A stretch of 64,000 nt of DNA from Candidatus Leptofilum proximum (GTDB taxonomy: Bacteria; Chloroflexota; Anaerolineae; Promineifilales; Promineifilaceae). Where the stretch lies: assembly GCA_016710325.1 (NCBI GenBank), contig JADJXK010000002.1, positions 946,622 to 1,010,621 on the forward strand. Direction: 5' to 3'. Shown in pieces: positions 1-64,000 of the stretch. The notes under the pieces were generated by a model, which was not told the DNA's origin, did no database searches, and worked only from the letters and a program-made list of their open reading frames with translations. A program made the translations under genes and the position numbers. Positions within the stretch are counted from its first letter, which is position 1. Each line of letters begins with the position of its first letter.

Positions 1-695
1 GCAATATCCTGCTCATCGCCGACGTTGCCCCTCGGGAGATCGACCCGATGCCGTTTGCGCTGCTCGTGACCAGCCTGCTGCTCTGGTGGAGCGTGTATCG
101 TTACTATTTGCTGGACCTGGCGCCAGTGGCCAGAAACATTTTTGTCGACATCATGCCCAACGGCATGTTGGCCATCGACAGCCGGGAGCGAATTATTGAC
201 ATCAACCAGACGATGTTAGAGGTGATTGGCGCCGAAGCCAGCCAGGTGATTGGACGGCCGTTCACCCAGGTGCTCAAGCCGTGGAAAAACATTGTCCAGG
301 ATTTGTGCAGTGACTCAAACGTTGGCACAGAAATTACGGTTGGCGACCGGTGGTTTGACCTGCAAGTTAAACCGCTCACCAACCGCAAGGGTGAAATGCA
401 GGGGCGGATCATCGTCTTGCATGATATTTCCCAGCGCAAACAGATGGAAGCAGAGCGCGAACGGCTCATTGTCTCCCTGCAAGACGCCCTGTCTGAGGTT
501 AAAAAGCTAAGCGGCCTACTGCCGATTTGCGCCAGCTGCAAAAAAATCCGGGATGATCAGGGGTATTGGCAGGATGTGGCTGTGTACATCCGCAACCATT
601 CTGAGGCGGAATTTACGCATGGCATGTGCCCAGAATGCATGGAAGATTTTTATAAAGAGCTGGCCAACAAGCGCCAAGGCAAAAAGAAGGAGTAG
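1..695 (+). CDS. PAS-domain sensor protein, 5' end cut by the window edge, with a C-terminal CxxC...H...CxxC module instead of a kinase
   Basis: Frame 3 is open from nt 3, and the listed ORF is 48..695. It has a TM-like segment (ALLVTSLLLWWSVY) and a PAS-like core (MLAIDSRERIIDINQTMLEVIG...GRIIVLHDISQRK). The tail reads LLPICASCKKIRDDQGYWQDV...HGMCPECM. Confidence 0.75.
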   Translation, partial: NILLIADVAPREIDPMPFALLVTSLLLWWSVYRYYLLDLAPVARNIFVDIMPNGMLAIDSRERIIDINQTMLEVIGAEASQVIGRPFTQVLKPWKNIVQDLCSDSNVGTEITVGDRWFDLQVKPLTNRKGEMQGRIIVLHDISQRKQMEAERERLIVSLQDALSEVKKLSGLLPICASCKKIRDDQGYWQDVAVYIRNHSEAEFTHGMCPECMEDFYKELANKRQGKKKE

Positions 696-710
696 TTGGC
701 AAAGTGAATT

Positions 711-1736
711 CTATGCCTGAGAGACCTTGTGGTGAACTTTAAGTAGGGCAATTTTGGTGCTGTGATTAAAGGGGGCGGGGTCGGTGATGGGCGGCGTGAT
801 TTGGGTGTGGGGGTAGCCGGTGCAATCCTCCGGCACGGGGATAAGCTGCTCAATTGCCACGTAGCCGTCGGCGCAGAGCGCTTCCAGCTCGGCCAGGTAT
901 GCGGCCCCGCTGACGTACAGGGCGTTGTTGATGGCGATGATGTGGCCGTTGTGGCGGACTAACGGCCGTACCTTGTTCACCAATCTTGCCATCCCCTGGT
1001 TTAAATCCACGGTACCTGCGGCCGTTTGCGCAAAAAACGGCGGGTCGAGAAAAACACAGTCAAACTGCTCGCCCGCCCGCTTGAGCTGGCTCATCTGCCG
1101 CCAGAAGTCCCCCGCCTGGAACAACTTTCGGTCAATGGGAAACCCATTCAGCGTGTACGAGGTTTTGGCCACATTGAGAAAGCGCTTGTTCAGGTCGGTG
1201 TGCAGTACGCGACTGGCTCCGGCAGCGGCGGCAGCGGCAGCCGCTGCCGCCAAGCCCAGGCTGCCGGTGTAAGCAAAGGTGTTCAGCACATCTTTCCCTG
1301 CCAGATTATCCAGCGCCCAGCGGCGTACATTGCGTGTGTCCAGGTAAAAGCTGGCGTCCTGGTTCAGCGTCAGGTCCAGGGCATAACGCACGCCATGCTC
1401 GCGGATTTTGGTCGTAAGCTGGCTGCCCCACACCAGCACGCCGCGCTTCTCATCGTCAGAGCCATTGCGGGATTTAACCAGAACCGCTTGCAGCCAGGGG
1501 AACTGCCCAAGCAGCAGCTGCTGAACGGCCGTTAACACCTCATGCAGTTCTTCCGGCGGATCGGCGTAGTTGTAGAGAACGGCCGTTGCCCCAAACAGCT
1601 CCACCACCAGCTGCGGGCACCCTTCCACGAAGCCGTTGAACAGGCGCACGGCCGTTTCGTGCCGCTCGTCCAGCAAAGGCAGACGAGCCTGGAGGGAATG
1701 GGTTAGGTACGGCCGTACTGTTTCTGGATCGATCAT
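711..1736 (-). CDS. Class I SAM-dependent methyltransferase, RlmI/RlmK-like (rRNA m5C type)
   Basis: 341-aa ORF. It has an RlmI-like layout with FAYTGSLG...GAS (motif I region) and the FLDPPFF catalytic motif. It contains a 10-Ala run. Confidence 0.8.
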   Translation of the reverse strand: MIDPETVRPYLTHSLQARLPLLDERHETAVRLFNGFVEGCPQLVVELFGATAVLYNYADPPEELHEVLTAVQQLLLGQFPWLQAVLVKSRNGSDDEKRGVLVWGSQLTTKIREHGVRYALDLTLNQDASFYLDTRNVRRWALDNLAGKDVLNTFAYTGSLGLAAAAAAAAAAGASRVLHTDLNKRFLNVAKTSYTLNGFPIDRKLFQAGDFWRQMSQLKRAGEQFDCVFLDPPFFAQTAAGTVDLNQGMARLVNKVRPLVRHNGHIIAINNALYVSGAAYLAELEALCADGYVAIEQLIPVPEDCTGYPHTQITPPITDPAPFNHSTKIALLKVHHKVSQA

Positions 1737-1746
1737 GGTCTGAACT

Positions 1747-1808
1747 GTAATTAGGTAATTGAGTAATTGAGTAATCTAATTACCCAATTACTTAATTACT
1801 CAATTACC
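1747..1808. repeat. Periodic hairpin repeat, GTAATTNN family (8-nt units)
   Basis: GTAATTAG GTAATTGA GTAATTGA GTAAT, loop CTA, then ATTACCCA ATTACTTA ATTACTCA ATTACC. Confidence 0.85.
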
Positions 1809-1891
1809 CCGCTATAAAAAAGCCCAGGAACCGCCGCTCCCAGGCTCTTTCTCAATTAATCTCTTAATTCTCTGCGCCCTCTGTGGCCACC

Positions 1892-3283
1892 TTAAATATG
1901 AATCGCCTCACCCTCCACCGCGTGGGCCGCTTCCATCAGCGCCTCGCTCAGGGTGGGATGGGCGTGCACATTGTGGGCGATCTCTTCGGCCGTCAGCTCC
2001 GCATTACGCGCCAGCGTCAGCTCCGGCAGCAGTTCGGTGACGTCTGGACCAATCATATGTGCCCCCAAAATCTCGCCATACTGCTTGTCGGCGATGATTT
2101 TGACAAAGCCATCCTTCTCGCCCAGCCCCAGCGCCTTGCCGTTAGCAATGAAGGGGAACTGCCCCACGTTGATCTCATAACCCGCTTCTTTGGCCTGGGC
2201 TTCGGTGTAGCCAAAGCTGGCCACCTGGGGCACGCAGTAAGTGGCGCGCGGCATCATGCGATATTCCAGCGGCGTGGTGTGTTTGCCCGCAATGGCATCG
2301 GCAGCCACAATGCCCATCGCCGAGGCAATATGGGCCAGCCGGTATTCCGTGGCCACGTCACCAATGGCGTAGATGTTAGGCACGTTGGTACGCATCTGCT
2401 CATCAATGGCAATGGCCCCGCGATCCGTCAGGTCAACACCCACGTTTTCCAGGCCGATATTTTCCACATTGGGCAGGAAGTTAATCGCCAGCATCACCTT
2501 ATCGCCTTCGAGTTTAGTGCCATCGGCCAGGGCCACCGATACGCTGCCATCGCTCTTCTCGATTTTCTCCACACGGGCATTCAGGTGCAGGTTCACACCC
2601 ATCTTCTTGTACGCTTTTTCCAGGAGATCGCTGACTTCCGGCTCTTCATTGGGCAGGAGGTGGCTCATCATTTCCACAATCGTCACCTCGACGCCGTAGT
2701 TGGCCCACATGTAGGCAAACTCCACGCCAATGACCCCGCCGCCGACGATGATCAGCTTCTCCGGCAAGGATTCAGACAGGATGGCCTCGACATACGAGAT
2801 AATCTGCTCGCCGTCGAACTCGACGCCGGGGATGGTGCGCGGCCGTGCCCCGGTGGCAATGATGATGTTTTTGCCGCTGACGGTCTGCTCCTCGCCGCTG
2901 TTCAGTGTCACCTGGATGGTGTTGGCATCCGTTAGCTTGCCGGTGCCATCAAAGACGTCGATTTTGTTCTTCTTCATGAGGAACTGCACACCCTTCACCA
3001 ACCGCCCCGAGACCTGGCGGCTGCGTTTGAAGGCAACGCTGTAATCCAGCTGCAAATCGGTGAAGGAGAAGCCAAATTCTTTGGCGCGGTGCTGCAAGGT
3101 GTGGGCCACTTCGGCATTTTTGAGCAGCGCTTTGGAAGGAATACAGCCGATGTTGAGGCAAACACCTCCCCAATACTCCCGTTCGATGATGGCCACTTTG
3201 AGCCCATTTTGGGCAGCACGGATGGCGGCCACGTAGCCCCCTGGCCCCGCGCCTAAAACGATAAGATCGTATTGATTGGTCAT
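1892..3283 (-). CDS. lpdA: Dihydrolipoyl dehydrogenase (E3)
   Basis: N-terminus MTNQYDLIVLGAGPGGYVAA (FAD fold), redox CLNIGCIPSK, NAD fold IIVGGGVIGVEFA, and C-terminal HAHPTLSE. Start chosen at the ATG at 3283 rather than the ORF start at 3379. Confidence 0.95.
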   Translation of the reverse strand: MTNQYDLIVLGAGPGGYVAAIRAAQNGLKVAIIEREYWGGVCLNIGCIPSKALLKNAEVAHTLQHRAKEFGFSFTDLQLDYSVAFKRSRQVSGRLVKGVQFLMKKNKIDVFDGTGKLTDANTIQVTLNSGEEQTVSGKNIIIATGARPRTIPGVEFDGEQIISYVEAILSESLPEKLIIVGGGVIGVEFAYMWANYGVEVTIVEMMSHLLPNEEPEVSDLLEKAYKKMGVNLHLNARVEKIEKSDGSVSVALADGTKLEGDKVMLAINFLPNVENIGLENVGVDLTDRGAIAIDEQMRTNVPNIYAIGDVATEYRLAHIASAMGIVAADAIAGKHTTPLEYRMMPRATYCVPQVASFGYTEAQAKEAGYEINVGQFPFIANGKALGLGEKDGFVKIIADKQYGEILGAHMIGPDVTELLPELTLARNAELTAEEIAHNVHAHPTLSEALMEAAHAVEGEAIHI

Positions 3284-3689
3284 AAAAAACTCCGTTTTGG
3301 GTTCAATAAGCCGCGGATTTCGCGGATTTACGCAAATTGGTTTTGCTTGGGCAGCGCCAAGAATTATACCAGCGCCCAATCGTAAATCGTAACTTGTTAA
3401 TCGTCAATGCAGGCAAACGCAGGGGGTGTACCAACAACTTGTCAGGCAAAGCAGTTAACTCACGCAAAGACGCGAAGGCACAAAGGGAATATTTAGCGTC
3501 TTTGCGACTTGGCGTGAAATTTAATGACAACTTGTTCGTAGACCTAAACGCAGGCATTTGCGAACAAGTTTCAAGAGAGATGCCATTCCCGCGTAGGCGG
3601 GAATCCACAGCTGCATCTGAGGACGCTTCCTCCTCGGCATGTTTGTGGTCGGTGAGATGAGTAGATCGCAATAAAACGGCCGCAACGCT

Positions 3690-3719
3690 TTGCCTGTGGT
3701 CTTGTGGTTTGCATATAAT
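3690..3719 (+). promoter_or_regulatory. Candidate promoter giving a leaderless mRNA for the SH3-protein gene
   Basis: TTGCCT, an 18-nt spacer, then TATAAT. The ATG at 3727 begins 8 nt after the -10 element, and there is no SD. Confidence 0.3.
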
Positions 3720-3726
3720 ACGCGCC

Positions 3727-4581
3727 ATGGGTTTTCCGACTTGGACATTGATTGGCATGGGCGTTACGGCCGTTCTTGCCCTGCTTATGACGATACTGGC
3801 CTACCTGGCCCAATCGCCGCGCGCCCTCATGCGCCTGGGACTGGTGGGCCAGCGGCTGGATTTGCGCGTGAAGCTGTTTACCGGCTACGCGCTGGCCAGC
3901 CTCATCCTGATGCTGGGCTTTTTTCTAGCCGGGGTGCCGTTGAACGCCCCCGCCACCGTGGCCGAAGCCACACCGCTCAGCGAAACGGCCGTTCTCGAAC
4001 CCACCTCAGCCGTCAGCGAAAGCGGCGCCATGGGCGCTTTGCCGCCATCATCCGAACCAACCAACTTTGTCATTATTAACGAGGATGAGCCGGAAGACGC
4101 CAGCACTACCCAAACCCCGTCCAGCGGTGCGTTTGGCGGACCGCCGCCGGGCAGCGTGGATGAGGTGGCCACGGAAGAAGTAACCCCCTCTGCCACACCG
4201 GAACAAGCCGGACCTTCCCCGACTCCCGGTGATACCAGCGAGACGGCAACGGCCGTTCCCACCAACGCCCCAGCCGACGCCAACACCGCCACTCCTAGCC
4301 CCAGCCCCACGGCAACGGCCACACCGCTGCCCACGGCCACGCCTACACCCACCATCACCCCAACGCCGATTGCTGGCGCTACGGGCACTATCAGCACCAA
4401 CGGCAGCACTCTCTGGGTGCGGCGTTCGCCGGGTGGCCAGCAGCTGGTGATTGTGCAGAATGGTGAGCTGGTGATTGTGGAAAACGGCCGTGCCAATCAG
4501 GGCGGCATCCTCTGGCGTGAAATTCGCACCGTGAACGGTATCGTGGGCTGGGTCCAGGCTGAGTTTCTAGAAGAGCAATAA
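3727..4581 (+). CDS. Membrane-anchored protein with a Pro/Thr/Ala-rich linker and a C-terminal bacterial SH3 domain
   Basis: Two TM-like segments, a low-complexity PT-rich linker, and a C-terminal TLWVRRSPGG...VIVENGRAN...WREIRTVNGIVGWVQAEFL region (SH3b-like). An alternative TTG start lies at 3709. Confidence 0.7.
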   Translation: MGFPTWTLIGMGVTAVLALLMTILAYLAQSPRALMRLGLVGQRLDLRVKLFTGYALASLILMLGFFLAGVPLNAPATVAEATPLSETAVLEPTSAVSESGAMGALPPSSEPTNFVIINEDEPEDASTTQTPSSGAFGGPPPGSVDEVATEEVTPSATPEQAGPSPTPGDTSETATAVPTNAPADANTATPSPSPTATATPLPTATPTPTITPTPIAGATGTISTNGSTLWVRRSPGGQQLVIVQNGELVIVENGRANQGGILWREIRTVNGIVGWVQAEFLEEQ

Positions 4582-4632
4582 TGTGACCAACTGGCCCGCT
4601 GTGCGTCCAAACACAAGGGAAGCAAAAAAGTC

Positions 4633-4670
4633 ATTGAGTAATTGGGTGATTAAGTAGTTACCCAATTACC
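4633..4670. repeat. Short copy of the GTAATTNN-family hairpin
   Basis: GTAATTGGGT ... ACCCAATTAC (10-bp stem) followed by TTTT. It lies downstream of the SH3-protein gene. Confidence 0.75.
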
Positions 4671-4704
4671 TTTTGAATCACCTACAGTTCAAGGAGACCA
4701 TTTC

Positions 4705-5043
4705 ATGAACCATCCAAAATACGAAGTTTACCAGGGCAATAACGGCCAGTTTTACTTCCGGCTGACCGCCCGCAACGGACAAAACATTTTGTCCAGCGAG
4801 GGATATGCCTCCAAGACAGGCTGCAAAAGCGGGATCGAATCGGTCAAAAACAACGGCACCAACGACGAGCGATTTGAGATTAAGGAAGCAGCCAACGGCA
4901 AGTTCTACTTCAGTTTGTTGGCAGCTAACGGGCAGGTGATTGGCAAGAGTCAGATGTACGCTACCGCAGAAACGTGTCAGGGCGGCATTGAGGCCGTGCA
5001 ACGTGTTGCCGCCGAAGCGGGCGTGGAAGACACGACGGCTTAA
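4705..5043 (+). CDS. YegP/UPF0339 (DUF1508) family protein, tandem repeat
   Basis: Two repeats of the NGQFYFRL.A.NGQ.I..S.GY.....C..GIESV pattern. AAGGAG SD lies upstream of the ATG. Confidence 0.85.
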   Translation: MNHPKYEVYQGNNGQFYFRLTARNGQNILSSEGYASKTGCKSGIESVKNNGTNDERFEIKEAANGKFYFSLLAANGQVIGKSQMYATAETCQGGIEAVQRVAAEAGVEDTTA

Positions 5044-5048
5044 GAGTC

Positions 5049-5116
5049 AGTAAAAAGTGAGATGTGAACGTGGCCCTTACTTCTCACTTTTTACTTTTTA
5101 CTTTTCACTCTTCTCC
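5049..5116. repeat. Hairpin plus tandem CTTTTNA-type units between convergent genes
   Basis: AGTAAAAAGTGAGA / TCTCACTTTTTACT (14-bp stem), then TTTTTAC TTTTCAC TCTTCTC. It overlaps the last codons of the ABC1 kinase gene. Confidence 0.8.
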
Positions 5117-6960
5117 CTTCCTTTTCGGTTCAAATAGAGCAGCGTCCCCGACAGCATCCCCGCGGCGCCTAAAATACTCCAGCCCAGCTGGCCAATTCGC
5201 TTTTCGATGCGTTCGTACTGGCGCAGGGTGTCCCGGTCTGCCTGCACGCGCAGACGGCCGTTTTCTGCCAGCGTCAGCAAACGTTGTACCTGGGCGGGGG
5301 TGTTGAGATACGGCCGCACCAGCTGCCACGCCGTCTCCAGGCCAAAACGCTGGCCCTCGCGGCTGGACACCAGCGCCTCGCCATACTTTTCGATGAAATA
5401 CCACGGGTTGATCTGCTCATCCAGCTGCGCCACCAGGCCAGAAACAATGCCCAGCGCCCGCCCCAGGTAAATAAAATCCTGGGGAATTTGGAAAGGAAAA
5501 TCAAACAACAGATCGCGGAACTCCTGGCCCAGCTCTTCAATTTCCGCCGGGTCGGGACGAGCCAGGTCCAGCAAGTTGCGGCCCCAGATGCGGTCCAGCA
5601 CCGCATTTTGCGCCTCGGCGATACGCACCAGGTCGGCGCCGGGCAAAAAGAAGCCCAGGTTTTGGTATGCCTCGGTGAGCTTACGGCCGTCGCGCTGCGT
5701 CACGCTCACCAACACCTGGCGCAAATTGTCACCCATCAACGAGGGCACCCGCCCCACCATGCCAAAATCCACAAAAATGAGCCAGAACGGCCGTCCGCGG
5801 CCACGATCATCGTCATCTTCAGGCGGCCAGGGGAGATCTGAGCGGGGGCGCACAAACAGGTTGCCAGGATGTGGATCAGCATGGAAAAAACCTTCACGAA
5901 AAATCTGGTCGAAGTAAGTATCCAACAGCGTCTCGGCCACCTCGCGTGGATCGATGTCAACAGCTTCCATCTCAGCCACGTTGGTAATTTTGATGGCCTC
6001 CACATTTTCCATGACAATGACCCGATCCGTACAATGCTGGCGGTAGATGGCCGGAATGTAAATGCGCTGGCTGTCGGCGTACATCTCGGCAAAACGCTCG
6101 GCGTTGTCCACCTCGGCCCGATAATCCAGCTCTTCCCACAGTGTTTTGGCAAACTCCTCCATCAGCGCGGGCACATCGGCGCGGCGGGCAATGGGCTTGT
6201 AGCGCATCGTCCAGCGGGCCACGATGCGCAGCGCTGCCAGATCCGTCTCAACGATGGCAGCAATGTTCGGCCGCTGCACTTTGACAACAACGGCCGTTCC
6301 CCGTTCTTCAGACTCATCTCTGGGGTGCAGCCAGGCGCGATGCGTTTGGCCCAGGGAAGCAGCGGCCATCGGCTTCTCTTCAAACTGGACAAAACGCGGG
6401 TAGATGTCGCCCAATTCGGCCTGGATGACGGCAAGAATGCGCCAGGCAGGTTCCGGCGTCACCTCGTCCTGCAGCCCTTGCAGCTCTTCGGTAATTTCCG
6501 GCGGCAGCACATCCACCCGGGCGCTGAGGAACTGCCCCAGCTTGATCATCACCCCGCCCATCTCCAGGGCCAGTTCACGAAAACGATGCGCCCAGCGGCG
6601 GAAGCGGCGCGGGCGGCTCTGGCGCACGGCCGCTTTCACCAGCGGCAGCCGTCCCCCAATAATGTCCCACACGACGAGATGCAAAATCACCCGGGCAAAA
6701 AAAGTGAGAATACGGCGGAAACGGCCGTCAGCACGGAAGTTTTGTGCAGGCGGCTCTGGGGGAGTAGAAGTTGCTTCTGTGGGTGGTCCCGGCTGCAGGA
6801 AACGGCCGTTTGGCGAGTAGGTGCCATTTAAATGCGGCTTTTGCTCAGCCACATCGTATTCAGTTGGCGCCCCGTCGTGCGGTCCGGCCATGTGTGTAAC
6901 CTTTTCTAGCAAAACACAAAACAAATGGCCGGTTGAAAAACGGCCGTTCATGCCCACCAT
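5098..6960 (-). CDS. ABC1/UbiB-family atypical kinase with a C-terminal TM anchor
   Basis: MIKLGQFLSARVDVLPPEI, AAASLGQTHRA, VVVKVQRP and FHADPHPGNL motifs typical of the ABC1/AarF/UbiB family. GGAG lies 4 nt before the ATG at 6960. Confidence 0.88.
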   Translation of the reverse strand: MVGMNGRFSTGHLFCVLLEKVTHMAGPHDGAPTEYDVAEQKPHLNGTYSPNGRFLQPGPPTEATSTPPEPPAQNFRADGRFRRILTFFARVILHLVVWDIIGGRLPLVKAAVRQSRPRRFRRWAHRFRELALEMGGVMIKLGQFLSARVDVLPPEITEELQGLQDEVTPEPAWRILAVIQAELGDIYPRFVQFEEKPMAAASLGQTHRAWLHPRDESEERGTAVVVKVQRPNIAAIVETDLAALRIVARWTMRYKPIARRADVPALMEEFAKTLWEELDYRAEVDNAERFAEMYADSQRIYIPAIYRQHCTDRVIVMENVEAIKITNVAEMEAVDIDPREVAETLLDTYFDQIFREGFFHADPHPGNLFVRPRSDLPWPPEDDDDRGRGRPFWLIFVDFGMVGRVPSLMGDNLRQVLVSVTQRDGRKLTEAYQNLGFFLPGADLVRIAEAQNAVLDRIWGRNLLDLARPDPAEIEELGQEFRDLLFDFPFQIPQDFIYLGRALGIVSGLVAQLDEQINPWYFIEKYGEALVSSREGQRFGLETAWQLVRPYLNTPAQVQRLLTLAENGRLRVQADRDTLRQYERIEKRIGQLGWSILGAAGMLSGTLLYLNRKGREKSEK

Positions 6961-7039
6961 TATACTCCGAACCGGCAGATAGTGCGTATTTGGGTGGGGT
7001 TACGGCCGTGTTCAAACAATTTCCCCACGTTGATGTAAA

Positions 7040-7127
7040 TAGCCATCCAGATTTCATAGGGTTCGGTGTGAAGCGCGAAACGTGAAACGTGATGCCTCTC
7101 TGGTCACGTTTCACGTTTCCCGCATCA
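7040..7127 (-). repeat. GTGAAACGT-family dispersed element, copy 1
   Basis: GAAACGTGAAACGTGA / TCACGTTTCACGTTTC (16-bp stem) plus a conserved flank. Confidence 0.8.
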
Positions 7128-7164
7128 CAACTTTCAACCTCGTGAATTTCCAAAGAACTGCCAA

Positions 7165-7198
7165 TAAAAAAGGCTTCATCCGCAGCGGATGAAGCCTT
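7165..7198 (-). terminator. Intrinsic terminator downstream of tRNA-Glu
   Basis: A perfect 14-bp inverted repeat, AAGGCTTCATCCGC / GCGGATGAAGCCTT, followed on the minus strand by TTTTTTAT. Confidence 0.6.
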
Positions 7199-7202
7199 GT
7201 GA

Positions 7203-7275
7203 TGCCCCGTAGGGGACTCGAACCCCTGTTTTAGCCTTGAGAGGGCTACGTCCTGGGCCACTAGACGAACGGGGC
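7203..7275 (-). tRNA. tRNA-Glu (anticodon CUC), CCA not encoded
   Basis: Reverse complement is GCCCCGTTCGTCTAGTGGCCCAGGACGTAGCCCTCTCAAGGCTAAAACAGGGGTTCGAGTCCCCTACGGGGCA. It has a 7-bp acceptor stem, a TAGCC/GGCTA anticodon stem with loop CTCTCAA, and a GGTTCGAGTCC T-arm. Confidence 0.9.
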
Positions 7276-7311
7276 GTTTGTGAACCCGGTTATGGGATAA
7301 ACTGCGAGCAA

Positions 7312-7340
7312 ATTCTAGCAAACGGCCGTCCCCGTGTCAA
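7312..7340 (-). promoter_or_regulatory. Sigma-70-like promoter for tRNA-Glu
   Basis: On the minus strand: TTGACA, a 17-nt spacer, then TAGAAT. The -10 element ends about 36 nt upstream of the tRNA 5' end. The spacer contains an ACGGCCGT copy. Confidence 0.55.
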
Positions 7341-7355
7341 AGAGTTGGTGATTCT

Positions 7356-8318
7356 GTGGCCACATGCCATAATCCGCCGCTCATGGCAGCATCACACAGC
7401 AACACACCGGCTGAAACGGCCGTCTCCCCCGCCTGGCACTGGCTTAGCCTGGCCCTCATCGCTCAACTGGGCTGGGGCGCCTATCCCGTCCTCCTGCGCT
7501 ATCTACAAACCGTCAGCCTGCTCCCCAGCCTCTCCTTATTGGCAGTCGGCAACTTTTTGGTGCTGCTCCTGGTGCTGGCAGTGCGCTGGCGGCAGGTGGA
7601 ATGGCCCATCTTCCGGCTGCCGCTGCTGTGGCTGTTTGGCGGCCTGGTGGTGCTGCGCGGCATCACCAACCTGTTGGCCACACGCTACACCCTGGCCATC
7701 TACGCCCAGCTCATCTACCTGATGACCCCGTTCATCGTGGCGCTGCTGAGCCGGCTGGTGCTGCACGAGCAGCTGCCGCGCCACACCTTCAAGGCGCTGA
7801 CGCTCTGCCTGGTGGGGGCGCTGCTGCTGATGGCCGGAAATTTTGGTGCGGTGGGGAGTGGAACGGCCGTCTCCCGCAACGATCTCCTGGGCATTTCCCT
7901 GGCCCTGGCCAGCTGCCTCTTCCTGGCCCTATACATGCTCGTCACCCGGCGCACCGCCCAACACCAGGCATCGGGCGATTCCCTGCTCATCGTGCATCTG
8001 ACATCACTGTTCCTCTTTTCGGGTGGGGCCAGCCTGGTCGTGGGTGAAACCTGGCAGCCTTGGACGCAGCTGGGGCCGCTGGACTGGTTTGTGTTTGGCC
8101 TGTTTGCGTTGGGGGTGCTGCTGGGGGCTAACCTGGGGCAGATTCGCTCCATTCAAAAGCTGGGCGCGCCGCTGGTGAGCAGCATGATGGCCACCCGGCT
8201 GGTAAGCGCCCTGCTGTTTGGCGCGTTTTTGCTCAACGAGCGCCTCTCCTCAGGCTGGCAGCTGCTGGGCGCCGCCATCGTTTTTGTGACGCTGACCTGG
8301 TACCTGCGCCAGCGCTGA
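7356..8318 (+). CDS. EamA/DMT-family transporter
   Basis: A 320-aa protein with about 10 TM segments and a duplicated EamA-like organisation. Confidence 0.8.
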   Translation: MATCHNPPLMAASHSNTPAETAVSPAWHWLSLALIAQLGWGAYPVLLRYLQTVSLLPSLSLLAVGNFLVLLLVLAVRWRQVEWPIFRLPLLWLFGGLVVLRGITNLLATRYTLAIYAQLIYLMTPFIVALLSRLVLHEQLPRHTFKALTLCLVGALLLMAGNFGAVGSGTAVSRNDLLGISLALASCLFLALYMLVTRRTAQHQASGDSLLIVHLTSLFLFSGGASLVVGETWQPWTQLGPLDWFVFGLFALGVLLGANLGQIRSIQKLGAPLVSSMMATRLVSALLFGAFLLNERLSSGWQLLGAAIVFVTLTWYLRQR

Positions 8319-8324
8319 GCTTGC

Positions 8325-9902
8325 TCAGGGAACCGGCAGCCAGACGGTGAATGTAGTGCCGCGACCCGGTTCGCTTTCCATGGCAATGTGGCCGTGATGG
8401 GCCTGCACAATTTGCTGGGCAATACACAGCCCCAGCCCCGTACCCACGATGTTTCCCTGCTCCGCCGGGCGCCCCCGGAAAAACCGATCAAAAATGTGTG
8501 CCTGATCTTCCGGGGCAATGCCCGGACCGTTATCCTGCACCTGCACCATCAGCCACTGCCGGTTTTCTTCTTCATACCGTGCCGCTTCCAGGTTGATCGT
8601 TGTGCCGGTTGGTGTATAGGCAAAAGCGTTATCCAGCAGCTCGCTAAAGACCTGCCGCAGTCGGGCACGGTCGCCTTTGAAAAGGGGTAAATTGTCTGCC
8701 GCGGTAAAGTTTAGGGTGTGCTGCGTCAGCTGAGCGCGTCTCTGATTGTTCGCCACGATTTGGCGCAGCATTTCGATCAGGTCAATAGAGCGCCACTCCA
8801 AAACACTCTCGGAGCTTTCCAGGCTGGCCAGCTCCAGGATATCCTGAACCAGGTGCTCCAGCCGTTCCGCCTGCTGGCTCAAGGTGTGCAGGTAGTGGGC
8901 CGCCTTGCCATTGCCCAATCCATCTTCAACCAGCTGGGTGTACAGTTTGATGTTGGTCAGCGGCGTACGCAGCTGGTGTGAAACGTTGGTAATGAAGCTG
9001 TACTGCGCCTTGTCCAACGCCTTAAAGCGGCTGATGTCTTGGTGGCTGGTAACATAGCCGGTGATACGGCCGTCTTCAGCCAACATCGGTACAATGGTTA
9101 GAACCGTGGGGTAAGTACGGCCGTCCTGGCACAACCCAATCACTTCCCCCGACCACACTGCGCCTGCGGCAAACGCCTGCGCCTGCGCCTGGAAATCCCG
9201 CGGGGCAAAATCAAACATCACCTCAAACGACTGCGTCTGCGCTTCCGCCAGGCTAAACATCGTCAGGTTGGTAAAGGCGGGGTTCACATACACGATTTTC
9301 TTATTGGCATCGGCCATGGCCACCGCTTCGGCAATAGAACCGAGCACCGCTTCCAGCTTCTCTTTTTCGGCGGCCAAATCGGCCGTGTGCTGCCGCACCT
9401 GCTGCTCCAATGAGCTGTTCACCTGCCGCAGCGCCGACTCCGCTTCCTTGCGCCAGCGAATATCCCGGGCAAAGTTGATCAACACATCGCGCCCCTGCCA
9501 GAACACCATGCGGCTGCTCACCTCCACCGGGATCAACGTGCCATTTTTGTGCCGGTAAGTAGTTTCGTAGAAAAAAGTGCCAGACACAGACGACTGCCAC
9601 GACGTTTCGGCTTCATCATCGTCCAGGGAACGCGGCATTTCCACCTGATCCAGCCCCAGCTGACACAGCTCGTCGCGGCGGTAGCCCAGGCGGCGCGCCG
9701 CGTTGGGGTTAGCCTCTAAAATTTTCGTGGTGTAGGGATCGACGATGAGGATGCTCTCGCCGGAATTTTCAAACAAGAAATCGCCGTAAGCAGCTGAAGC
9801 GGCCGACTGGTTTTTGGCCTCCAGTTCAGCAATCCGCTGTCGCAGTGCGCCAATTTCCTGTTGCAAGCGTTCATGAGACTGAGATTTATTCAAGAAACTC
9901 AT
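8325..9902 (-). CDS. PAS-domain sensor histidine kinase (cytoplasmic)
   Basis: A coiled N-terminus and two PAS-like regions. H-box FITNVSHQLRTPLT, N-box LLDNAFAY, and G-boxes QDNGPGI and GTGLGL. Confidence 0.9.
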   Translation of the reverse strand: MSFLNKSQSHERLQQEIGALRQRIAELEAKNQSAASAAYGDFLFENSGESILIVDPYTTKILEANPNAARRLGYRRDELCQLGLDQVEMPRSLDDDEAETSWQSSVSGTFFYETTYRHKNGTLIPVEVSSRMVFWQGRDVLINFARDIRWRKEAESALRQVNSSLEQQVRQHTADLAAEKEKLEAVLGSIAEAVAMADANKKIVYVNPAFTNLTMFSLAEAQTQSFEVMFDFAPRDFQAQAQAFAAGAVWSGEVIGLCQDGRTYPTVLTIVPMLAEDGRITGYVTSHQDISRFKALDKAQYSFITNVSHQLRTPLTNIKLYTQLVEDGLGNGKAAHYLHTLSQQAERLEHLVQDILELASLESSESVLEWRSIDLIEMLRQIVANNQRRAQLTQHTLNFTAADNLPLFKGDRARLRQVFSELLDNAFAYTPTGTTINLEAARYEEENRQWLMVQVQDNGPGIAPEDQAHIFDRFFRGRPAEQGNIVGTGLGLCIAQQIVQAHHGHIAMESEPGRGTTFTVWLPVP

Positions 9903-10090
9903 CTTATTCCACCTGATTTGCCGGTGCTCGGTGTATGACAGCGTTTTGGCTTCTAAGTTGAGCAGAGTTTATCAATTTTTTGGGGAAGAGGTTGAAAACA
10001 CACAACGAGCCAATCTCTCCGCGACTATTTTCTGCGGGAAACGGCCGTCTGTCGATAGCATATCCGTCCTAAGTTGTAACCACCAGGCAT

Positions 10091-10118
10091 TAGACAATCA
10101 CCTAATCCAGGCTATAAT
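10091..10118 (+). promoter_or_regulatory. Candidate sigma-70-like promoter of the carboxypeptidase gene
   Basis: TAGACA, a 16-nt spacer, then TATAAT. This leaves a leader of about 55 nt ending in AAAAGGAG before the GTG start. Confidence 0.45.
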
Positions 10119-10176
10119 CTGCCAGATTCACGGTTGTTTTGTATGCAGTTTCCACCCCCCACAAAAGGAGTAATCG

Positions 10177-11850
10177 GTGACCCAAGAGATACGATTTGAC
10201 ACTTATTACCGCTACGACGCGCTGACGGCCTTCCTCAAGCAGTGGGCCGAGGCTTACCCCAAGCTGTGCCGCCTGGAGAGCATCGGCCAGAGCTTCGAAG
10301 GACGCGACATCTGGCTCATGACCCTCACCAACAGCGAAACCGGGCCAGACACGGAAAAACCAGCTTATTGGGCCGACGGCAACATTCACGCCACAGAAGT
10401 TTCGGCTTCCACCGCATCCCTGTACCTCATCAACAAGCTGCTGACGCAGTACGGCCAGGATGACAAGGTAACCTACGCCCTGGACACCCGCGCCTTCTAC
10501 GTGGTGCCGCGCCTGAATCCAGACGGCGCTGAGCTGGCCCTGGCCGAACGGCCGCGCTACATCCGCAGCAGCACGCGCCCCTACCCGCGCATGGACAAGC
10601 TGGACGGCCTGCACCAGGAAGACGTGGATGGCGACGGCCGTATCCTGCAAATGCGCGTTAAAGACCCTAACGGCAGCTGGAAAGCCCATCCCGATGACCC
10701 TCGCCTCATGATCCCGCGCGAGCCGGATGAAGCGCCCGGCGGCGACTTCTACCGGGTTTTGCCCGAAGGCCTCATCCAAAATTACGACGGCGTGCTTATC
10801 AACATGGCGCCGCCGGTGGAAGGGCTGGACCTGAACCGGCAGTTCCCCGTTTTTTGGGAACCCAACCAGCGCGGCGCGGGCCATTACCCTGGCAGCGAAC
10901 CGGAAACGGCCGCACCCATGAAATTTATCGCCAACCACCCCAACATTACCGGTTCGGTGAGCTTCCACACCTTCAGCGGCGTCTACCTGCGCCCGCCAAC
11001 CAAAGGCGCCGACGACACGCTGCCCACGCAGGACCTATACACCTACAAAAAGCTGGCCCAGACGGCCGAAAAGATGACCGGCTACAAAGGCGTCTCCGTC
11101 TTCCACGACTTTAAATACGATCCCAAGGAGTACATCAAGGGCACGTTTGACGACTGGATGTACGAGTACCTGGGCCTCTATGCCTGGACCTGCGAAATCT
11201 GGAGCGTGCAAAAGCAGGCGGGCATCACCGATTACAAGTACATGGACTGGTTCCGTGAGCATCCGCTGGAGGATGACATGGCCATCATGAAGTGGAACGA
11301 TGAGGTTCTGGAAGGCAAAGGGTACGTAGATTGGTACGAATTTGACCATCCGCAGTTGGGCCAGGTGGAGCTGGGCGGTTGGGACTTTTTTGTCACCTGG
11401 CGCAACCCGCCCTACCAGCTGCTGGAAAAAGAGGTTGCTCCCCTGGCCGATTTTGCCCTTTACTCCTGCCTGGTTTCGCCCAAATTGGATTGGCACAGCG
11501 TAGAAAAATCGTCGCAGGGTAAGGTGCACCGGATAACGGCCGTTGTGCACAACACCGGCTGGCTGCCCACCAACGTCTCCCAGCAGGCACTCAAAATGAA
11601 CGTCGTGCGCGAACTGGAAGTGGACATCACCCTGCCCGACGGCGCCAAACTGATCACCGGCAAGCCCAAGACGATGCTGGGCCAGCTCAGCGGCCGCGAC
11701 AACAAAAGCACCAGCACCATCTGGGGCGGCGATCCCACCAGCGAGCGGGCCAAGGTGGAATGGGTCATTGAAGCCGAACCAGGCAGCGAAGTGGAAATTA
11801 CGGCCGTTCACCCCCGGGCGGGCACCATTCGCAAGTCGCTTACTTTGTAG
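10177..11850 (+). CDS. M14-family zinc carboxypeptidase
   Basis: GNIHATEVSAS (HxxE zinc motif), VVPRLNPDG and FHTFSG (second His region). GTG start preceded by an SD. Confidence 0.85.
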   Translation: MTQEIRFDTYYRYDALTAFLKQWAEAYPKLCRLESIGQSFEGRDIWLMTLTNSETGPDTEKPAYWADGNIHATEVSASTASLYLINKLLTQYGQDDKVTYALDTRAFYVVPRLNPDGAELALAERPRYIRSSTRPYPRMDKLDGLHQEDVDGDGRILQMRVKDPNGSWKAHPDDPRLMIPREPDEAPGGDFYRVLPEGLIQNYDGVLINMAPPVEGLDLNRQFPVFWEPNQRGAGHYPGSEPETAAPMKFIANHPNITGSVSFHTFSGVYLRPPTKGADDTLPTQDLYTYKKLAQTAEKMTGYKGVSVFHDFKYDPKEYIKGTFDDWMYEYLGLYAWTCEIWSVQKQAGITDYKYMDWFREHPLEDDMAIMKWNDEVLEGKGYVDWYEFDHPQLGQVELGGWDFFVTWRNPPYQLLEKEVAPLADFALYSCLVSPKLDWHSVEKSSQGKVHRITAVVHNTGWLPTNVSQQALKMNVVRELEVDITLPDGAKLITGKPKTMLGQLSGRDNKSTSTIWGGDPTSERAKVEWVIEAEPGSEVEITAVHPRAGTIRKSLTL

Positions 11851-11943
11851 AATTCGGGTCTTTCGGATTTCGTAGGACTTGGCATGAAACGTGAAGCGTG
11901 AAACGTGATTTTTCCTGGTCACGCTTCACGTTTCACGCATCAC
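11851..11943 (-). repeat. GTGAAACGT-family dispersed element, copy 2
   Basis: GAAACGTGAAGCGTGAAACGTGA ... TCACGCTTCACGTTTCACGC plus the conserved flank CGGATTTCGTAGG. It lies between convergent genes and overlaps the stop codon at 11940. Confidence 0.8.
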
Positions 11944-14063
11944 TCCTCTGCCCCCACTCCCGGCGGCAAGGGCACCACATACACCATCGCCAACGCCTCG
12001 CCGCTGCCCACTTCGACCGGCAGCAGCAGGCGCACCTGCTCCAGCAGGCACAAACTCTCCGCTTTGGCTTCGCAGTAGTAGATAACCAAATCAGCTTGCA
12101 GCTCGCCCGCGCCGCTCACCATGAGCGGAATTTGCAGCGGGAAGCTGGGCGCCACCTGCTGCACCGTGGCGCTGTCTGGATCGAGCGACAAGCCACCTGA
12201 AGCGGAAATTTCAGCCAGGAAGGGGGCGATGTCGTTAAATTTGTAGCCGTCAGGCAGATCGATTTGCAGGTTTAGCGTCGTTGCGCCAGCGGCCACGGCT
12301 TGCGCTTCCAGCGTCACGGTCTTGCCGGTGAACTCGCCATCGGCTGCCCGCGTGAGCAAGCCTTGCGGGTCGGCCAGGACGAGCGTGCTGACCGTGCCAT
12401 CAGCCAGACTGGCTATGCGAATAACGTGGTTGTTGGTGTCGGCGATGTAGAGACGGCCGTTGCCCAAACTCAACCCACCCGGTTCGTCAAACAGCGGTTC
12501 AGCACCGTCGCGCCAGCCGTCTTCGCCCGTGCCCAGGAAGGAGGTGCTGGTTTGTGCGGCCGGATCGATGACCTTAATTTTGTGGTTGTAGGTGTCGGCC
12601 ACGTACAGCAGGCCGTCGGCATAAACCACACCCAGGGGATGCTGGAGGCGCACCTCGCTGCCACGGCCGTCCACGTCGCCAAAGTCAAACAGGCCGGTGC
12701 CCACGATGGTTTGCAGCTCACCGCCCTCGCCCAGGCTGGCGGTGCGAATAGCACTGGCTTCACTGTCGGCGACGTAGAGCAGGCGGCCATCGCTGGCCAG
12801 GCCGCTGGGCTGGTTCAGGCCGCCGCTGAGCAGCGGCCCATCAACCAGTTCTTCGCGGCCGGACCCGGCAAAAACTTGCACAATCCGGGTCGCCGGATTG
12901 TACTGCCACAGCTGGTGCTGCCCGGCCATGGCGATGTAGACGATGCCGTCCACGGCCAGCACGTCCCATGGCGAGTTGAGGGCTACGGCCGTTCCCGTCC
13001 CTTCCAGCGGACCATAGCTGCCGTGACGGCCGTTGCCCGCCACCGTCTCCACAGTTTGCGCGGCTAAGTCTATTTTGCGAATGGCGTGGTTTTCCGTGTC
13101 CGCTACGTACAGCGTGTTGGCATCGGCCAGGGTGAGGCCCTGGGGACGGAAAAATTGGGCCGTTTCATAGCTGCCATCCTGAAGGCCAGAACGGCCGCTG
13201 CCAATCACCGCCTGCACCACGCCGTCCAGATCCGTCACCACAATGCGGTTGTGGTTGGAGTCGGCGATGAAGAGACGGCTGTTGGCCTCATCGGCCAGCA
13301 CTTTGCCGGGGAACAGCAGGGGCGAGTTGACCAGGTTCTCACGCTCCAGCTTCAGGTCCAGCGGCGTGCGGTCGATCAGGTCGCGGGCGTCAAACTCGGC
13401 AATCATGCCGATGATCACCTGGTTGAACAGGTCAAAAATGCCCTCGCCAGAGTGGAAACCCAGCACGTTACCTTCAGGATCGATGAGGACAAAGGTAGGC
13501 CAGGCATTGGCGCCATAGGTGCGCCAGACCTCAAAGTTGTTGTCGTTGATGACGGGATGTTCCAGCTCGTAGCGCAAAATGATCTGGCGGATGTTGTCCG
13601 TTTCGCTCTCGTTGACAAACTTGGCCGAATGCACGCCAATCACCACCAGCTCATCGGCGAACTTTTCTTCCAGCCGCTTCAACTCCGGGATGACGTGTAT
13701 GCAGTTGATGCAGCCGTAGGTCCAGAAGTCCAGCAGCACAATTTTGCCACGCAGTTCGGCCATGGTTAACGGCCGTTCCACGTTCAGCCAATCCAATCCG
13801 GGCGGGAAGTCCGGCGCAGGGATATTTCCGGCATAAGGCCGGGCGTCTGGTGAGGGTTCAGTCACGGGAACCTCCTGTGGGGCAGATGCCGTCGGCGCAG
13901 GTGGCGGACTGGTAGTCGTGGCCACCGCCACGCTGGCGGATGAGGTGGGGGCAACAAATGCCGTGGCCGCTGCTTCTGGCGTTTCGTCCGCAGTGGGCGG
14001 GGTTTGGCAGGCGGTTAGCCAGATGAGCAAGAAGATGGGGATGAGGAACGGCCGTATTTTCAT
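11940..14063 (-). CDS. Lipoprotein with a thioredoxin-like (redoxin) domain fused to an NHL-repeat beta-propeller
   Basis: Lipobox LTAC. VLLDFWTYGCINCIHVIPELK (CxxC). Multiple repeats of the LYVADT.NH.I type (NHL). Confidence 0.85.
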   Translation of the reverse strand: MKIRPFLIPIFLLIWLTACQTPPTADETPEAAATAFVAPTSSASVAVATTTSPPPAPTASAPQEVPVTEPSPDARPYAGNIPAPDFPPGLDWLNVERPLTMAELRGKIVLLDFWTYGCINCIHVIPELKRLEEKFADELVVIGVHSAKFVNESETDNIRQIILRYELEHPVINDNNFEVWRTYGANAWPTFVLIDPEGNVLGFHSGEGIFDLFNQVIIGMIAEFDARDLIDRTPLDLKLERENLVNSPLLFPGKVLADEANSRLFIADSNHNRIVVTDLDGVVQAVIGSGRSGLQDGSYETAQFFRPQGLTLADANTLYVADTENHAIRKIDLAAQTVETVAGNGRHGSYGPLEGTGTAVALNSPWDVLAVDGIVYIAMAGQHQLWQYNPATRIVQVFAGSGREELVDGPLLSGGLNQPSGLASDGRLLYVADSEASAIRTASLGEGGELQTIVGTGLFDFGDVDGRGSEVRLQHPLGVVYADGLLYVADTYNHKIKVIDPAAQTSTSFLGTGEDGWRDGAEPLFDEPGGLSLGNGRLYIADTNNHVIRIASLADGTVSTLVLADPQGLLTRAADGEFTGKTVTLEAQAVAAGATTLNLQIDLPDGYKFNDIAPFLAEISASGGLSLDPDSATVQQVAPSFPLQIPLMVSGAGELQADLVIYYCEAKAESLCLLEQVRLLLPVEVGSGEALAMVYVVPLPPGVGAEE

Positions 14064-14261
14064 AATTGCACTCCAGGTTTATTATTTCCTCTGAAACTCT
14101 GAAGTTTCTGGGGAAATGTCTTAAGCATACCGCATGTGCGCGTGATTGGTCTGAAAAAATCCTTATGAAAATCTTAAACCTGATGAAAGAATTAAAGCTC
14201 TGCTCCATTTCCTCGCGAAAATTTCTGTCTGGCCACGAACCCGCTATAATCCGGTCCAACT

Positions 14262-16448
14262 ATGAAAAAGTATTTGCTCCTGCTTCTGTTTTTTGCCTTG
14301 CTGGTCGCCTGCGGCTCCGATGGCCTCATTCCCCCTATCCAGGACTCCACTGAACTGGTGACGCTGACGCCACTGCCTACCAATACGCCCCGCCCCACGG
14401 AAATGCCCACAAGCGATGATGCCAATGGCTTTGGCCTGGCATTTTACCGGGCGTGGGAGTTAGGTGATTATTTGGGCATGTACAGCTTGCTCACGCCCAG
14501 CAGTCAGGCATTGGTAGACAACATTTCTTTTGTGGCTCGCTATGAAGAAGCAATGAAAACAGCCACCGTTACCGACATTACCACGCAGGCGCTGGGCACG
14601 CTGCAGGATGGCAACACGGCGCAGATGCAGGTACGCGTGACGTGGCAAACGGCCGCTGTCGGCAGCATTGTGCGCGAATACACGGTACCGCTGGCGTTTG
14701 AAAACGGCCGCTGGGGCATCGTCTGGGATGAAGGGCTGATTTTGCCCGAACTGGCCGGGGGCAACACGCTGGTGATGCAGCAGCGCATCCCCGCCCGCGC
14801 CAACCTCTACGACGTCAACGGCAAGGCGCTGGCCTACCAGGGCACCATTCTCACCCTGGGGGTCGTTCCTGGCCAGATTGAAGACGAACCGGCTATGCTG
14901 GCCGCCCTTAGCCCCATGCTTAACCTGTCGCCAGAGGAAATCAAGGAGATTTACGCCCCAGCCCAGCCCGACTGGTACTGGCCCATCGGCGATGTGACCG
15001 AGGCGACGATGCAGCAGTATGGCCCGTCGATCCAACCTTTCATCGGCAAGGGGTTGGCCGAACCAAAACCGCGCCTGGCCCGCCTCTTCTCGGACTCGGG
15101 CGCGGCGCCGCACCTCATCGGCTACACCGGCTACATCCCCGCCGAGCAGCTGGCCGAGTACCAGGCGCAGGGTTTTGCCGGGGATGAGACTGTTGGGCTG
15201 GCCGGGCTGGAGCGCTGGGGCGAGGATTACCTCAACGGCGAACGCGGCGGCACGCTGACGGTGGTTGGACCCAACGGCCAGTACATCAGCACGGTGCAGG
15301 AGCAGGAGCCCAAGCAGGCACGCAGTATCTACACCACGCTGAATCTGGATTACCAGACGGCCGTTGAACAAGCCCTGGCCGAAGCGGTGCAATCCTTGGG
15401 CTTACATGCGGGTGCAGCCGTGGTGCTGCAAGCCAACACGGGCAAGATTCTGGCGATGGCCAGCTACCCCAGCTACGATCCGCGCATTTTTGATCCGTTT
15501 GCCCAGGATTCGGCCGCTGCGCTGGGCGCAGCGTTTAACGATCCCAATCGCCCCTTGCTGAACCGGGCGGCCCAGGGAGTGTATCCCGCTGGCTCTACCT
15601 TCAAAATTGTGACCTACACGGCGGCCATCAACAGCGGCCTGTACACGCCAGACACGTTTTACAACAGCACCGGCACCTGGAGCCGGCTGGGTGACCAGTT
15701 TATCAAGGTGGATTGGCGCGAGGGCGGACACGGCAGTATCAGCCTCAAACAAGCGCTGGTCGTTTCCTGCAACTCCTGTTTTTACGATGCCGCCTTCGAG
15801 ATGGATGCTATGGATCCGAACTTCTTCCCGAATACGGCCGTACAGTTTGGCCTGGGTCAGCCTACGGGCGCGGTAGGTGTGGTGGAATCCGCCGGAACGG
15901 TACCCAGCCCGGAATGGAAGCTGGCCAACAAGGGCGAAGGCTGGGTGCGCGGTGATGCCGTCAACATGGGCATTGGCCAGGGCGACGTGCAGGTGACGCC
16001 GCTGCAATTGGCCAGCATTATTGCTGCGGTGGGCAACGGCGGCACGTTTTACCGCCCCACGCTCATCGACCGCATCGGCGCAGGCGGCGGTGCGCCAGAG
16101 GAACCGTTCCCGGTGCAAATCAACGGCGAGCTGCCGCTGTCGCCAGAAAATTTGGCCATCATGCAAGAAAGCTTGTGGAAGGTGGCCAACGACTCCAATG
16201 GCACGGCGACACACCAGTTCATTGGCCTGCCCATCCAGGTAGCGGGCAAAACGGGTACGGCCGAAGCGCCACCCGGCAATTCTCACGCCTGGTTTGTGGG
16301 TTACGCCCCGGCCAACCAGCCAGAAATTGCCATCGTCGTGATTTTGGAACATGGGGGGGAAGGTTCGGCCGTTTCTGCCCCGCTCTTTCGCCGCCTGGTT
16401 GAGCTGTATTACAGCATCACGCCCATCACACCGTTCCCCTGGCAGTAA
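14262..16448 (+). CDS. Class B penicillin-binding protein (transpeptidase) lipoprotein with an NTF2-like N-terminal domain
   Basis: Lipobox LVAC. STFK (SxxK), SCN (SxN) and KTGT motifs in canonical order. Confidence 0.9.
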   Translation: MKKYLLLLLFFALLVACGSDGLIPPIQDSTELVTLTPLPTNTPRPTEMPTSDDANGFGLAFYRAWELGDYLGMYSLLTPSSQALVDNISFVARYEEAMKTATVTDITTQALGTLQDGNTAQMQVRVTWQTAAVGSIVREYTVPLAFENGRWGIVWDEGLILPELAGGNTLVMQQRIPARANLYDVNGKALAYQGTILTLGVVPGQIEDEPAMLAALSPMLNLSPEEIKEIYAPAQPDWYWPIGDVTEATMQQYGPSIQPFIGKGLAEPKPRLARLFSDSGAAPHLIGYTGYIPAEQLAEYQAQGFAGDETVGLAGLERWGEDYLNGERGGTLTVVGPNGQYISTVQEQEPKQARSIYTTLNLDYQTAVEQALAEAVQSLGLHAGAAVVLQANTGKILAMASYPSYDPRIFDPFAQDSAAALGAAFNDPNRPLLNRAAQGVYPAGSTFKIVTYTAAINSGLYTPDTFYNSTGTWSRLGDQFIKVDWREGGHGSISLKQALVVSCNSCFYDAAFEMDAMDPNFFPNTAVQFGLGQPTGAVGVVESAGTVPSPEWKLANKGEGWVRGDAVNMGIGQGDVQVTPLQLASIIAAVGNGGTFYRPTLIDRIGAGGGAPEEPFPVQINGELPLSPENLAIMQESLWKVANDSNGTATHQFIGLPIQVAGKTGTAEAPPGNSHAWFVGYAPANQPEIAIVVILEHGGEGSAVSAPLFRRLVELYYSITPITPFPWQ

Positions 16449-16525
16449 CGATGCATACTACGCGGTTTTCAATCAAGTTCTCTTTTTGTCTCGAAATATG
16501 GCCGCATCGTTGGCGCGATTAACAG

Positions 16526-17047
16526 TCATTTCTTAGCATCTTTTGCCCGCTGCCGGTGTTCAACAGAGCCGTACGTATTCGGTTCATCGGTCTCCAGGCA
16601 GTGGCGTAAGGCGTTGAGGCGTTTTTGTGTCTCGCGTCTGAGCAGCCAATTCATCACTGGCTCCAGGATCGGGGCCAGCGGCCGGGGACGGGCCCAAAAA
16701 AAGTAGATGTAGGTAACACGAGATCGGTTTTCGCCCAAAGGTTCATGGCGAATGGTGGCGGCAAAGTGGTCAAAAAACGGCGGCCGGTTGGTGAGGGAAA
16801 CGGCCGCAACCCGTCCCGGCTCAAAACGAATGTACTCCGTCTCCAGCGGCAAGTACGCCCCACGCCACGTCCCCACACACAGCGAACGCACCCCCAGCCC
16901 GGCTTCCACGGCCCCGTCCAGCAAAATCGCTTTGCTCAACAGCGTATCCCACTCCAGGCGACGGCCGTAATCGTGAATGAGTTGGAAAACGGCCGTACAG
17001 CTCGCCGCCACTTCCACCGATACCGTTCCTCTAGGCATGGGCCGCAT
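16526..17047 (-). CDS. SRPBCC (START/polyketide-cyclase-like) family protein
   Basis: ORF 16526..17146. Start placed at the ATG at 17047, which has GGAG 4 nt upstream. Composition and length fit the SRPBCC fold. The start is uncertain. Confidence 0.6.
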   Translation of the reverse strand: MRPMPRGTVSVEVAASCTAVFQLIHDYGRRLEWDTLLSKAILLDGAVEAGLGVRSLCVGTWRGAYLPLETEYIRFEPGRVAAVSLTNRPPFFDHFAATIRHEPLGENRSRVTYIYFFWARPRPLAPILEPVMNWLLRRETQKRLNALRHCLETDEPNTYGSVEHRQRAKDAKK

Positions 17048-17555
17048 CCCGCTCCGCATTGGCTTTGATGCCGCGCAGCAAGTAACGCTGGAACAACGCC
17101 AGCACCAGACGCACCGGCAGATACAGACACCAGCCAATAAACCCACGCAGCATAAACTGGCTGGTCAGGACCAGCTGCACCGCATCCTGCCCCGGCACGA
17201 TGCGGTAAGAACCCGCCGTCATCTGGAACGGCCCATCGGCCAAATCGAGCAGGTACCCCACGCGGAAACCGGGGCTGGCCTTGAAGGTGAAATCGTAGCG
17301 GGTGTGAGGCTGCCAGGTGGTGATTTGCTGGGTGAAGGTACGGCCGTTGGCAAAATACGCCACACGCCTGCCACCTTCACCTGCCTGCGTTACCTCTGCC
17401 CGCAGCGGCTTGGGAATACCCAACAGCGCCAGGTAAGCTGGGTGGTCAAACGAGGCGATATCCACTTCGGTGACGTGCCGCCAGACGATCCCGGCGGGTG
17501 CTCGTACGGCCGTCACGTGTTCAATCTGATACTGCTTTTGCCTCAGCCACATCAT
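17031..17555 (-). CDS. SRPBCC-family protein with a C-terminal hydrophobic segment
   Basis: 174 aa. The IEHVTAVRAPAGIVWRHV opening is typical of SRPBCC proteins. It lies in tandem with the downstream paralog-like gene. Confidence 0.6.
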   Translation of the reverse strand: MMWLRQKQYQIEHVTAVRAPAGIVWRHVTEVDIASFDHPAYLALLGIPKPLRAEVTQAGEGGRRVAYFANGRTFTQQITTWQPHTRYDFTFKASPGFRVGYLLDLADGPFQMTAGSYRIVPGQDAVQLVLTSQFMLRGFIGWCLYLPVRLVLALFQRYLLRGIKANAERDAAHA

Positions 17556-17575
17556 TTTTTGTCTAGCCGCAGGGT

Positions 17576-18709
17576 TCAGGTTGCAAGGCGCACCTTGATC
17601 AATATTCCCATCAGAAGGGTCAACACGCTGATACCGGCAAGGGTCAGCATGATCGACGACTCTCCTGCCAGGGGAATAATTTGGGCCACCACAGCTGGCA
17701 CCACCATGCCCCCTACCAGGGACCCGGCCAGAATGTAGACTGTACCGCTGGTTGCGCCAAACGCCTGGTTGAGCCAGTTAAAACAGTTGGGAAAAACGGT
17801 GCCCAGAGAGGCACCGAGCAGCACCACAGCCACCGTGGCCAATGGAGGCAAATTGGCCACCGCCAGCAGCAAAGTAGTCAGGCCAAGGCTGCCCAATACA
17901 ATCTGGTACGGCCGTAAGCGCAAGCTCAAGGGAATGACGGCCAGCCGGGAAGCCGTGAACATCAAAAAAAAGAGCGACGTGGCGGCAGCAGCACCGTCGG
18001 CTGAAACACCGACAGCCAGCAAATAGGTGGCAGCATACCCGATGGTGCTGACCTCCACCCCCACGCCAAAGCCCAATAGGGCGATAAAAGCCAACAAGAT
18101 TCCGCGGTTTTGGCGCGGACGCAGCTCAGTGGCCCTCGTTGGCAGGCGATCATCCATCATCAAACCCAGCGGTACGAGGGCAGCGCCAAAACCGGCTAGA
18201 ACAAAAAACGGCATTCTGGAGTTAGCAAAGTCCAACAAAAAGAGGAGAGGACTCAAAATGGCCCCCACGCCAAAAATGGCGTTCAGCAAATTGACCATGC
18301 CTGGGCTGCGACGGCCGTAGCCCACAGCATAGAGGCTGTTGAGACCAATCGTCAGGGCGCCATAGGCCAAGCCGATGATCAGGCCACCAGCCAGGGTAAG
18401 CAGCCAGCTCAAGCCAAAGCCAATCAGCAGGGCGCCCACTGCCAGCAAGGCACAGGCCAGGCCCACACGCCACCGCGCCAGAGAACGGTTGGCCAGAGGA
18501 ATGGCGCTGGCCACACCCAACAGGACACCTGCATTATGCACGCTCACAAGCAAACCGGCTGCCCCCGCCGGAAGGCCGAAGTTTTCTGTAAAAACCGGCA
18601 AAGAGGGTCCATACAACGCCTGAGCGCCGCCGATCAAAACAAAGCTAAGTAGGCCGGTGACTGTGGCCAGAGAGGAGAGCTGCCGCATCGGCAAAGCTGA
18701 TTCTTCCAT
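17576..18709 (-). CDS. MFS transporter
   Basis: 377 aa, about 12 TM segments, MFS-like loop motifs. Confidence 0.8.
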   Translation of the reverse strand: MEESALPMRQLSSLATVTGLLSFVLIGGAQALYGPSLPVFTENFGLPAGAAGLLVSVHNAGVLLGVASAIPLANRSLARWRVGLACALLAVGALLIGFGLSWLLTLAGGLIIGLAYGALTIGLNSLYAVGYGRRSPGMVNLLNAIFGVGAILSPLLFLLDFANSRMPFFVLAGFGAALVPLGLMMDDRLPTRATELRPRQNRGILLAFIALLGFGVGVEVSTIGYAATYLLAVGVSADGAAAATSLFFLMFTASRLAVIPLSLRLRPYQIVLGSLGLTTLLLAVANLPPLATVAVVLLGASLGTVFPNCFNWLNQAFGATSGTVYILAGSLVGGMVVPAVVAQIIPLAGESSIMLTLAGISVLTLLMGILIKVRLAT

Positions 18710-18769
18710 ATAAACCTGTATTGCAAGTGCCTGTCACTTTTTGAAACTGACCGGCACCTTTGCGCTCAT

Positions 18770-19768
18770 CTATTGGAATTCCAAGGGCTCTGGTTTGTTG
18801 TCCAGGACGGCTTCGATTTTTTCCATGACGTCATCGGTAAGCTGAGGCACCAGGTCCAGTGCCTTCATGTTTTCTTCTACCTGAGACACTTTAGACGCGC
18901 CGGTGATTACCGTGCTGACGTTGGGATTTTTCAAACACCAGGCGATGGCCAGGCGGGGCATCGTTGTGCCCAGCTCTTCGGCAATGGGCACCAGTTCCTT
19001 GACGGATTGCAGCCGCTTTTGCCCTTCTTCGCTTTCCAACATCTGGCGCAGCCATTCGTAGCCGGGCAGGTTCATGCGCGAATCTTCGGGGATGCCGTTG
19101 TTGTACTTGCCGGTGAGCAGGCCAGAGGCCAGCGGCGACCAGATGGTGGTGCCCAGGCCGATGGTGTCGTAGAGACGGCCGTATTCCACCTCAAAGCGAT
19201 AGCGATGAAACATGTGGTACTGCGGCTGCTCCATCGTCGGCGGGATGAGGTTGTACTGCCGCGCCACGCTGTGCGCTTCCATCAGCTGCTGCGCCGACCA
19301 TTCGGACGTGCCCCAGTAAAACACCTTACCCTGCTCGATGAGCGTGTTCATGCTGCGTACCACTTCTTCCATCGGCAATTCCGGGTCCGGGCGATGGCAA
19401 AAGTAAAGGTCCAGGTAATCGACCTGCAAACGCGCCATCGCCTGGTGACACGCCTCGATGATGTGCTTGCGACTGAGACCCAGCTGTGTCGGCTTGGGGT
19501 CTTTGATGCTGCCCCAGCGCACCTTGCTGGAAACGGTATAGCTGTCACGAGACCAACCCAGCTTCTTCAGCGCCTTGCCCATGATCTCTTCCGACTTGCC
19601 ATGGGCATAAATTTCCGCGTTGTCGAAGAAGTTGACGCCAGCATCGTAAGCAGCCTTCATCATGTCTGCCGCCAAATCCACATCGGCCTGGGTGCTAAAG
19701 GTGACCCACGACCCAAATGACAAGGCACTGACCTTCAGGCCAGATTTTCCTAATCTTCGATATTCCAT
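18770..19768 (-). CDS. Aldo/keto reductase (Kv-beta/Tas-like subgroup)
   Basis: [21 protein letters not shown]..., [25 protein letters not shown] and VITGASK. Confidence 0.9.
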
Positions 19769-19855
19769 TTTCTAGCTCCTAATCTGTGGGGCAGCACCAA
19801 ACATGCTGCCAATATCTCTGCCCGTGAGTTTACCGGACGGGGAGAAAAAAATCAC

Positions 19856-19937
19856 CACGAATCGCACGAATAAACGAATGAAACGAATAAAAAATTCGGG
19901 CTATTCGTCCATTCGCCATATTCGTGTTTCGTTTTTC
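19856..19937. repeat. Periodic hairpin repeat (unit about ACGAAT plus 2-3 nt)
   Basis: CACGAAT CGCACGAAT AAACGAAT GAAACGAAT, an A-rich loop, then ATTCGGGCT ATTCGTCC ATTCGCCAT ATTCGTG. Confidence 0.8.
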
Positions 19938-19942
19938 AGCGG

Positions 19943-19971
19943 TTGACGGCCGTTTCCCCCACAGGTAAAAT
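19943..19971 (+). promoter_or_regulatory. Sigma-70-like promoter upstream of the ABC exporter pair
   Basis: TTGACG, a 17-nt spacer, then TAAAAT. An ACGGCCGT copy overlaps the -35 element. Confidence 0.5.
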
Positions 19972-19985
19972 CGCCCCAACCTAGC

Positions 19986-20015
19986 GCCCCGCACCACCCA
20001 TGCGGGGCTTTTTTT
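19986..20015 (+). terminator. Promoter-proximal intrinsic terminator or attenuator
   Basis: An 8-bp GC stem (GCCCCGCA/TGCGGGGC), a 7-nt loop and 7 T residues. It lies about 15-40 nt downstream of the predicted TSS and 21 nt before the ATG at 20037. Confidence 0.6.
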
Positions 20016-20036
20016 GTCGGAATTGGAAGAAAACCC

Positions 20037-21836
20037 ATGCTGCAAAAGCTCAACCTGCCCATCAAACCCTACTGGGATTTGCTGGCCAGCTACCTGAAAC
20101 CGCAAAAAAAGACGGTGCTGTGGCTGGCGCTGCTGCTGGTTGTCAGCATCGGTTTGCAGCTGGCCAACCCGCAAATCGTCAAATATTTCATCGATACAGC
20201 AAGTGAACCGGTTTCCAGCGGCACGGCCGCTTTCCAGCAAGGTCTGCAAAATCTGCTTGGGGCAGCGGCCCTGTTCATGGGCGTGGCCATCGTGCGGCAG
20301 GTGATTGCCTTAACGGCCGTTTACGTGGGTGAAAACGTCGCCTGGACCGCCACCAACGCCTTAAGAGCGGATCTCGCTCTACACTGCCTGCGGCTGGACA
20401 TGGCCTTCCACAAGCAGCACAAGCCGGGCGAACTCATCGAGCGCGTCGATGGCGACGTGAACAAACTGGCCAACTTTTTCTCCCAGCTGTTTATCCAGCT
20501 CACCAGCAACGTGCTGCTGCTCGTTGGCGTGATTGTGCTGCTGTGGCTGGTGGATTGGCGCGTGGGGGTGTCGATTACGGCCGTTTCCCTCCTCGGCGTG
20601 CTGGCGTTGAACTACCTGCGCACCCTCACCGTGCCCCGCTGGGAAGCGCTGCGCCAGACCGAAGCCACCCTGTTTGGCTTCCTCGAAGAGTGGCTCACCG
20701 GCGCCGAAACAATTCGCACCGCGGGTGCCGAACCGTACATCGTGCAAAAAATGCTGCTGCTGGGACGCGAGCGCTGGCTGCGCGTGCGAGACGCCATCAA
20801 GGTCAACGTCTTCGTCTGGAATTTGCCGCTGGGCGTTTTTACCCTCGCCTACATCGCCGCCCACATCTTTGGCACCACCCTCTTCCGCGAAGGCACGCTG
20901 ACGATTGGCGGTATCTACCTCATTTTTTATTACATCGACGTGATTAAAGAGCCATTGTGGAGCATTAACAGGCAGATCGAGGATTTGCAGCGGGCCGCCG
21001 CCAGCATTCGCCGCATCATGGCCCTGCAGGCGGAGCAGCCCACCATGCTCGATGGTCCCGGCGTGCACGTAACCCCTGGTCCGCTGGCTGTCACTTTCGA
21101 CCATGTCTCTTTCTTCTACGCCGACGACCCGGACACGATGATTTTGCAGGATATCGACTTCTGCCTCGAACCAGGCACGGTGCTGGGATTGCTGGGGCGC
21201 ACCGGCAGCGGCAAATCGACCCTCACCAAGCTGCTCTTCCGCTTTTACGATCCCAGCGAAGGGGCGATTTTGCTGGGCAACGATGATGTTCGATTTGATT
21301 TGCGCGACGCCCGGCAGGCGGAACTGCGCCGCCACATCGGGCTGGTGACGCAGGAGGTCCAGCTGTTCCACGCCAGCGTGCGTGACAACCTGACGCTGTT
21401 TGACCCCACCATTAGCGACGCCCAAATCCTGGCCGTGCTGGACGATCTGGGCCTGATGCCCTGGCTGGACAGCCTGCCCGGTGGACTTGACTCACCCTTG
21501 CAGGCGGATGCCAGCCTGTCGGCGGGAGAAGCGCAGCTGCTGGCCTTTGTGCGCATCTTCCTGGCCGATCCGGGGCTGGTGATTATGGATGAGGCGTCGT
21601 CCCGGCTGGACCCGGTGACGGAAATGAAGATCGAGCAGGCGATTGACAAGCTGCTGGCCAACCGCACGGGCATCATCGTCGCTCACCGACTGACCACCGT
21701 GCAGCGCGCCGACGAGATCATGATTTTGGGTGACGGCCGTATTGTGGAATACGGCCGTCGCACCCACCTAGCCGCCGACCCCACCTCCCAGTTTGCCCAA
21801 CTGCTGGTGACGGGGTTGGAGGAGGCAATTACCTGA
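20037..21836 (+). CDS. ABC exporter, fused permease/ATPase (MsbA type), subunit 1
   Basis: A 6-TM domain plus an NBD with GRTGSGKST (Walker A), LSAGEAQLLAF (signature), [11 protein letters not shown] (Walker B) and AHRL (H-loop). Confidence 0.92.
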   Translation: MLQKLNLPIKPYWDLLASYLKPQKKTVLWLALLLVVSIGLQLANPQIVKYFIDTASEPVSSGTAAFQQGLQNLLGAAALFMGVAIVRQVIALTAVYVGENVAWTATNALRADLALHCLRLDMAFHKQHKPGELIERVDGDVNKLANFFSQLFIQLTSNVLLLVGVIVLLWLVDWRVGVSITAVSLLGVLALNYLRTLTVPRWEALRQTEATLFGFLEEWLTGAETIRTAGAEPYIVQKMLLLGRERWLRVRDAIKVNVFVWNLPLGVFTLAYIAAHIFGTTLFREGTLTIGGIYLIFYYIDVIKEPLWSINRQIEDLQRAAASIRRIMALQAEQPTMLDGPGVHVTPGPLAVTFDHVSFFYADDPDTMILQDIDFCLEPGTVLGLLGRTGSGKSTLTKLLFRFYDPSEGAILLGNDDVRFDLRDARQAELRRHIGLVTQEVQLFHASVRDNLTLFDPTISDAQILAVLDDLGLMPWLDSLPGGLDSPLQADASLSAGEAQLLAFVRIFLADPGLVIMDEASSRLDPVTEMKIEQAIDKLLANRTGIIVAHRLTTVQRADEIMILGDGRIVEYGRRTHLAADPTSQFAQLLVTGLEEAIT

Positions 21837-21837
21837 G

Positions 21838-21909
21838 TGGAGAATAGAGATTGGAGATTGGAGACTAAAAATCTCCAATCTCCAGTCTCCAATCTCTTCC
21901 AATTTCCAC
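21838..21909. repeat. Periodic hairpin repeat, GGAGATT family
   Basis: GGAGAAT AGAGATT GGAGATT GGAGACT, loop AAAA, then ATCTCCA ATCTCCA GTCTCCA ATCTCTT. It fills the gap between the two ABC genes. Confidence 0.85.
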
Positions 21910-21910
21910 T

Positions 21911-23740
21911 ATGAACACATTATCGTATTACTGGCGGCTCATCCGCTTTACGCCCAAATACTATGCCGCCGACATCATCACGATATCGATTCACTTTGCC
22001 GTGACCACCGCACTGGGGCTGATTTTGCGCGCCTTTTTTAATGGGCTCACCGGGGAATCCAGCTTTGCCCTGCCGCTGTGGCCCATCGTTGGGCTGCAAA
22101 TTGCCTACGCCATCATCGCTGCGCTGTCCCAAATGGGCGCAGGCTGGGCCTTTATCAACTTCGAGCACATCTCCTATAACCTGCTTATCCGCAACATGCT
22201 GGCGCGCGTCCTGCAAAGGCCCGGCTCCCGCCCGCTGCCGCAAAACGAGGACGGCACCAGCATGTCCACCGGGCAAGCGATCAGCACTTTTCGCGACGAC
22301 ACCCACGAGCTGCTCATGGCCATCGTGGCCGTGGATGACGTGATTGGCCTGCTCATCAGCGCGGGCATTTCGCTGACAATCATGCTGCAAATCAGCGTGC
22401 CGGTGACGCTGGGCACGTTTGTGCCGCTGTTGATTGTGGTGGGCATTGCCCAGCGGCTGGGGGAGCGGGCCAAGCGGTATCGCAAAGCCAGCCGCCAGGC
22501 CACCAGCCAGGTGACGGGCATGATTGCCGACATGTTCAACAGCACCCAGGCGCTTAAGGTAGCCAACGCCGAAACGCGGGTCATCGACCGCTTCCGCCAG
22601 GTCAACGAGCAGCGCAAGCAGACGATGGTGCGCGACAAGCTGCTCACCCAGCTGGTCGATGCCCTCAGCGCAGGCACCATCGAACTGGGCATGGGCTTGA
22701 TTTTGCTGCTGGCGGCGCGGCAAATGTACCTGGGCACGTTTACCCTGGGTGATTTTGCCCTGTTTGCCGCCTACATCTGGCCCGTCACCCAGCTGTTCCG
22801 CATCTTCAGCCGGATGATTACCGGCTACAAGCAGGCGGGCGTCTCCACACAACGTATGGAAACGATGATGCAGGGCGCGCCGGTGGGCGCGGTTGTTGCG
22901 CCTCAGGAGCTGCACCTGGACGGCAGGCTGCCGCCGCTGCCGTACACGCCGAAAACGGCCGTCCACACCCTACAAAACCTATCCACCAAAAATCTCAACT
23001 TCACCTACCCCAGCAGCGAAAACGGCATTCACGACATCAACTTGTCGCTCAAGGCCGGTCAGTTTGTGGTCATCACCGGGCGCATTGGTGCGGGCAAAAC
23101 AACGCTGCTGAAGGTGCTGCTGGGGCTGCTCCCGGCGGATGCAGGGGAGATTTTGTGGAACGGCCGTCCCGTCACTGATCCCGCCAACTTCATGGCGCCA
23201 CCGCGCGTGGCCACCACCATGCAAATTCCGCGCCTGTTCAGCGAGTCGATTCGGGACAACATTTTGCTGGGCCTGCCGGAAAGTGAGGTGGATGTGCGAG
23301 GGGCGGTGCGGACGGCCGTTTTCGAGCAAGACCTGGCACAAATGGAGCAGGGGCTGGACACCATCGTGGGGCCGCGCGGCCAGCGATTGTCTGGCGGGCA
23401 GGCGCAGCGTGTGGCGGCGGCGCGCATGTTTGTGCGCCAGCCGGAGCTGCTGGTGTTCGATGATTTGTCGAGTGCGCTGGATGTGGAGACGGAGAAGGTT
23501 TTGTGGGAAAGATTGTTTAATAGAGATGGGAGATGGGAGATGGGAGATGGGTTAAATCAATCTCCAATCTCCAATCGCCAATCCCCTACTTGTTTAGTCG
23601 TCACTCACCGTCGCACAGCTTTACGCCGGGCGGATCATGTGGTGGTATTGAAAGACGGCCGTATCGCCGACGAAGGCACGCTGGACGAACTGCTGCTGCG
23701 TTGTGAGGAAATGCAGCAGCTGTGGCAGTTGGAAACTTGA
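21911..23740 (+). CDS. ABC exporter, fused permease/ATPase, subunit 2, carrying an in-frame repeat insertion
   Basis: GRIGAGKTT (Walker A), [12 protein letters not shown] (signature), [12 protein letters not shown] (Walker B/D-loop) and VVTHR (H-loop). The extra segment [21 protein letters not shown] lies between the D-loop helix and the H-loop. Confidence 0.9.
23522..23586. repeat. Periodic hairpin repeat (GGAGATG/ATCTCCA) inside the ABC CDS
   Basis: AGAGATG GGAGATG GGAGATG GGAGATG, loop GGTTAAATCA, then ATCTCCA ATCTCCA ATCGCCA ATCCCCT. It is in frame with no stop codon. Confidence 0.85.
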
Positions 23741-23852
23741 CGGTTTCTTAACGGCCGTTTTTGATTTCTTGTCACCCTCTTTACGCCTGAAGGTGTACAC
23801 TGCACGGGTAAATGAGTCCGCTTACCTATGCGCAACCCAGAAGGTATGAGAA

Positions 23853-24584
23853 ATGATTGGGAATCAATTGACCGTTACTTTGGATGAATCGCGGGAGCTG
23901 CAAAAGACGAAAGTGCTCGTCGTTGATGATGATCACGCCATTCGACGATTTTTACGCACTTCTCTCACCGCCCACGGATATGAAGTGTACACCACCGCCA
24001 CCGGAGAAGATGCCGTCTTGCAAACCATCAACCTCCAACCCGATCTCCTCATTCTGGACCTGGGGCTGCCGGGCATGAACGGCATTGACGTCACCAAAAG
24101 GATTCGGGAATGGTCGCAAATCCCCATCGTGTTCCTGTCGGTGCAAAACCAGGATTCGGACAAGATCGAAGCGCTAGATGCCGGAGCCGACGACTATGTG
24201 ACCAAACCGTTTAGCATCGGGGAATTAACTGCCCGGCTGCGCGTGGCCATACGGCACATGCAGCAAGAAGAGGAACAGCTCGTCTTTGTAAAAGACAAAC
24301 TGCGTGTCGATTTAACGGCGCGTGTGGTGACCTTCGGTGGCCAAGAAGTTCAGCTGACACCTACCGAATATGATCTGCTTAAGGTGTTGGTCCAATACGC
24401 CGGACGGGTACTGACCCACCAGCAGCTGCTCAAAGAAGTGCGCGGCGCCGGGGCGCAAACAGACACCCACCTGCTGCGCGTACACATGAGCAACCTGCGG
24501 CACAAAATTGAAGAGGATCCGACCAATCCTCAGTACATTCTAACCGAGCCAGGGGTAGGCTACCGCTTAAGAATTGATATTTAA
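23853..24584 (+). CDS. kdpE: OmpR-family response regulator, KdpE-like
   Basis: VLVVDDDHAIRRFL...DLLILDLGLPGMNG...ALDAGADDYVTKPFSIGEL plus a winged-helix C-terminus. It is convergent with kdpD, and the stop codons overlap. Confidence 0.85.
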   Translation: MIGNQLTVTLDESRELQKTKVLVVDDDHAIRRFLRTSLTAHGYEVYTTATGEDAVLQTINLQPDLLILDLGLPGMNGIDVTKRIREWSQIPIVFLSVQNQDSDKIEALDAGADDYVTKPFSIGELTARLRVAIRHMQQEEEQLVFVKDKLRVDLTARVVTFGGQEVQLTPTEYDLLKVLVQYAGRVLTHQQLLKEVRGAGAQTDTHLLRVHMSNLRHKIEEDPTNPQYILTEPGVGYRLRIDI

Positions 24585-27274
24585 GACTCTGGTGCGGCCT
24601 CTGACCTCCCGGGGTTGGCTTGAGGCAGCCGCATAAAAAAGACCGCTCCACCACCCGGTCGATTTTGCGCCCAAACACGGCCGTTGTGGGCCTCCACAAT
24701 CCCGCGTGTAATCGATAACCCCAGCCCCGTGCCGCTAACGCCGCCAGGGTTCAACCGGAAAAACTTGTGAAAGATGTGTTCCAATTCGGCCTCGGGTATC
24801 CCAGGACCGCGATCTTTGACGGCAAGAATGACGTTTCCTTTTTCCTGGTAAGCCTCTACTTCAATCGACTCCTCTGGCAGCGCGTACTTCACGGCATTGT
24901 CCAGTAGATTCATCAGCGCCTGAATCATCAAGGTCAAATCGATGGCCACGTGCGGAAGGTTGTTGGGCAGGTTGTGCTTAACAATGCGTCCCTGAAGCCG
25001 GTAAGCCATTTGGGCCAGCGTCGCTCCCAACAGCTCCTGAACTTCATAGGGCTGGCAGCGTATTTTTAAGGCCCCGGACTCCAGGCGCGTGATATCCAGC
25101 AAATTACCCACCAGCCGATTTAACCGCAGCGACTGCTCCCAGGCTGTCTGCACCAGATCAAGTCTGGCTTCTTCCGTGAGCAGATTGGCATCGTCCAGGA
25201 TGCTGCTTAAGGCCCCGGTAATCGAGGCCAGCGGCGTGCGCAAATCGTGAGAGATAGAGTTGAGCAGCGTCGTCTGCAATTTTTCGGTTTCTTCCAACAG
25301 TTTGGTCTGGCGCGCCTCTTCGGCGAGCTGGGCCTTCTCCAGCGCCAGGGCGGTTTGGCTGGCGATGGCGTTCAGCAGATAACGCTGTTCGCTGGCAAAT
25401 GAGTGCCGGTAGTCGTCTGAAACTTCCACAGATAACACGCCAATTACCCTGCCCGAAGTTTTCAGGGGCATGTAGTAAGCCGCCACGCCGTTTAACGTGT
25501 CGGTATGGCAGCCAGCGGGCTGCCCGTGGCGAAAGACCCAGTCAACAACTGCCAGACCTTCTGGTTCATGTTGGTAGATGGCCGTACTGGCCTGCAATCT
25601 ACAGCGCTCCCGGTTTTCATCGGCCAAAAAAATGGCAGATGGGCTGTGCAAGGTTGTCTCGATATGGGAAACGGCCGTGTCGGCAATATCGCCCAGGTTG
25701 GAAACGGTGGCCAGCCGCTGGCTCAATTCATAAAGGGCCGCGGTCTGGTTCTCGCGGCGGCGTGCCGACTGTGCCTGCTCCTGGGCGCGGGCCGCGAGCG
25801 AACTGATGACAACTCCTACCGCCAGCAAACCGCCAAAGGTGAGCAGGTATTCGGCGTCAGCCACGACAAAGGTGTAGTAGGGTGGCACAAAAACAATGTC
25901 AAAGGCAATCACACTGAGAAAAGAAGCCATGATCGCTGGCCAACGACCCAGCCAGACGGCCGTTACCATCACAACCACCAGGTAGAGCATCACCAGATTA
26001 GTAGGATTGATAAACGGCCGTAACGGCAAGCCCAGTAACGTCCCCAACAGCACCAAACCGGCACTCAGCAAATACCACTGCCAGGCAATTTGATGCGGCC
26101 CCGACCACAGCGGCGACGGTGGCGACGACAGTGGATCCGCCTTGTCGCTGATGACGTAAACATCCATGTCCTGGCTGTGGCGCAAAATCTGGTCGATGAG
26201 CGAGCCGCGCAGCCATTCATGCCAGCGCGGCCGCAGCGGCTTCCCGGCCACCAGCTTTGTCACGTTGCGGCTTAAAGCGTAGGTTGTCAGCGTCTCCGCC
26301 ACCGAAGGGCCAGACAGCCGAACCGTCTGCGCCCCCAGCTCCTGCGCCAAACGCAGCGTCTGCGCCACCCGCTCTTCCTCCACTTCTGATAAACCAGTTC
26401 GGGCAGGCGCCTCCACGTAAGCCGCAATCCATTCGGCATCCAGTCGCCGCGCCAGCCGCCGCGTCGTGCGCACCAACCGCTCGCTCAAAGGGCTGGGACC
26501 CACACACACCAACAGCCGTTCGCCCGCAGGCCACGGCCCTGGAATAGCGTGGGACTGCATGTAGGAACGCATCTGTTCGTCAATGCGCTCGGCCGCCCGG
26601 CGCAAGGCCATTTCCCGCAAAGCCGTCAGATTCCCAGGACGAAAGAAGCGGCGCAGGGCATGTTCAGCTTGAGCCGGGATGTATATTTTGCCCGCTTCCA
26701 ACCGGGCCAACAGCTCATCAATCGGCAGGTCAATGAGCTCAATCTCGTGCGCTTCATCCAAAATATAGTCGGGAATAGTCTCGTGGACAATAATGCCCGT
26801 CACCTGGTTCACCACGTCATTCAGGCTTTCCAGGTGCTGAATATTTACCGTGGTATAGACATTGATACCGCTGTTGAGCAGCTCCTCAACATCTTGATAG
26901 CGGCGCGTGTGCCGCGAGCCTGGCACGTTGGTGTGGGCCAGCTCATCTACCAGGACGATTTGCGGCCGTCGCTCCAGTATTCCATCGGGATCCATTTCGG
27001 TAAGGCGAATATCGCGGTAAACAATTTCGCGCCGCGGCAATATTTCCATGCCCTCTAGCAGCGCATCCGTTTCCGCCCGGCCGTGGGTTTCAATGTACCC
27101 CACAACAACATCATACCCTTCTTCGTGGCGCTGCCGGGCAGCTTCAAGCATGGCATACGTCTTGCCCACACCGGCAGCGTAACCAAGAAAAATTTTCAGC
27201 TTACCGCGTTTTTCCCAAACCTCTTCACGCTGAATCTGGCTAAGAAGTTGGTCAGGATCAGGTCGTTTGTTCAT
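24581..27274 (-). CDS. kdpD: Full-length sensor kinase KdpD (KdpD N-terminal domain, Usp, 4 TM, GAF, HisKA, HATPase)
   Basis: GKLKIFLGYAAGVGKTYAML (KdpD P-loop). The DUF4118-type membrane region has FDIVFVPPYYTFVV. H-box SISHDLRTPL, and G-boxes DRGPGI and GTGLGL. Confidence 0.95.
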   Translation of the reverse strand: MNKRPDPDQLLSQIQREEVWEKRGKLKIFLGYAAGVGKTYAMLEAARQRHEEGYDVVVGYIETHGRAETDALLEGMEILPRREIVYRDIRLTEMDPDGILERRPQIVLVDELAHTNVPGSRHTRRYQDVEELLNSGINVYTTVNIQHLESLNDVVNQVTGIIVHETIPDYILDEAHEIELIDLPIDELLARLEAGKIYIPAQAEHALRRFFRPGNLTALREMALRRAAERIDEQMRSYMQSHAIPGPWPAGERLLVCVGPSPLSERLVRTTRRLARRLDAEWIAAYVEAPARTGLSEVEEERVAQTLRLAQELGAQTVRLSGPSVAETLTTYALSRNVTKLVAGKPLRPRWHEWLRGSLIDQILRHSQDMDVYVISDKADPLSSPPSPLWSGPHQIAWQWYLLSAGLVLLGTLLGLPLRPFINPTNLVMLYLVVVMVTAVWLGRWPAIMASFLSVIAFDIVFVPPYYTFVVADAEYLLTFGGLLAVGVVISSLAARAQEQAQSARRRENQTAALYELSQRLATVSNLGDIADTAVSHIETTLHSPSAIFLADENRERCRLQASTAIYQHEPEGLAVVDWVFRHGQPAGCHTDTLNGVAAYYMPLKTSGRVIGVLSVEVSDDYRHSFASEQRYLLNAIASQTALALEKAQLAEEARQTKLLEETEKLQTTLLNSISHDLRTPLASITGALSSILDDANLLTEEARLDLVQTAWEQSLRLNRLVGNLLDITRLESGALKIRCQPYEVQELLGATLAQMAYRLQGRIVKHNLPNNLPHVAIDLTLMIQALMNLLDNAVKYALPEESIEVEAYQEKGNVILAVKDRGPGIPEAELEHIFHKFFRLNPGGVSGTGLGLSITRGIVEAHNGRVWAQNRPGGGAVFFMRLPQANPGRSEAAPES

Positions 27275-27326
27275 AGAACACAGTTAATTTTCCCGGGTCT
27301 TCAGGAATTCAGGGGGTTTAAAATCC

Positions 27327-27400
27327 GTGATGCGTGAAACGTGACCAGAGAGACATCACGCTTCACGTTTCACGCCAAACCCCACGAAATCCCAAAGAGC
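27327..27400 (+). repeat. GTGAAACGT-family dispersed element, copy 3
   Basis: GTGATGCGTGAAACGTGACCAGAGAGACATCACGCTTCACGTTTCACGCCAAACCCCACGAAATCCCAAAGAGCC. It aligns with the reverse complements of 7040..7127 and 11851..11943. Confidence 0.8.
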
Positions 27401-27410
27401 CATTTTTCCT

Positions 27411-28004
27411 TTAGGAGTCACCAGCCGCCAAAACATCCAGCGCCAGGTTTAAACGAAGGACATGAACCCGCGGCTCACCCAACAGGCCAAAGATGCGTGG
27501 CTCAGTGTATTCGTTCACCAGGTTGCGGACAACGGCCGCATCCATCCCCCTCACCTCAGCCACCCGTCCCACCTGGTACTCCGCCGCCGCCAGGCTGATG
27601 TGCGGGTCCAGGCCGCTGGCGGATGCCGTGACCAGGTCCACCGGAATGGGCAGCGGGTTGGTGGGATCAGCGGTTTGCAAGACCGCGATTCGGGCGGCCA
27701 CCCGTTCTGTCAACGCCGGGTTGCTTGGGGCAGTCGTAGAACCAGCCGAGGCCGCCGCATTGTAGGGCGATGGCTGCGTCAGGGACGGCCGTCCCCAAAA
27801 GTAGGCCGGGTCATCAAACGGCTGGCCGATAAGTTCCGACCCCACAATGACGCCGTCTTGCTCAAGCAGGCTGCCATTGGCCTGGTGAGGAAAGAGGGTT
27901 TGGGCAACGGCCGTTACCAGCAGCGGATAAATCACCCCGGTCAGCAGGGTAAATCCCCCCAAAAACACCAGTGCCCCTCGCAAATAGCGTAATAATAGTC
28001 TCAT
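27411..28004 (-). CDS. kdpC: K+-transporting ATPase subunit C
   Basis: 197 aa with an N-terminal TM segment. SGLDPHIS motif. Positioned after kdpB. Confidence 0.92.
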
Positions 28005-28022
28005 GAGTCACTCTCTTATTAT

Positions 28023-28114
28023 GGTAATCGGTAATCCGTTATCCGTAAGCGGTAATCCATTCACTGATTACCGCTTACCGTTCACCGCTTACCGTTCACC
28101 GTTCACCGCTTACC
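28023..28114. repeat. Periodic hairpin repeat, CGGTAAN family (7-nt units)
   Basis: GGTAATC GGTAATC CGTTATC CGTAAGC GGTAATC, a loop, then ATTACCG CTTACCG TTCACCG CTTACCG TTCACCG TTCACCG CTTACC. It lies between kdpB and kdpC. Confidence 0.85.
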
Positions 28115-28118
28115 TTCC

Positions 28119-30173
28119 TCAAACCAATCCCAGGGCAACCAGGATCAGATCAATCAACTTAATGCCCACAAATGGGGCCACCAGCCCGCCCAGGCCATAA
28201 ATCAGCAGATTGTCGCGCAGCAGCCGCGCCGCGGGCAGCGGTCGGTAAGGCACGCCGCGCAGGGCCAGCGGCACCAGGGCAATGATCACCAGGGCGTTAA
28301 AAATGACGGCCGACAAAATGGCGCTTTGCGGTGTGGCCAGGCCCATAAAATTCAAGGCACTCAGGGCCGGATAGGTGGCTGCAAACGCCGCCGGAATGAT
28401 GGCAAAATATTTCGCCACGTCATTGGCCACGCTGAAGGTAGTTAGTGCCCCGCGGGTCATCAACAGCTGCTTGCCAATTTCCACGATTTCAATCAGCTTG
28501 GTCGGGTCGCTGTCCAAGTCGACCATGTTAGCCGCCTCGCGGGCGGGCTGCGTGCCGCTGTTCATGGCCACAGCTACGTCGGCCTGGGCCAGGGCTGGCG
28601 CGTCGTTGGTGCCGTCGCCAGTCATGGCCACCAGCCGCCCCTCAGCCTGATATTGGCGGATAAGTTTGAGCTTGGCTTCAGGTGTTGCCTCGGCCAGAAA
28701 GTCATCCACGCCCGCTTCGGCAGCGATGGCGGTGGCCGTCAGCGGGTTGTCGCCAGTGATCATCACCGTTTTAATGCCCATCGCCCGCATTTGCCGGAAG
28801 CGCTCCTTCATGCCCGGTTTCACCACGTCCTTCAGGTGCACCACGCCGATGGCCCGGCCGTTGCGAGCTACCGCCAGCGGGGTGCCCCCCGTACGCGCAA
28901 TGGTTTCAACGGCCGTTTGCAGCGCCCCCGGTATCGTTCCCCCGTGTTCCCGCACGTGCTGCATGATGGTATCTGGCGCGCCCTTTCGGACCGAGTCGCC
29001 GTTCAGATTGATGCCGCTCATGCGCGTCTGGGCGGTGAAGGGGATAAATTCGGCCGATTGTGTGGGGTGGCCATTTGGTTTCAGGTCAAACTCCTTTTCA
29101 GCCAGGGCCACGATGCTGCGCCCTTCCGGGGTTTCATCGGCCAGCGAGGCCAGCTGCGTCAGCCGGGCTAATTCCTGTTTGCGCACGCCGCCCACCGGCA
29201 CAAATTCCACCGCTTGCCGGTTACCCAGGGTAATGGTGCCGGTCTTATCCAGCAGGAGCACATCCACGTCCCCGGCCGCTTCCACCGCCCGGCCAGACAT
29301 GGCCAGCACGTTGCGCCGGATCAGCCGGTCCATCCCGGCAATGCCGATGGCATTCAGCAGCCCGCCAATGGTCGTGGGAATGAGGCAAACCAGCAGGGCG
29401 ACGAGGACGGTGACGGTGACGGCCGTTCCCTGCCCCGCCGCCTGCACGCTGTAAATTGAAAACGGCAGCAGCGTGGCCACCACTACCAGAAAGACGATGG
29501 TGAACCCGGCCAGCAAAATCGTAAGGGCGATTTCGTTGGGCGTCTTTTGCCGCTTGGCCCCTTCCACCAGGCTGATCATCCGGTCCAGAAAACCTTCACC
29601 GGGATTGCTGGTAATCTTCACCACCAGCCAGTCGGAAATAACCCGCGTACCGCCGGTGACGGCGCTGCGGTCGCCGCCCGACTCGCGGATAACCGGCGCA
29701 CTCTCACCGGTTACGGCGCTTTCATCAACGGCGGCAATCCCCATGACCACCTCGCCATCAGCGGGGATAATGTCGCCCGCTTCCACCAGGACCAGGTCGC
29801 CCTGGCGTAGTTCCGTTGAGGCCACAATTTGCTTGAGGGCTTTGGGATCCACCGCTGCCAGCTTTTTGGCCGGGGTTTCGGTCCGGGTGCGGCGCAGCGC
29901 ATCGGCCTGGGCTTTGCCCCGTCCTTCGGCCAATGCTTCGGCAAAGTTGGCAAAAAGCACAGTAAACCAGAGCCAGGCAGCGATGGTTCCGGTAAAGGCA
30001 GGATCGTCGTCAACCGCCGCAACGCCAAACAGGGCGAGGACAAACAAAAATGTTAGCAGCAAACTGCCAATTTCCACAACAAACATCACCGGGTTGCGCA
30101 CCAAGTGGCGCGGATTTAGCTTGACAAAGGCATCGCCCAAGGCACGGCGGTACAGTTTTTGATTGTTGTTCAT
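28119..30173 (-). CDS. kdpB: K+-transporting P-type ATPase subunit B
   Basis: DKTGTIT phosphorylation motif, MITGDN and [17 protein letters not shown]. Confidence 0.97.
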
Positions 30174-30183
30174 AAAAACTCAC

Positions 30184-31911
30184 CTACAACAGCAGCTGTT
30201 CGACGATTGGCCCCAGGGCCAACGCCGGTAAAAAAGCCAGCGCCCCAACCAGCAGCACGATGGCAATCAGCCAGCCAACGAAGAGCGGCGAATCGGTGGG
30301 CAGTGTGCCGGCGCTGGCGGGCACGGTTTGCTTGCGCGCCAGCGACCCGGCAATGGCCAGAACCGGGATCATGAGCCAGTAGCGGGCCATGAGCATGGCC
30401 AACGCGCCGCTTATGGGGTAGAAGGGATGGCTGCCGTTGATCCCGGCAAAGGCGCTGCCGTTGTTGTTGCCCTGGGAACTGAAGGCATACAGAATCTGGC
30501 TGAAGCCATGAGGTCCGGGATTGGTCGCCCCGCTTTGGCCGCCCTCGATAACGACAGCAACGGCCGTTCCCAACAACACCACCAGCGGTGGAATGAGGAT
30601 AATCAGCGTGGCCATCTTCATCTCAAACACCTCGATTTTCTTGCCGAAGTATTCCGGCGTGCGTCCCACCATCAGCCCGGCCACAAACACAGCCACGATG
30701 GCAAAGGCCAGCAGGCCATACAGCCCAGAGCCCACCCCGCCGAAGATGACTTCACCTAACTGCATCAGCAGCAGCGGAGCCAGCCCGCCCAGTGGCGTAT
30801 ACGCATCGTGCATAGAATTGACGGAGCCGTTGGAAGCGGCCGTTGTCGCCGTGGCCCAGAGAGCGGAGTTAACGATGCCCAAACGCGCCTCTTTGCCCTC
30901 CATGTTGCCGCCGGGCTGCGCGGCACTGGCCGCCTGCTCCACCCCCAGCGCGGCCAACCGGGGATTGCCTTGCTGTTCAGCGTAAACGGCCGTCCCCAAA
31001 AAACCCACAAAAATAATGACCATCACCGCCAGCAGGGCATGGCCCTGCCGTCGGCTGCCAACCAATTCGCCAAAGGTAAAACAAAGCGCCGCCGGAATCA
31101 GCAGGATGGCCAGCATTTGCCCCAGGTTGCTGAGCGGCGTTGGGTTTTCCAGGGGATGGGCGGAGTTGACGTTGAAGAAGCCGCCGCCGTTGGTGCCCAG
31201 CTGTTTAATGGCCACCTGCGAGGCAGCCGGACCGCGGGCAATCGTTTGGGTGCTCACGGCTGTGCCCTCAGCGGCGGTTACATCGAGCAGGACGGCCGTT
31301 TCTGCCCCGGCAAACGTCTGCACTACCCCTTGCGACACCAGGAAAATGGCCAGGACGAAGGCCAGCGGCAGCAGGATGTAGAGCACACTGCGGCTCATAT
31401 CCACCCAAAAGCTGCCCAGCTTGTCGGTGCGCTGGCGGCTCAGGCCGCGAATGAGGGCCACCAACACCGCCATGCCGCTGGCCGCCGAAAGAAAGTTTTG
31501 CACCGCCAGCCCCAGCATTTGTGAGAGGTAGCTCAGGGTAGTTTCGCCGCTGTAGAACTGCCAATTGGTGTTGGAGGCGAAGGAAACGGCCGTATTAAAA
31601 GCGAGTTCGGGGGAAACGGCCGTTAGCCCATCGGGGTTGAGCGGCAGCCAGGCCTGCCAACGCAGCAGCAAATAAACCACCAGGAATCCGGCGGCGTTAA
31701 ACAGCAGCAATGCCAGGGCATACTGCTGCCAGGTCATTTCCTGGTTTTCGTCTATTCCAGCCAGACGGTAAAAGAGGCGTTCCAGGGGGCGGAACGGCCG
31801 TAGCAGCCAAAGCTGTTCTCCCTGGTAGATGCGGGCCATAGCCACACCTAACGGCCAGGCCAGCAGCAAAAGCAGCACCAGATAAATTGAAATTTGCATC
31901 AAGGCATTCAT
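30184..31911 (-). CDS. kdpA: K+-transporting ATPase subunit A
   Basis: About 575 aa, polytopic. NTNWQ.Y.GE and GTNGGGF selectivity-filter-like motifs. ATG at 31911, 2 nt after the kdpF stop. Confidence 0.95.
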   Translation of the reverse strand: MNALMQISIYLVLLLLLAWPLGVAMARIYQGEQLWLLRPFRPLERLFYRLAGIDENQEMTWQQYALALLLFNAAGFLVVYLLLRWQAWLPLNPDGLTAVSPELAFNTAVSFASNTNWQFYSGETTLSYLSQMLGLAVQNFLSAASGMAVLVALIRGLSRQRTDKLGSFWVDMSRSVLYILLPLAFVLAIFLVSQGVVQTFAGAETAVLLDVTAAEGTAVSTQTIARGPAASQVAIKQLGTNGGGFFNVNSAHPLENPTPLSNLGQMLAILLIPAALCFTFGELVGSRRQGHALLAVMVIIFVGFLGTAVYAEQQGNPRLAALGVEQAASAAQPGGNMEGKEARLGIVNSALWATATTAASNGSVNSMHDAYTPLGGLAPLLLMQLGEVIFGGVGSGLYGLLAFAIVAVFVAGLMVGRTPEYFGKKIEVFEMKMATLIILIPPLVVLLGTAVAVVIEGGQSGATNPGPHGFSQILYAFSSQGNNNGSAFAGINGSHPFYPISGALAMLMARYWLMIPVLAIAGSLARKQTVPASAGTLPTDSPLFVGWLIAIVLLVGALAFLPALALGPIVEQLLL

Positions 31912-31913
31912 CG

Positions 31914-32003
31914 TTAAAACCACTCCGGTTTGACCAGGGCGACAAACAGGTAAATTAACAAGATCAGGGCCAGAACGGCCGAGATTCCATACAACCAGAT
32001 CAT
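31914..32003 (-). CDS. kdpF: K+-transporting ATPase subunit F (29 aa)
   Basis: Hand translation gives MIWLYGISAVLALILLIYLFVALVKPEWF. This is a single TM segment with the KdpF-like YL..AL..PE.F ending, directly upstream of kdpA. It is not in the supplied ORF track because it is under 60 aa. Confidence 0.8.
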   Translation of the reverse strand: MIWLYGISAVLALILLIYLFVALVKPEWF

Positions 32004-32101
32004 GATTCTGCTCCTGACAGCTTGCTTAAAGCGACGATCAAGCCTGCGCTGCCCACAAAGAAAACGGCCGTCAGCAGCAGCAAAATAAAGTCCATCGACA
32101 T
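32000..32101 (-). CDS. Hypothetical 33-aa hydrophobic peptide overlapping the kdpF start
   Basis: Hand translation gives MSMDFILLLLTAVFFVGSAGLIVALSKLSGAES. GGAGG lies 7 nt upstream. Its TGA overlaps the kdpF ATG (ATGA). Confidence 0.35.
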   Translation of the reverse strand: MSMDFILLLLTAVFFVGSAGLIVALSKLSGAES

Positions 32102-32166
32102 CAACTGCCTCCTTTCAGCAGAATTGAAATTCGCTTCGAATATAGCGGGAAAGGCATCAAGGAAAG

Positions 32167-32184
32167 GTTTAGGATATGTTTAGG
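32167..32184 (-). promoter_or_regulatory. Candidate response-regulator (KdpE-type) direct-repeat box upstream of the kdp operon
   Basis: On the minus strand CCTAAAC occurs twice with 11-bp spacing (plus-strand GTTTAGG at 32167 and 32178). It lies about 23-45 nt upstream of a TATATT -10-like hexamer (32139..32144). Confidence 0.25.
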
Positions 32185-32199
32185 GATGTAGAGAAAGCA

Positions 32200-32703
32200 T
32201 CAAGACAGGTGTTGTTCCAGCAAGTGGGCCATGTCGTTTTGCAGCGTAATGGGCGGCGTCCAGACAAGGGAGGGTTTGAGGTCGTTTAGGGGGAAAAACA
32301 ACTGCTGCTGCCGACCCAGCCGAAGGCGCAGCCACCGCTGCCGGAACTCCTGCCAGTAGGGAAAAGCTGAAGGAGGGATGTGGGCGATAACGGCCGTTGC
32401 CTTCAGCTGAGCCGCCGCGTCGACAATTCCTGGCCAGTAATTAGCGTATTGAAACAGCTGAACGTTTACTGAGACACCGTAATCTTCGGCCGTTGCCACC
32501 ATTTCTTCCAATTCGAGAGCATCTTCAGCGGCAAAATCTAGATAACCTGTTTCTGTGCCCAACAACGCCGGATGCCGTACCGGAATCATTTTTAATAGCA
32601 GCACTTCGATATCACCGCGCCGCGACATGGCGCAGACTAGATGCAGCGCAGCCAATGTCCAGGCTTTATTACCCATAATAATCATCAGTCGAAACTTTTT
32701 CAT
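32200..32703 (-). CDS. Hypothetical protein, USP-like (adenine-nucleotide alpha-hydrolase-like) fold suspected; paralog of 34872..35426
   Basis: 167 aa. FRLMIIMGNKAWTLAALHLVCAMSRRGDIEVLLLKMIPVRHPALLGTE aligns almost residue for residue with the 184-aa paralog. The beta-alpha-beta pattern resembles Usp, but no G-x2-G-x9-G(S/T) ATP motif is present. Confidence 0.6.
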   Translation of the reverse strand: MKKFRLMIIMGNKAWTLAALHLVCAMSRRGDIEVLLLKMIPVRHPALLGTETGYLDFAAEDALELEEMVATAEDYGVSVNVQLFQYANYWPGIVDAAAQLKATAVIAHIPPSAFPYWQEFRQRWLRLRLGRQQQLFFPLNDLKPSLVWTPPITLQNDMAHLLEQHLS

Positions 32704-32897
32704 AAACAGCTCCTATTTGCCTGGTTCAGACCATGGCGGCAAGACAAATCGCATGGGGAACGACTAACAGGAGCTTACAAGAAATGAAATTAAGTTTGTG
32801 TATAGACTGTCAATAAAGGTGACAAATCTGGATCAAGTTTTGTACCCAGAGGTTAAGATTCTGTAAGGACCATCCGCGCAAAATGGGTGACAGCAGG

Positions 32898-34871
32898 CTA
32901 TCGCATCTCGTCTGACCTGAACAGATTTTGATCTACCGGATGGCCATTTCCGTTTTTGCGCCGAATCTGGTGCGGAACGATGGTCAGCACCACCCGCTCC
33001 AGACCATTCAGGGCCAGGTTAAAGATGAGAACGCTGTTCTGGTGCAGCATTTGTTCCCACGCCGTCTCCATGGCCAGGTGCCCCACCACCACATGAATGA
33101 TGGTGTCTGGATTTTCCACCAGGAGTTTTTCCACGTACGTCCGTATTGGCCGGTTGAGCTGCCGGTACGGCGACGGCACCACCACCAGCTTGCCTTCGCC
33201 GATAATCGCATTCCACTGGGCCATGACTTTGCTGGCTTTTTCTGGGTTAATGCCAACGTGTACCGCGTGCCACGGGTGGTTCAGCGATTTGGCAAAATTG
33301 ACCAGTTCCAGCGTGCCGGAGTGAACCCCATCCACCAGCACCAGCGTTTGTACGGGAAAGGTGGTGACGTCATAGTGGTGGGCATCCAGGTGCAGGTTAC
33401 GCGCCACGGCCTTGTAATGATGGTGAACCCGGAAAAAGGCAAACACCAACACCGGAATGAGCACAATGACAAACCAGGCGCCAGAGGTGAACTTGGTAAT
33501 GGCAAAAATGAGCATCACAATGCCGGTGCAGACGGCGCCAAAAGCGCTGATGACCATTTTCAGCCGCCAGCGTGGATCATACTCCATCATGGTTTCCAGA
33601 CCCTGAACCTTTTCGCCGGGCTTTAAACGGCCGATTTTCCGCAGCCGCACCACCATACCCGATTGCGAAATGGTAAAGCTCAGAAACACGCCAATGGCAT
33701 ACAAAGGAATCAGTGCCGTGGTGCGGGCATTCATCACAATCACCAGCAGCGAGGCCATGACCGCCAGCGTAATGATCCCCCAGTTGAAGACCAAACGGCC
33801 GCCGCGATAAGTCAACTGGCGCGGCAAAAAGCCATCACCCGCGTGCAGCGCCGCCAGCCGGGGGAAATCGGCGTAGCTGGTGTTGGCCGCCATCAGCAAA
33901 ATCAGGGCAGTGCCAGCCACGATGGCCAGGTAGAGAATGCTGCCATCACCAAATACCACCCGCCCCAGCTGAGAAATCACTGTTTCCGCTTCGCTGGGCA
34001 GCGCCTGAATCTGGTGCGCCAGAAAGGTAATGGTGAGAAAAATGGAAATCAGAATACCGCTCATCCATTGCAGGGTAACGGCCGCATTGTGGCTGGGCGG
34101 CTCTTTAAACGCCGTAATCCCATTGGAAATCGCCTCGATGCCGGTCAGGGCGGCCGAACCGCTGGAAAAGGCGCGCAGAATGAGGAAAAGGGTCAACGCC
34201 TCCACCGCGCCGGTTTCCACCATCTCCACACCGGTCACCACACCCAGGGTCCCCGTAAAATACCGGAACATGCCCACCACGAGCGTCAGCAGCATGGTGC
34301 CCAGGAAAAAGTAGGTGGGGATGGCAAAAACGGTGCCACTTTCCTTCACGCCGCGCAAATTCACCAGGGTCATCACCAAAATCACCAGCAGGGCCATCTC
34401 CACGCGAAACGGCAGCAAGGTGGGAAACGCCGAGACGATTTGGGCCACGCCAGAGGAAATGCTCACGGCAACGGTCAGGATGTAGTCGGTTAGCAGCGCG
34501 GCCCCGGCAATTTGGGCCGCCACCTCGCCCAGGTTGTCACGGGCCACAATGTAGGCGCCACCGCCGTTAGGGTAGGCGTAAATCGTCTGGCGATAAGAAA
34601 TCGTGACAATCGTTAGCAGCACGGCAATGGCGATGGAGAGCGGGATGGAAATCCCTAGAATGGCGCTACTCGTACCGGCCAGGGCCAGGATGAAGAGGAT
34701 CTCTTCAGTGGCGTAAGCCGTGGAAGAAAGCGCATCGGAGGCAAAAACGGCCAAGCCGATGATGCGGTTGACTTTTTGGTGTTCCAGATCGCGGGTGGCA
34801 ATGGGCTTACCGAAGAGAAATTGCGAAAGGGAAAAGCGCGAGGGCTTTTGCGGTGAAGTAATGTTGTCCAT
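32898..34871 (-). CDS. APC-superfamily permease with a C-terminal cytoplasmic domain, KimA-like (putative K+/H+ symporter)
   Basis: 657 aa. From memory, FLFGKPIATRDLEHQKV...ASDALSSTAYATEEIL and SYRQTIYAYPNGGGAYIVARDNLGE resemble the KimA (YdaO) family. It has about 12 TM segments plus a soluble tail of about 200 aa. Confidence 0.8.
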   Translation of the reverse strand: MDNITSPQKPSRFSLSQFLFGKPIATRDLEHQKVNRIIGLAVFASDALSSTAYATEEILFILALAGTSSAILGISIPLSIAIAVLLTIVTISYRQTIYAYPNGGGAYIVARDNLGEVAAQIAGAALLTDYILTVAVSISSGVAQIVSAFPTLLPFRVEMALLVILVMTLVNLRGVKESGTVFAIPTYFFLGTMLLTLVVGMFRYFTGTLGVVTGVEMVETGAVEALTLFLILRAFSSGSAALTGIEAISNGITAFKEPPSHNAAVTLQWMSGILISIFLTITFLAHQIQALPSEAETVISQLGRVVFGDGSILYLAIVAGTALILLMAANTSYADFPRLAALHAGDGFLPRQLTYRGGRLVFNWGIITLAVMASLLVIVMNARTTALIPLYAIGVFLSFTISQSGMVVRLRKIGRLKPGEKVQGLETMMEYDPRWRLKMVISAFGAVCTGIVMLIFAITKFTSGAWFVIVLIPVLVFAFFRVHHHYKAVARNLHLDAHHYDVTTFPVQTLVLVDGVHSGTLELVNFAKSLNHPWHAVHVGINPEKASKVMAQWNAIIGEGKLVVVPSPYRQLNRPIRTYVEKLLVENPDTIIHVVVGHLAMETAWEQMLHQNSVLIFNLALNGLERVVLTIVPHQIRRKNGNGHPVDQNLFRSDEMR

Positions 34872-35426
34872 TTATTTGTTCCAATTCCTCATGGCAGATG
34901 AGGTTAAATGTATCTGGTGGCGATCCAGCTTGACCGCCAGATCATGTTGCAGCGTCAGCGATGGGGTCCAGGTGAGAGACGGGATGAGGTCATCCAGGGT
35001 GAGCAGCAGCTGGTTTTGCCGCGCCAGCTGACGGTTCAGCAGCCAGCGGCGCACGTGGTGCCAGTAAGGTAGGGTGGTGGGTGAAATATGGGCAATAACG
35101 GCCGTAACCCCCAACGCCTCAGCCGCTCCCACCAGAGCGTGCCAATAATTAGCATACGGGCACACCTGAATCTGCAAACAGACGCCATAATCTTCGGCCG
35201 TCGCCGTCATGTCCTTCAGGACGTCAGCGTCGTCCTGGGTAAAGTCCAAGGCGCCTGCCTCCGTCCCCAGCAGCGCCGGGTGGCGCACCGGCACCATTTT
35301 CAGCAGCACAATATCCGTCTGGCGGCGGCGCGACATGGCGCAGGCCAGGTGCAGCGCCGCCGACGTCCAGGCGAGATCACTCATTACAATCAGCAATCGG
35401 GATTGGCTCACGGCAAACGCCTCCAA
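34872..35426 (-). CDS. Hypothetical USP-like protein, paralog of 32200..32703
   Basis: 184 aa. Its stop codon abuts the ATG of the KimA-like gene (34871), which suggests translational coupling. Confidence 0.6.
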   Translation of the reverse strand: MEAFAVSQSRLLIVMSDLAWTSAALHLACAMSRRRQTDIVLLKMVPVRHPALLGTEAGALDFTQDDADVLKDMTATAEDYGVCLQIQVCPYANYWHALVGAAEALGVTAVIAHISPTTLPYWHHVRRWLLNRQLARQNQLLLTLDDLIPSLTWTPSLTLQHDLAVKLDRHQIHLTSSAMRNWNK

Positions 35427-35577
35427 TAAAGCATCTTTTGGTCCACACTGTTTGTTTTCTGTGGCCCATAACAGCTTATCGTGACGGCCGTAAAAATTGT
35501 GTCAGGGGAAAATGCGACCCGGATTAAGTTTGTATCAAGAAAAGGCCCGGGGAGTTAAGGAATTATCAAGCAGGGTG

Positions 35578-36270
35578 TCAGGCAATATCGACAAAGCGGT
35601 AGCCAATGCCCGGCTCGTTGAGGATGTAACGCACGTTGGCAGCGGGGTCTTCGCGCAGTTTTTTGCGGATCTGGTTAATGTAAGTGCGCACGTAATGGGT
35701 CATCTCGGCGTAGTCGGGACCCCACACTTTGCTGAGGATGGCACGATGGGTCATCAGTTGGCCGGGATGGGTGGCCAGCAGGCACAATACGTCGTATTCG
35801 ATGGGGGTGAGGTGCACGTCTTCGCCACCTACGGTGACCTGGTGTTTAACCAGGTCGATCTTCAAATCGCCAGTCACAATGATGGCCGCGGGGGTGGTGG
35901 CTGGCTCCCGTGCCACCCGCCGCAGCACGGCCTGGATGCGCGCCTTCAGTTCTTCCATGCTGAACGGCTTGGTCAGGTAATCATCGGCCCCGGCGTTAAG
36001 CGCCTGCACCTTGGACCGCTCGTCGCCGCGGACGGAAAGTATGATGATGGGCACATGGCTCCACTGGCGCAGGCGCTGGCATACCTCCAGGCCGTCGATG
36101 CCGCTGCCCAGGGCGATATCTAACACCAGCAGATCCGGTTGGTGCAGGCGTACGGCCGTTAACGCTTCTTCCCCGTTTGCGGCCGTTTCCACCGCATAAC
36201 CGTGTCCGATCAGGCCCGTTTGCAGCAGTTTGCGGATTTGCGGTTCATCATCAACGATCAGAATGCGCAT
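35578..36270 (-). CDS. OmpR-family response regulator, second KdpE-like paralog
   Basis: ILIVDDEPQIRKLL...DLLVLDIALG...ALNAGADDYLTKPFSMEEL plus a winged helix. It overlaps the upstream kinase gene by 20 nt. Confidence 0.88.
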   Translation of the reverse strand: MRILIVDDEPQIRKLLQTGLIGHGYAVETAANGEEALTAVRLHQPDLLVLDIALGSGIDGLEVCQRLRQWSHVPIIILSVRGDERSKVQALNAGADDYLTKPFSMEELKARIQAVLRRVAREPATTPAAIIVTGDLKIDLVKHQVTVGGEDVHLTPIEYDVLCLLATHPGQLMTHRAILSKVWGPDYAEMTHYVRTYINQIRKKLREDPAANVRYILNEPGIGYRFVDIA

Positions 36271-37693
36271 CTGGTTCTTCCGTCAGGGGTGAACGCGGCA
36301 AGGCCATGACAAAGGTTGCTCCACCGCCAGGGGTATCTTCCACCCAGATACGCCCCTGGTGTGCCAGCACAATGCCCTCGCTGATGGCCAGTCCCAGGCC
36401 AACCTGCCCGTTATCACCCCGATAAAATGGTTCCATAATGTGCGCCTTTTCTTCGGCTGGAATGGTCGGGCCGTGATTCACCACGATCAGGCGCACCGTT
36501 TGTTCATCAAAATCGCCGCGAATTTCCACCTGGCTGGCAGGCGGCTCGTAGCGCAGCGCATTGTTGGTAATGTTGCTCAGCGCTTGCAGCATCAGCCCCT
36601 GGTCACAGCGGACCAGCGGCATATCGTCGGGGAAGTCCAGCCGGATGCGGGTGGCGTGGTTCGACTGCCACGCTTTGGCCGCCACGTCCCCGGCAATCTC
36701 TGAAAAGTCGGCCCAATCTTCGTGCAGCTTTAAGGCGCCCGCCTGCAGGCGAGACATTTCCAGCAAGTTCCCCACCAGCTGGTCCAGGGTGTCAGCCTCT
36801 TGCTCAATCACCCGCGTCATTTCCTGTTTTTCGGCCAGAGAGATTTGTTCACGCAGGGCGAGCAGGTTGCTGGCGGCCGTTTTAATAATGGTGATCGGGG
36901 TGCGCAAATCGTGGGAAACGGCGTGCAGCAGCGTCGTCTTCAAACGATCTGCCTCGGCAATGGCCCGGCTGCGCTGCACCTTCTCGGCCAGCTCGATGCG
37001 CTGCAGGGCCATGGCCGCCTGCACCACACAAGACATCAAAAAACGCCGCTGACCTTCCGTTGGCGCGCTGGAAAAATCGGCGCGCAGCGTGCCATAAATC
37101 TGCTCTTTGGTTCCGATCAGAAGGTAAATCGTTGTCTGACTTCGGTCGGTCGGGGGCGATTCTTCCGACGGCAAAATCGTGCAGGCAACGATGGGCAAAT
37201 TTTCCCGGACGACGGCTTGCAGCGTCTGGTAAATTTCGGCGCGTTCGTTGAGGCGGTTAAAGGCGCTGCTTAGTTCATAGAGAATATTTTGCTCATGAGC
37301 GCGGAAACGGGCCATTTCCGCTTGCCGCCGGGCAAAGGCAGCCAGCTGCCCGGTTATCAGCGCCACCAGCAGAAAAATGAACAGGTCGAGCAGTTCTCTG
37401 GGATCTTTAACGGTGAGGGTGTAATACGGCCGTATCAAAAAAAAGTTAAAGCAGAAAAAGCTCACAAAAGCGGCAGTCAATGAGGGTGTGGTGCCCAGCC
37501 AGACGGCCACCACCAGCGTCAGCAAAAGGTAAATCAGCGAAAAATTGGCCAGCGTCAGCGCATTGCGAATGCGCCACAGCGGCAGGGTGACCAGCAGGAC
37601 CAGCCCGGCGGCGATGATGGATCGCAGCGGCACGCGGGTGGGGAGAGGTTTTGTGAAGAGCATATGATGGCTGTCCCGTAAACCGCTAACCAT
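36251..37693 (-). CDS. Sensor histidine kinase resembling the C-terminal half of KdpD (DUF4118-type TM domain, GAF-like, HisKA, HATPase), lacking the KdpD N-terminal and Usp domains
   Basis: FCFNFFLIRPYYTLTV (KdpD membrane-domain signature), H-box AVSHDLRTPIT, N-box ITNNALRY and a G-box. Start is uncertain: ATG at 37693 or 37663, or TTG at 37759. Confidence 0.85.
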   Translation of the reverse strand: MVSGLRDSHHMLFTKPLPTRVPLRSIIAAGLVLLVTLPLWRIRNALTLANFSLIYLLLTLVVAVWLGTTPSLTAAFVSFFCFNFFLIRPYYTLTVKDPRELLDLFIFLLVALITGQLAAFARRQAEMARFRAHEQNILYELSSAFNRLNERAEIYQTLQAVVRENLPIVACTILPSEESPPTDRSQTTIYLLIGTKEQIYGTLRADFSSAPTEGQRRFLMSCVVQAAMALQRIELAEKVQRSRAIAEADRLKTTLLHAVSHDLRTPITIIKTAASNLLALREQISLAEKQEMTRVIEQEADTLDQLVGNLLEMSRLQAGALKLHEDWADFSEIAGDVAAKAWQSNHATRIRLDFPDDMPLVRCDQGLMLQALSNITNNALRYEPPASQVEIRGDFDEQTVRLIVVNHGPTIPAEEKAHIMEPFYRGDNGQVGLGLAISEGIVLAHQGRIWVEDTPGGGATFVMALPRSPLTEEPDAHSDR

Positions 37694-37794
37694 TTTTTGC
37701 GGTTTCCTGCCGTATTCTATCCAGGTGAGGGGTAACGGCACAAGAAACGGCCGATTCAATTGGAGCGACCGGGCACTGACTTTATAATGCGGGC

Positions 37795-38682
37795 ATGGAA
37801 TTTATTTTTTGGCTGACGGCCGTTCTCCTGACCCTCATCATCCTCCTGATTTACGAAACCAGGCGGCGGCGGGCAACACTGCTGGCAACGGTGGACGTGG
37901 TGTCGCTGCCGGCGTTTGCTTCGCAGGCGCTGGGGAACAGCCGAGAGATTACCGTTTTTTTGCCGCCAGGGTATGCCCAGGTGGGTAATCGCCGCTATCC
38001 TACTCTCTACGTCAACGACGGGCAGGACCAGGAAGCGCTGCAACTGCGTGAAACGCTGGCCAAACTGTTCCAGCGGCAGCAGCTTCCGCCGATCATCGTG
38101 GTGGCTGTGCCTACCAATGATGAACGCCTGCACGAGTACGGCACGGCCGTTTGCCCCAACGCGCAAAATTTAGGCACGAAGGCGGGTGAGTACGGCCGTT
38201 TCCTCACCACCGAACTCATGCCCGCCATCAACCAGCAGTTCCACACCAGCCAAGACCCGACCGAAACCGGCATCTTTGGCGTCTCGCTGGGCGGGCTGTC
38301 TGCCTTTGACATTGCCTGGAACCATCCTGATCTGTTTGGCATCGTGGGCGTGATGTCTGGCTCCTTTTGGTGGCGTGCCGCGGCAGATGAGGTGGTGATG
38401 CCGCCCAACCAGCTCATCGCCCATGAGATGGTGCGGCAAACCACAGAAAAGCCTGCCCTCCGCCTCTGGTTTGAAGCTGCCACGCAAGACGAAGCCAGCG
38501 ACCGGGACAACAACGGCATCATCGACGCCATTCAAGATACGCTGGAGTTGGTTGAGGAACTGGAAAAAATTGGCTTTTCACGCGGCATGGACGTGGCGTA
38601 CGTGGAAGTCCCCGGTGGACGGCATAACTACGACACCTGGGCAGAGCTCTTTCCCCACTTTCTGCGCTGGGCGTTTGGTTAG
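37795..38682 (+). CDS. Esterase-family alpha/beta hydrolase (putative-esterase/enterochelin-esterase-like) with an N-terminal TM anchor
   Basis: LPPGY...RYPTLYVNDGQD, and GVSLGGLSA (GxSxG). Confidence 0.8.
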   Translation: MEFIFWLTAVLLTLIILLIYETRRRRATLLATVDVVSLPAFASQALGNSREITVFLPPGYAQVGNRRYPTLYVNDGQDQEALQLRETLAKLFQRQQLPPIIVVAVPTNDERLHEYGTAVCPNAQNLGTKAGEYGRFLTTELMPAINQQFHTSQDPTETGIFGVSLGGLSAFDIAWNHPDLFGIVGVMSGSFWWRAAADEVVMPPNQLIAHEMVRQTTEKPALRLWFEAATQDEASDRDNNGIIDAIQDTLELVEELEKIGFSRGMDVAYVEVPGGRHNYDTWAELFPHFLRWAFG

Positions 38683-38709
38683 TAGGGACAAGGCATGCCT
38701 TGTCCCTAC
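38682..38709. terminator. Perfect 28-nt palindrome shared by two convergent genes
   Basis: GTAGGGACAAGGCATGCCTTGTCCCTAC. It overlaps both stop codons (38680-82 and 38706-08). There is no T-run. Confidence 0.45.
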
Positions 38710-39458
38710 CATTGGCGGTAGTAAAGTTCGGTGGTGTAGAGGATGTGAATACGGCCGTCCACCGCATTCACCGCAACCAAGTCGCGCAGTTCGGCCAGCA
38801 TTGGCTCGTGACGCGGATCACCCGCCAGCGGCGCAAAAGATGAGGAAAGCAGCCCGCCCGTGACGCCCGCCAGATCGTAGGACCATTCGTGCGGGAAGAC
38901 ACGCATCTGCGTCTCCTCTCCCAAATAGGCCAGCACGTTGCCACGCAGCTCATCTTTCCGTTCCGGTTTGTTTGAGAGGTAGCGCTGGTACAGCTGGCCA
39001 TAGCCCCGCATGAAGGGCGAGGCATCAAAATCCATTGTGTTCCACAGCAGAACCACAAAGCCGCCAGGCCGCAAAATGCGCCGCAGCTCCGGCAGCGATG
39101 TTTGCCGGTCGAACCAGTGGGCGGCCTGCCCCGCCGTGACAAAATCGACCGAAGCGTCGGGCAAGGTGGTAGTTTCGGCCGTGCCGTTGATGCTGGCGAA
39201 GTGTGGAAATTCGGCCAGGAATGTTTCGCCCGCTTCGCGCATCTCCTTGTTTGGTTCCACACCAAACACCCGGTTGCCGTTCTGCAAAAACAGCCGGGCC
39301 AGAATGCCCGTGCCGGAACCGATGTCGGCGATGACGGCCGTTTCATCCAGCCCACACTCCACGCGCAGGCAATCTAAAAAGGCCGCTGGGTACGACGGTC
39401 GATACTTAACATAATTTTCCACACGGTTGGAAAAACGTTGGGTGGGTTTGAGGTCCAT
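38706..39458 (-). CDS. Class I SAM-dependent methyltransferase
   Basis: IADIGSGTGIL (motif I) and VDFVTAGQAAHWF. Start placed at MDLKPTQRF (ATG at 39458) rather than the ORF start at 39578. Confidence 0.85.
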   Translation of the reverse strand: MDLKPTQRFSNRVENYVKYRPSYPAAFLDCLRVECGLDETAVIADIGSGTGILARLFLQNGNRVFGVEPNKEMREAGETFLAEFPHFASINGTAETTTLPDASVDFVTAGQAAHWFDRQTSLPELRRILRPGGFVVLLWNTMDFDASPFMRGYGQLYQRYLSNKPERKDELRGNVLAYLGEETQMRVFPHEWSYDLAGVTGGLLSSSFAPLAGDPRHEPMLAELRDLVAVNAVDGRIHILYTTELYYRQW

Positions 39459-39592
39459 AGGGCTGTTTTTAATTAATCGCTCGCCTGCGATGGGTAACAT
39501 TTTACCGTGGATATAAAATCGATCCAACGATCCATTTGTCGCCGCGCATTTTCCGTTAAGATTAACCCAGCTCAACAACCAGGAGAAAAATC

Positions 39593-40162
39593 ATGATTGA
39601 ACAACTGCGCGAGGCGCATTTTCCGGGAAAATTAGATGATGAGGTGACGGTAACGGCCGTTTCCCGGCAAACCTTCTACGAAGTCACCAACCAGCTCTAC
39701 CAGCACATCTTCACCCCGCTTGGCGAACTGGGGCTGTACCAGGACCCCACGCCGCAAAACAGCCTGGCCAAAACGCTGGCCGGGCAAATCCACGCCGAAT
39801 ATTTTGTCTTTTACACCACGGCCAACGAACCCGTAGGCTTCTCGATGGGCAAGGTGGTGAACGGGCAAACGTTTTTCATGGAGTGGAGCGGCATCCTGCC
39901 TGCCTACCAGCGGCGCGGTCTTTACTCCCGCTTTTTAGACGTTTTGATTCCTTACCTGCAAGCGTTAGGCATTGATCGTGTGACGAGCAACCACATGGGC
40001 AACAATCGCCCGGTACTCATCGCCAAGCTGAAGGCGGGTTTCATCATTACCGGCATGACGCTGGATGAGCGACACGGTATGTTGGTCTGGCTGGCGCGCT
40101 TCCTCTCGCCGGAGCGGCAGCACGGCTTTGAAAGTGCCTTTAGCCTGCCAAACTTTGGATAG
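39593..40162 (+). CDS. GNAT-family N-acetyltransferase
   Basis: 189 aa. The QRRGLYSRFLD motif is the acetyl-CoA-binding Q/RxxGxG/A type. Confidence 0.7.
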   Translation: MIEQLREAHFPGKLDDEVTVTAVSRQTFYEVTNQLYQHIFTPLGELGLYQDPTPQNSLAKTLAGQIHAEYFVFYTTANEPVGFSMGKVVNGQTFFMEWSGILPAYQRRGLYSRFLDVLIPYLQALGIDRVTSNHMGNNRPVLIAKLKAGFIITGMTLDERHGMLVWLARFLSPERQHGFESAFSLPNFG

Positions 40163-40165
40163 GGC

Positions 40166-40783
40166 TCAAGCAAACCGCTCTGCGAGCTGGCGGAACACGA
40201 CCGGTGGCACAGGCTGGCTGACAGCGGCTTTCACCTGCCGGGCACATTCGGTGGGAGAGAGATGTGTCGTGTCTACCTCCACGTCGTACCGCCCATGGGC
40301 ATGCACCAGTGGGTAAAACGTCCGTGCCCCGCCCGGCGCCCGATCGCCCCGATCCCGTTCACGCTGCTCCGCCACGGCCAGGTCACAGCGCACGCCGACA
40401 AACCAGACGGGCAGGGTGTGCAGCGCCTTCACCGCCTCATGTAATACTTGCGGATGGTAAAAGACGTCTTCCACAATAATGTTGTTTCCCGCCGTCGCCC
40501 AGCCAGCCAACGAACCATACAGCCCGGCAAAAAAACGGAACCCTGCCGGACCAATCCGCACTTCGGCCAGGGCATCGTTCTGGAAAACCGCCAGCAGGCC
40601 ATCTGCAGCCGCCGGGTTCTGCCCGTCGCTGTAAACCAGGAAATCTTGCGGCCAGCTCTGCTGAAACATATCAACGCTCAGGTGAAAATAGCGCTGGTCC
40701 ATCATGCCCTGCAGCGCGCGAGCCAGGGTGGACTTGCCGCTGCTGGACGTGCCGTTGATCAGTATGATTTTACCCGCAGCCAC
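40166..40783 (-). CDS. Chloramphenicol-phosphotransferase-like (CPT family) P-loop kinase
   Basis: KIILINGTSSSGKSTLARALQ. Length of about 200 aa. GTG start. Confidence 0.75.
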   Translation of the reverse strand: MAAGKIILINGTSSSGKSTLARALQGMMDQRYFHLSVDMFQQSWPQDFLVYSDGQNPAAADGLLAVFQNDALAEVRIGPAGFRFFAGLYGSLAGWATAGNNIIVEDVFYHPQVLHEAVKALHTLPVWFVGVRCDLAVAEQRERDRGDRAPGGARTFYPLVHAHGRYDVEVDTTHLSPTECARQVKAAVSQPVPPVVFRQLAERFA

Positions 40784-40867
40784 ATTCCCGCTCCTTTACT
40801 GGCGATGCCTGCTTACATATCGGAAACTTTTTCATCAACAGCGGTTTCCGGCAGTGTTTAATGGTCT

Positions 40868-41704
40868 TTAGTTCGGATCGGAAGCGACAAATACGCCGGA
40901 ATGCTTGCTGATGTGGATGCCACCTTCTGCCTCGATTTTGGCCGCCCAGGCTTCGCGAATTTGGGCAACGGCCGTTTCCGGCACGCTCTCACCTGGCCTG
41001 ATCATGGAAAAGGCGTAGGCCAACAGCGGCTCCACCTCGGTAATCCACAGGCTGTCCTCATACAGATGCAGCTCGATGGTGTTGAAGAATGGCTCCAGGG
41101 CGGCACGGCCGTTTTCCAGGCGAAACGGCAGCATTTCCGACTCACCCCGCACCAGCGTGGAGCCAGAAACCGCCCGCAGCGCCTCGGGGATGAGTGTGGG
41201 CAGTTCCTGCATGTGTTTGTTGCCGTTGGTAGCGGCGATGAAACGGCCGTCCTTCTTCAACACCCGCCGCACTTCGGCCAGCGCCTGGGGCAAATCGGGC
41301 ACATGGTACAGCATGTGGTTGGCCACCACCACGTCAAACGTCTCGTCGGCAAATTCCAGCGCCTGGATATTGGCCTGGCGGAATTCAAACTGGTGGCCGC
41401 TGCCCGCCAACGCTGCCTCTGCCTCGGCCACCATGCCCGGCGAGAGGTCGGTGGGGGTGATGTGACAGTTGGCCGGAATACGCGCCACGTTTTCCCGCCA
41501 CAGCCAGCCGGGACCGCAGCCACATTCCAGCACGCGCATTCCCGGTTTCAGCTGGAGCAGATCAAATACCCAGGGCTGCCAGTCGGAAACGGCCGTACTA
41601 AACCGCCGGTGCAGCCCCGCCCGCGCATCCAGGTTGCTGCTGTCGCGATATTGGTTTTTCTGCAGGTACGCGGAATCTTGAAACAGTTTCGCTTCGCTCA
41701 TCAT
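40868..41704 (-). CDS. Class I SAM-dependent methyltransferase
   Basis: VLECGCGPGWL (motif I) and FDVVVANHMLYHV. GGAGGAA SD. Confidence 0.85.
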   Translation of the reverse strand: MMSEAKLFQDSAYLQKNQYRDSSNLDARAGLHRRFSTAVSDWQPWVFDLLQLKPGMRVLECGCGPGWLWRENVARIPANCHITPTDLSPGMVAEAEAALAGSGHQFEFRQANIQALEFADETFDVVVANHMLYHVPDLPQALAEVRRVLKKDGRFIAATNGNKHMQELPTLIPEALRAVSGSTLVRGESEMLPFRLENGRAALEPFFNTIELHLYEDSLWITEVEPLLAYAFSMIRPGESVPETAVAQIREAWAAKIEAEGGIHISKHSGVFVASDPN

Positions 41705-41726
41705 TTCCTCCTAAATTTTCTGTAAG

Positions 41727-41784
41727 AAGTGGCAAGTGGCAGGTGAAAACTTACTTGCCACCTGCCACTTGCCACCTGCCACTC
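41727..41784. repeat. Periodic hairpin repeat, GTGGCAN family (7-nt units)
   Basis: GAAGTGG CAAGTGG CAGGTGA, a loop, then CTTGCCA CCTGCCA CTTGCCA CCTGCCA. Confidence 0.85.
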
Positions 41785-42223
41785 ACTTCAAATACACTCC
41801 CAACTGTGCCAAAACCCCACGCCAGTTTTCTTCGTGGCTGTCGCGCGCAGCGGCGGAGATGAATTCGTCGTGAAACAGGGTGAGTTCCGTTTGGTTTGGG
41901 GCCAGCTGGCGCAGCGTCAGCTCGACGTAGGTGTCTTCGGCCTCGGTTTCGTCACCCCAACGCCAGGTGAAGGCCAGCCGCCCCGGCTCGTTGATTTCGT
42001 GGTAAAGGCCGCTGACGCGATACACCGTGCCGTTGGCGGACTGCATCTCGATGCGGTAATCGCCGCCGGTACGCAAATCGGTTTCGGCGTGGGGCGTTTG
42101 CATCTGGTTGTTGGGCCGGAACCAGGCCACCAGCGCCGTCGGCTCAATCCAGGCACGAAACACCCGCTCCACCGAAGCGGCATAGGTTTGGCTCACAGTC
42201 AAACTAAACTCGGATTCACTCAT
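41783..42223 (-). CDS. SRPBCC-domain protein (AHSA1/Aha1-like)
   Basis: 146 aa. ASVERVFRAWIEPTALVAWF opening and ...LTLFHDEF. Confidence 0.7.
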   Translation of the reverse strand: MSESEFSLTVSQTYAASVERVFRAWIEPTALVAWFRPNNQMQTPHAETDLRTGGDYRIEMQSANGTVYRVSGLYHEINEPGRLAFTWRWGDETEAEDTYVELTLRQLAPNQTELTLFHDEFISAAARDSHEENWRGVLAQLGVYLK

Positions 42224-42245
42224 TCACAACACTCCAAAGAGGCAT

Positions 42246-42339
42246 CCACAGATTTCACAGATGACACAGATTAGCACTTTGCTCCGAGACATCTCTCTGC
42301 TCTCCAAACTCTCTGCGTTCTCTGTGGCCCTCTGTGGCC
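42246..42339. repeat. Periodic inverted repeat (CACAGAT / CTCTGTG units)
   Basis: CCACAGAT TTCACAGA TGACACAGAT ... CTCTCTGC ... TTCTCTGTGG CCCTCTGTGG. Confidence 0.65.
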
Positions 42340-42340
42340 A

Positions 42341-45235
42341 TTACCGGAAACCACGACGGCCGCCGCCACCGCTGCGGCGTGAGCTGGAACTGCGTGAGCG
42401 GCTCGAACTGGAGCGGCTCGAACTTGAACGACTGGAGCTGCGCCCGAAGCTGCTGCGCCCGCCACCGGAACCGCCGCTGTACCCACCGCTGCCGCCCCCG
42501 GAAGACGGCCGTGGCGGCCGAATCGTGCGTGCTTTGCTCATGATGTCGTTCATCATACCGTCCAGCGATTGATTGCCGTCCCAATCCAGCTTCACGCTTT
42601 GCCCGGCGGCGTGCAGGACAATATCGGTGGGACTGCCTTCTTTGCTGGGACCAACGGCCGTATTCAACAATTCCGCCAAACCGGTGCTGGCCCGCTCCAG
42701 GCCACCTGCCAGGTTGTCGGAAATGGTTTCCAGGGGCGGACGGCCGTTACCCGCTGCGGGCGCTGGCTTGGGCAAGGTAGGTGTTGTCGCCGCGGGGTGG
42801 ACCGGTCGTGAGGGAAACGGCCGCCACGAGCCGCGCCGCAGCTGCCGCCGCCAGCGGTCACGCCAGGTGCGCCGGGTGGATGGCAGCGGTCGCGCCGTTG
42901 AGCCATCGTGCCACCAGCTGGGAATATGGCCGCCCAGCTGCTGAATGTGGGCCAGCAGCCGGTCATCGACGCCCAGGGCCACGGCGTAGGCAAAATAGTG
43001 GTCCAAAATCTCCTGCGCCTCGGCCAGGTCGCCGTACTGCTGGATCTCGGCCAGGTACGCTTTAAAACCCTGCCACTTTTTCACCTCGGCATCTGCCTGG
43101 TCGGTCAACGTAGGCCCTCCCCTGGCGCTGCGCTGGGCAATCACCAGCCACAAGAACATGGCCCCGACAAAAAACGCCGGAATAGGCACACCCCACTGAT
43201 CCTGCAAACCGCGACCAAAGACCAAAACCAGCAGGCCCAAGACGGCAAATGAGGCAATGACATTGATCAGCGGCTTGCTTTTGGACCAAACGCTGCCCGA
43301 ATCATAGAAGTAGCCCACCATCTCCTCGGCCATCGTTTTGGTGAGTTGGGGCAGGTGCGAGGGCAATGTTTCTAGCAGTTTGGGCAGCGGCACTGCCTCA
43401 CCCGGCGGTAAGATGTGCAGCAGCTGGTTAAACAGCTGCAATAAAAAGCGGGAAACAGTCACTTCCTGCCCCGCAGGCGTGATGAACGTGCCGTTGGCTG
43501 CCAGCGGTTCCTGGCGAACGGCCGTTACCAACAGCGAACCACCCATTTGCAGCTGCACCAACCCCAAATCGGCCAGGTGCAGCACGGAAGCCAGCACCCC
43601 GCGCGCCGTCATTTTGCCCTCCACCAGGTAATTCACCACGCCCGGCGGCAGGTTTGACGGCGGCTCGGTGCGATAGTTGCCCATCGCCTCGCGCAAACGG
43701 CGGCTGCCGCGCAAATACCAGTAGGTGATGGCCCCGAGAACGGCCGTTACCCCCGCCACCATCTGGCCCACCAGCCAGGCCAGGTCAATGCGCGCCTGGC
43801 GCACTTTAAACGCCTCGCCTTCAGCAACCTCGGCTTCGATTTTGCGCTGCCAGGCGGGCGTCCGGGCATCGGTGCCATCTGGCGGCAGGGTCAGTTCAAT
43901 TTGCCAGGGTGAATTAGGCGCAATCGGCGCAGTGTTGGTCACCAGCACCGCGCCATCCGCAGCGCGCGACACGTCACCGCCGCTGACCTGCACATCTTCC
44001 AGGCCCAGGCCGTTGGGCAGCAGCCAGCGCACCTGCACGTTTTCGATGGGCACGCCATAGTTGGCAACAGCCGTCCAGTTCAGCTGTTGGTCATCTGTTC
44101 GCGGTAACACAGCACCTGCCACCAGGTATTCCAGGGTAAACTGGCCGCTTTCTCCCGCCACCAGCGGCGGGATAAACCAGTTCAGCCGCACCTCGCCCGC
44201 CGCTTCTTCATAGATCGCCACCTCGTCATCGGCCGGGCTGTAGCTGGCCCACCAGCTGAACGACGGCTCGGTTTCCACCGTGTAGCAGTCCACGCAGTTG
44301 CTGCCCGGCTCCGCTTCGGTGAAGGGGAACTCCCCCTCAAAAACGTTGACAATCTGGATGTCGTCGGTAAAAAGCAGGCTGAAGCGGCGGTAGCCACTGT
44401 ACAACACACCCGCCTGCACGCTCACCTGCTGCGTTTCGAGTACGTACAGCGTGCCATCGGGCTGCACTTCAATTGTCATGTCGATCTGGTCGATGCTGTA
44501 TTCCAGCTGAGCGCTGTCTTCGGTGATTTGCCAGGGTTGGGGAACGGCCGTTACCAGTTCCGGCGGAAAGTCCAGCAGCACCTGAAAGGCGGTGCCGTCG
44601 GCCACTGCTTCGCTGGCTTCATACACTACCGTTGTGCTGCCACCACGGTCGGCAATTTCGACGGCATACGCTGGACCGAAGGCCTCGGCAAACAGCGCTT
44701 CGGCGGCAACGGCCGTTGGCAGCGTCACACTCACCCGGCTCTGCGGCACGACGAGGCCGCTGCGGTCCGCCGGGATGGCGCGCCATTCCAGGCGGTTGGC
44801 TTCCGGGTAAACCCACAGGCCGCCCTCGACGGTGTATGTCAGCACAAACACCAGCACGTCACCGGGGCTGGTGGCGGCAAATTCCCAATCGACAAACAGC
44901 GTTTCACCTTCACGGGAAAGTGCGTAACTTTCTGGCCCGGCACCCTGCCGGTACGCCGTCTGCTCCGCCAGCGACGGCCCGCCGGTTACGAGAACCTCTT
45001 CGATGCTGGTAGTGTAGGCCAGGGGAATTTCGGCAAAGCCGGTGGTGAATTCGCCATCGAAGCGGATTTGCTGGATTTCCTGGACGGTGAAACGGCCGTC
45101 TGCCAGCACGGTAATGTTGACATCAAACCGCTCATACGCCACATCCGCCTGGGCCAACGCCCGGTAGCCAGGCACGGTCATGGCGACCAGACCAAACAAG
45201 CCAATCAAAAAAAGAAGTTGCCGGATTTGTCTCAT
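42341..45235 (-). CDS. DUF2207-like membrane protein, enlarged (964 aa), with a Gly/Ser/Arg-rich C-terminal tail
   Basis: A signal peptide and a large extracytoplasmic region with a YERFDVNITVLADGRFTVQE...F.G.FT.GF..IP opening. Central TM segments. Tail SGGGSGGYSGGSGGG...SSRSSSSRS. Confidence 0.65.
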   Translation of the reverse strand: MRQIRQLLFLIGLFGLVAMTVPGYRALAQADVAYERFDVNITVLADGRFTVQEIQQIRFDGEFTTGFAEIPLAYTTSIEEVLVTGGPSLAEQTAYRQGAGPESYALSREGETLFVDWEFAATSPGDVLVFVLTYTVEGGLWVYPEANRLEWRAIPADRSGLVVPQSRVSVTLPTAVAAEALFAEAFGPAYAVEIADRGGSTTVVYEASEAVADGTAFQVLLDFPPELVTAVPQPWQITEDSAQLEYSIDQIDMTIEVQPDGTLYVLETQQVSVQAGVLYSGYRRFSLLFTDDIQIVNVFEGEFPFTEAEPGSNCVDCYTVETEPSFSWWASYSPADDEVAIYEEAAGEVRLNWFIPPLVAGESGQFTLEYLVAGAVLPRTDDQQLNWTAVANYGVPIENVQVRWLLPNGLGLEDVQVSGGDVSRAADGAVLVTNTAPIAPNSPWQIELTLPPDGTDARTPAWQRKIEAEVAEGEAFKVRQARIDLAWLVGQMVAGVTAVLGAITYWYLRGSRRLREAMGNYRTEPPSNLPPGVVNYLVEGKMTARGVLASVLHLADLGLVQLQMGGSLLVTAVRQEPLAANGTFITPAGQEVTVSRFLLQLFNQLLHILPPGEAVPLPKLLETLPSHLPQLTKTMAEEMVGYFYDSGSVWSKSKPLINVIASFAVLGLLVLVFGRGLQDQWGVPIPAFFVGAMFLWLVIAQRSARGGPTLTDQADAEVKKWQGFKAYLAEIQQYGDLAEAQEILDHYFAYAVALGVDDRLLAHIQQLGGHIPSWWHDGSTARPLPSTRRTWRDRWRRQLRRGSWRPFPSRPVHPAATTPTLPKPAPAAGNGRPPLETISDNLAGGLERASTGLAELLNTAVGPSKEGSPTDIVLHAAGQSVKLDWDGNQSLDGMMNDIMSKARTIRPPRPSSGGGSGGYSGGSGGGRSSFGRSSSRSSSSRSSSSRSRSSSSRRSGGGGRRGFR

Positions 45236-45438
45236 ACCTGTTCCTTGTTGCTGATGGAGATGGTTTTAGCATACCATACGCGCGATCGCAAAACGATCTG
45301 ATTTGGTGAACGTGGGTTAGAGATGGGTAAGGCGTCAGGCAAAACGGCCGTTAACCCATTAAGGTAAAATAATCGAGACGATCACAAAGTGCGACGCACT
45401 TTTGAAGTGCGTTGCACTGATAAAAATGGAGAAACCTG

Positions 45439-47061
45439 ATGACGAAACAACGTCTTTTGATCCTGTTCTTGCTGCTGCTTGTGGCCAGCTTAGCCGCCTG
45501 CACCGGCGATACTTTCAGCGAACCGACCCCCATCCCCCCGCCACCCACCAGCGATGAGGGCGTAAATCAACCCGCCGCCACCAACACACCCATCGCCAAC
45601 GCCGACGCCACCGAACCGGCCGCCGAGCCAACACCCACGCTGGTGGCCACCGCGACCGCCACAGCTGAAGTGATGGCTACGGCCGTTACCGATCCACCCA
45701 TCCAGGCCATCAACAGCCAGCCGCTGCCTGCCAGCAGCCGCAACCTGCTCTTCCTGGCCGACGGCGCTTTCAAGCGCTGGAACCAGGCCAATGGACAAAT
45801 TGAAACCATTGTGCCGGGACCAGATCCTACCGGCCGCGTCCAGGACGAGACGCTGCCCCTGGATCAGTTCATCGGCGATGTAACCGCCTATTCAACAAAC
45901 GCCGACGGCAAGCGAGCCGTGGTGGCGCGCCTGCTCGCTGAGCAGCCCGTTGGCGAGCCGGAGGCCGGTCTGGCGGAAACCAGCCATGAACTGCTGTTTG
46001 TAGACATGGTCAGTGGCGAAATCTGGACCCTGATGCCCCAAGTAGACAACCTGGGCGACTTCCAGCTCTCGCCCGATGCCCAACAGCTGGCCTTTGCCGC
46101 CACTGGCCTGGACGGCATCCCCGACGCGCCGGGCAGTGGCGTTGACTTTGAGAACGGCGAGCCCATCCCGAACAATTTGTATGTGATGGCAACCGGCGGC
46201 GGCAATCCGGCCAGCGTTAACCAGGTGCATGACTGCGCCGGGCGCTGCTTTGCCCCTGTCTGGCACGTCGAGAACAACCTGGTGGCCTTTGCCGATGAGG
46301 CAGCGCTCTGGCTGTACAATATTGCCGCCCGCGAGCCGGAAATGCTGCTGGAAAACACACCCTACGAGGCGGGCATGGAAGACATCGGCCAGATTTCCAT
46401 CTACTCGCCAGTGGCCTGGGCCAGCAACGGCCGTTACCTGCTCGTTTGGGAAGGTCTGTGGGAGGGTGCTAACCGTGCCGTGTTTGATGTGCCCACCGAC
46501 ATCCTGGTTCCGGTGCCCGACTCGTTCGTTTATGCCGAACCGTTCCCCTCGGAAATTAGCTGGATGCCCGACGACCGGCTGCTGGTCTGGCGTTCGCACA
46601 CTCAGTCTGGTGATCTCACTCCCCAGGTGGAGCTGTGGCGTCTGAACCTCGATGCAGCCGAACTAGTTTTGGAAGAATCGGCGGAACTGTCTGATCTGCC
46701 GCTTGGCTTGCTCGGCGGGGTGCACCTGGAAGACGGCCGTTTTGCCTTCGCGCTTAACACTTCCCCCAGCGCCACAACCAACCAGGCGGCTCGCCAGGCT
46801 GCGGGCACCTACCTGCTCACTTCCCTGGCCGAGACGCCGGAGCGGGTAAACAGCCTGCCGCCAGCAGAGGAAGGACGCCTGCAGAGCGAGGTCTACTTTG
46901 CCAAAGACGGCAGTGGCGCCGTTATGGTGCTGGCGCCGCGCCAGTTTGAGACCGCCGTCTTTTACGCCCCCACCGATGGCGACTTTTTGTATGAGGTAAC
47001 GGCCGTTCTCGGCCAAAACCCGCACAACTTCGAGTGGCAGCCGGAGATTGTGCTGCCATAA
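45439..47061 (+). CDS. Hypothetical lipoprotein (beta-propeller-like?)
   Basis: Lipobox LAAC, a PT-rich linker, and a 540-aa ORF with an SD. No motif recognised. Confidence 0.7.
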   Translation: MTKQRLLILFLLLLVASLAACTGDTFSEPTPIPPPPTSDEGVNQPAATNTPIANADATEPAAEPTPTLVATATATAEVMATAVTDPPIQAINSQPLPASSRNLLFLADGAFKRWNQANGQIETIVPGPDPTGRVQDETLPLDQFIGDVTAYSTNADGKRAVVARLLAEQPVGEPEAGLAETSHELLFVDMVSGEIWTLMPQVDNLGDFQLSPDAQQLAFAATGLDGIPDAPGSGVDFENGEPIPNNLYVMATGGGNPASVNQVHDCAGRCFAPVWHVENNLVAFADEAALWLYNIAAREPEMLLENTPYEAGMEDIGQISIYSPVAWASNGRYLLVWEGLWEGANRAVFDVPTDILVPVPDSFVYAEPFPSEISWMPDDRLLVWRSHTQSGDLTPQVELWRLNLDAAELVLEESAELSDLPLGLLGGVHLEDGRFAFALNTSPSATTNQAARQAAGTYLLTSLAETPERVNSLPPAEEGRLQSEVYFAKDGSGAVMVLAPRQFETAVFYAPTDGDFLYEVTAVLGQNPHNFEWQPEIVLP

Positions 47062-47089
47062 ATCAAAAAATTCTTGCGGTAGGCGTCTA

Positions 47090-47149
47090 ATAAGTAAGTG
47101 AGTAATTAGGTAATTGGGTAATTACTCACTTACCCAATTACTCAATTAC
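47090..47149. repeat. Periodic hairpin repeat, GTAATTNN family (8-nt units)
   Basis: AAGTAAGT GAGTAATT AGGTAATT GGGTAATT / ACTCACTT ACCCAATT ACTCAATT AC. Same family as 1747..1808 and 4633..4670. Confidence 0.85.
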
Positions 47150-47176
47150 GCTCCAACTACCCGCAGGTATTTGCTG

Positions 47177-48247
47177 ATGCGCTACCAACCCGCTGCCGCA
47201 ATTTTTCTGATTTTTTGCTTCTTCCTCTCAACGGGCTGCCAGGAAACGGCCGTACCACCAGCAACGGCCGTTTCCCAGGCAGTTCCTTCCGAACAACCAG
47301 CCACGCCAACGGCCGTGCCGCCAACCGTAACCTCGCCGCCCTCGCCAACCGGATCTCCCCCCACGACCACCTCCACCAACACGGCCACACCAGCACCCAC
47401 CGCCACGCCCGCCATCTGGCAGGAGGTGGCCAGGATGCCCTCGTCTCGTTCGGAAATGTCGGCGGGGGTGATAGACGGCCGTATCTACGTCCCCGGCGGC
47501 TGGACCAACGGCTTCGGCCAATCCACCGCGCTGGAAATGTACGATCCGGCCACGGACACCTGGACCAGGCTGGCCGACCTACCGTTTCATGTAAATCACC
47601 ACGCCACGGCCGTTTACCAAAACGCACTCTACGTCTTCGGGCCAGAAGACACTGCGTTGCGCTACGATCCTGCCAGTGACACCTGGCAGGAACTGGCCCC
47701 CATGCCGGAACGCCGTTACGCGGCGGCAGCGGCCGTTTTGGGCGATTTTGTGTACGTGATCGGCGGCAGCGGCAGCACGTCTGACCTGCTGCGCTACGAC
47801 CCGGCCAGCAACAGCTGGACGCGCCTGGCTCCCCTGCTGCAGGCGCGGGAGCACACGCAGGCGGTGGCTCTGGATGACCAGCTTTATGCCCTGGGCGGCC
47901 GTTGGGATCGCGGCCTGAACAGCGTCGAGCGCTACGACCCGGCCAACGACACCTGGTTCCGCGCGCCCGCCATGAACCAGCCCCGGAGCGGCTTTGGTGC
48001 GGCCGTTTGGGATGGCAAAATCGTCGTGGCCGGGGGCGAGCTGCTTTCCCCGCTGGACATCCTCGACACCATCGAAATTTTTGATCCGGCACAAAACCGG
48101 TGGGAAATGCTGGCGGTGAAAATGCCCGTACCGCTGCACGGCCTGCCCATCGCCGTCATTGGCGATGAGCTGTACCTGCTGGGCGGCTCCGGCCTGGCGG
48201 GTGATGTGGCCAACCGGGGGCGCGTCTACCTGTGCTATCTTGCCTAG
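47177..48247 (+). CDS. Kelch-repeat beta-propeller lipoprotein
   Basis: Lipobox STGC and a PT-rich linker. Six repeats of the type IYVPGG, LYVFG, VYVIGG, LYALGG, IVVAGG and LYLLGG. Start moved to the ATG at 47177, because the ORF start at 47114 lies inside a repeat hairpin. Confidence 0.85.
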   Translation: MRYQPAAAIFLIFCFFLSTGCQETAVPPATAVSQAVPSEQPATPTAVPPTVTSPPSPTGSPPTTTSTNTATPAPTATPAIWQEVARMPSSRSEMSAGVIDGRIYVPGGWTNGFGQSTALEMYDPATDTWTRLADLPFHVNHHATAVYQNALYVFGPEDTALRYDPASDTWQELAPMPERRYAAAAAVLGDFVYVIGGSGSTSDLLRYDPASNSWTRLAPLLQAREHTQAVALDDQLYALGGRWDRGLNSVERYDPANDTWFRAPAMNQPRSGFGAAVWDGKIVVAGGELLSPLDILDTIEIFDPAQNRWEMLAVKMPVPLHGLPIAVIGDELYLLGGSGLAGDVANRGRVYLCYLA

Positions 48248-48416
48248 GGACTTTAGGCTATGGTCAACGGTTACCCCAGGTTTTATGCTACTCACGTTAA
48301 GCAAACCGGTGAAAAATTTTGAAAAGCAAAGCGTGATTTTCCTGTGGTTGCTCAACACCTGGCTATCTCTGAAAGCAAACACTGCAGCCAACCTACCCGG
48401 CACCATTTGAGGAACG

Positions 48417-50990
48417 ATGCTCAATTCCTTACGGACGCTTCTGAAGGGTCCCCAATTCGATGATCCCGACAAAACCCGCGTGGCGCAGTTGGTTTGGGCC
48501 ATGTCGGTTTCGTTTTTTGTTGTCACGTTTTTTGTGTGCGTTCTTTTTGCCCATCAGATTCCTGAACAACGCTGGCTTTCCTTAACCATCTTCCTCATTG
48601 TGTCCAGCTTCACGGTTGGGACACTTTGCCTGCTCCGGCAAAATCGGGTTTACCCGGCCAGCCAGGTGCTTACCTTCAACGTTTTTCTGGGACTGGTGTT
48701 CAACGGTTATTTTTATGGCGGCATTCGCAGCATTAATGGTCCCGCATTTATCATCTTGCTGCTCATTGCTGGTTTGCTGCTGGGCATTCACGCGCTGCGC
48801 ACTTATACGTTTATTTCCATAGGTACCATTGTGATGCTGTACCTTCTTGAAGCCCAGGGATTCATCGGAAACAGCAACATGGGGCCGGTACTCATCACCG
48901 ATGTGGGGATAATAGTCGCGGCGGTGAGCATTGCGTCTGTGCTGCTGCATACGGCCATCAACAGTATCCACCAGGGCTATCTGCTGCTGAGTAATGCGCT
49001 CAAACGGCTAAAAAGCACCACGGTTTCCAAAATTTACGTAGAAAACATTCTGGCTTCCATGCAGGACATGCTGTTTGTGATCACACCCGACACGCGGATT
49101 GACAAGGTAAACCAGGCGGTACTGGATTTGCTGGGTTACACCGAGGAGGCGCTGCTTGGCCAGCCGCTGCAAATGGTGCTGGCGCCGGAGGAACGGCCGT
49201 TGTGGCAGCAGCCCACCACGATCCACTCCCCACTTTTTGCCATGCGCGATCAGGAACTGCGCTTTCTGGCAAAAGATGGGCGGGTGATTGAGACGGCCGT
49301 TTCTACGGCCGTCATGAAAGAAGAAAATACCGCGGCCCACAGCATCGTCTGCGTGGCCAACGACATCACCCAGCGCAAGCAGTTTGAACGTGAGCTGAAA
49401 GCCGCCAAGGCCGTGGCCGAAGAGGCCGCCAAAGTCAAGTCTGAATTCCTGGCCAGTATGAGCCATGAAATCCGCACCCCGCTCAACGCCGTCATCGGCA
49501 TGACCAGCCTGCTGCTAGACACGCCGCTCACCGCCGAGCAGGAGGATTACGTTTCTACCGCCCGCACCAGCGGCAGTGGCTTGCTGGCCATCATTAACGA
49601 CATTTTGGACTTTTCTAAAATTGATTCGGGTAAGCTGGAGCTGGATTCACAAACCTTTATTTTGCGCGAATGTGTCGAGGAGGCAATCGATCTGCTGGCA
49701 GTCCAGGCCACGGCTAAAAACTTGTTCCTCAACAGCTTCATCGAGCCCGATGTGCCCACCATTGTGCAGAGCGACGTCACCCGCCTGCGCCAGGTGCTGG
49801 TCAACTTATTGGGGAACGCGGTGAAGTTTACCGCCGAGGGCGAAATCAACCTCTGGGTGGGATGCCGACAACACGATGGGGAAACTGAGCTGCAATTTAT
49901 GGTGAAAGACACCGGCATTGGCATTCCAGCCGACCGTATGAACCGGCTGTTTGAACCGTTTCGCCAGGTGGACTCTTCCACCACGCGCGAGTTTGGCGGG
50001 ACGGGCCTGGGCCTGGTCATCAGCAAGCGGCTGATCAACCTCATGGGCGGCGACATCTCCGTAGAAAGCACACCAGGCGTCGGCACTGTTTTTTATTTCA
50101 CCATCAAAACCGAAGCAGCAGCCGATTGGGGTGGAAACGAAAACAATGATCTGCAAGAGGCAGGGATGCCTTTTGTGGGCAAGCGGGTACTGGTAGCTCA
50201 CAAAAACCAGACCAGTCGTGTCGTATTAACCCGCCAGCTGCAGCAGTGGGGCATCGAAGCCGCCTGTACGAGCTCTACCCTGGAAATGATGAGCGCCATC
50301 ACTCTCTTGCCCCGGTTTGACCTGCTAATTGTTGATGCTTCCGTTATGCAGCAAGAGGGCAATTTGCAGAGCAAGTTGTTGGAGCAAACGGCCGTTTCCC
50401 ACAGCCACCTTCTCTTATTCACACCAATGGGCCAGCAGTGCTCAATCATGGAAGAACAACCCAATTGTTACGGTCTCAGCCGACCGTACCACACCAATCA
50501 GCTTCGGCACACGCTTACAGAAATTTTTGCCAACAGTCTGGCCAACCGCCGTCTCACCGCGGCCGTTTCTACCCAGTCACAGTTCAATAACGCACTGGCC
50601 GGGAACCATCCGCTGCGGATTTTGCTGGCCGAAGACAACCTCATCAACCAAAAGGTGGCCCTGCGCATGTTGGAACGGCTGGGGTACAGAGCCGATGTGG
50701 CCGCCAATGGCGCTGAAGTGGTGCATGCGCTGACGTTACGGCCGTATGACCTCATCTTGATGGATATTCAAATGCCCGAAATGGATGGAATTGAAGCCAC
50801 GCAGCGCATCCGCGAAGGCTTGCCGCCACAGAACCAGCCGCGCATTGTGGCCATGACGGCCAACGCCCTGGCTGGCGACCGGGAAGCATGCCTCACCAAC
50901 GGCATGGATGATTACGTGAGCAAACCGATCAAAGTGGAAGAGTTAACGCGGGTTTTGCAGAGCAGCCAATCCATTACGCATCCATTGTAG
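48417..50990 (+). CDS. Hybrid sensor histidine kinase (polytopic N-terminus, PAS, HisKA, HATPase, two receiver domains)
   Basis: H-box SMSHEIRTPLN, N-box LLGNAVKF, and G-boxes DTGIGI and GTGLGL. Second receiver ILLAEDN...DLILMDIQMPEMDG...KP. Confidence 0.92.
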   Translation: MLNSLRTLLKGPQFDDPDKTRVAQLVWAMSVSFFVVTFFVCVLFAHQIPEQRWLSLTIFLIVSSFTVGTLCLLRQNRVYPASQVLTFNVFLGLVFNGYFYGGIRSINGPAFIILLLIAGLLLGIHALRTYTFISIGTIVMLYLLEAQGFIGNSNMGPVLITDVGIIVAAVSIASVLLHTAINSIHQGYLLLSNALKRLKSTTVSKIYVENILASMQDMLFVITPDTRIDKVNQAVLDLLGYTEEALLGQPLQMVLAPEERPLWQQPTTIHSPLFAMRDQELRFLAKDGRVIETAVSTAVMKEENTAAHSIVCVANDITQRKQFERELKAAKAVAEEAAKVKSEFLASMSHEIRTPLNAVIGMTSLLLDTPLTAEQEDYVSTARTSGSGLLAIINDILDFSKIDSGKLELDSQTFILRECVEEAIDLLAVQATAKNLFLNSFIEPDVPTIVQSDVTRLRQVLVNLLGNAVKFTAEGEINLWVGCRQHDGETELQFMVKDTGIGIPADRMNRLFEPFRQVDSSTTREFGGTGLGLVISKRLINLMGGDISVESTPGVGTVFYFTIKTEAAADWGGNENNDLQEAGMPFVGKRVLVAHKNQTSRVVLTRQLQQWGIEAACTSSTLEMMSAITLLPRFDLLIVDASVMQQEGNLQSKLLEQTAVSHSHLLLFTPMGQQCSIMEEQPNCYGLSRPYHTNQLRHTLTEIFANSLANRRLTAAVSTQSQFNNALAGNHPLRILLAEDNLINQKVALRMLERLGYRADVAANGAEVVHALTLRPYDLILMDIQMPEMDGIEATQRIREGLPPQNQPRIVAMTANALAGDREACLTNGMDDYVSKPIKVEELTRVLQSSQSITHPL

Positions 50991-51447
50991 CGGCGGAAAC
51001 GGCCGTTGCCCCCTGCTTCTTCTCGTACAGCCAGTTTCCCAAAATTGCCAGAATCACACCCAGATGAATCAACACATCGGCCACGTTAAACACACCCTGG
51101 CGCAGCGGCGTCTCGATAAAATCGAGGACCATACCAGCAAAAATACGGTCTACCAGGTTGCCCATTGCCCCGCCAACAAGCACGGCCAACCCCAGGCGCA
51201 TCAGCCACGCCTGCCGGGGCAACCTTACCAGGTAGACAAAAATCCCCAGCAATAGCAAAAGTGTCAACCAGCCCATCACCGGGCCAATCCCTTGAAACAG
51301 GCCAAAAGCGATACCCCGGTTGTACACCTCGCGGATGGTCAGCCAGCTCGTCACGCGCAGTGGGCCGTTTTCCGCCAGGTACGCCGCCACCCACCATTTA
51401 GAGAAGCGGTCTGCCAGGAAGGCCAGCAGCATAACCAGGTAAATCAT
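50974..51447 (-). CDS. lspA: Signal peptidase II (lipoprotein signal peptidase)
   Basis: NRGIAFGLFQG, NLVDR and DFI...FNVAD motifs. 157 aa, 4 TM segments. Confidence 0.92.
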   Translation of the reverse strand: MIYLVMLLAFLADRFSKWWVAAYLAENGPLRVTSWLTIREVYNRGIAFGLFQGIGPVMGWLTLLLLLGIFVYLVRLPRQAWLMRLGLAVLVGGAMGNLVDRIFAGMVLDFIETPLRQGVFNVADVLIHLGVILAILGNWLYEKKQGATAVSAATMDA

Positions 51448-51806
51448 TCGGTTTCATCCGCCTCTGCGGCGTCCGCTTCAGCTTGAGCCCTAGCCTCGGC
51501 AGCGGCCGTTTCTGCCGCCAGATACACTTCTTCAGTCATAAAACGGCCGCCGCTAATCTCGTGGCTGGTCATCTGGTAATTGGCATCCAGCTGCACGACG
51601 GTTTGGATGCGCCGGAAGCAGCGGCTGTCTACAATCGTTTTGTGCCACTCGTAGCCGCCCTCAGTGTTTTGCAAATCGTGCTGCTTATCGGCGCGCACCC
51701 GCACGCGCGCGCCGCAGTTGGCGCATTCCACATAAAAATAGATGCCCTGTGTGTCCACATATTTTTTCGGCTCACCGCCGCCGAACAACTTTTTGAGGAA
51801 TCCCAT
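51444..51806 (-). CDS. Hypothetical protein with a CxxC motif and an acidic Ala-rich tail, translationally coupled to lspA
   Basis: Starts MGFLKKLFGG at the ATG at 51806 with a GGAG SD. CANCGARVRV motif. Its stop overlaps the lspA start (ATGA). Confidence 0.6.
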   Translation of the reverse strand: MGFLKKLFGGGEPKKYVDTQGIYFYVECANCGARVRVRADKQHDLQNTEGGYEWHKTIVDSRCFRRIQTVVQLDANYQMTSHEISGGRFMTEEVYLAAETAAAEARAQAEADAAEADETE

Positions 51807-51820
51807 CGTATTCTCCTGTT

Positions 51821-51885
51821 GGGGCGAGGCAGTTGGGAGGCAGATCGATTTGCCAGACAACTTTTGTTTGCAACTGCCTCGCCCC
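51821..51885. repeat. Long-stem hairpin, GGGGCGAGGCAG family
   Basis: GGGGCGAGGCAGTT ... AACTGCCTCGCCCC (14-bp stem). It shares CTGCCTCGCCCCTAC with 55818..55880. Confidence 0.75.
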
Positions 51886-51967
51886 TACCACACATTGATT
51901 ATAACCCAACTTCTGCCCCCGCAACTTCCCCCTTCACCATCCCCCATAGACATGCTAAACTTGCGTT

Positions 51968-54900
51968 ATGTCCACCGAACAATTTTGGCAGGCGCTTGAT
52001 GATGCCACCAACCCCACCGCCTACAAGCCGCTGCGTAACCCGCACATCGTGGTGTCGCGGCTGCAAAACCGGGCCGAGACGTATTACGTCATCAAGGAAC
52101 CGCTCTCCCGGTCGTACCTTCGGCTGGGGGAAGAGGATTACGCGCTGTGGTGGCAGATGAACGGCCGTAAATCCATCAAAGAGCTGCTGTACTACTGCCT
52201 CAAACGGTACAAAAAACTGCCCATCGGCCACCTCACCAGCCTCATCGGCGAGCTGAAAGAGGGCAACTTCCTGCAAACGCCCAACACCAGGGTATACGAC
52301 CAGATCGAAGCCGAGTTGGCCACCCGCGCCCCCGCCAGCCGCGGCCAAAAGCTGCTCAAAAGCTTCCTCTACACCGAGCTGGCCATCTCTGGCCTGGACG
52401 ATTTTTTTGTCCCGCTCTACAAACAGCTTAAGCCGCTCTTCTGGCCGCTGGGGCAAACGCTGCTCTTTTTGCTGGTGCTGGTGGGCGGCTTTTTCTTTGG
52501 CCTCAGCTACTTTTTTGGCGACTACAACATCACCGGCAGCGGCCTGGGTGTGCTTACCCTGCTGCTGGCCAACCTGCTGGTGATTGGCCTGCACGAGATG
52601 GCCCACGGCCTGATGACCAAACACGTGGGTCGGGAGCTGGGCCGGGGTGGCTTTTTGATTTACTGGGGCTTCCCCGCCTTTTTTGTGGATACGCGCGACA
52701 CCTGGCTGTCGCCCCGGCTGGACCGCATCAAGGTTTCCTGGGCGGGACCGTACTCCGGGCTGATGCTGGGCGGATTGGTGGGTGTGGTGCTGACGGCCGT
52801 TGCCGCCTTCTCACCCCCCGCATTCCAACAAACGCTCCTGGCCACCTTCCTCTTCCAGATTGGCTTCCTGGCTTACCTCAGCGTGGTGGTAAACCTCAAC
52901 CCGCTGCTGGAGCTGGACGGCTACTTCATGCTCATGGATTGGCTGGAGATGCCCGGCCTGCGCAACCGCGCCTTCGACTTTTTGCGCCACGAGCTGTGGC
53001 CCCGCCTGCGCGAAGCGCGCACACCTGCTAAATTTTGGCGCTCCCTCAACCGCGCCGAGCGAATCTTTACCCTGTTTGGGTTGATGGCCCTCGTCTACTC
53101 GATTTTTGCCCTGTGGCTGGCCCTTACCTTCTGGCAGGGGTACGTGAGCGAATTTTTCCTGAACTTGTGGCACAGCGACGCGTGGTGGGGCCGATTGGTG
53201 GTAGGCTTGATGACGGCCGTTCTCATCCTGCCCGCCCTCTACTACCTGGGGTTGTACAGTTGGAGCCGCATCCGGGCCGGGCTGGAATGGCTGGCTCGCC
53301 GCCAGCTGCTCTCCCGCACCGACGTCCTGGCCCTGCTGGTGGGGGTGCCCATTCTGCTCGGTGCACCGCTGGCTTACTTTTTCCTCAACCGCCTCAATCC
53401 GGCCCAGACCAGCCTGTGGCAGGGTATCTTTGTCTGGCTGCTGCACATCGGCACGGGGGCAGCGCTGGTGGGTGTGGCGCAGCAGCTGCCGGGATCAAGA
53501 TTTCAGTGGGCGCTGTGGGCGTTAACGGCCGTTCCCCTCACCCTTGCCCTGGCCTGGATCAGCCCCAACCCCTTTGGCCGCGATCTGTCCGTCATCGCCA
53601 CGGCAGCGGCCATCTTTGCTGCGGGTGTTGTGTCCTGGTTCACCATCAATCCCGGCTTCCTGGCAGGCAGCGACCGGCTGCTGATGGCCCTTTTCATCCT
53701 GCTGGGCGTTGGCACGTACACCGGGATGACCTACTATTTTGGCAGTGACGTTTTGGCGGGGAACGGCCGTTGGCTGGCAACGGCCGTCATCTGTCTGGGC
53801 GTTGGCCTGGGTCTGGCGTTAATGGCCCCCTTGCTGCTCAACTTTGCCCGCTCCCGCTTTGCCATCCCCTGGGGGCTGTTTGCCCTGGCCATGCTCATCA
53901 CCCCCTGGCTGCAAATTTACCCGCAGCTGGACTTCACCGTCATCACCCTCTGGCTGTATGCCGCCATCCTTTACCTGCTGCTGGGCACCCTGGCCCAATT
54001 CACCCGCCTGGAAACGGCCGAAAGTGAAACCGGCATCTTCAGCGAACGGCAGCGGCTGATCAACAGCTTCAACCAGTTCCTGCACGCCCTCTTCACCAGC
54101 TACGAAACGATCTTCGGCCAGCGCCGCCTAGCCCTAATCCAGAGCCAGATGGCCGCCCTGGGCGCGCTCGACGCCGACTCAACCATCCTGGAGCTGGGGC
54201 AGCACGCCCAAAAAGCGCTGCTGCTGGCCGTGGACCGGCTGGATGACCTGGCCGGGACGCCCTTCACCCGCAAAGCCGGGCAAGCTGCCTACGACAGCCT
54301 GGACTGGCTCGATGCCGAAACGCTGGCCCGGCACGTCCTGGCCAAAACCGAGTGGGGTACCCAGCTTGCCCAGGGCTTCATCCGCGCCCGCGACAAGCGC
54401 ATCGACCTCATCCGCCAGGCGGACCTGTTTGCCGGGTTCGACCAGGAAGGCGTGGAGGCGCTGCTGAAGGTGATGCGCCGCTGGCGCACCCGTCCCAACC
54501 AGATCATCGCCCACGCCGGGCGCGATGCTTTCTACTTTTACCTCATCGAAGCGGGGGAAGTGGGCGTGTATCACAACGGAGTCCAGCGGGCGATTTTGTC
54601 GGCGGGCGGGTATTTTGGCACGGCCGCTTTAGCCGGAACGGGCGTTTACCAGTTCACCTACCGCGCCCTCACGCCGCTCACCACCCTGGTCATCCACCGC
54701 GAGCAGTTTGATCCGCTGCTGCGCGCCGACACGACGCTGGCCCAGCAGGTGAGCTCGGGCGCGGAGGAACGCAGCCTGCTGCGGCAGATGCCCCTCTTCA
54801 GCAGCCTCAGCCCGCAGGAGCTGGCCTCGGTCGATGCCCGGCTCCAGCCGCGCCGCGTGAGTGCTGGCGAGCAGTTTGTGCAGCAGGGCCAGCCGCGCAG

Positions 54901-55201
54901 CCACCTGTTCATTGTTGCCGAAGGGGAAGTGGAAGTGTTTGTCACTGAAGACGGTGTTGAGCGGGTGATTGGCCGACTGGGGCCGGGCGAGCATTTTGGC
55001 GAATACGCCCTCTTTGCCGACACGCCGTACCATGCCAGCGTCCGCGCCGTGGTAGACGGCCGTCTCCTCCTCCTAGACGAACCCACCTTTGACAATCTCG
55101 TCGCCACCTGCGAGCGCATGACCCATTACGTGGAGCAAATCGGAAGCGGCCGTCTCATCGCCACCCGCCGCCGCGCCACTCCGGCGGCCCTTATTTCGTA
55201 A
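51968..55201 (+). CDS. Polytopic membrane protein with an M50-like HExxH site and two C-terminal cyclic-nucleotide-binding domains
   Basis: HEMAHGLMTKH in a TM context, more than 15 TM segments, then two cNMP-like modules (FAGFDQEGVEALL...YFYLIEAGEVGV and LFSSLSPQEL...HLFIVAEGEVEV...GPGEHFGEYAL). Confidence 0.85.
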   Translation: MSTEQFWQALDDATNPTAYKPLRNPHIVVSRLQNRAETYYVIKEPLSRSYLRLGEEDYALWWQMNGRKSIKELLYYCLKRYKKLPIGHLTSLIGELKEGNFLQTPNTRVYDQIEAELATRAPASRGQKLLKSFLYTELAISGLDDFFVPLYKQLKPLFWPLGQTLLFLLVLVGGFFFGLSYFFGDYNITGSGLGVLTLLLANLLVIGLHEMAHGLMTKHVGRELGRGGFLIYWGFPAFFVDTRDTWLSPRLDRIKVSWAGPYSGLMLGGLVGVVLTAVAAFSPPAFQQTLLATFLFQIGFLAYLSVVVNLNPLLELDGYFMLMDWLEMPGLRNRAFDFLRHELWPRLREARTPAKFWRSLNRAERIFTLFGLMALVYSIFALWLALTFWQGYVSEFFLNLWHSDAWWGRLVVGLMTAVLILPALYYLGLYSWSRIRAGLEWLARRQLLSRTDVLALLVGVPILLGAPLAYFFLNRLNPAQTSLWQGIFVWLLHIGTGAALVGVAQQLPGSRFQWALWALTAVPLTLALAWISPNPFGRDLSVIATAAAIFAAGVVSWFTINPGFLAGSDRLLMALFILLGVGTYTGMTYYFGSDVLAGNGRWLATAVICLGVGLGLALMAPLLLNFARSRFAIPWGLFALAMLITPWLQIYPQLDFTVITLWLYAAILYLLLGTLAQFTRLETAESETGIFSERQRLINSFNQFLHALFTSYETIFGQRRLALIQSQMAALGALDADSTILELGQHAQKALLLAVDRLDDLAGTPFTRKAGQAAYDSLDWLDAETLARHVLAKTEWGTQLAQGFIRARDKRIDLIRQADLFAGFDQEGVEALLKVMRRWRTRPNQIIAHAGRDAFYFYLIEAGEVGVYHNGVQRAILSAGGYFGTAALAGTGVYQFTYRALTPLTTLVIHREQFDPLLRADTTLAQQVSSGAEERSLLRQMPLFSSLSPQELASVDARLQPRRVSAGEQFVQQGQPRSHLFIVAEGEVEVFVTEDGVERVIGRLGPGEHFGEYALFADTPYHASVRAVVDGRLLLLDEPTFDNLVATCERMTHYVEQIGSGRLIATRRRATPAALIS

Positions 55202-55225
55202 GGCACTCGGCTTGCTGCCCCCCTT

Positions 55226-55375
55226 TGCGAACGCAGAAATCCTCATACTCTTTGGTCGTCATTTCGAGAACCTGTGCTGACTCCTGTCAGCCGAAATCCC
55301 TCTGAATTTGCCTGGTTTCAAGCTTTCGAATCGCCTCAGGGATTTCTCACTGCGTTCGAAATGACAAGTGTAGAC
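55226..55375. repeat. Cluster of three copies of a short element (TCGAACGCAG..GAAATCCCT) forming a large imperfect hairpin
   Basis: GTCATTTCGA (55259) pairs with TCGAAATGAC (55364). GAAATCCCT (55293) pairs with AGGGATTTC (55339). A third, partial copy is at 55226-55244. Confidence 0.6.
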
Positions 55376-55392
55376 AGCTTTTTATTTGCGGA

Positions 55393-55737
55393 TTAACACG
55401 GCCGTATCACCCGCTTAGCCCAGGCCATCATTTGCACCGTATCTGCCATATTGCCCACTTCGCCAATTTGCAGCATCTCCTGCCGCTGGAAATGTTCCAG
55501 GCAGGTGCCGCAGGTGGTTATACGCGCCCCCCGCGCCTCCAGCTTGCGCAGGCTTTCCAGCCCTGGGCCATCGGCCGTGGTGGTGAGAAAAATGCCGCTG
55601 TTGACGCAGCCCACCACATCCACCCGCACCTCCGAATCCGCCAGCTGTTCCAAAAACGCCAGCAGCAGCTTGCGCCCCAGCTGGGCGTCCCCCTCTCCCA
55701 TCTTGTCCGAATTGAGATACAAAAAGTTCATCACCAC
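55393..55737 (-). CDS. DsrE/YedF-C-terminal-like sulfur (or selenium) relay family protein
   Basis: 114 aa. From memory, MGEGDAQLGRKLL...TCGTCLEHF...IGEVGNMADTV...KRVIRP resembles the DsrE-like domain of YedF-type proteins. Confidence 0.55.
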   Translation of the reverse strand: MVMNFLYLNSDKMGEGDAQLGRKLLLAFLEQLADSEVRVDVVGCVNSGIFLTTTADGPGLESLRKLEARGARITTCGTCLEHFQRQEMLQIGEVGNMADTVQMMAWAKRVIRPC

Positions 55738-55817
55738 GGCTCCTTTATGACCAAAATAGAATTGGTGGAATTTTAGCAGGTTTACGGCCGTATCTCCCTA
55801 CTTTCAACCTTTCTCAT

Positions 55818-55920
55818 GGGCGAGGCAGGTGGAGAAAAGATCGTTTTGTGTGGCTACGATGTCATCCACCTGCCTCGCCCCTACTTTTCACTTTCCACTT
55901 TTCACTTCTCACTTTCCTCC
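55818..55920. repeat. Hairpin (GGGCGAGGCAGGTGGA stem) followed by tandem CTTTTCA-type heptamers
   Basis: A 16-bp stem (55818-33 / 55865-80), then CTTTTCA CTTTCCA CTTTTCA CTTCTCA CTTTCCT. Confidence 0.8.
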
Positions 55921-55925
55921 CCACC

Positions 55926-55954
55926 TTGCCATCCCCCCCGCTTACCCGTAAAAT
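55926..55954 (+). promoter_or_regulatory. Candidate sigma-70-like promoter
   Basis: TTGCCA, a 17-nt spacer, then TAAAAT, about 50 nt upstream of the ATG at 56004. Confidence 0.45.
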
Positions 55955-56003
55955 CCCCAGGCAATAATTTGTCACACACCCTAATCGTTTAGAGGACACT
56001 TTC

Positions 56004-56237
56004 ATGGACGCAGACGTAACCAAACGCGCCGAACAAAAAAAGGCGCTGGAAAATATCAAAAATGGACTGGCCACCAAAGTGCGCATCATGGTCAACCGGG
56101 ACTGCTGCCCCGCCTGCCGCGCCGCCGAAGGCGCCTACGAATTTGACCATGTACCGGAGCTGCCCCTGGAAGGCTGCTCCCATCCTGACGGCTGCCGCTG
56201 CTTCTACGCCCCCGTTTTGGACATGTTTGGCCCGTAA
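56004..56237 (+). CDS. Hypothetical Cys-rich small protein (77 aa)
   Basis: AGAGGA SD. CCPAC...C.H..GC.C pattern (7 Cys, 2 His). Confidence 0.6.
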   Translation: MDADVTKRAEQKKALENIKNGLATKVRIMVNRDCCPACRAAEGAYEFDHVPELPLEGCSHPDGCRCFYAPVLDMFGP

Positions 56238-56247
56238 AAAATAGCCA

Positions 56248-56306
56248 TCAAAGATTTCGCAGATTTACCAGATTTAATCTTCTTAATCTGCGAAATCTCT
56301 GATTTT
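56248..56306. repeat. Periodic hairpin repeat (9-nt units, AGATTTNNN)
   Basis: AGATTTCGC AGATTTACC AGATTTAAT ... AATCTGCGAAATCT. It has a 14-bp stem followed by TTTTT. Confidence 0.8.
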
Positions 56307-56326
56307 TATCCTGCTTGTTCCACGTA

Positions 56327-56710
56327 ATGACTCCACGCTTAAAACTTTGCCTGATTCTATGCCTGCTATGCCTGGCAGCCTGCGGCGGTGGGGCAGAGGC
56401 TGCACCGCCCCCGCCGACCCTTAGCCCGCAGGCGCAGTTGGGCAAGCAAGTTTTCACCCGTGACTGTGGTGCCTGCCACAGCACTTCCCCCGACACGATC
56501 ATTGTTGGCCCCTCATTGGCAGGCGTGGCCAATCGCGCCGCCACCCGCGTGGCGGACCAGGATGCCTACACTTATCTGCTCACCTCCGTCATGCAGCCCG
56601 ACGCTTACCTGGTAGAAGGGTACGAAAACCTCATGCCCAACAACCTCAGCAAACAGCTCACCGGCGAAGAACTCGACGCCGTCATCGCCTATCTGCAAAC
56701 ACTTCAGTAG
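56327..56710 (+). CDS. Class I c-type cytochrome lipoprotein
   Basis: Lipobox LAAC. CGACH heme site. A downstream Met (NLMP) could be the axial ligand. ATG at 56327 preferred over the TTG at 56315. Confidence 0.85.
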   Translation: MTPRLKLCLILCLLCLAACGGGAEAAPPPPTLSPQAQLGKQVFTRDCGACHSTSPDTIIVGPSLAGVANRAATRVADQDAYTYLLTSVMQPDAYLVEGYENLMPNNLSKQLTGEELDAVIAYLQTLQ

Positions 56711-56757
56711 TGGCAGGTTGCAAGTTGCAGGTTGCAAGTTGCAAGTCGCCAGCAACC
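56711..56757. repeat. Tandem heptamer array (TGCAAGT/TGCAGGT)
   Basis: GGCAGGT TGCAAGT TGCAGGT TGCAAGT TGCAAGT CGCCAGC. No clear inverted arm. Confidence 0.8.
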
Positions 56758-56772
56758 AAACCACTTAACACG

Positions 56773-56852
56773 CCCTATCACCCTATCACCTTGTCACCTT
56801 GTCACCTTGTCACCCCCTCACCCCTTCACCCCGTCACCCCCTCACCCCTTCA
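56773..56852. repeat. Tandem octamer array, 10 units of CCNNNTCA
   Basis: The ten units are: CCCTATCA twice, CCTTGTCA three times, then CCCCCTCA, CCCCTTCA, CCCCGTCA, CCCCCTCA and CCCCTTCA. Confidence 0.9.
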
Positions 56853-56933
56853 ATTCCTGGTTCCACACTACCGGTTGCTGGTACAATTCAACAGCCACAA
56901 ACAACTAGCTACTATGCAAAAGAGGAGAATCCC

Positions 56934-59171
56934 ATGTCCACTGTACTGAAATGGATCGTTCGTATCTTTGGCGTCCTGATTGGCGTGCTGCTGCTTATTT
57001 TTGTCGTGGCCGCCGCCATGCCCGCCAAGGCCGACCCCGACGTAGGCGAAAACCACGGCGCGGGGGCCAGCAGCGTGCAGCCATCGTACACCGGCTTGCA
57101 GCGTGAATTCCCGGCTCTGAACGAAACGGCCGCTAACCCCACCACCGACGCCAAAGCCGAGCTGGGCCGCTTACTCTTCTTCGATCCGGTGCTGTCTAAC
57201 AACAACGACACTGCCTGCGCCACCTGCCACCAGCCGGATTTGGGCTTTGCCGACGGCCGTATCCACGCCGTCGGCCCCACCGGTGTTGAGCAGACGCGCA
57301 ACACCCCCGGCCTGTGGAATGTTGGCTATGCGCAGAATTTGTTCTGGGACGGCCGTCTCGACTCCCTCGAAGCCCAATCCGAAATTCCCCTCACCCACCC
57401 GGATGAAATGGGCGTGGCCGACACCGCTGGCCTGGTCTCCGAAGTGGCGGCCATCGACGAGTACGAAGCGATGTTCAACGCCGCCTTCGATGACGGCGTG
57501 ACGCTGGCCAACATTGAAAACGCCCTGGCGGCGTTCCAGCGCACCCTCATCAGCAACAACAGCCCGTTTGACCAGTACGCCGCGGGCAAGGTGGATGCGC
57601 TGACGCCCAGCCAGCGGCGCGGCCTGGCGCTGTTCCGCTCCGGCGCAACGCGCTGCTTTGAGTGCCACACCGCCCCCACCTTCGCCAGCGACGGCTTCCG
57701 CGTGGTGGGCGTCCCCAGCGACGATCCGGGCCGGGCGGGCGTGGTGGCCGATGGCCTGGTAGGCGCGTTTAAGGTACCGTCGCTGCGCAACGTGGCCCTG
57801 ACGGCGCCATACATGCATGACGGCTCATTGGAAACGCTCGAAGCGGTGGTCAATTTTTACGCTGACGGCGGCGGCCGCCTGCACGGGCAAGAAAATGTGG
57901 ATGTGTTTGTCCAGGGCTTTGAGCTGACTGATCAGGAGCGTTTGGATCTGGTGGCGTTCCTCTACGCCTTAACAGATGAAAGCAATATGCCGGAAATTCC
58001 CACGGCCGTTCCCTCCGGCCTGCCCGTCATTGCACCCACCGATAACCCGGCTCGCGCCGAAGTGGCAGCGCACAACGTCGGTGGTAACAGCGGCATTGAT
58101 TTGGGCGACCGGGAACCAATGACGATTGTGGTGCAAGAAGGGGAGAGTGTGCAAACGGCCGTCGATCGCGCCCGCCCCGGTGACATCATCGAAGTGCCCT
58201 ACGGCATTTATCACGAACGTGTCGTTATCGACATCAACGACATCACCCTGCGCGGCATCCCCAACGAGGCGGGTGAATGGCCCATCTTCGACGGCGAAGG
58301 CGTGCGGACGGAAGCCGTTATCGCCTCTGGCAACAACTTCACCGTGGGCAACCTGCACGTGCGCAACTACACCGACAACGGCGTCCTGGTGGAAGGTGTG
58401 ACCGGCGTGCATTTCCACGACATCTTTGCCGAAAACGTGGGCACTTACGGCGTCTACCCCGTACGCAGCACCGAGGTGTTGATTGAGCGCGTGGAGGTCA
58501 CCGGCGTGGATGATGCCGGGATTTACGCCGGACAGTGCGAAAATGTCATTGTGCGTGACAGCGTGGTGTATGGCAATGTGCTGGGCATCGAGCTGGAAAA
58601 CACGATCGGCGGCGAAATCTACAACAACCACGCCTACGACAACACGGTAGGCATCTTCGTCGTCCTCTTGCCGCAGCTCACTTCAAAAGTATCGGCCAAC
58701 ACGCTAGTGTACAACAACATCGCCGAGGGCAACAACCACGAAAACTTCGCCCCACCTGGAGCAATGGCCGAGATTGCTCCGTCCGGTGTTGGCATCCTGC
58801 TGCTGGCTACAGACAACGCCGAGGTGTATGACAATACCATCCGCGACAACAAGACCACTGGCGTGGCGGTCTTCAGCCTCACCAGCACCGGCGCGTTTGA
58901 TGTAAACGAGGTGGATGTGGGGCCGCTGCCGGAAAACAACTGGATACACGGCAACACCTACGAAAACAACGGCTATGATGCCGATCCATTTGTGAAGGAT
59001 TTAGGGATTCCCACGGCCGATATACTCTGGGACGGCACGGGTATGGACAACCGCTTCAACGAAGAGGGTGCTTCCACCTTCCCGCCGCTGGTGCCAGGTG
59101 ATGGCTGGCCCAGCTTTGTGCGGCGCGGCTACACCAACATCCTCGGCTTTTTGGTGGACCAAATCCTTTAA
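56934..59171 (+). CDS. Di-heme cytochrome c peroxidase (CCP/MauG family) fused to a right-handed parallel beta-helix (NosD/PbH1-like) domain
   Basis: N-terminal TM anchor. CATCH and CFECH heme motifs with PSLRNV...PYMHDG. The C-terminal half has repeated G..V....N..V.DN units. Start at the ATG at 56934 with an AGAGGAG SD, because the ORF start at 56799 lies in the octamer array. Confidence 0.85.
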   Translation: MSTVLKWIVRIFGVLIGVLLLIFVVAAAMPAKADPDVGENHGAGASSVQPSYTGLQREFPALNETAANPTTDAKAELGRLLFFDPVLSNNNDTACATCHQPDLGFADGRIHAVGPTGVEQTRNTPGLWNVGYAQNLFWDGRLDSLEAQSEIPLTHPDEMGVADTAGLVSEVAAIDEYEAMFNAAFDDGVTLANIENALAAFQRTLISNNSPFDQYAAGKVDALTPSQRRGLALFRSGATRCFECHTAPTFASDGFRVVGVPSDDPGRAGVVADGLVGAFKVPSLRNVALTAPYMHDGSLETLEAVVNFYADGGGRLHGQENVDVFVQGFELTDQERLDLVAFLYALTDESNMPEIPTAVPSGLPVIAPTDNPARAEVAAHNVGGNSGIDLGDREPMTIVVQEGESVQTAVDRARPGDIIEVPYGIYHERVVIDINDITLRGIPNEAGEWPIFDGEGVRTEAVIASGNNFTVGNLHVRNYTDNGVLVEGVTGVHFHDIFAENVGTYGVYPVRSTEVLIERVEVTGVDDAGIYAGQCENVIVRDSVVYGNVLGIELENTIGGEIYNNHAYDNTVGIFVVLLPQLTSKVSANTLVYNNIAEGNNHENFAPPGAMAEIAPSGVGILLLATDNAEVYDNTIRDNKTTGVAVFSLTSTGAFDVNEVDVGPLPENNWIHGNTYENNGYDADPFVKDLGIPTADILWDGTGMDNRFNEEGASTFPPLVPGDGWPSFVRRGYTNILGFLVDQIL

Positions 59172-59172
59172 T

Positions 59173-59233
59173 CCCGTAGCCGCGGTTTCTTACCGCGTAA
59201 AATCGTGCGGTAAGAAACCGCGGCTACACGGGG
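59173..59233. terminator. Long hairpin between convergent genes
   Basis: CCGTAGCCGCGGTTTCTTACCGC, loop GTAAAATCGT, then GCGGTAAGAAACCGCGGCTACACGG. The stem is about 23 bp with one bulge. Confidence 0.5.
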
Positions 59234-59235
59234 GG

Positions 59236-60570
59236 TCATTCTGAGGGAGTCAACGCCGCCACGCCCCAGAACGGGCCGGGGCAGGTTACTTTGTTGTCGA
59301 AGAAGCGGTAATCTTCGGCCGTTTTCTCCCCACCCGGCAGCGTCACCTCATCCCCCACAGCAAACATTGCCGCCTCAATGCCATTGCCGCGAAAAACAAT
59401 TTGCAGCGGGTCAGTGCCCTCATTGGGCCAGATGTTTGGCGGCCAAAAAATGGTGTAGCCATCTACCTGAAAACAACCATTATCAATGGTCAAAACGCCG
59501 GTAACACTGCCTTCATCCGCAGCCCATTTGGACTGAAAATAGAAAATAGCATCACCGGCAGGCTGCACGTAAATATCGGGAATGGCTTGCTCGGCCAGCG
59601 TCTCGGTGCTGCCCAAAATCCAGTACGGGCCAGGACACGCTTCAGGCATTTCCGGCGCAACAATACTGCTGCCTCCACCACCCCCCATGCGGGTCCACTC
59701 ACCGACGCGGCCGACTGGCTGACCTTCACCGTTCAGCACTGTGATTTCCTCACCCTCAACTGCCAGCGAAAAATCGTAATGCCAAATGACAACTGGGGCT
59801 TCAGCCAACGGTACGCTTTCATGCTGCACACGCAGACAACCGCTGTCATCCAGCACGAGGGTGCCTTCCAGCAGGGCATCCATGCCCGCCACGGCTGGCG
59901 CCTGGCGCGGGAAGTAAATCGTCTGGCCGTCTGGCCCGGTGTATTCATCCAACCCGCCGGAATTGCTGGGCGGGATGTCATTGGGGTCGATCGGTTCAAC
60001 CTCGACCACGGATGGCAGCTCATACCCGGCGTCGGCTACGGCTTGCAAGAACAGCTCCGGGTTACCCACGGTCAGGTAAACGCGGTTGGCCATCACGTCC
60101 ACGCCACCCGCAACGGACATCGGTTCCAGCTGTTCTACGATGCTGAATGCTTCTTGCTGGGCGGTCAGCAGTTCGGCCAGGGTGTATTGGGCAGTGCGCA
60201 GTTCGATAACGTCGGCTAGGGCGGGATAGGTTTGCAGATACGGCCGTATCACCTCCTCTCCCTCATCCCCCACAAACGCCACCACCACCTTGTACTCCGG
60301 CTCGTGCTGAATCCACAAACCGGCAAACGTATCGGCTTCGTTGGCTTCCAGGCTGGCGCCCAGTTCGCCGATGCTGTCTTGCAGCGCCAGGCGCTCGTTG
60401 GCTTCTTCCAGGCTAATTCCTTGAGCTTCGGCATAGGCAGCGGCATCAGGATTTTGCGTGGTTTCGGGGGGAACGGCCGTTGCCTCTTCCATCTCTGGTT
60501 CCGCGCCACCTGGGGCACAGGCGGTTAGCAAAATGACCAGCAAAATAATAAGGTTTTTTCCAATTCTCAT
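59236..60570 (-). CDS. Hypothetical lipoprotein
   Basis: Start at the ATG at 60570 (GGAGG SD). MRIGKNLIILLVILLTAC lipobox. 444 aa, no motif recognised. Confidence 0.7.
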   Translation of the reverse strand: MRIGKNLIILLVILLTACAPGGAEPEMEEATAVPPETTQNPDAAAYAEAQGISLEEANERLALQDSIGELGASLEANEADTFAGLWIQHEPEYKVVVAFVGDEGEEVIRPYLQTYPALADVIELRTAQYTLAELLTAQQEAFSIVEQLEPMSVAGGVDVMANRVYLTVGNPELFLQAVADAGYELPSVVEVEPIDPNDIPPSNSGGLDEYTGPDGQTIYFPRQAPAVAGMDALLEGTLVLDDSGCLRVQHESVPLAEAPVVIWHYDFSLAVEGEEITVLNGEGQPVGRVGEWTRMGGGGGSSIVAPEMPEACPGPYWILGSTETLAEQAIPDIYVQPAGDAIFYFQSKWAADEGSVTGVLTIDNGCFQVDGYTIFWPPNIWPNEGTDPLQIVFRGNGIEAAMFAVGDEVTLPGGEKTAEDYRFFDNKVTCPGPFWGVAALTPSE

Positions 60571-60710
60571 CTGTTTCCTCCGTGACGTAACAAAATAAAG
60601 AGCGCGCCGTGCGCTCTGCTTGTAGAACGTGGTCAAGGGCCATATTGTTCCGCTTGCGCGCTGCTGCCGGAAAACGGCCGTTTTGCTTCGTTCACCTACA
60701 CAGCGGAAAA

Positions 60711-60801
60711 GGGTGCGATTAATTTCTGTGTATGACCACGAGAACCCATGCAGAACCCTCTTAGCTTAAGACCGAGCTATACACAACTTTTAATCGCACC
60801 C
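60711..60801. mobile_element. MITE-like 91-bp element with 12-bp perfect terminal inverted repeats and a 9-bp flanking direct repeat
   Basis: GGGTGCGATTAA (60711-22) and TTAATCGCACCC (60790-801), flanked on both sides by AGCGGAAAA (60702-10 and 60802-10). Confidence 0.3.
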
Positions 60802-60817
60802 AGCGGAAAATTTCTGC

Positions 60818-60846
60818 TTGACCGATAAAAAAAGGCATGGTAGACT
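60818..60846 (+). promoter_or_regulatory. Near-consensus sigma-70-like promoter of the 23-aa peptide gene
   Basis: TTGACC, a 17-nt spacer, then TAGACT. Confidence 0.55.
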
Positions 60847-60892
60847 GTCCGCCGTAGCAAATACTAAAATTCTTAAAGGAGGTACCCACAAG

Positions 60893-60964
60893 ATGGCCCA
60901 AGTGAAAAGTAACATCTTCCAAAACGTTATTGAACGTTGTGTGGGTACACCTGGTAACTGCTAG
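60893..60964 (+). CDS. Candidate small peptide gene (23 aa, two Cys)
   Basis: Hand translation gives MAQVKSNIFQNVIERCVGTPGNC, ending at TAG. AAAGGAGG lies 10 nt upstream. It has its own promoter and terminator. Local GC content is clearly lower than in the flanks. Confidence 0.45.
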   Translation: MAQVKSNIFQNVIERCVGTPGNC

Positions 60965-60999
60965 AGATCCAAAACTAATTCTATTTGGATAAATTTGCG

Positions 61000-61029
61000 G
61001 CCACGGGTGTACATACCTGTGGCTTTTTT
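61000..61029 (+). terminator. Intrinsic terminator after the peptide ORF
   Basis: GCCACGGGT, loop GTACAT, then ACCTGTGGC (9 bp with one G-T pair), followed by TTTTTT. Confidence 0.65.
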
Positions 61030-61103
61030 GTTGCCTGTTTCCGGCAGCTTAACTGTTCCGCTCAGATTCCTTATCTGGCAATCCTACTTTATGCGGAACA
61101 GTA

Positions 61104-61137
61104 GCCACCATCACACAACCGCGATCGGTGGCTTTTT
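61104..61137 (+). terminator. Second, weaker terminator-like hairpin
   Basis: GCCACC...GGTGGC plus TTTTT. It is preceded by a 9-bp CTGTTCCGC/GCGGAACAG hairpin. Confidence 0.3.
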
Positions 61138-61235
61138 GTTTCTCTCCCCCTCATCAACCACACAAAAGCCACATCCCCTGTACAAATTTCAGGATGTTTG
61201 CCGGAGCATAACAAAACCGGCGCAGTATAAAACTG

Positions 61236-62201
61236 ATGAGCAAATTTGCGGCTTTTGAAGAATTTGAAGATTACCAGTATCAAGACAACAGTCGGGAAGC
61301 CCGGCGCAGCCGGACCAAGCCTAACAAAAACAAGCAAGTGCGGAACGGCCGTCCCCAACAAACCATGCAGGATATCCGCGAAATGGATGACGGCATCGAA
61401 ACCTGGGTGCCCAGCTATGCCAGGGCACTCGATCCGCAGCACCACGAGCGGCAGTGGGTCATTGAATCCGTTGGTCCCTTTTACCGTGACCAAATCGTCA
61501 CCGACGTGACCCGTCTGGTGAAAGGGGGCAAAGAGGCCAATGTCTATGCCTGCACCGGCCATCCAGCCACAGGTATAGACCTCATTGCAGCCAAACTGTA
61601 CCGTCCGCGAGAACTGCGCCACCTGAAAAATGACGCCATCTACAAGGCAGGCCGCCAGCTGCGGGATGCAGACGGTAAAGAGATCAAGGGGCGACGTGTC
61701 AAGCTGGCGCTGAGTAAAAAAACCAGCTATGGCAAGTCCGTTGATATTCAATGGTGGATTGGCAATGAATACCGCACCCAAACCCAGTTGTTTGAGGCCG
61801 GAGCCGATGTGCCCAAACCCATTGCCCACCAGGGCAACACCGTCCTGATGGCCTACATTGGCGATGAATATGGCCCGGCACCCACGCTGAGCGAGGTGCG
61901 CCTGCCCCGCGAGGAAGCAGCGCCGCTGTTCCGGCGCATCATGGACAATGTGGCGCTAATGCTGGACAACCACCTCATCCACGGCGACCTGTCGGCCTAT
62001 AACATTTTGTACTGGGATGGCGCAGTGTACCTGATCGACTTCCCGCAGATGGTGGAGGCGCGACACAACCCGCATGCTTACGAGCTGCTGGAGCGGGACA
62101 TCACCCGCGTATGTGATTACTTTGCCGGTTATGGCATTAAAACCAATCCGGTGGCGCTGACGCACAGCCTGTGGGATCCGTATATGGGGCCAGGTGGATA
62201 A
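61236..62201 (+). CDS. RIO-type (RIO1 family) atypical serine protein kinase
   Basis: GGKEANVY (P-loop-like), LIHGDLSAYNIL (catalytic loop), IDFPQ (metal-binding loop) and a basic N-terminal extension. Confidence 0.8.
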   Translation: MSKFAAFEEFEDYQYQDNSREARRSRTKPNKNKQVRNGRPQQTMQDIREMDDGIETWVPSYARALDPQHHERQWVIESVGPFYRDQIVTDVTRLVKGGKEANVYACTGHPATGIDLIAAKLYRPRELRHLKNDAIYKAGRQLRDADGKEIKGRRVKLALSKKTSYGKSVDIQWWIGNEYRTQTQLFEAGADVPKPIAHQGNTVLMAYIGDEYGPAPTLSEVRLPREEAAPLFRRIMDNVALMLDNHLIHGDLSAYNILYWDGAVYLIDFPQMVEARHNPHAYELLERDITRVCDYFAGYGIKTNPVALTHSLWDPYMGPGG

Positions 62202-62206
62202 GACAA

Positions 62207-64000
62207 ATGACACGAGAAATGAGTAACTGGGAGCTGCTGACGCAATATTTACGGCCGTACACCGCCCGTCTCTTAGGGCTGAGCACCCTGCTGGCCGTCA
62301 GTATTGCCCTCCAGCTCTACGGCCCCCAGGTCATTCGTGACTTTTTGGATGCGGCGCAAAGCGGTACGGCCGTACGGCCGTTGGTCACCCTGGGCGCGCT
62401 GTTTTTTGTGGTGACCGTGGCGCAAAAGGCCGTGGAGCTGTGGACGACTTACCTGAGTGAAGACCTGGGTTGGGCGGCCACCAACGGCCTGCGCGCCGAC
62501 CTGGCTGCCCACACCATGCGGCTGGACATGGGTTTCCACAAGCTGCAAACCCCCGGCGAACTCATCGAGCGGATCGATGGCGACGTGAGCAACCTGGCCG
62601 AGTTTTTCTCGCGGCTGGTGATCCGGGTGTTGGGCAACGCGGTGCTGGTCATTGGCATCCTGGTGCTGCTGTTCCGCGAGGATTGGCGCATTGGGCTGGT
62701 GGGGCTGGGCTACGGCCTGCTCACGCTGGGGCTGCTGCAAATCATCCGCAAACCGACGGTGAGCGTCTGGCGCGAGGTGAGCAAGGGATATGCCAGGCTG
62801 CACGGCTACGTTGAGGAACGCATCGGCGGCACGGAAGACATTCGCGCCAATGGCGGCGAGCCGTACGTGTTCCACAAGCTCTACCCGCTGCTGGCCGACG
62901 TGGCCAAAAGCCGCGTCAAGGCCGACGTGATCGGTGGTTACACCTTCAGCAGCAGCTACATGCTGTACGTCCTAGCGATTGTGGTCACGCTGGCGCTGGC
63001 GGGAACGTTTTTCCTGCAAGGGCAGATCACCATTGGCACGCTGTTTCTGCTGGTGGCCTACGTGCGGCTGATGGAATCGCCAATTAAGTACATCCGGCGG
63101 CAAATCAGCGACATGCAGCGCGCCGTGGCCAGCATCGGCCGTATCAACGAGTTTATGCGCCTGGAACCAGATGTGAAGGAGTCCGTAACTGCCAGTTTGC
63201 CCGATGGGGCAACGGCCGTTGCCTTCCACGGTGTCTCGTTTGCCTATAAAGACCGGTTGTCGGTAGTCGGTGAACGGTTATCGGTGAACGGATTGCCGAT
63301 TACGGATAACCGATTACCGCTTACCGATAACGGATTACCGAACGTGCTGCACGATGTCACCTTCACCCTGGAGGCGGGCAAAGTGCTGGGGCTGCTGGGG
63401 CGGACGGGCAGCGGCAAGACGACTCTGACGCGGCTGCTCTTCCGGCTGTACGACGTGGATGCGGGGCGCATCACGCTGGACGGCACCGACCTGCGCCAGG
63501 TGAGCCTGGCCGACGTGCGGCAGCACATCGGCATGGTGACCCAGGACGTGCAGCTGTTTGCCGCCACCGTGCGGGACAATCTGACGCTGTTCCGCCGCTA
63601 CGATCCAGACAAACCACCGATTCCCGACAGTGAGATCGAGGCCGCCCTGCACACGCTGGGTCTGGGCGACTGGCTGGCCAGCCTGCCCGACGGCCTGGAC
63701 ACGGAACTAAAAACGGGCGGGCAGGGGCTGTCGGCGGGGCAGGCGCAGCTGCTGGCTTTTACGCGCGTCTTTTTGCGCAATCCGCAGCTGGTGATTCTGG
63801 ACGAGGCCTCATCTCGGCTGGACCCAGCCACGGAGCAGCTTTTAGAACGAGCGATTGACACGCTGCTGACCGGCCGTACCGCCATCATCATCGCCCACCG
63901 CCTGCACACCGTGCAGCGCGCCGACGACATCTTGATTTTGGAGAACGGCTGCATCCAAGAACACGGCCCCCGCTTACACCTATTCAACAATCCCAATTCC
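62207..64000 (+). CDS. ABC exporter, fused permease/ATPase, paralog of 20037..21836; 3' end beyond the window; carries an in-frame repeat insertion
   Basis: Hand translation from the ATG at 62207 gives [18 protein letters not shown]...[14 protein letters not shown]. The NBD has [31 protein letters not shown] and AHRL. The frame stays open to nt 64000. It is not in the ORF track because no stop lies in the window. Confidence 0.88.
63254..63343. repeat. Periodic repeat, CGGTAAN family, inside the ABC CDS
   Basis: Thirteen successive 7-nt units: GGTTGTC GGTAGTC GGTGAAC GGTTATC GGTGAAC GGATTGC CGATTAC GGATAAC CGATTAC CGCTTAC CGATAAC GGATTAC CGAAC. They translate as [29 protein letters not shown]. 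Confidence 0.85.

Follow-up and report, generated by a model that had tools for sequence, protein, structure and literature searches.

Highly iterated palindromes (HIPs) of cyanobacteria, i.e., HIP1 (GCGATCGC) and the alternate HIPs, are GC-rich palindromic octamers (Robinson 1995; Elhai 2015, PMC4390886; Xu, Lawrence & Durand 2018, PMC5861425), with a published range of 15-300-fold enrichment and 300-2700 copies per Mb (PMC4390886, PMC5861425). Selection was argued for HIP1 by Xu et al. 2018 (PMC5861425), and the option of an epiphenomenon was considered by Elhai (PMC4390886). Here, the likewise GC-rich palindromic octamer ACGGCCGT was analyzed in a 64-kb window, i.e., the whole stretch of 64,000 nucleotides, and in related genomes. 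It is best read as an element of the HIP type, maintained by a DNA process that is symmetric and sequence-specific; with a probability of roughly 0.55, it is a HIP-type highly iterated palindrome of an Anaerolineae clade (Promineifilaceae / Ca. Leptofilum and relatives) with a methylation/repair mechanism.

By exact count over the whole window, ACGGCCGT occurs 127 times, close to the ~125 copies of the first-pass annotation, whereas dinucleotide shuffles gave 1.38 copies on average (6 at most) and Markov models of order 0-3 predicted 1.7-6. The claimed excess over expectation is thus borne out; models of order 5-6 come near the observed count, but solely through having the motif built into them. 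The observed/expected ratio (O/E) is ~90, at ~2 per kb or ~2000 per Mb, inside the published HIP range, and the five top-ranked 8-mers of the window are ACGGCCGT and words overlapping it. Among one-off variants, ACGGCCGC (18 copies), GCGGCCGT (12) and ACGGCCGA (8) were as first counted, while TCGGCCGT occurs 9 rather than 7 times; inner-position variants reach at most 3 each. Distances between the 127 sites are approximately Poisson (CV of 0.96 vs 0.99 for random placement), with no regular phasing at the scale of the 64-kb window. The copies and the loci referred to below are as follows.

Start positions of ACGGCCGT, part 1: 254, 962, 1525, 1579, 1648, 1709, 3766, 3985, 4249, 4484, 5254, 5683, 5787, 6290, 6721, 6802, 6940, 7002, 7322, 7416, 7863, 9066, 9117, 10041, 10634, 11536, 11800, 12453, 12663, 12985, 13026, 13769
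Part 2: 14048, 15357, 15834, 16961, 16989, 17340, 17506, 17908, 18311, 19175, 19946, 20313, 20577, 21733, 21751, 22955, 23160, 23312, 23655, 23751, 24677, 25671, 25956, 26014, 27785, 27907, 28909, 29419, 30560, 30986, 31292, 31586
Part 3: 31616, 31794, 32064, 32390, 35098, 35484, 36152, 37426, 37816, 38143, 38192, 38751, 39334, 39653, 40968, 41105, 41243, 41589, 42505, 42654, 42740, 43518, 43740, 44544, 44709, 45092, 45344, 45679, 46427, 46733, 46999, 47246
Part 4: 47264, 47309, 47475, 47606, 49193, 49293, 49305, 50388, 50738, 50999, 52161, 52793, 53213, 53525, 53763, 53780, 55056, 55398, 55784, 57253, 57349, 58002, 58155, 60240, 60473, 60674, 61345, 62251, 62366, 62374, 63212
1525..1716: four locally clustered copies (1525, 1579, 1648, 1709) in the RlmI-like SAM methyltransferase gene 711-1736, minus strand
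4262..27100: stretch alignable to orthologous DNA of relatives, in which site conservation was measured and flanks with and without a site were compared
7322..7329: intergenic copy between the -35 and -10 elements (17-nt spacer) of a predicted sigma70-like promoter (consensus match TTGACA-17-TAGAAT, minus strand, 7340-7312)
7275-7203: tRNA-Glu(CTC), downstream of this predicted promoter
14262..16448, plus strand: PBP2-type transpeptidase gene, with copies at 15357 and 15834
19946..19953: intergenic copy overlapping a predicted -35-like hexamer (consensus match TTGACG at 19943)
20037-21836: ABC-transporter gene, downstream of the copy at 19946..19953
62366..62381: abutting pair of copies, ACGGCCGTACGGCCGT, within a plus-strand ABC-transporter paralogue, coding for T-A-V-R-P

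The copy previously placed in a promoter spacer at 7321-7328 does lie in the predicted spacer, 1 nt further on, and the overlap of copy 19946-19953 with a -35-like hexamer was found as described. The adjacent copies reported near 62368-62382 exist as well, but they abut at 62366-62381 and share no base.

Coding and non-coding DNA of the window have the same density of ACGGCCGT (2.0 per kb each). Within coding sequences all three reading frames are used, as the first-pass annotation had stated, with a 60/37/16 split in which frame 0 (TAV) is the commonest; the five peptides cited then (ETAVRL, GATAVL, LTAVQQ, ENGRAN and YLRPYT) are all present. GGC, GCC and CCG are among the preferred codons. 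The 113 copies in coding sequences compare with 16.7 after synonymous-codon shuffling and 2.6 after codon-order shuffling. Protein sequence is distorted by the octamer, as illustrated by 63 TAV tripeptides vs 9.2 expected, 60 of which are encoded by ACGGCCGT with one codon combination whose expected occupancy is 0.20; three of the four copies of the 1525..1716 cluster encode TAV, and DGR and NGR peptides are enriched ~5-fold.

Among 22 genomes compared, ACGGCCGT is abundant in 20 related Anaerolineae MAGs (1.0-2.1 per kb, at GC contents of 44-61%), with an O/E of 81-117 in distant clade members, and its enrichment is absent from the two outgroups, L017 and L019. Since it is present outside the window, in 20/22 related genomes, the enrichment is not an artefact. 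The carriers are uncultured filamentous wastewater and soil bacteria of the Chloroflexota (Promineifilaceae/Leptofilum). Orthologous loci were retrieved with the PBP2-type transpeptidase gene 14262..16448 as anchor. In the orthologous alignments, site conservation was 74% for ACGGCCGT vs 29% for any 8-mer (Jaccard index of site sharing of 0.58), and codons were better retained inside the octamer than elsewhere (CGT 100% vs 26%, GGC 100% vs 72%, ACG 86% vs 65%). Among one-mismatch orthologues, 70/95 changed at position 1 or 8. Sites stay in place over long evolution, even at synonymous positions and at a cost to the protein, which can reflect selection for an unknown function or restorative repair. 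An explanation by codon, dipeptide or amino-acid usage, by a dispersed mobile repeat (REP or MITE) or by an assembly artefact could invoke the predominance of frame 0 and the preferred codons GGC, GCC and CCG. However, the shuffles fall far below the 113 copies observed, a single codon combination accounts for nearly all TAV, and non-coding DNA is equally dense; a repeat is at odds with the lack of any consensus past ~±4 nt or of arm complementarity and with the 89% of sites lying in conserved genes, and an artefact with the same enrichment in 20 independent assemblies. This explanation is refuted by the shuffles and the relatives, and its probability is practically nil. ACGGCCGT is an element of the DNA itself rather than of coding, of RNA structure or of a mobile repeat.

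The extended consensus of the sites is ggaA-ACGGCCGT-Ttcc. The bias toward A on the 5' side and T on the 3' side noticed earlier is recovered, with A at -1 in 63/127 sites, T at +1 in 66/127 and AACGGCCGTT 34 times. Constraint is nested, the tightest being on GGCC, then CGGCCG, ACGGCCGT, AACGGCCGTT and ggaAACGGCCGTTtcc. Complementarity of position -k with +k equals the expectation from marginal frequencies; such independence of the half-sites is the hallmark of a DNA duplex being recognized symmetrically. On phage or mobile-element contigs, ACGGCCGT stands at 1.7-3.7 per kb, equal to or above the host density, and their 357 sites in 159 kb share the proximal consensus of the chromosome.

Chromosomal copies, in addition, are the centre of a symmetric GC-skew flip, G-rich on the 5' side and C-rich on the 3' side. 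The skew falls from +0.52 to +0.12 across 3-33 nt, with a decay length of 18.9 nt, and flank preferences, which are chromosome-specific, extend to ~±40 nt. It is strongest at synonymous positions, as illustrated by third-codon-position values of +0.60 upstream and -0.53 downstream, and amounts to +0.33 around intergenic sites. It was found in every clade genome, and no equivalent was seen around 13 other palindromes or in the outgroups; at orthologous positions without ACGGCCGT it is gone (+0.03), and around the 357 mobile-element copies its distal part is missing. A ~16-bp motif is common to mobile-element and chromosomal copies, whereas the distal gradient is chromosomal alone. The gradient, which on each strand enriches the 5' flank in G and depletes it of C, goes together with the full octamer. 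Between orthologues with and without a site, distal differences were mostly losses of C (C>T 483 vs 280); because C>A, C>G and T>G also contribute, this asymmetry is not simple deamination. Site-adjacent differences were mostly C>G transversions (246 vs 52), a pattern that looks like motif extension or selection, not damage. The flank signature and the presence on mobile elements are new observations, both missed by the first-pass annotation.

By analogy with described systems, the process that holds ACGGCCGT is probably methylation- or repair-linked. As has been suggested for the HIPs of cyanobacteria, CGGCCG or GGCC within the octamer would probably be methylated by a resident DNA methyltransferase, and sites would be created and restored by repair or incision that is coupled to it and specific for the sequence. 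Repeated strand-specific processing would start at ACGGCCGT and run 5'->3' for a few tens of nucleotides, which may leave a C-depletion scar around long-resident chromosomal copies; if this scar were purely mutational, synonymous-site skews of 0.4-0.6 could be reached only with very frequent processing. In ~450 kb of clade DNA, a search for DNA methyltransferases, Vsr-type endonucleases and nickases turned up none. The sole cytosine-capable DNA methyltransferase found on an octamer-rich contig is part of an MvaI/BcnI-type system unrelated to the motif. The C>T deamination products of ACGGCCGT are not specifically depleted, so that there is no classical VSP signature.

Alternatively, and unlikely though conceivable, ACGGCCGT could be a DNA uptake or transformation-enhancing sequence that marks self DNA or stimulates recombination of incoming DNA. 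Known uptake sequences are non-palindromic, and classical ones are not known to be enriched on phage or mobile elements, whereas here such contigs are equally or more dense. A flank gradient that chromosomes have and mobile elements lack is not what uptake bias would lead one to expect, and the 64-kb window holds no competence gene. However, a density of ~2 per kb, clade specificity, use of all frames and peptide distortion resemble USS/DUS (PMC2817400), and accumulation through uptake bias and recombination, as for DUS/USS, was recently proposed for HIP1. Methylated HIP1 lifts transformation of Synechococcus 7002 >100-fold (10.1101/2024.09.10.611283), HIP1 abundance tracks proteins that the authors ascribe to type IV secretion and interpret as DNA-uptake machinery (10.64898/2026.06.24.733823), and genes for type IV pili occur in most MAGs of wastewater Chloroflexota (PMC10746286). 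Since HIP1 has recently been proposed to aid transformation (10.1101/2024.09.10.611283; 10.64898/2026.06.24.733823), the HIP-like and uptake labels now overlap.

It is improbable that the octamer is a functionless by-product, i.e., the absorbing state reached by a repair ratchet with sequence specificity or by biased mutation. Equal coding and non-coding density, the Poisson spacing, the protein-sequence cost and the spread into mobile elements that reside in the host would all suit it, and outer-position variants fit a two-step ratchet; but selection would lead one to expect persistence deep in the clade at GC 44-61% and the strong positional conservation just as much, and a slow drive predicts short-lived mobile elements poorer in sites than their host, which was not observed. 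That an abundant, symmetric protein of the chromosome (nucleoid-organizing protein or type II topoisomerase) binds or cleaves ACGGCCGT, with the ~80-bp skewed flanks as a selected binding surface, is very doubtful. The symmetric extended motif with independent half-sites and the chromosome-specific preferences to ~±40 nt argue for it, and the gyrase consensus classically combines a GRYC core with flanks rich in purines on the 5' side and in pyrimidines on the 3' side. A role in chromosome structure was inferred for HIP1 by Xu et al. 2018 (PMC5861425). However, the ~10.75-bp periodicity of GC that typifies arms wrapped by gyrase (PMC6379681) is not convincing here (amplitude of ~0.5% GC, against a null that is not frame-matched), topoisomerase motifs are degenerate, in contrast to an exact 8-10-mer present at 2 per kb, spacing shows no phasing in the window, and mobile-element copies without arms are just as enriched.

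Turning to known systems, Chi, REP/BIME and gyrase sites are likewise over-represented short chromosomal motifs tied to DNA processing enzymes. Chi is asymmetric and oriented with replication, and the analogy first suggested is unfitting because a palindrome has no orientation; REPs are hairpins that lie outside genes and have an extended consensus, and gyrase sites are degenerate 130-bp patterns with helical periodicity, features that ACGGCCGT does not have. At CCWGG in E. coli, Dcm/Vsr shapes the frequency of methyltransferase targets through a sequence-specific nick and a short 5'->3' repair patch. A similar geometry would expose the strand that is C-depleted around ACGGCCGT, but the E. coli effect on site frequency is modest, not ~90-fold, and here T-containing deamination products are not depleted and ~450 kb of clade DNA holds no Vsr gene. 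Neisseriaceae DUS and Pasteurellaceae USS share a density of ~1 site per kb, lineage specificity, occurrence in all frames and a peptide bias of the proteome; theirs are non-palindromic 9-12-mers with a known or predicted pilin receptor, unlike this perfect palindrome, which is as dense or denser on phage/mobile-element contigs.

Compared with HIPs, ACGGCCGT is another sequence in another phylum (Chloroflexota), and its outer bases are A/T, not G/C, so that Elhai's 'GmeC' rule would act inside GGCC and not at the edge. Its flank skew of +0.38 (3-10 nt) and +0.20 (11-21 nt) contrasts with a faint +0.13 and +0.04 around HIP1 (159 chromosomal-type sites) and with ~0 around HIP1 on two plasmids. 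Nested palindromes are alike, GGCC/CGGCCG/ACGGCCGT here and GATC/CGATCG/GCGATCGC in HIP1, and one-off variants cluster at the first and last base, as reported by Elhai 2015 (PMC4390886). Abundance, coding and non-coding occurrence in all frames, presence across a clade of differing GC, conservation beyond controls and palindromic extension uphold the HIP-like reading first offered. No earlier description of ACGGCCGT was met in the searchable literature, in line with the novelty claimed for it, and the octamer could be considered as an apparently undescribed counterpart of cyanobacterial HIP1.

The octamer ACGGCCGT was found 127 times in the 64-kb window (1984 copies per Mb), whereas Markov models of order 0 to 3 predict 1.7 to 6 copies and dinucleotide-preserving shuffles of the window gave a mean of 1.38 and a maximum of 6, the observed/expected ratio (O/E) being about 90 by the dinucleotide model. 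The five most frequent 8-mers of the window are the octamer itself and words overlapping it. One-mismatch variants reached 18, 12, 9 and 8 copies when the change affected an outer position and at most 3 when it affected an inner one, the former counts being close to those of the first-pass annotation. The flank bias, the recurrent peptides and the intergenic copies that it reported were also recovered, the latter with coordinates shifted by 1–2 nt, but the pair of copies described as sharing one base corresponds to two abutting copies at 62366-62381. Octamer density was the same in coding (1.98 per kb) and non-coding DNA (2.02 per kb), with 89% of the copies being intragenic and distributed 60/37/16 over the reading frames, on a crude gene map in which one region, affecting only four sites, was miscalled:

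62141-64000, plus strand: ABC-transporter gene, continuing past the right end of the window

Its paralogues are the two genes at 20037-23740, and to the orthologues of these in relatives it shows 66–75% nucleotide similarity; the long minus-strand ORFs overlapping it were rejected as spurious.

The abundance of the octamer exceeded by far what codon usage can provide. Indeed, shuffling synonymous codons inside genes left 16.7 ± 3.6 octamers and shuffling codon order left 2.6, compared with 113 observed in CDS. The TAV tripeptide occurred 63 times in the proteins of the window against 9.2 expected, its permutations occurring 4–13 times each, and 60 of the 63 were encoded as ACGGCCGTN, for which codon usage predicts 20%. 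A codon or peptide origin of the octamer is ruled out by both shuffles and by this codon occupancy. Conversely, the octamer alters protein sequences and visibly shapes proteomes through an excess of TAV, DGR and NGR, the last two being enriched about fivefold. At the short scale accessible in the 64-kb window, octamer spacing was indistinguishable from a Poisson process (CV 0.96). Besides, two long genes are devoid of octamers, while 3.0 and 3.9 sites, respectively, were expected (P = 0.05 and 0.02):

1892-3379, minus strand: Pyr_redox_2 dihydrolipoamide-dehydrogenase-like gene, no octamer
32898-34871, minus strand: amino-acid permease gene, no octamer

Both may be recent acquisitions, or their lack of octamers may be due to chance; the former matches L019, a locus from an octamer-poor outgroup, with 75% nucleotide identity over 524 nt.

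Then, the PBP2-type gene at 14262-16448 was used as query, leading to the recovery of 22 loci from GTDB species representatives, all of them Chloroflexota/Anaerolineae MAGs (Ca. Leptofilum, Promineifilaceae, ‘Ardenticatenaceae’; 59–92% amino-acid identity). Twenty of the 22 loci carried 1.0–2.1 octamers per kb over a GC content of 44–61%, with an O/E of 81–117 in distant members of the clade. Hence, the enrichment is a heritable property of the clade and not an artefact confined to the window, a possibility that the first-pass annotation had raised. The two outgroup loci L017 and L019 (63.5% GC) contained 0.07–0.22 octamers per kb, and no replacement palindrome was seen in either of them. The closest pair among the fetched loci showed 88% identity. 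In blastn alignments at 78–87% identity, 74% of the octamers of the window were intact in the partner versus 29% of arbitrary 8-mers, and the all-against-all Jaccard index was 0.58 for octamers versus a baseline of 0.25. Retention at the synonymous level was also observed: at conserved amino acids, codons were kept more often inside the site than outside it (CGT, 100 vs. 26%; GGC, 100 vs. 72%; CCG, 100 vs. 65%; ACG, 86 vs. 65%). Among orthologous sites differing by one base, 70 of 95 differed at position 1 or 8, mainly by A<->G exchange, the central GGCC being almost invariant. Other palindromes of this DNA deviate from expectation as well. The ApaI/Bsp120I-type site GGGCCC is almost absent, with one copy in the window (at 16690) versus 47 expected (O/E 0.02) and 16 versus 218 expected in 395 kb of pooled clade DNA, which suggests a long-standing restriction pressure in the lineage. 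In window and clade DNA, AGGCCT (O/E 0.23–0.27) and CTAG (0.29–0.48) are depleted and TGGCCA is enriched 2.7-fold.

The consensus derived from 643 pooled sites was g-g-a-A-ACGGCCGT-T-t-c-c, with C nearly excluded at −1 and G nearly excluded at +1, and 646 of 990 CGGCCG cores displayed the A…T flanks; the oligonucleotide GGAAACGGCCGTTTCC, which carries the site, is named as probe for pull-down or EMSA. At every k, complementarity between positions −k and +k equaled the product of the marginal frequencies, so that the two half-sites are independent. Such independence favours a duplex that is recognised symmetrically over a hairpin kept by selection or a repeat spread by copying. Stem stability would furthermore leave the polarity of the flanks (G always 5′, C always 3′) unexplained, and a hairpin or RNA structure was rejected. 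A mobile repeat of REP or MITE type was likewise discarded, as the consensus ends at about ±4 nt, the arms show no complementarity above marginals and 89% of the copies lie within genes, conserved ones. One copy lies close to a tRNA gene:

7275-7203, minus strand: tRNA-Glu(CTC)

Upstream of this gene (window 7203-7340), a near-consensus sigma70-like match, TTGACA-17-TAGAAT (11/12, extended −10 TG), contains an octamer in its spacer. A promoter match of this quality is noteworthy in a member of the Chloroflexota.

On each strand, the 5′ side of the octamer is G-rich and C-poor, and the 3′ side mirrors it. The skew, (G−C)/(G+C), decreased with distance from +0.52 (3–4 nt) to about +0.3 (5–10 nt), +0.23 (11–15 nt), +0.17 (16–21 nt), +0.12 (22–33 nt) and +0.06 (34–60 nt), with a fitted decay length of 18.9 ± 3 nt. 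The window and each of the clade genomes, those at 44% GC included, displayed it with confidence intervals excluding zero. Thirteen other palindromic hexamers, GGCC copies outside the core and CGGCCG in the outgroups showed no such skew, which was weak at CGGCCG cores lacking the A/T flanks. Third codon positions showed the strongest effect (+0.60 upstream and −0.53 downstream, for a baseline of −0.01), which was also visible at codon positions 1 and 2 as well as at 68 intergenic sites (+0.33, +0.21 and +0.10). Neither palindromes in general nor coding context can account for the skew, given the 13 palindromes that lack it and its presence between genes and at all three codon positions. Both flanks are skewed in this one window, and the same holds upstream and downstream of sites read in sense orientation; one-directional effects of replication-fork pausing or sense transcription therefore do not explain it.

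The skew depended on the presence of the octamer. At orthologous positions where the relative lacks it, the skew was gone (+0.03, +0.07 and −0.01), and at single-mismatch positions the proximal skew was halved and the distal one was zero. When site-bearing and site-lacking orthologous flanks were compared, C>G dominated proximally (246 vs. 52), while the distal differences consisted mainly of C loss (C>T, 483 vs. 280; C>A, 176 vs. 113; T>G, 146 vs. 94). Our interpretation is that the recognised motif extends into the proximal layer and that the distal layer represents a substitution bias, strand-asymmetric and tied to the intact octamer. The correlation between left and right flank skew of the same site (r = −0.02) is uninformative given sampling noise, and the comparison of old and young sites included only 10 young ones, too few for a clear result.

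Scanning IMG/VR with paired 10-mers yielded 32 stretches, 18 of which carried the octamer at 1.2–3.7 per kb, the hosts of the octamer-rich contigs being inferred from the motif itself. A density of 1.7–3.7 per kb was observed in L025, L026, L031, L035, L036, L047, L049, L051, L052 and L056. One of these, the 100-kb UViG contig L026, encodes ParA-like, anti-repressor (Ant), lytic transglycosylase/tail and FtsK-like proteins; therefore, at least some of the octamer-bearing contigs are genuine phage or mobile-element DNA, and L026 may be a phage-plasmid or a conjugative element. The 357 mobile-element sites shared the proximal consensus and the pattern of outer-position variants with the chromosomal ones, and their skew was +0.11 at 3–10 nt and about zero beyond. 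Since these sites are enriched without distal skew, motif enrichment and distal gradient are separable. Either sites must reside in a chromosome for a long time before the distal gradient builds up, or the gradient is the mark of a function specific to chromosomes. A gradient tied to the octamer, with a scale of about 19 nt and restricted to chromosomes, is a quantitative constraint on any mechanism. Besides, the octamer is a strong compositional marker that could help to bin Promineifilaceae contigs and to assign phages, plasmids and mobile elements to this Chloroflexota clade.

Candidate machinery genes were searched for in the window and the fetched loci. About 450 kb of clade DNA yielded no orphan DNA methyltransferase for the inner palindrome, no m5C methyltransferase was detected by motif scan in all ORFs of the window, the 22 loci and 18 viral loci, and neither a DNA methyltransferase nor a Vsr, nickase or competence gene is encoded in the window. 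The xPPY matches turned out to be a carboxypeptidase, small-molecule methyltransferases and similar proteins. The octamer-rich viral contig L052 encodes, at 9018-9839 (minus strand), an N6/N4-type DNA methyltransferase of about 270 aa that stands alone there and is highly conserved (over 7,500 relatives, of which the top 120 share at least 71% identity). Its chromosomal relatives, in unrelated chromosomes, were located at four places, three of which place them beside an MvaI/BcnI-type endonuclease and all of which contain zero octamers; this enzyme is hence considered unrelated to the octamer and may be a phage anti-restriction methylase. Deamination products of the octamer, whose depletion would constitute a VSP signature, were not specifically depleted relative to a Markov expectation that is itself contaminated by the motif. 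The gene content of the window is ordinary, including PBP2, ABC transporters, histidine kinases, an RlmI-like RNA methyltransferase, small-molecule methyltransferases and kdpABC-kdpD/E, the latter forming a complete high-affinity K+ uptake locus at 23853-31923:

30184-31923, minus strand: kdpA
28119-30173, minus strand: kdpB
27411-28004, minus strand: kdpC
24581-27274, minus strand: kdpD sensor kinase
23853-24584, plus strand: OmpR-type response regulator

Further features are a tandem DUF1508 protein and several sizeable ORFs:

4705-5043: tandem DUF1508 protein
45439-47061, plus strand: ORF of 540 aa
59236-60636, minus strand: ORF of 466 aa
3709-4581, plus strand: ORF of 290 aa
51968-55201, plus strand: ORF of 1077 aa

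The ORFs of 540, 466 and 290 aa had no Pfam match, and the 1077-aa protein matched a single Pfam family, cyclic-nucleotide-binding, in two stretches, the best of which is near the C-terminus.

By analogy and from the geometry of the flank gradient, the most economical explanation would be that the octamer is maintained by a methylation- or repair-linked process. The 5′ flank of each strand resembles a frequently single-stranded, C-losing strand, and deamination alone does not easily explain the magnitude of the skew and its mixed spectrum. A nick at the octamer followed by 5′→3′ excision or resynthesis of the nicked strand would yield C-losing 5′ flanks. We propose, as a speculative reading to which we give, as a whole, a probability of about 0.2, that a sequence-specific system for strand incision enters the DNA at the octamer. 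Incision at chromosomal sites would recur on one strand or the other, with 5′→3′ processing of some 20–40 nt that leaves the opposite strand single-stranded for a short time. This system could correspond to MutH-like strand discrimination, in a phylum not known to encode MutH, or to programmed nick-and-patch; the incision activity would also generate and restore sites, and mobile elements would gain sites to pass as self. If true, the symmetric C-depletion gradient would be the first genomic “footprint” left by enzymes acting on a HIP-type element.

A neutral repair ratchet, of which the octamer would be the product, fits many of these facts as well, but the high density on mobile DNA does not obviously follow from it. 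A structural or topoisomerase site would fit the symmetric, extended nature of the element. Strong gyrase sites have a symmetric 130-bp motif with a GC periodicity of about 10.75 bp in its arms (PMC6379681); around the octamer, the amplitude at 10 bp was 0.0047 for a 95% limit of 0.0033 under a null that was not frame-matched, which is not convincing as gyrase-type periodicity, being tiny (about 0.5% GC), with a period of 15 scoring similarly. It is also possible that the octamer serves as an uptake or transformation sequence, as methylated HIP1 boosts transformation (10.1101/2024.09.10.611283) and type IV pili are widespread among these MAGs (PMC10746286), although its palindromic form, its enrichment on mobile elements and its flank gradient are unlike DUS/USS.

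Indeed, DUS/USS are non-palindromic, bound by a competence pilin or receptor and associated with biased uptake, whereas the octamer is a perfect palindrome. Classical uptake sequences are not known to be enriched on phages or recently acquired mobile DNA; scarcity there would be expected, unlike the 1.7–3.7 octamers per kb of phage and mobile-element contigs. The comparison with Chi sites made by the first-pass annotation does not hold, since Chi requires asymmetry and replication orientation bias, and a sequence equal to its own reverse complement has no orientation. REP/MITE elements are extragenic with an extended hairpin consensus, whereas the octamer is mostly intragenic and has no such consensus.

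The closest likeness is with the highly iterated palindromes (HIPs), for which published values range from 15- to 300-fold over composition and from 300 to 2700 copies per Mb. With these the octamer shares the hyper-abundance of a GC-rich palindromic octamer (O/E about 90, 1984 per Mb), occurrence in both coding and non-coding DNA, independence of frame without a codon-usage explanation, and clade-wide occurrence with exceptional members lacking it (L017, L019). Its conservation in orthologues above controls parallels that reported by Xu et al. [quoted passage not shown] HIPs are further defined by genomes that encode orphan DNA methyltransferases for the inner palindromes, enzymes of which the 450 kb of clade DNA scanned here showed none. 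Known HIPs are quasi-periodic at the 10–90 kb scale; at the shorter scale of the 64-kb window, octamer spacing fits a Poisson process. HIP1 is GCGATCGC or a close derivative and belongs to cyanobacteria; because the octamer differs in sequence and resides in Chloroflexota/Anaerolineae, it is HIP-like but is not HIP1. Around 74 HIP1 sites of the plasmids Nostoc pCC7120alpha and Synechocystis pSYSM, no skew was seen beyond ±2 nt. In 15 cyanobacteria-like metagenome contigs of chromosomal type (159 sites), it was +0.13 at 3–10 nt (CI 0.07–0.19, same sign as the octamer), +0.04 at 11–21 nt and +0.06 at 22–40 nt. This skew being faint, the gradient is at least three times stronger at the octamer; if the HIP1 skew is real, a weak form of the flank signature may be shared by HIPs at large. 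Work on HIP1 goes back about 30 years and covers a single phylum, with the function of the element still debated (repair ratchet, chromosome structure or transformation). An independent HIP of another sequence in Chloroflexota thus offers a second natural experiment for HIP1, and genes co-occurring with both elements would be prime candidates for the machinery. Consistent with the first-pass annotation, no earlier description of the octamer was found across 7.7 million PMC papers and bioRxiv, and our analysis confirms and extends the finding: the octamer is a HIP-type element in a new phylum, with a new sequence and a new associated signature.

Follow-up and report, generated by a model that had tools for sequence, protein, structure and literature searches.

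Periodic hairpin arrays of 7-9-nt units, comparable to STRR, in a Chloroflexota genome

Described repeat systems and the present arrays

In filamentous cyanobacteria, STRR between hupS and hupL are hairpin-forming arrays, suggested to act on the stability of transcripts and the coupling of translation (PMC2670836). The arrays described here come from a 64-kb stretch of Chloroflexota DNA, analysed whole and called the window. Its source is a 5.9-Mb MAG of a filamentous member of the Anaerolineae, near Ca. Promineifilaceae/Leptofilum. The arrays share with STRR the tandem 7-bp intergenic units, the capacity to form hairpins and the location between co-transcribed genes; in both kinds of host, moreover, an octamer palindrome is hyper-abundant, HIP1 in cyanobacteria and ACGGCCGT here. 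They depart from STRR in the phylum of the host, in the presence of 8- and 9-nt units too, and in one copy that stands in frame in a gene. The hairpin form also predominates here, at about 0.2 per kb against 1/50 kb in a Nostoc sample; that sample, 50 kb of Nostoc pCC7120alpha, held one 9-mer hairpin, (GCAGGGGAG)3-loop-(CTCCCCCTG)4, together with direct heptamer arrays. The canonical STRR units, reportedly CCCCAGT, TTGGTCA and CAACAGT according to Mazel et al. in 1990, have no tandem occurrence in the window.

In Geobacter metallireducens, Aklujkar et al. (2009) described 53 opposite-strand pairs of 3-5 tandem units, in three classes with units of 8 (GTTGCTYN), 8-9 (TCTCCGTS[Y]) and 7 nt (MTYCTGA). 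These are found in spacers within operons, proB-proA and moaA-mosC among them, are absent from G. sulfurreducens, and were read by the authors as IHF/HU sites, with IS elements inserting at a fixed distance (PMC2700814). Several families, operon spacers, lineage specificity and a purine-rich 5′ arm are common to these pairs and our arrays. The Geobacter pairs are roughly 15-fold sparser (53 in about 4 Mb) and variable in inter-arm distance, and their study did not include an orthologous comparison such as the one made here (PMC2700814). With the hupS-hupL STRR and the Geobacter pairs as precedents, the first-pass annotation of the window overstated how unusual the architecture is.

TAACTGA heptamers, known from Beggiatoaceae, cyanobacteria and some Bacteroidota, occur as 169 direct sets versus one inverted (MacGregor 2015; PMC4679880). 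They resemble our arrays as abundant intergenic tandem heptamers, often directly before start codons, with a patchy occurrence across lineages, filamentous bacteria included; they differ in having a single unit and being almost all direct, and TAACTGA is absent from the window. REPINs consist of a fixed palindrome, about 20 nt long, that occurs as inverted doublets with fixed spacing, each family having its RAYT gene (Bertels and Rainey 2011; PMC3116915). Like REP/REPIN sequences, our arrays are short, extragenic, hairpin-forming dispersed repeats with several families per genome, and some copies are alike beyond the periodic core. Their arms, however, consist of tandem units whose number varies, mostly only the unit is common to copies, and the window and the relatives' DNA examined yielded no RAYT.

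Periodic arrays in the window

A centre-out scan for stems of at least 14 bp returned 20 hairpins in the window; each of 20 dinucleotide shuffles gave 0-5, with a mean of about 2.4. Arms of period 7-9 were present in 11 of the 20 and in none from any shuffle, which bears out the existence of the periodic hairpins. Tandem Repeats Finder called period-7/8/9 arrays at all sites cited in the first-pass annotation, and RNAfold gave long hairpins with energies from -24 to -57 kcal/mol for the cited arrays, except those at 55881 and 56711, where the repeats are direct only. The arrays occupy 16 of the 35 intergenic gaps of at least 30 nt (about 1.1 kb, roughly 17% of the non-coding DNA), so that "almost every gap" was too strong. 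Direct-only arrays accompany the hairpins, and at least nine unrelated unit sequences occur within the 64 kb. No hairpin matched an Rfam family.

Arm pairing peaks 1-2 units from the centre (0.89, 0.87) and then falls outwards (0.66, 0.49, 0.31). Loops of periodic hairpins often hold one extra unit, and alternative registers follow from this. Variable positions within units had been described as often mismatched; most pair after a one-unit register shift (17/17 and 21/22 in two examples), although periodic mismatches are real at 23522, 28023 and 63254.

The convergent, co-directional (including kdpD/kdpC, kdpC/kdpB and ABC1/ABC2) and divergent contexts are as first described. Among the co-directional spacers, an octamer GTAATTNN hairpin at 1747..1809 (about 4 + 4 units, 21/22 pairs) separates the stop of a lipoamide dehydrogenase gene from the start of a methyltransferase gene on the minus strand. 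It is related to the GTAATTNN hairpin at 47090..47149, which is centred on the palindrome GTAATTAC downstream of the gene at 45439-47061; a short GTAATTNN hairpin at 4633..4672 is flanked by co-directional plus-strand genes. The GTGGCAR/YTGCCAC hairpin at 41727..41783 (17/17 pairs) begins at a stop codon between co-directional minus-strand genes. A GGAGATT/AATCTCC hairpin (21838..21897) fills the ABC1/ABC2 spacer, starting 1 nt after the stop and ending 13 nt before the ATG, and a CGGTAAN hairpin of 5 + 7 units (28023..28114) fills that of kdpC/kdpB. A nonamer AGATTTNNN hairpin (56247..56303) lies 11 nt upstream of a cytochrome c gene and has a homolog in the relative L121 at a different locus.

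Convergent genes enclose an AGTRAAA/CTTTTTA heptamer hairpin (5049..5109), its 3′ arm prolonged as a direct array, and a GTGAAAC-family copy with 17/17 pairs (11859..11943). The long GTGAAAC-family hairpin of about 110 nt at 7040..7160, with a heptamer-periodic core at 7067-7129, occupies a divergent gap and adjoins tRNA-Glu; a ACGAATNN hairpin (19857..19925) lies in the divergent AKR/ABC1 promoter region and has fewer units in its L084 ortholog. The direct-only arrays are ACTTTTC x4.7 (55883..55915, one arm), AGTTGCA x5.4 (56709..56746, homologous to the 41727 3′ arm in inverted orientation) and about nine octamer units of CCCTGTCA/TCACCCCC upstream of a MauG-like gene (56773..56852). Two sites cited as hairpins are paired arrays with arms about 40-50 nt apart: CGCGGATTT x2 (3312-3329) with AATCGTA x4.4 (3378-3408), a weak member (3312..3408) with about 48 nt between its arms, and CACAGATNN x3 with CTCTGTGGCC x2 (42246..42340), whose unit family also occurs in the distant relative L093.

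One array taken as intergenic is coding. The hairpin of GGAGATG x4 and AATCTCC x3-4 at 23522..23586 (+ strand) sits in frame within the ABC-ATPase ORF 21911-23740, and its peptide (18 protein letters) falls between the D-loop and the H-loop. Rickettsia palindromic elements (RPE) are mobile, fixed in sequence and about 100-150 nt long, and lie in frame within genes. The ABC-ATPase hairpin is likewise a palindromic repeat that adds a peptide loop to a protein-coding gene, whereas the arrays here consist of tandem units evolving in place.

Orthologous comparison at the kdp and ABC loci

We compared syntenic loci from eight relatives (L-numbered). With identical flanks, the kdpC/kdpB spacer carries a GGTAATC hairpin of 1+1 units in L082, 2+2 in L088, 4+3 in L085, 4+5 in L083 and 5+7 in the window, and the unit is retained clade-wide. 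The ABC1/ABC2 spacer holds some hairpin in 8/8 relatives that have a spacer, built from four or more unrelated sequences. In L082 and L121 it is (AATTACC)n-loop-(GTAATTG)n, prolonging the ABC1 end ..GGCAATTACCTGA; in L086 and L088 it is (TAGTTGA)n, prolonging their own ABC1 end ..GAGCAGTTGA; in L083 there is nothing beyond the minimal palindrome AATTACGTAATT. In the outgroups L089 and L093 the two genes overlap, leaving no spacer. These alignments demonstrate that new arrays may begin from local sequence at a gene 3′ end.

The in-frame ABC-ATPase hairpin spans 90 nt in four lineages. In L120, T>C has occurred in all 5′-arm units and A>G in all 3′-arm units, giving three U-A>C-G pairs at 7-nt spacing, a pattern matched by 5/500 shuffles; in the window all units are altered in the 5′ arm only (GGAGATG). 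A variant base can evidently reach all units in both arms. The hairpin diverges as fast as its gene or faster (identity 0.70-0.85 versus 0.81-0.90). Arms may also come and go at one site: L093 lacks the repeat, while heptamers in direct array occur in L089, a GCGGAGT-type hairpin in L086 and L088, the GGAGATT hairpin in the window clade, and direct 8-mers in L083, L084, L085 and L121, showing that the inverted partner of a direct array can be gained or lost.

Together, the comparisons establish at the sequence level that the arrays evolve in place and that both arms gain and lose units together; both the series of unit numbers across orthologs and the change of units in concert require in-place turnover. 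The arrays are therefore, with somewhat better than even probability, STRR-like hairpin microsatellites kept by slippage and arm-to-arm copying. We infer slippage and template switching as the mechanism. An array would start from a short palindromic seed, both arms growing by tandem duplication of a 7-9-nt unit, and replication slippage would alter unit number inside each arm. On single-stranded DNA the hairpin could pair in a shifted register, followed by template switching or inter-arm mismatch correction; such quasipalindrome correction would keep the arms complementary and let variants spread. The rate of the process would be strongly elevated in this clade, and arrays would persist where reading frame and ribosome-binding site (RBS) stay intact, namely in the stop codon-RBS interval, within promoter gaps and at a single permissive loop of a protein. 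A putative role as an intercistronic RNA hairpin would be secondary. The first-pass interpretation is partly supported: its generating mechanism fits, since units continue the local gene 3′ end and both arms change in concert, while its dedicated enzyme or RAYT partner found no counterpart in the window or in the annotated loci of relatives.

The same loci bear on the possibility that the hairpins are selected RNA structures, stabilising upstream mRNA at 3′ ends or between cistrons, attenuating transcription or uncoupling translation. Any stable stem would then suffice, so the sequence would be free to drift or be replaced. This reading accommodates the 8/8 ABC1/ABC2 hairpins, the clade-wide kdpC/kdpB hairpin and the compensatory change that preserves pairing, and a like role has been proposed for cyanobacterial STRR hairpins (PMC2670836). 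Placement also agrees with it, as hairpins in co-directional gaps lie exactly between stop and next start (0-82 nt from the former, 10-51 nt from the latter). Folding gives 29 G-U pairs on the sense strand and 14 on the antisense, but this excess is small and inconsistent across loci. Against this reading, hairpins also occur in divergent promoter gaps and within one coding region, presence varies among close relatives at kdpD/kdpC and kdpB/kdpA, and Rfam offers no match.

As terminators, the role first suggested for them, the arrays fare poorly. They are stable stem-loops, some between convergent genes, as intrinsic (Rho-independent) terminators are; unlike these, they have longer, AT-richer stems, mostly lack a U-tract after the stem and also lie inside operons. 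Between 19000 and 32500, only 1/5 periodic hairpins fits the terminator pattern, on the antisense strand, and canonical terminators exist apart from them (e.g. 19986-20008). Their G-rich 5′ arm reverses the polarity of the canonical terminator-like hairpins of these genomes. The changes in unit number, unit and presence seen in syntenic comparison further indicate that they are not ordinary conserved terminators. We regard selection for RNA structure as the main explanation as distinctly unlikely, though lasting hairpins such as those of ABC1/ABC2 and kdpC/kdpB could reflect selection for structure.

Copies at unrelated loci and distribution among taxa

Recurring unit families were confirmed by BLAST within the window, which linked 1747 with 47090; 7067 with 11880 and 27326; 21838 with 23522; 28023 with 63254; and 41727 with 56709. 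The three GTGAAAC copies have in common the loop TG(C/T)CTCTCTGG and about 50 nt of flank (GGATTTCGTgGGgTTtGG ...), the left flank and loop at 11859 matching those at 7040. The third, in the kdpD/kdpC spacer (27290..27420, periodic core 27326-27375, loop CCAGAGAGACA), is inverted relative to 7040. The CGGTAAN hairpin at 63254..63341 (about 4 + 7 units) repeats in its 3′ arm the variant-unit order of the 28023 5′ arm, over a 30-nt stretch at 97% identity. An AGATTT hairpin was found again with its flanks in L121, at a non-orthologous locus. Some arrays have thus been copied elsewhere with loop, flanks or unit order preserved. This spread to unrelated loci is real and is not explained by a purely in-situ process.

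Non-autonomous mobile elements of REPIN or MITE type could account for such copies, the periodicity then belonging to the element and not to local slippage. Their movement would depend on a transposase acting in trans from another part of the genome, perhaps a RAYT or an IS200/IS605-type single-strand transposase recognising hairpins. The kdpD/kdpC copy is absent from L082, L083, L085 and L088. Compared with L083 it amounts to about 115 nt of inserted sequence, with AATTTTCC ... ATTTTTCC at its edges; L083 shows one GTTTCC at this point, and the edges resemble a target-site duplication. In L083 and L085 the 3′ arm contains a nested piece of 26 nt, which points the same way. Such elements do not provide the in-place turnover seen in the orthologs. 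Furthermore, in two unrelated unit families the units run on from adjacent coding sequence, most family members are alike in the unit only and not in their ends, and the window and ~150 kb of annotated DNA from relatives yielded neither a transposase nor a Y1 domain. We therefore consider mobile elements an unlikely general explanation.

Periodic hairpins are enriched across the clade: 207 kb of clade DNA contained 15 and the 64-kb window 11, versus 7 in 1,524 kb from other taxa. Single examples were met in DNA of Nostoc, Nitrospirota and Gemmatimonadota. Of 30 periodic hairpins, 26 have a purine/G-rich 5′ arm, a strong polarity rule that a neutral slippage model does not predict. The rule is a property of the duplex and not of one strand, as would suit double-stranded binding-site arrays for a nucleoid or regulatory protein, and the architecture is that of the Geobacter metallireducens sites for which IHF/HU binding was proposed (PMC2700814). 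At least nine unrelated units in 64 kb and the free replacement of the unit at one orthologous site argue against such arrays, and there is no known candidate protein. The 7-nt period is also out of step with the DNA helical repeat, from which it differs. Binding-site arrays are accordingly, on this analysis, a very improbable explanation, although similar unit types do recur in distant taxa: CACAGAT in L093, GGTAATT in L117, and TTCTGA in Nitrospirota and Geobacter.

The HIP-like octamer of the clade, ACGGCCGT, occurs at about 2 per kb.

Periodic hairpins and their genomic context

The first-pass annotation had described hairpins of tandem 7-9-nt units, recurring as sequence families in almost every intergenic gap. 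Tandem Repeats Finder recovered period-7, -8 or -9 arrays at all of the proposed coordinates, the period being 7 at most sites, 8 at 1747, 4633, 47090, 19857 and 56773, and 9 at 3312, 42246 and 56247. In the usual layout two arrays lie 0-25 nt apart, the second built from the reverse complement of the first one's unit. RNAfold predicted long hairpins (-24 to -57 kcal/mol) at 16 of the 18 sites, while 55881 and 56711 are direct arrays without a partner arm. A centre-out scan found 20 hairpins with stems of at least 14 bp, against 0-5 (mean ~2.4) in 20 dinucleotide-preserving shuffles of the window; 11 of the 20 have 7-9-nt periodic arms (stems 14-29 bp), compared with none in any shuffle, and hairpins of this kind are therefore real. 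BLAST among intergenic regions bore out the recurring families in five groupings (1747 with 47090; 7067, 11880 and 27326; 21838 with 23522; 28023 with 63254; 41727 with 56709).

The gene map, built from ORFs, GC3 and Pfam/NCBIfam, contains ordinary chromosomal genes. Periodic arrays occupy 16 of the 35 gaps of at least 30 nt in the 64 kb, so that many gaps do hold them but "almost every gap" was too strong, and one supposedly intergenic site, 23522, proved to lie in frame within an ABC-ATPase ORF (21911-23740). Arrays are found in convergent, divergent and co-directional gaps and total ~1.1 kb, or about one-sixth of all non-coding sequence. Those in operon spacers take up the interval from the stop codon (0-82 nt away) to the next start codon (10-51 nt away). 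A direct array of ~9 octamers (CCCTGTCA > TCACCCCC) at 56773-56852 overlaps the 5' extension of a MauG-like/beta-helix ORF (56799-59171); the real start codon of that ORF probably follows the array. A perfect 14-bp palindrome (AAGGCTTCATCCGC a GCGGATGAAGCCTT, 7170-7198) beside an element of the GTGAAAC family abuts tRNA-Glu(CTC) (7203-7275, minus strand).

The syntenic relatives, each represented by a fetched DNA locus with an L-number, were L081/L082 (93%), L083, L085 and L121 (90%), L120 (89%), L084 (87%), L119 (82%) and L086/L088 (60%). The ABC protein has a 100% identical counterpart at NCBI, from an Anaerolineaceae MAG, and its relatives at 82-93% identity carry the labels Ca. Promineifilaceae and Ca. 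Leptofilum. Exact-protein look-ups with KdpC and KdpB gave no match; the nearest KdpB in the set of species representatives, at 83% identity, comes from an Anaerolineae MAG. A metagenome scan with the ABC protein returned a single close relative. Periodic arrays are present in every clade relative sampled. Over all fetched loci, periodic hairpins number 15 in 207 kb of the clade and 7 in 1,524 kb of other taxa, compared with 11 in the 64 kb of the window. In the same scan, clear heptamer hairpins were few among 79 kdpB loci from many phyla (~1.3 Mb), occurring in Nitrospirota (L010), Gemmatimonadales (L049) and one Acidobacteria locus. Since the same structures recur in independent JGI, ENA and NCBI assemblies, short-read contigs included, an assembly artefact was ruled out.

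The hairpins also share a polarity. In 26 of 30 periodic hairpins (from the window, its relatives, L010, L049 and L122), those of other phyla included, the 5' arm carries the purine/G-rich unit and the 3' arm its C/T-rich complement. The mean 5'-arm purine fraction is 0.65, against 0.52 in 180 non-periodic hairpins, and the same orientation is seen in the single Nostoc plasmid hairpin and in Geobacter class 3 (PMC2700814 supplement). Three-frame stop codons account for only a minority of the polarity cases; as a general role for the heptamers they were rejected, as the 5' arm closes all frames in 7 of 32 cases and none in 14 of 32.

Intrinsic termination was ruled out as a general explanation by hairpin pattern, context and polarity. 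The terminator pattern (a GC-rich stem, a 3-8-nt loop and a U-tract directly after) was present in one of the five periodic hairpins between 19000 and 32500 (13.5 kb), on the antisense strand; the 15 nt downstream of each site are not T-rich, and the polarity of the periodic hairpins is the reverse of that in the canonical terminator-like ones here. One canonical GC-rich hairpin with a T-run, separate from the periodic ones, lies at 19986-20008, preceded by a promoter-like TTGACG-17-TAAAAT (19943-19971) and followed by the ATG of ABC1, the first of two adjacent ABC genes, at 20037; the region 19943-20036 looks like a leader or attenuator. Two non-periodic perfect hairpins between convergent genes, at 38682-38709 (14-bp stem, no loop, GTAGGGACAAGGCA|TGCCTTGTCCCTAC) and 59176-59227 (21-bp stem, GTAGCCGCGGTTTCTTACCGC), probably serve as ordinary bidirectional terminators or as sites for protein binding.

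Selection for hairpins in RNA would fit the excess of G-U pairs on folding of the sense strand (29, compared with 14 for the antisense strand). The excess is slight and not consistent from locus to locus, which makes it weak evidence for selection at the RNA level, and we consider such selection quite unlikely as the main explanation. CRISPR, riboswitch and small-RNA identities were also rejected, given no spacer architecture and, at the Rfam 15 gathering threshold, tRNA-Glu 7203-7275 as the sole match in the window.

Growth and replacement of units at orthologous loci

The kdpC/kdpB spacer, which holds hairpin 28023, has conserved flanks in syntenic comparison around a GGTAATC/GATTACC hairpin of varying unit number. 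Counted as units in the 5' arm plus units in the 3' arm, it ranges from 1+1 in L082 through 2+2 (L088), 4+3 (L085) and 4+5 (L083) to 5+7 in the window, both arms growing together. L083 and L085 have in common a 26-nt insert nested within the 3' arm. This piece, GTACGCGAAGCGGTCGCGCAGCGACA (L083 16096-16121, L085 7977-8002), is itself a small stem-loop, flanked by different unit numbers on either side in the two loci; very small mobile elements in cyanobacteria were reportedly described by Elhai et al. in 2008.

At the spacer between ABC1 and ABC2 (hairpin 21838) the unit itself is replaced. The window and L119 carry a GGAGATT hairpin, whereas L082 and L121 have (AATTACC)n-loop-(GTAATTG)n, continuing the ABC1 3' end ..GGCAATTACCTGA, and L086 and L088 have (TAGTTGA)n, continuing their own ABC1 end ..GAGCAGTTGA. 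L083 has just AATTACGTAATT, the minimal palindrome, together with unrelated palindromes, and L084 a non-periodic hairpin. In L089 and L093, the outgroups, ABC1 and ABC2 overlap, leaving no spacer. Because two unrelated unit families each continue the local coding sequence, these states argue that arrays are seeded in place from the adjacent coding sequence. The kdpD/kdpC element of the window (27290-27420, core 27326) is missing from L082, L083, L085 and L088, and an insert at kdpB/kdpA occurs in L082 alone. Syntenic comparison, which the first-pass annotation had put forward as a check, thus uncovered changes in unit number, in unit and in presence or absence.

The 23522 hairpin provides a coding counterpart. 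It lies between the D-loop (SALDVETE) and the H-loop (TCLVVTHR) of the ABC-ATPase and encodes an 18-residue peptide. In L093 the site spans 36 nt and lacks repeats. Direct arrays occupy it in L089, as heptamers, and in L083, L084, L085 and L121, as 8-mers such as CGCAAAGG. Hairpins at this site consist of GCGGATT/AATCCGC in L086, GCGGAGT/ACTCCGC in L088, GGAGATT/AATCTCC in L082 and L119, GGAGACT/AGTCTCC in L120, and GGAGATG/AATCTCC in the window, where the 5' arm alone has changed. The segment is exactly 90 nt in all four GGAGATT-type lineages, as the reading frame demands, and 92% of cells in their alignment pair. In L120, U-A is replaced by C-G at three pairs spaced 7 nt apart, a result matched by 5 of 500 shuffles. 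One base change in every unit of both arms is not the product of independent substitutions and requires unit turnover together with copying from arm to arm. Special conservation of the hairpin sequence was rejected, since its identity (0.70-0.85, against 0.81-0.90 for the rest of the gene) falls at least as fast as that of the gene. The site keeps its periodicity and complementarity, not its sequence.

Non-periodic palindromic repeat families occupy the same kinds of spacer in the relatives, at times in place of a periodic hairpin: ACCCTCACCCC..GGGAGGG (~80 nt), the GTCATTCC..GGAATGAC type and AGGTGACAGTCAYTTT, located in L083 (298-378, 6563-6643, 9926-9990), L001 (10540-10630, 19085-19142) and L084 (6805-6838, 8075-8107). 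L119 (7991-8021) and L121 (8045-8077) share a further conserved palindrome upstream of ABC1, AGATTGGTTCAATTT n AAATTGAAYCAATCT, which may be an operator.

In-place turnover and copying between loci

Units are gained and lost in both arms at fixed loci and change in concert, arrays are seeded locally, arms are gained and lost, and copies occasionally appear at other sites. We favour, with somewhat better than even confidence, a reading of the hairpins as two-armed microsatellites. Slippage within each arm would change the unit number, register-shifted hairpin pairing is suggested by loops that often hold one extra unit, and template switching or mismatch correction between arms would act across the hairpin. 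Pairing is strongest one to two units from the centre and falls off outwards.

Mobilisation in trans, by a transposase-like partner, is the alternative to which the shared copies speak. The three GTGAAAC copies share their loop, TGCCTCTCTGG (in inverted form at 27326), as well as non-periodic flanking sequence tens of bases long, and fold as a ~110-nt long hairpin that is periodic only centrally; comparison with the empty site in L083 shows a TTTTCC-like direct repeat on either side of the kdpD/kdpC insertion. The variant-unit order of the 28023 5' arm is kept in the 63254 3' arm (97% over 30 nt), and an AGATTT hairpin is found again with its flanks at another locus in L121. However, conserved non-periodic parts are confined to the GTGAAAC family, no target-site duplication is evident at 7040, and neither the window ORFs nor the genes called in ~150 kb of the relatives' DNA contain a Y1_Tnp or other transposase domain. 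The fixed ~20-nt imperfect palindrome, inverted doublets and fixed spacing of REP/REPIN elements are likewise lacking in these hairpins, whose arms are tandem arrays with unit numbers that differ between copies and between orthologues. A MITE would carry terminal inverted repeats that match an autonomous IS, with target-site duplications; we know of no IS related to these elements. As the main driver, trans-mobilisation is unlikely. L084 has an orthologue of the ACGAAT hairpin; CACAGAT units are also seen in L093, a distant relative, and an unrelated metagenome contig (L117) contains GGTAATT units. Given the orthologous series and the copies shared between loci, both in-place turnover and copying to new sites take place. 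The observation made in the first-pass annotation is confirmed, and its interpretation is supported in part.

Relation to known repeats and a HIP-like octamer

Head-to-tail units of ~7 nt, dispersed and mainly intergenic copies, and an adjoining reverse-complement array are features of the STRR repeats of cyanobacteria, and all occur here. The canonical STRR units, reportedly CCCCAGT, TTGGTCA and CAACAGT (Mazel et al., 1990), are never in tandem in the window, and STRR hosts are filamentous, heterocystous cyanobacteria, whereas the present host belongs to Chloroflexota/Anaerolineae. Because host and canonical units differ, STRR membership is by architecture only. In 50 kb of Nostoc pCC7120alpha we found direct heptamer arrays and one 9-mer hairpin. 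STRR hairpins lie between hupS and hupL in four filamentous cyanobacteria, where transcript stability or translational coupling has been suggested (PMC2670836).

The paired tandem-repeat sites of Geobacter metallireducens comprise three classes (8-, 8-9- and 7-nt units) and 53 pairs, and were proposed as IHF/HU sites (PMC2700814). Their intergenic, opposite-strand pairs of 3-5 tandem 7-9-nt units in several classes are matched here, with different unit sequences, and this grouping is descriptive, with no defined mechanism. They offer the precedent for reading the present hairpins as protein-binding arrays, a highly improbable main explanation for a population whose units are replaced from lineage to lineage. 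The palindrome doublet of fixed form that, with a linked RAYT, defines REPINs (PMC3116915) is lacking in these hairpins, and TAACTGA repeats are almost all direct (PMC4679880).

The hairpins are thus a known kind of repeat, which here occurs in a new phylum, Chloroflexota, very densely, and with one copy inside a coding region. STRR and the Geobacter paired sites have been on record for decades without a mechanism or function, and the present clade offers a well-resolved system for this long-standing puzzle, with an unusually dense hairpin population and many sequenced relatives. Birth and growth become directly testable, because one locus can be traced from a seed of 1+1 units up to a hairpin of 5+7, both arms are seen to be swept by a change of unit, and a coding-region copy is held to a fixed length. 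In practical terms, such repeats can frameshift genes, mislead terminator and small-RNA predictions and break short-read assemblies.

The window also contains 127 copies of the palindromic octamer ACGGCCGT (~2 per kb), where composition predicts 1.7; the runner-up among 8-mer palindromes has 9. It resembles cyanobacterial HIP1, from which it differs in sequence and in its Chloroflexota host, and HIP1 itself has one copy in the window. The alternate HIPs of Elhai 2015 do not include ACGGCCGT, and a literature search for it returned primers and unrelated matches only, with no description. A HIP-like octamer together with STRR-like arrays mirrors filamentous cyanobacteria, a pairing that is only a lead, because it represents a single phylogenetic event in these data. 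We regard as doubtful, and put forward speculatively, the idea that one lineage-specific DNA repair or replication activity drives both ACGGCCGT and the arm-homogenised heptamer hairpins with their fixed polarity of purine-rich 5' arms; candidates would be mismatch or very-short-patch correction systems directed by methylation or by hairpins. The pairing of HIP1 and STRR would then have arisen independently in filamentous Chloroflexota, and a single mechanism, identifiable by comparing genomes with both traits, would lie behind two cyanobacterial repeat classes that have long lacked an explanation. The octamer and hairpins also provide a second, independent lineage for testing ideas on HIP1 and STRR. 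ACGGCCGT is abundant in L001, L081-L088, L109 and L119-L121 and near background elsewhere, with 1.5-2.4 copies per kb in clade relatives (L086 and L088 included), 0.8 in L089 and ~0-0.2 in other taxa. In the window its copies lie in coding DNA in all frames at a median spacing of 331 nt, and A..T flanks are present on 65% of CGGCCG sites.

Follow-up and report, generated by a model that had tools for sequence, protein, structure and literature searches.

A periodic heptamer hairpin in frame within the nucleotide-binding domain of an Anaerolineae ABC half transporter

Introduction

Can a hairpin-forming repeat of a kind that usually lies between genes come to sit inside a protein-coding sequence, and if so, where does it come from and what becomes of the protein? 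Protein-coding palindromes have so far been treated as essentially a peculiarity of Rickettsia. Heptameric repeat families have been known in cyanobacteria since 1990, and to our knowledge neither how they arose nor what they do has been explained. Both subjects meet in a 65-nt periodic hairpin made of 7-base units, found at positions 23522-23586 (+ strand) of a 64-kb stretch of genomic DNA, the whole of which was analyzed and is called the window here. The hairpin lies in frame within a gene for an ABC half transporter, and a preliminary description of the locus had likened it to the Rickettsia palindromic elements (RPEs).

Results

The left arm of the hairpin (23522..23548, + strand; columns 13-39 of alignment A3) is 27 nt long and consists of AGAGAT followed by three GGGAGAT units, that is, about four GGGAGAT units with the first one partial. 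The loop, GGGTTAAATCA (23549..23559, +; columns 40-50), has 11 nt and differs among alleles. The right arm (23560..23586, +; columns 51-77), again of 27 nt, reads as two ATCTCCA units followed by ATCGCCA and ATCCCC, the complement of TGGAGAT units. Tandem Repeats Finder reports period 7 with 4.1 copies and 100% matches at 23523-23551, and period 7 with 3.7 copies at 23558-23583. The heptamer arrays are real, but the pairing is imperfect, as each left-arm unit of the window allele has a G where its relatives have a T (TGGAGAT), and GGGAGAT opposite ATCTCCA leaves one G/A mismatch per heptamer. Because of these mismatches the fold reaches only -26.4 kcal/mol (z = -2.0; about -26 to -28 overall), and the antisense strand folds at -29.8 kcal/mol (z = -3.6). 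Through the same T-to-G change in all left-arm units there arose a canonical G-quadruplex (G4) motif, GGGAGATGGGAGATGGGAGATGGG, on the sense strand at 23528..23551 (+); the 64 kb holds five of these, and the eight other alleles described below lack this one. An intrinsic terminator inside the gene was dismissed, the stem having no T-tail behind it, and so was membership of a described RNA family, as an Rfam search at E <= 1 gave no matches for the in-CDS copy and only sub-threshold, miRNA-precursor-like matches for its intergenic sibling.

The host gene (21911..23740, +; from the open reading frame and its translation) encodes an ABC subfamily-B half transporter of 609 aa, comprising a transmembrane domain (TMD) and a nucleotide-binding domain (NBD), and its reading frame stays open and stop-free across the hairpin. 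Walker A, the LSGGQ signature, Walker B (LLVFDD), the D-loop (SALD) and the H-loop (H566) are all intact. Precomputed annotation of P0001, a protein 100% identical to the product, gives PF00664 and PF00005; matches to solved structures (PDB) by sequence are ABCB1 and YheI (E = 1e-63), and the AF2 model matches MsbA, TM287/288, BmrCD and TmrAB at TM 0.6-0.7 (Foldseek). The ordered Walker A, Q-loop, LSGGQ, Walker B, D-loop and H-loop, together with the exporter TMD fold, are those of a type IV (ABCB-like) ABC exporter. Among relatives the amino-acid divergence of the gene (0.055-0.17) is far below its divergence at four-fold sites (0.24-0.38), and the gene is therefore under purifying selection.

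Within the protein, the element encodes R538-P559 of a 23-residue linker (codons N537-P559; 23519..23587, +) flanked by ...LWERLF and TCLVVTHR. Sequence, PDB matches and the AF2 model agree in placing it where the preliminary description had put it, between the post-D-loop helix and the strand leading to the H-loop. Solved ABCB chains show a gap of 13-17 residues opposite the linker, and AlphaFold gives pLDDT below 50 for residues 541-555 and a coil at 545-560, between helix and strand. Taken with the ortholog baseline described below, this predicts a disordered segment, and the element probably adds the surface loop that had been suspected to an intact ATPase domain. Going by known NBD architecture, the turn that carries it faces away from both the ATP site and the dimer interface, on the opposite side of the RecA-like core. 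As had been stated, there is no insert at this position in the partner half transporter (599 aa; 20037..21836, +), which has LDPVTEMKIEQAIDKLLANRTGIIVAHR there, nor in the paralog at 62171.

For the comparison with orthologs, 80 genome-collection loci were fetched and the segment from D-loop to H-loop was located in about 76 of them. It measures 33 aa with a five-residue linker in most of these loci, the usual state across Chloroflexota, Bacillota and others, against 51 aa in the window; the net gain is thus 18 codons (54 nt; 23 versus 5 residues), and not the roughly 21 residues first given. On this comparison the five-residue linker appears to be the ancestral type and the hairpin linker a derived state. 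An observation named beforehand as speaking against an insertion, a segment of equal length and unrelated sequence in repeat-free orthologs, was not made, and the longer linkers proved to be periodic repeats or hairpins. The insertion had also been proposed to be lineage-specific; it is derived with respect to most orthologs, but it is not private to the window genome, given that at least eight other assemblies, whose proteins are 82-93% identical, carry an element of equal length. The 72-nt segment has the same length in nine independent assemblies (the window included) from separate projects (NCBI, JGI, ENA, Logan), and the eight other alleles form near-perfect stems of 25-27 bp with energies of -39 to -57 kcal/mol. 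A metagenome scan for close relatives returned only one match that was at least 90% identical.

Several close relatives have no hairpin here: L001, L004, L005 and L081 carry an array of 8-mers, GCAGAGGN, and L121 has a seven-residue linker. Hairpin, 8-mer-array and short alleles are intermixed among close relatives in an NJ tree, and the history of the site therefore includes replacement or recombination. We speak of an insertion as the outcome of a comparison and not as a mechanism, because the element showed no conserved termini and no target-site duplication, and no mobilizing enzyme was found. A candidate duplication, the TTGTTTA flanks at 23513-19 and 23590-96, was discarded: the two are 77 nt apart, come from LF/CL codons and are not kept in other alleles.

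A sibling of the element lies directly upstream of the host gene. This intergenic hairpin (21838-21896, within 21835..21909, +; identified by sequence and folding) sets GGAGATT/GGAGACT units opposite AATCTCC/AGTCTCC, folds at -40.7 kcal/mol (z = -7.8), and occupies the 74-nt gap from the stop of the partner gene to the ATG at 21911. With up to one mismatch, GGAGATNGGAGAT has nine matches in the window, all within 21846-21890 and 23522-23579, where 0.08 would be expected by chance and none of 100 shuffles reached nine. These counts bear out the original suggestion that the two hairpins belong to one repeat family, of which they are the only two members in the 64 kb. They share more than the unit, namely the left edge AATAGAGA and a TAAA(A/T) loop core. 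Altogether the window holds about 13 periodic arrays or hairpins, about one per 4-5 kb, drawn from a limited set of unit families each present about twice, and only two of them are in bona fide CDS. The other one (63255..63341, +) pairs CGGTNNT with ATTACCG units and lies in frame in the ABC paralog (gene 62171..>64000), where it occupies the beta1-beta2 loop right after the A-loop Tyr and ahead of Walker A; it folds at -48.2 kcal/mol, gives the loop 32 aa versus 5-7 in most loci, and has an intergenic sibling of its unit family at 28023-28114.

In relatives, the gap upstream of the host gene contains a GGAGAYT-type, an AATTACC-type or a non-periodic hairpin. The idea that the in-CDS allele tracks the upstream hairpin, 1.6 kb away, was given up, since L115 and L117 have GGAGATT in the CDS and an AATTACC hairpin upstream. 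GGAGAYT units also occur at unrelated positions of other Anaerolineae loci (L042, L065, and intergenic in L116 and L120). All six frames of the unit are free of stop codons; as half of all heptamers are stop-free both ways, the filter is a weak one, and we rejected it as the chief explanation. Carriage by phages was set aside as an explanation: 19 IMG/VR contigs have GGAGATT arrays, but mostly without an inverted arm, and they say little on the matter.

In the alignment of these loci, the turn that joins the post-D-loop helix to the H-loop strand is a recurrent hotspot, filled by different unit families in different lineages. Its occupants elsewhere are hairpins or arrays of GCGGAGT, GCGGATT, TAACTGA-like or 8-mer units, with hairpin energies of -45.7 kcal/mol in L084, -34.6 in L082 and -26.5 in L028; L008, L021 and L141 are occupied as well, and half-hairpins or non-complementary double arrays are found in L085, L083 and L008. 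The exact unit GGGGATT forms part of the left arm of L021 and can be deduced from the P0049 peptide. The hairpin of L028 is TAACTGA-like (LSVISDQ…LITDN) and sits at the same NBD site as the window insert. A second hotspot lies ahead of Walker A, where the window paralog is filled (63255-63341) and LSV-/ITDN-type inserts occur both in P0097 (RLSVIGYQSDPPITDN) and in that paralog (RLSV…PITDN). Very divergent orthologs can have equal unit families at one site (L021; L141 versus P0045-47), and such recurrence could also reflect targeting.

The two arms change in concert. In the alignment the stem comprises 27 pairs with 91.8% of cells paired, versus 32-54% in slid registers, and in L003, L118 and L120 four pairs have gone from UA to CG on both arms, each time in the same place of the heptamer. 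Divergence of the hairpin DNA inside a subgroup is 4-5 times lower than that of four-fold sites (0.06-0.07 versus 0.26-0.38 in the group of L002, L119, L117 and L116); the hairpin's divergence of 0.097, versus a gene mean of 0.165, is about equal to that of the Walker B/D-loop region. A local recombination tract was rejected as the source of this low value, as the flanking 66-nt windows diverge normally. Mismatches in the stem number 10 G.U versus 13 A.C and show no strand bias, so selection on the sense-strand RNA is not indicated and was rejected. The nine alleles differ by only about two unit-level changes, which by a rough estimate is fewer than unconstrained concerted evolution would produce and may leave room for selection on sequence. 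Template switching homogenizes the arms of inverted repeats in quasipalindromes of E. coli (PMC7202029) and in yeast coding genes (PMC8604942). Like our alleles, these cases involve multinucleotide, complementary changes on two arms of an intragenic inverted repeat, there without selection, but they concern the evolution of existing inverted repeats, not a dispersed family, and were shown outside Chloroflexota.

Discussion

The reading that we favor, and regard as probable, is that the element is a dispersed periodic hairpin repeat, similar to STRRs, which is tolerated as a disordered loop and is analogous to an RPE without being one. It is one of the "periodic hairpins," pairs of convergent tandem arrays that have a repeat unit of 7 nt (sometimes 8 nt) and can pair with each other, which this genome of Promineifilaceae or "Leptofilum"-like Anaerolineae appears to carry, nearly always between genes. 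A copy of the GGAGAYT family would have been fixed in frame at the turn from the post-D-loop helix to the strand ending in the H-loop histidine, either in the common ancestor of a subclade or by spreading within it through recombination. The insert would be read through and tolerated, as a disordered surface loop of 18-23 residues in a transporter kept under purifying selection, because the unit is stop-free and the turn presumably points away from the ATP site and dimer interface. The concerted change of the arms would take place in the DNA itself: a variant could spread along one arm by unequal exchange or slippage, and reach the other by conversion from other copies or by template switching within the strand (quasipalindrome correction). 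In the window genome the T-to-G variant would have swept the left arm only, leaving a weaker stem and an incidental G4 motif. Pairing would then be kept up by mutation, not selection, and the hairpin itself would probably be without function.

Selection for a functional cis-acting structure, which might be a DNA cruciform or single-stranded DNA hairpin, an array of heptamers that a protein binds, or a stem in the mRNA (in the last case a candidate RNase III or ribosome-pausing site tuning transporter dosage or NBD folding), is in our judgment unlikely. It would account for the conservation of the arms in subgroups, 4-5 times that of four-fold sites and on a par with the catalytic motifs, for the compensatory UA-to-CG changes in four pairs, for near-perfect stems persisting in eight lineages, and for unit families that are kept across very divergent genomes and resemble cyanobacterial GGGGA(C/T)T. 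Yet the window allele has lost one pair per heptamer without compensation, the close relatives with the 8-mer array or the seven-residue linker have no hairpin, and most orthologs have no insert; the mismatch types are strand-symmetric, the stem has neither a terminator-like tail nor an Rfam family, and mutation alone can yield concerted change (PMC7202029, PMC8604942). We think it unlikely, too, that periodic heptamer hairpins form an actively maintained, sequence-constrained class in Anaerolineae, kin to the cyanobacterial and Xanthomonas repeats, with a dedicated recognition or copying system that recurrently colonizes two NBD loops or is recruited to them, and that the intragenic copy is kept paired by selection as a DNA or RNA structure regulating the transporter (for example, by cleavage, pausing or replication-coupled switching).

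The hairpin might instead have grown in place, by slippage from a 7-nt seed and template-switch copying to the other arm, its likeness to the intergenic copy being convergent. The arrays without a complementary arm in L001, L081, L004 and L005, the resemblance of the short L121 allele to a contracted 8-mer array, and the half-hairpins or non-complementary double arrays of L085, L083 and L008 fit such growth; we hold it to be quite improbable nonetheless, with the same unit at unrelated loci of this and other genomes, a left edge and loop core common to both copies, and few unit families each present about twice in the window. A contingency (phase-variation) locus, in which adding or dropping a single 7-nt unit puts the gene out of frame and removes the H-loop and C-terminus as a reversible off-switch, is suggested by a slippage-prone tandem unit whose length is not a multiple of 3 and by the L141/P0028 gene, which is split exactly at the insert site. 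That split comes from one missing nucleotide in a T5 run that lies upstream of the hairpin; the contig is labeled 2.73x coverage and a sequencing error is most likely, so that truncated P0028 was rejected as evidence; with all nine hairpin alleles equal in length and in frame, only about four units per array, and no variant of plus or minus 7 nt among the alleles compared, phase variation is very doubtful. That the insert is an assembly artefact, or marks a decaying pseudogene, has in its favor nothing but the general difficulty of assembling repeats, and it is scarcely credible for the same element at the same place in nine assemblies, in a gene with all catalytic motifs intact and amino-acid divergence far below that at four-fold sites.

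Such inserts mark out, in nature, the loops of ABC NBDs that tolerate insertions, and they make a tractable case for the origin, spread and arm complementarity of heptamer repeat families. They also call for caution in annotating Chloroflexota MAGs and in building phylogenies of them from alignments: segments of this kind exaggerate length variation, yield peptides derived from the repeat, and are found together with assembly and frameshift errors.

Among known systems, STRR1 of Mazel et al. (1990) reportedly has the unit CCCCAGT. The heptamers GGGGA(C/T)T of Nostoc and GGGAATC of Xanthomonas are dispersed, mainly intergenic and typically of about four units; Xanthomonas has 70-75 convergent (inverted) array pairs per genome, which are potential stem-loops, and both families were reported to be under-represented in coding regions, in-frame hairpin copies not being described (PMC4692102). 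The Chloroflexota repeats share with them the tandem 7-nt units, the dispersal over many, mostly intergenic loci within the 64 kb and, as in Xanthomonas, the convergent pairing of two arrays. The unit is not identical to a described family, GGAGA(T/C)T matching Nostoc GGGGA(C/T)T at six of seven positions with the same C/T alternation. Like those repeats, the left arm of the window copy amounts to a G4 motif; most hairpin alleles, by contrast, are not G4-competent because they have GG tracts only. Other differences are the phylum and the presence of copies in coding frame; in the searchable literature we found no description of periodic heptamer hairpins from Chloroflexota.

TAACTGA heptamers are shared across phyla (Beggiatoaceae, cyanobacteria, Bacteroidetes), with no transfer mechanism described; some sets occur within ORFs, oriented so as to be stop-free and encoding the peptide LSVISYQ, but nearly all are direct repeats upstream of start codons, with one inverted set in 170, and translational regulation has been proposed (PMC4679880). 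Cross-phylum occurrence and in-ORF sets are points of likeness, and the L028 hairpin is of this type; direct repeats before starts with a proposed translational role are different from an insertion into a protein loop. REP/REPIN sequences, mobilized by RAYT transposases, are likewise short hairpins present in many copies per genome (PMC3116915, PMC3733652) and mostly lie between co-directional or convergent genes, whereas the present hairpins have internally periodic arms, coexist in many unit families and include coding copies. The conserved GTAG/CGTC head is absent: only the window copy has CTAC at its 3' edge, where the eight other alleles have CCAC or TCAC; the intergenic sibling has none. 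Nor is the element flanked, as the terminal inverted repeats of a MITE are, by a target-site duplication.

The RPEs are families of about 100-150 bp, restricted to Rickettsia, whose consensus encodes a conserved peptide (Ogata et al., 2000, 2002; reviewed in PMC10969869). As with RPEs, we find a small palindromic, hairpin-forming repeat family with intergenic copies and with copies that are in frame where the fold tolerates them, which in RPEs means unrelated housekeeping genes that are read through, and here a site with 18 added codons, a low-pLDDT coil and a gap in solved homologs. The window element differs in having 65 nt made only of 7-nt units and a loop, in a peptide that is not conserved between unit families, in a free-living Chloroflexota (Anaerolineae) host with a 5.9-Mb contig, and in the recurrent filling of one protein loop by different families. 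The parallel drawn in the preliminary description thus holds for the outcome, an in-frame palindrome in a permissive loop, and not for family membership: a palindrome of a different kind, made of tandem 7-nt units, acts like RPEs in large-genome, free-living Chloroflexota, and does so repeatedly, at two turns of a universal ATPase fold.

The In-Frame Hairpin and its Structural Setting

The element at 23522-23586 consists of AGAGAT(GGGAGAT)x3, GGGTTAAATCA and ATCTCCA ATCTCCA ATCGCCA ATCCCC, in which Tandem Repeats Finder delimits two period-7 arrays (23523-23551, 4.1 copies, 100% matches; 23558-23583, 3.7 copies). As the preliminary description held, it is an in-frame repeat: the 609-codon ORF 21911..23740 reads through it as R538-P559. 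The product is a TMD+NBD ABC subfamily-B protein with the full set of catalytic motifs, and it matches a deposited “Anaerolineaceae bacterium” protein (5.9-Mb contig) at 100% identity; MsbA, TM287/288, BmrCD, and TmrAB can all be superposed on its AlphaFold model. Kinship with the intergenic hairpin upstream was borne out, as nine matches to GGAGATNGGAGAT (≤1 mismatch; 0.08 expected by chance) occur in the window, all within the in-CDS element or the intergenic hairpin (21846-21890). The hairpin first described is present but its stem is imperfect: left units GGGAGAT lie opposite ATCTCCA, so that each heptamer holds one G/A mismatch. The fold energy is -26.4 kcal/mol (z = -2.0), whereas the intergenic hairpin reaches -40.7 (z = -7.8). 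Every left-arm unit carries a T-to-G change without compensation. This sweep gave rise to a G-quadruplex motif, GGGAGATGGGAGATGGGAGATGGG (23528-23551), which none of the other eight hairpin alleles has; with both strands counted, the whole window contains just five canonical motifs of this kind.

Eighty genome-collection loci from Chloroflexota, Bacillota, cyanobacteria, and others were fetched, and the segment was located in ~76. In most, D-loop to H-loop spans 33 residues (18 residues, a 5-residue linker and TCLVVSHR) versus 51 in the window, a gain of 18 codons where about 21 residues had been claimed. As stated previously, neither the partner subunit nor the paralog at 62171 carries an insert at the homologous position. 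The insert is a derived state. Solved ABCB structures show a 13–17-residue alignment gap exactly at the linker. The AlphaFold model (mean pLDDT 84.6) falls below 50 at residues 541-555, with helix at 525-544, coil from 545 to 560 and strand at 561-564, in agreement with a surface loop; established NBD architecture would place this turn on the side of the RecA-like core remote from both the ATP site and the dimer interface.

Two Insertion Hotspots in the Nucleotide-Binding Domain

The linker varies from 5 to 34 residues across 117 homologous proteins, and its occupants differ. Close relatives (86–90% identical) carry an 8-nt tandem array, GCAGAGGN/GCAAAGGN, without a complementary arm (L001, L004, L005, L081) or a 7-residue linker (L121), and L141 has a different hairpin encoding ...QKSDFLEKSDFS.... 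More distant orthologs (45–60% identical) have other units: GCGGAGT in L084 (-45.7 kcal/mol), GCGGATT in L082 (-34.6), a TAACTGA-like hairpin in L028 (-26.5), an AATGCGG array in L008, a half-hairpin in L085, two unrelated arrays in L083, and, in L021, a decayed GGGGATT/GGAGATC element whose loop is similar. With the linker masked, the hairpin, 8-mer-array and short alleles of the close relatives are interspersed in a neighbor-joining tree. These sequence comparisons show the linker to be a hotspot. The L141 hairpin (4100-4160; 82% identical) reads AAAAATCTGATTTCT-TAG-AGAAATCAGATTTTT, not GGAGATT, and its “SDF[SL]EKSD” peptide recurs in 57–59%-identical orthologs (P0045-47, P0054, P0073); loss of 1 nt from a T5 run splits that gene, whose contig carries the label 2.73x coverage.

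A second hotspot is the β1-β2 turn directly before Walker A, exemplified by (EQLAVSS)x7 in P0077/L065 and RLSVIGYQSDPPITDN in P0097. In the paralog (62171..>64000), an in-frame hairpin of CGGTNNT/ATTACCG units (63255-63341, -48.2 kcal/mol) sits between the A-loop Tyr and Walker A, making 32 residues versus 5–7 in most loci. Degeneracy of its left arm falls at precisely the point where pure GGTAATC would place an in-frame TAA, and the hairpin has an intergenic sibling at 28023-28114. The in-frame L065 insert (4108-4338) comprises 77 residues; GAGCAGT/TAGCAGT heptamers with a 21-nt super-period encode (EQLAVSS)x7, followed by a partly complementary array. The transmembrane domain showed no comparable inserts.

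Inheritance and Evolution of the Arms

An element of the same length occupies the same place in eight further assemblies from different sources (L002, L003, L115-L120), whose proteins are 82–93% identical to that of the window. The element is therefore inherited; of the suggested lineage-specificity, the derived insert stands, but it is not private to the window genome. Stems in these relatives are much stronger (-39 to -57 kcal/mol). Across the gap-free alignment of the 27-pair stem, 91.8% of cells are paired, versus 32–54% with the partner slid by 1–3 columns. In L003/L118/L120, four pairs at one shared position of successive heptamers changed from UA to CG on both sides, turning GGAGATT/AATCTCC into GGAGACT/AGTCTCC. 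The aligned sequences show concerted, unit-wise evolution of both arms, and the left-arm T-to-G spread in the window shows the other half of this process, uncompensated.

Whether the arms are kept alike by selection or by a DNA-level process has to be weighed. Among L002/L119/L117/L116 the insert differs at 6–7% of sites, versus 26–38% for four-fold degenerate positions in the genes that carry it. A recombination tract as the source was ruled out, since adjoining 66-nt windows are normally diverged. The 65 nt diverge by 0.097, less than the gene mean (0.165) and about as much as the Walker B/D-loop region. Given arms that are better conserved than synonymous sites, a functional intragenic structure maintained by selection on structure stays a live, if rather unlikely, explanation. 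Non-Watson-Crick stem cells are nearly all transitions and strand-symmetric (10 G.U versus 13 A.C), which argues against selection acting specifically on sense-strand RNA and fits a DNA-level process. Quasipalindrome template switching is a documented route to arm homogenization without selection (PMC7202029, PMC8604942); with slippage within arms it would keep the inverted-repeat arms alike, and we take the two together as the most economical mechanism. The element is quite probably a dispersed periodic hairpin of STRR-like type, here a passenger copy that the protein tolerates as a disordered loop and that concerted evolution at the DNA level keeps semi-palindromic.

Distribution and Turnover of the Repeat Class

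About 13 periodic arrays or hairpins lie in the window and draw on few unit types (GTAATTAR, GTGAAAC, GGTAATC, AAGTGGC, AGTTGCA, AGTAAAA, GGAGATT), each unit seen about twice, nearly all in short intergenic gaps, often directly past a stop codon or between convergent genes. Those with 7- or 8-nt units include 1747-1809, 5049-5109, 7067-7129, 11882-11943, 28023-28114, 41727-41783, 47094-47149, 55883-55915, and 56247-56303. A composite array without complementary arm, (AGTTGCA)x5 then (CCCTGTCA)/(TCACCCC)x~9 (56709-56852), lies directly upstream of, or overlaps, the putative start of ORF 56799..59171.

GGAGAYT arrays are also found at unrelated sites in further Anaerolineae loci. Between the two ABC genes, the gap of 74 nt (21835-21909) holds GGAGAYT, AATTACC or non-periodic hairpins in different relatives, and such differences at a fixed place indicate fast turnover. 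The AATTACC 8-mer hairpin, unrelated to the GGAGAYT one, occurs among L001, L081, L115, L117, and L121, including the window's nearest relative (L115); these gap hairpins were compared about 100 nt before the gene's ATG. None of the six frames of GGAGAYT, GGGGATT, or GCGGAKT contains a stop codon; the stop-bearing families GGTAATC and TAACTGA are found in coding sequence only where their arms are degenerate.

Exact (GGAGATT)x~3 arrays are present in 19 IMG/VR viral contigs (L122-L140), mostly of ~0.6 GC, usually without the inverted arm and sometimes adjoined by other heptamer arrays. With 127 copies in 64 kb (e.g., 254, 962, 1525 ... 63212) versus 1.4 expected, a count reached in 0/100 shuffles, the octamer palindrome ACGGCCGT shows HIP1-like hyper-abundance in a Chloroflexota genome. 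It contains a CGGCCG core, which the RP codons (CGGCCG) of the ancestral-type linker resemble.

Comparison with Known Repeat Families

Our results support the initial observation and interpretation and carry them further; their significance lies in recurrence at two defined NBD turns, in intragenic compensatory evolution, and in a link to unexplained heptamer repeat families. Our literature search did not find such elements in Chloroflexota. The proposed parallel to Rickettsia palindromic elements (RPE) holds for the outcome, an in-frame, translated palindromic repeat at a tolerant position (reviewed in PMC10969869), but membership fails on size, composition, and host. Unlike REPs, the element has no GTAG/CGTC head, and comparison of alleles revealed no target-site duplication. 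Its make-up is closest to the heptameric repeat families: GGGAATC in Xanthomonas, with 70–75 convergent pairs per genome (PMC4692102); the TAACTGA repeats, common to several phyla and occasionally inside ORFs (PMC4679880); and GGGGA(C/T)T in Nostoc, which differs from GGAGAYT by one base and shares its C/T alternation (PMC4692102).
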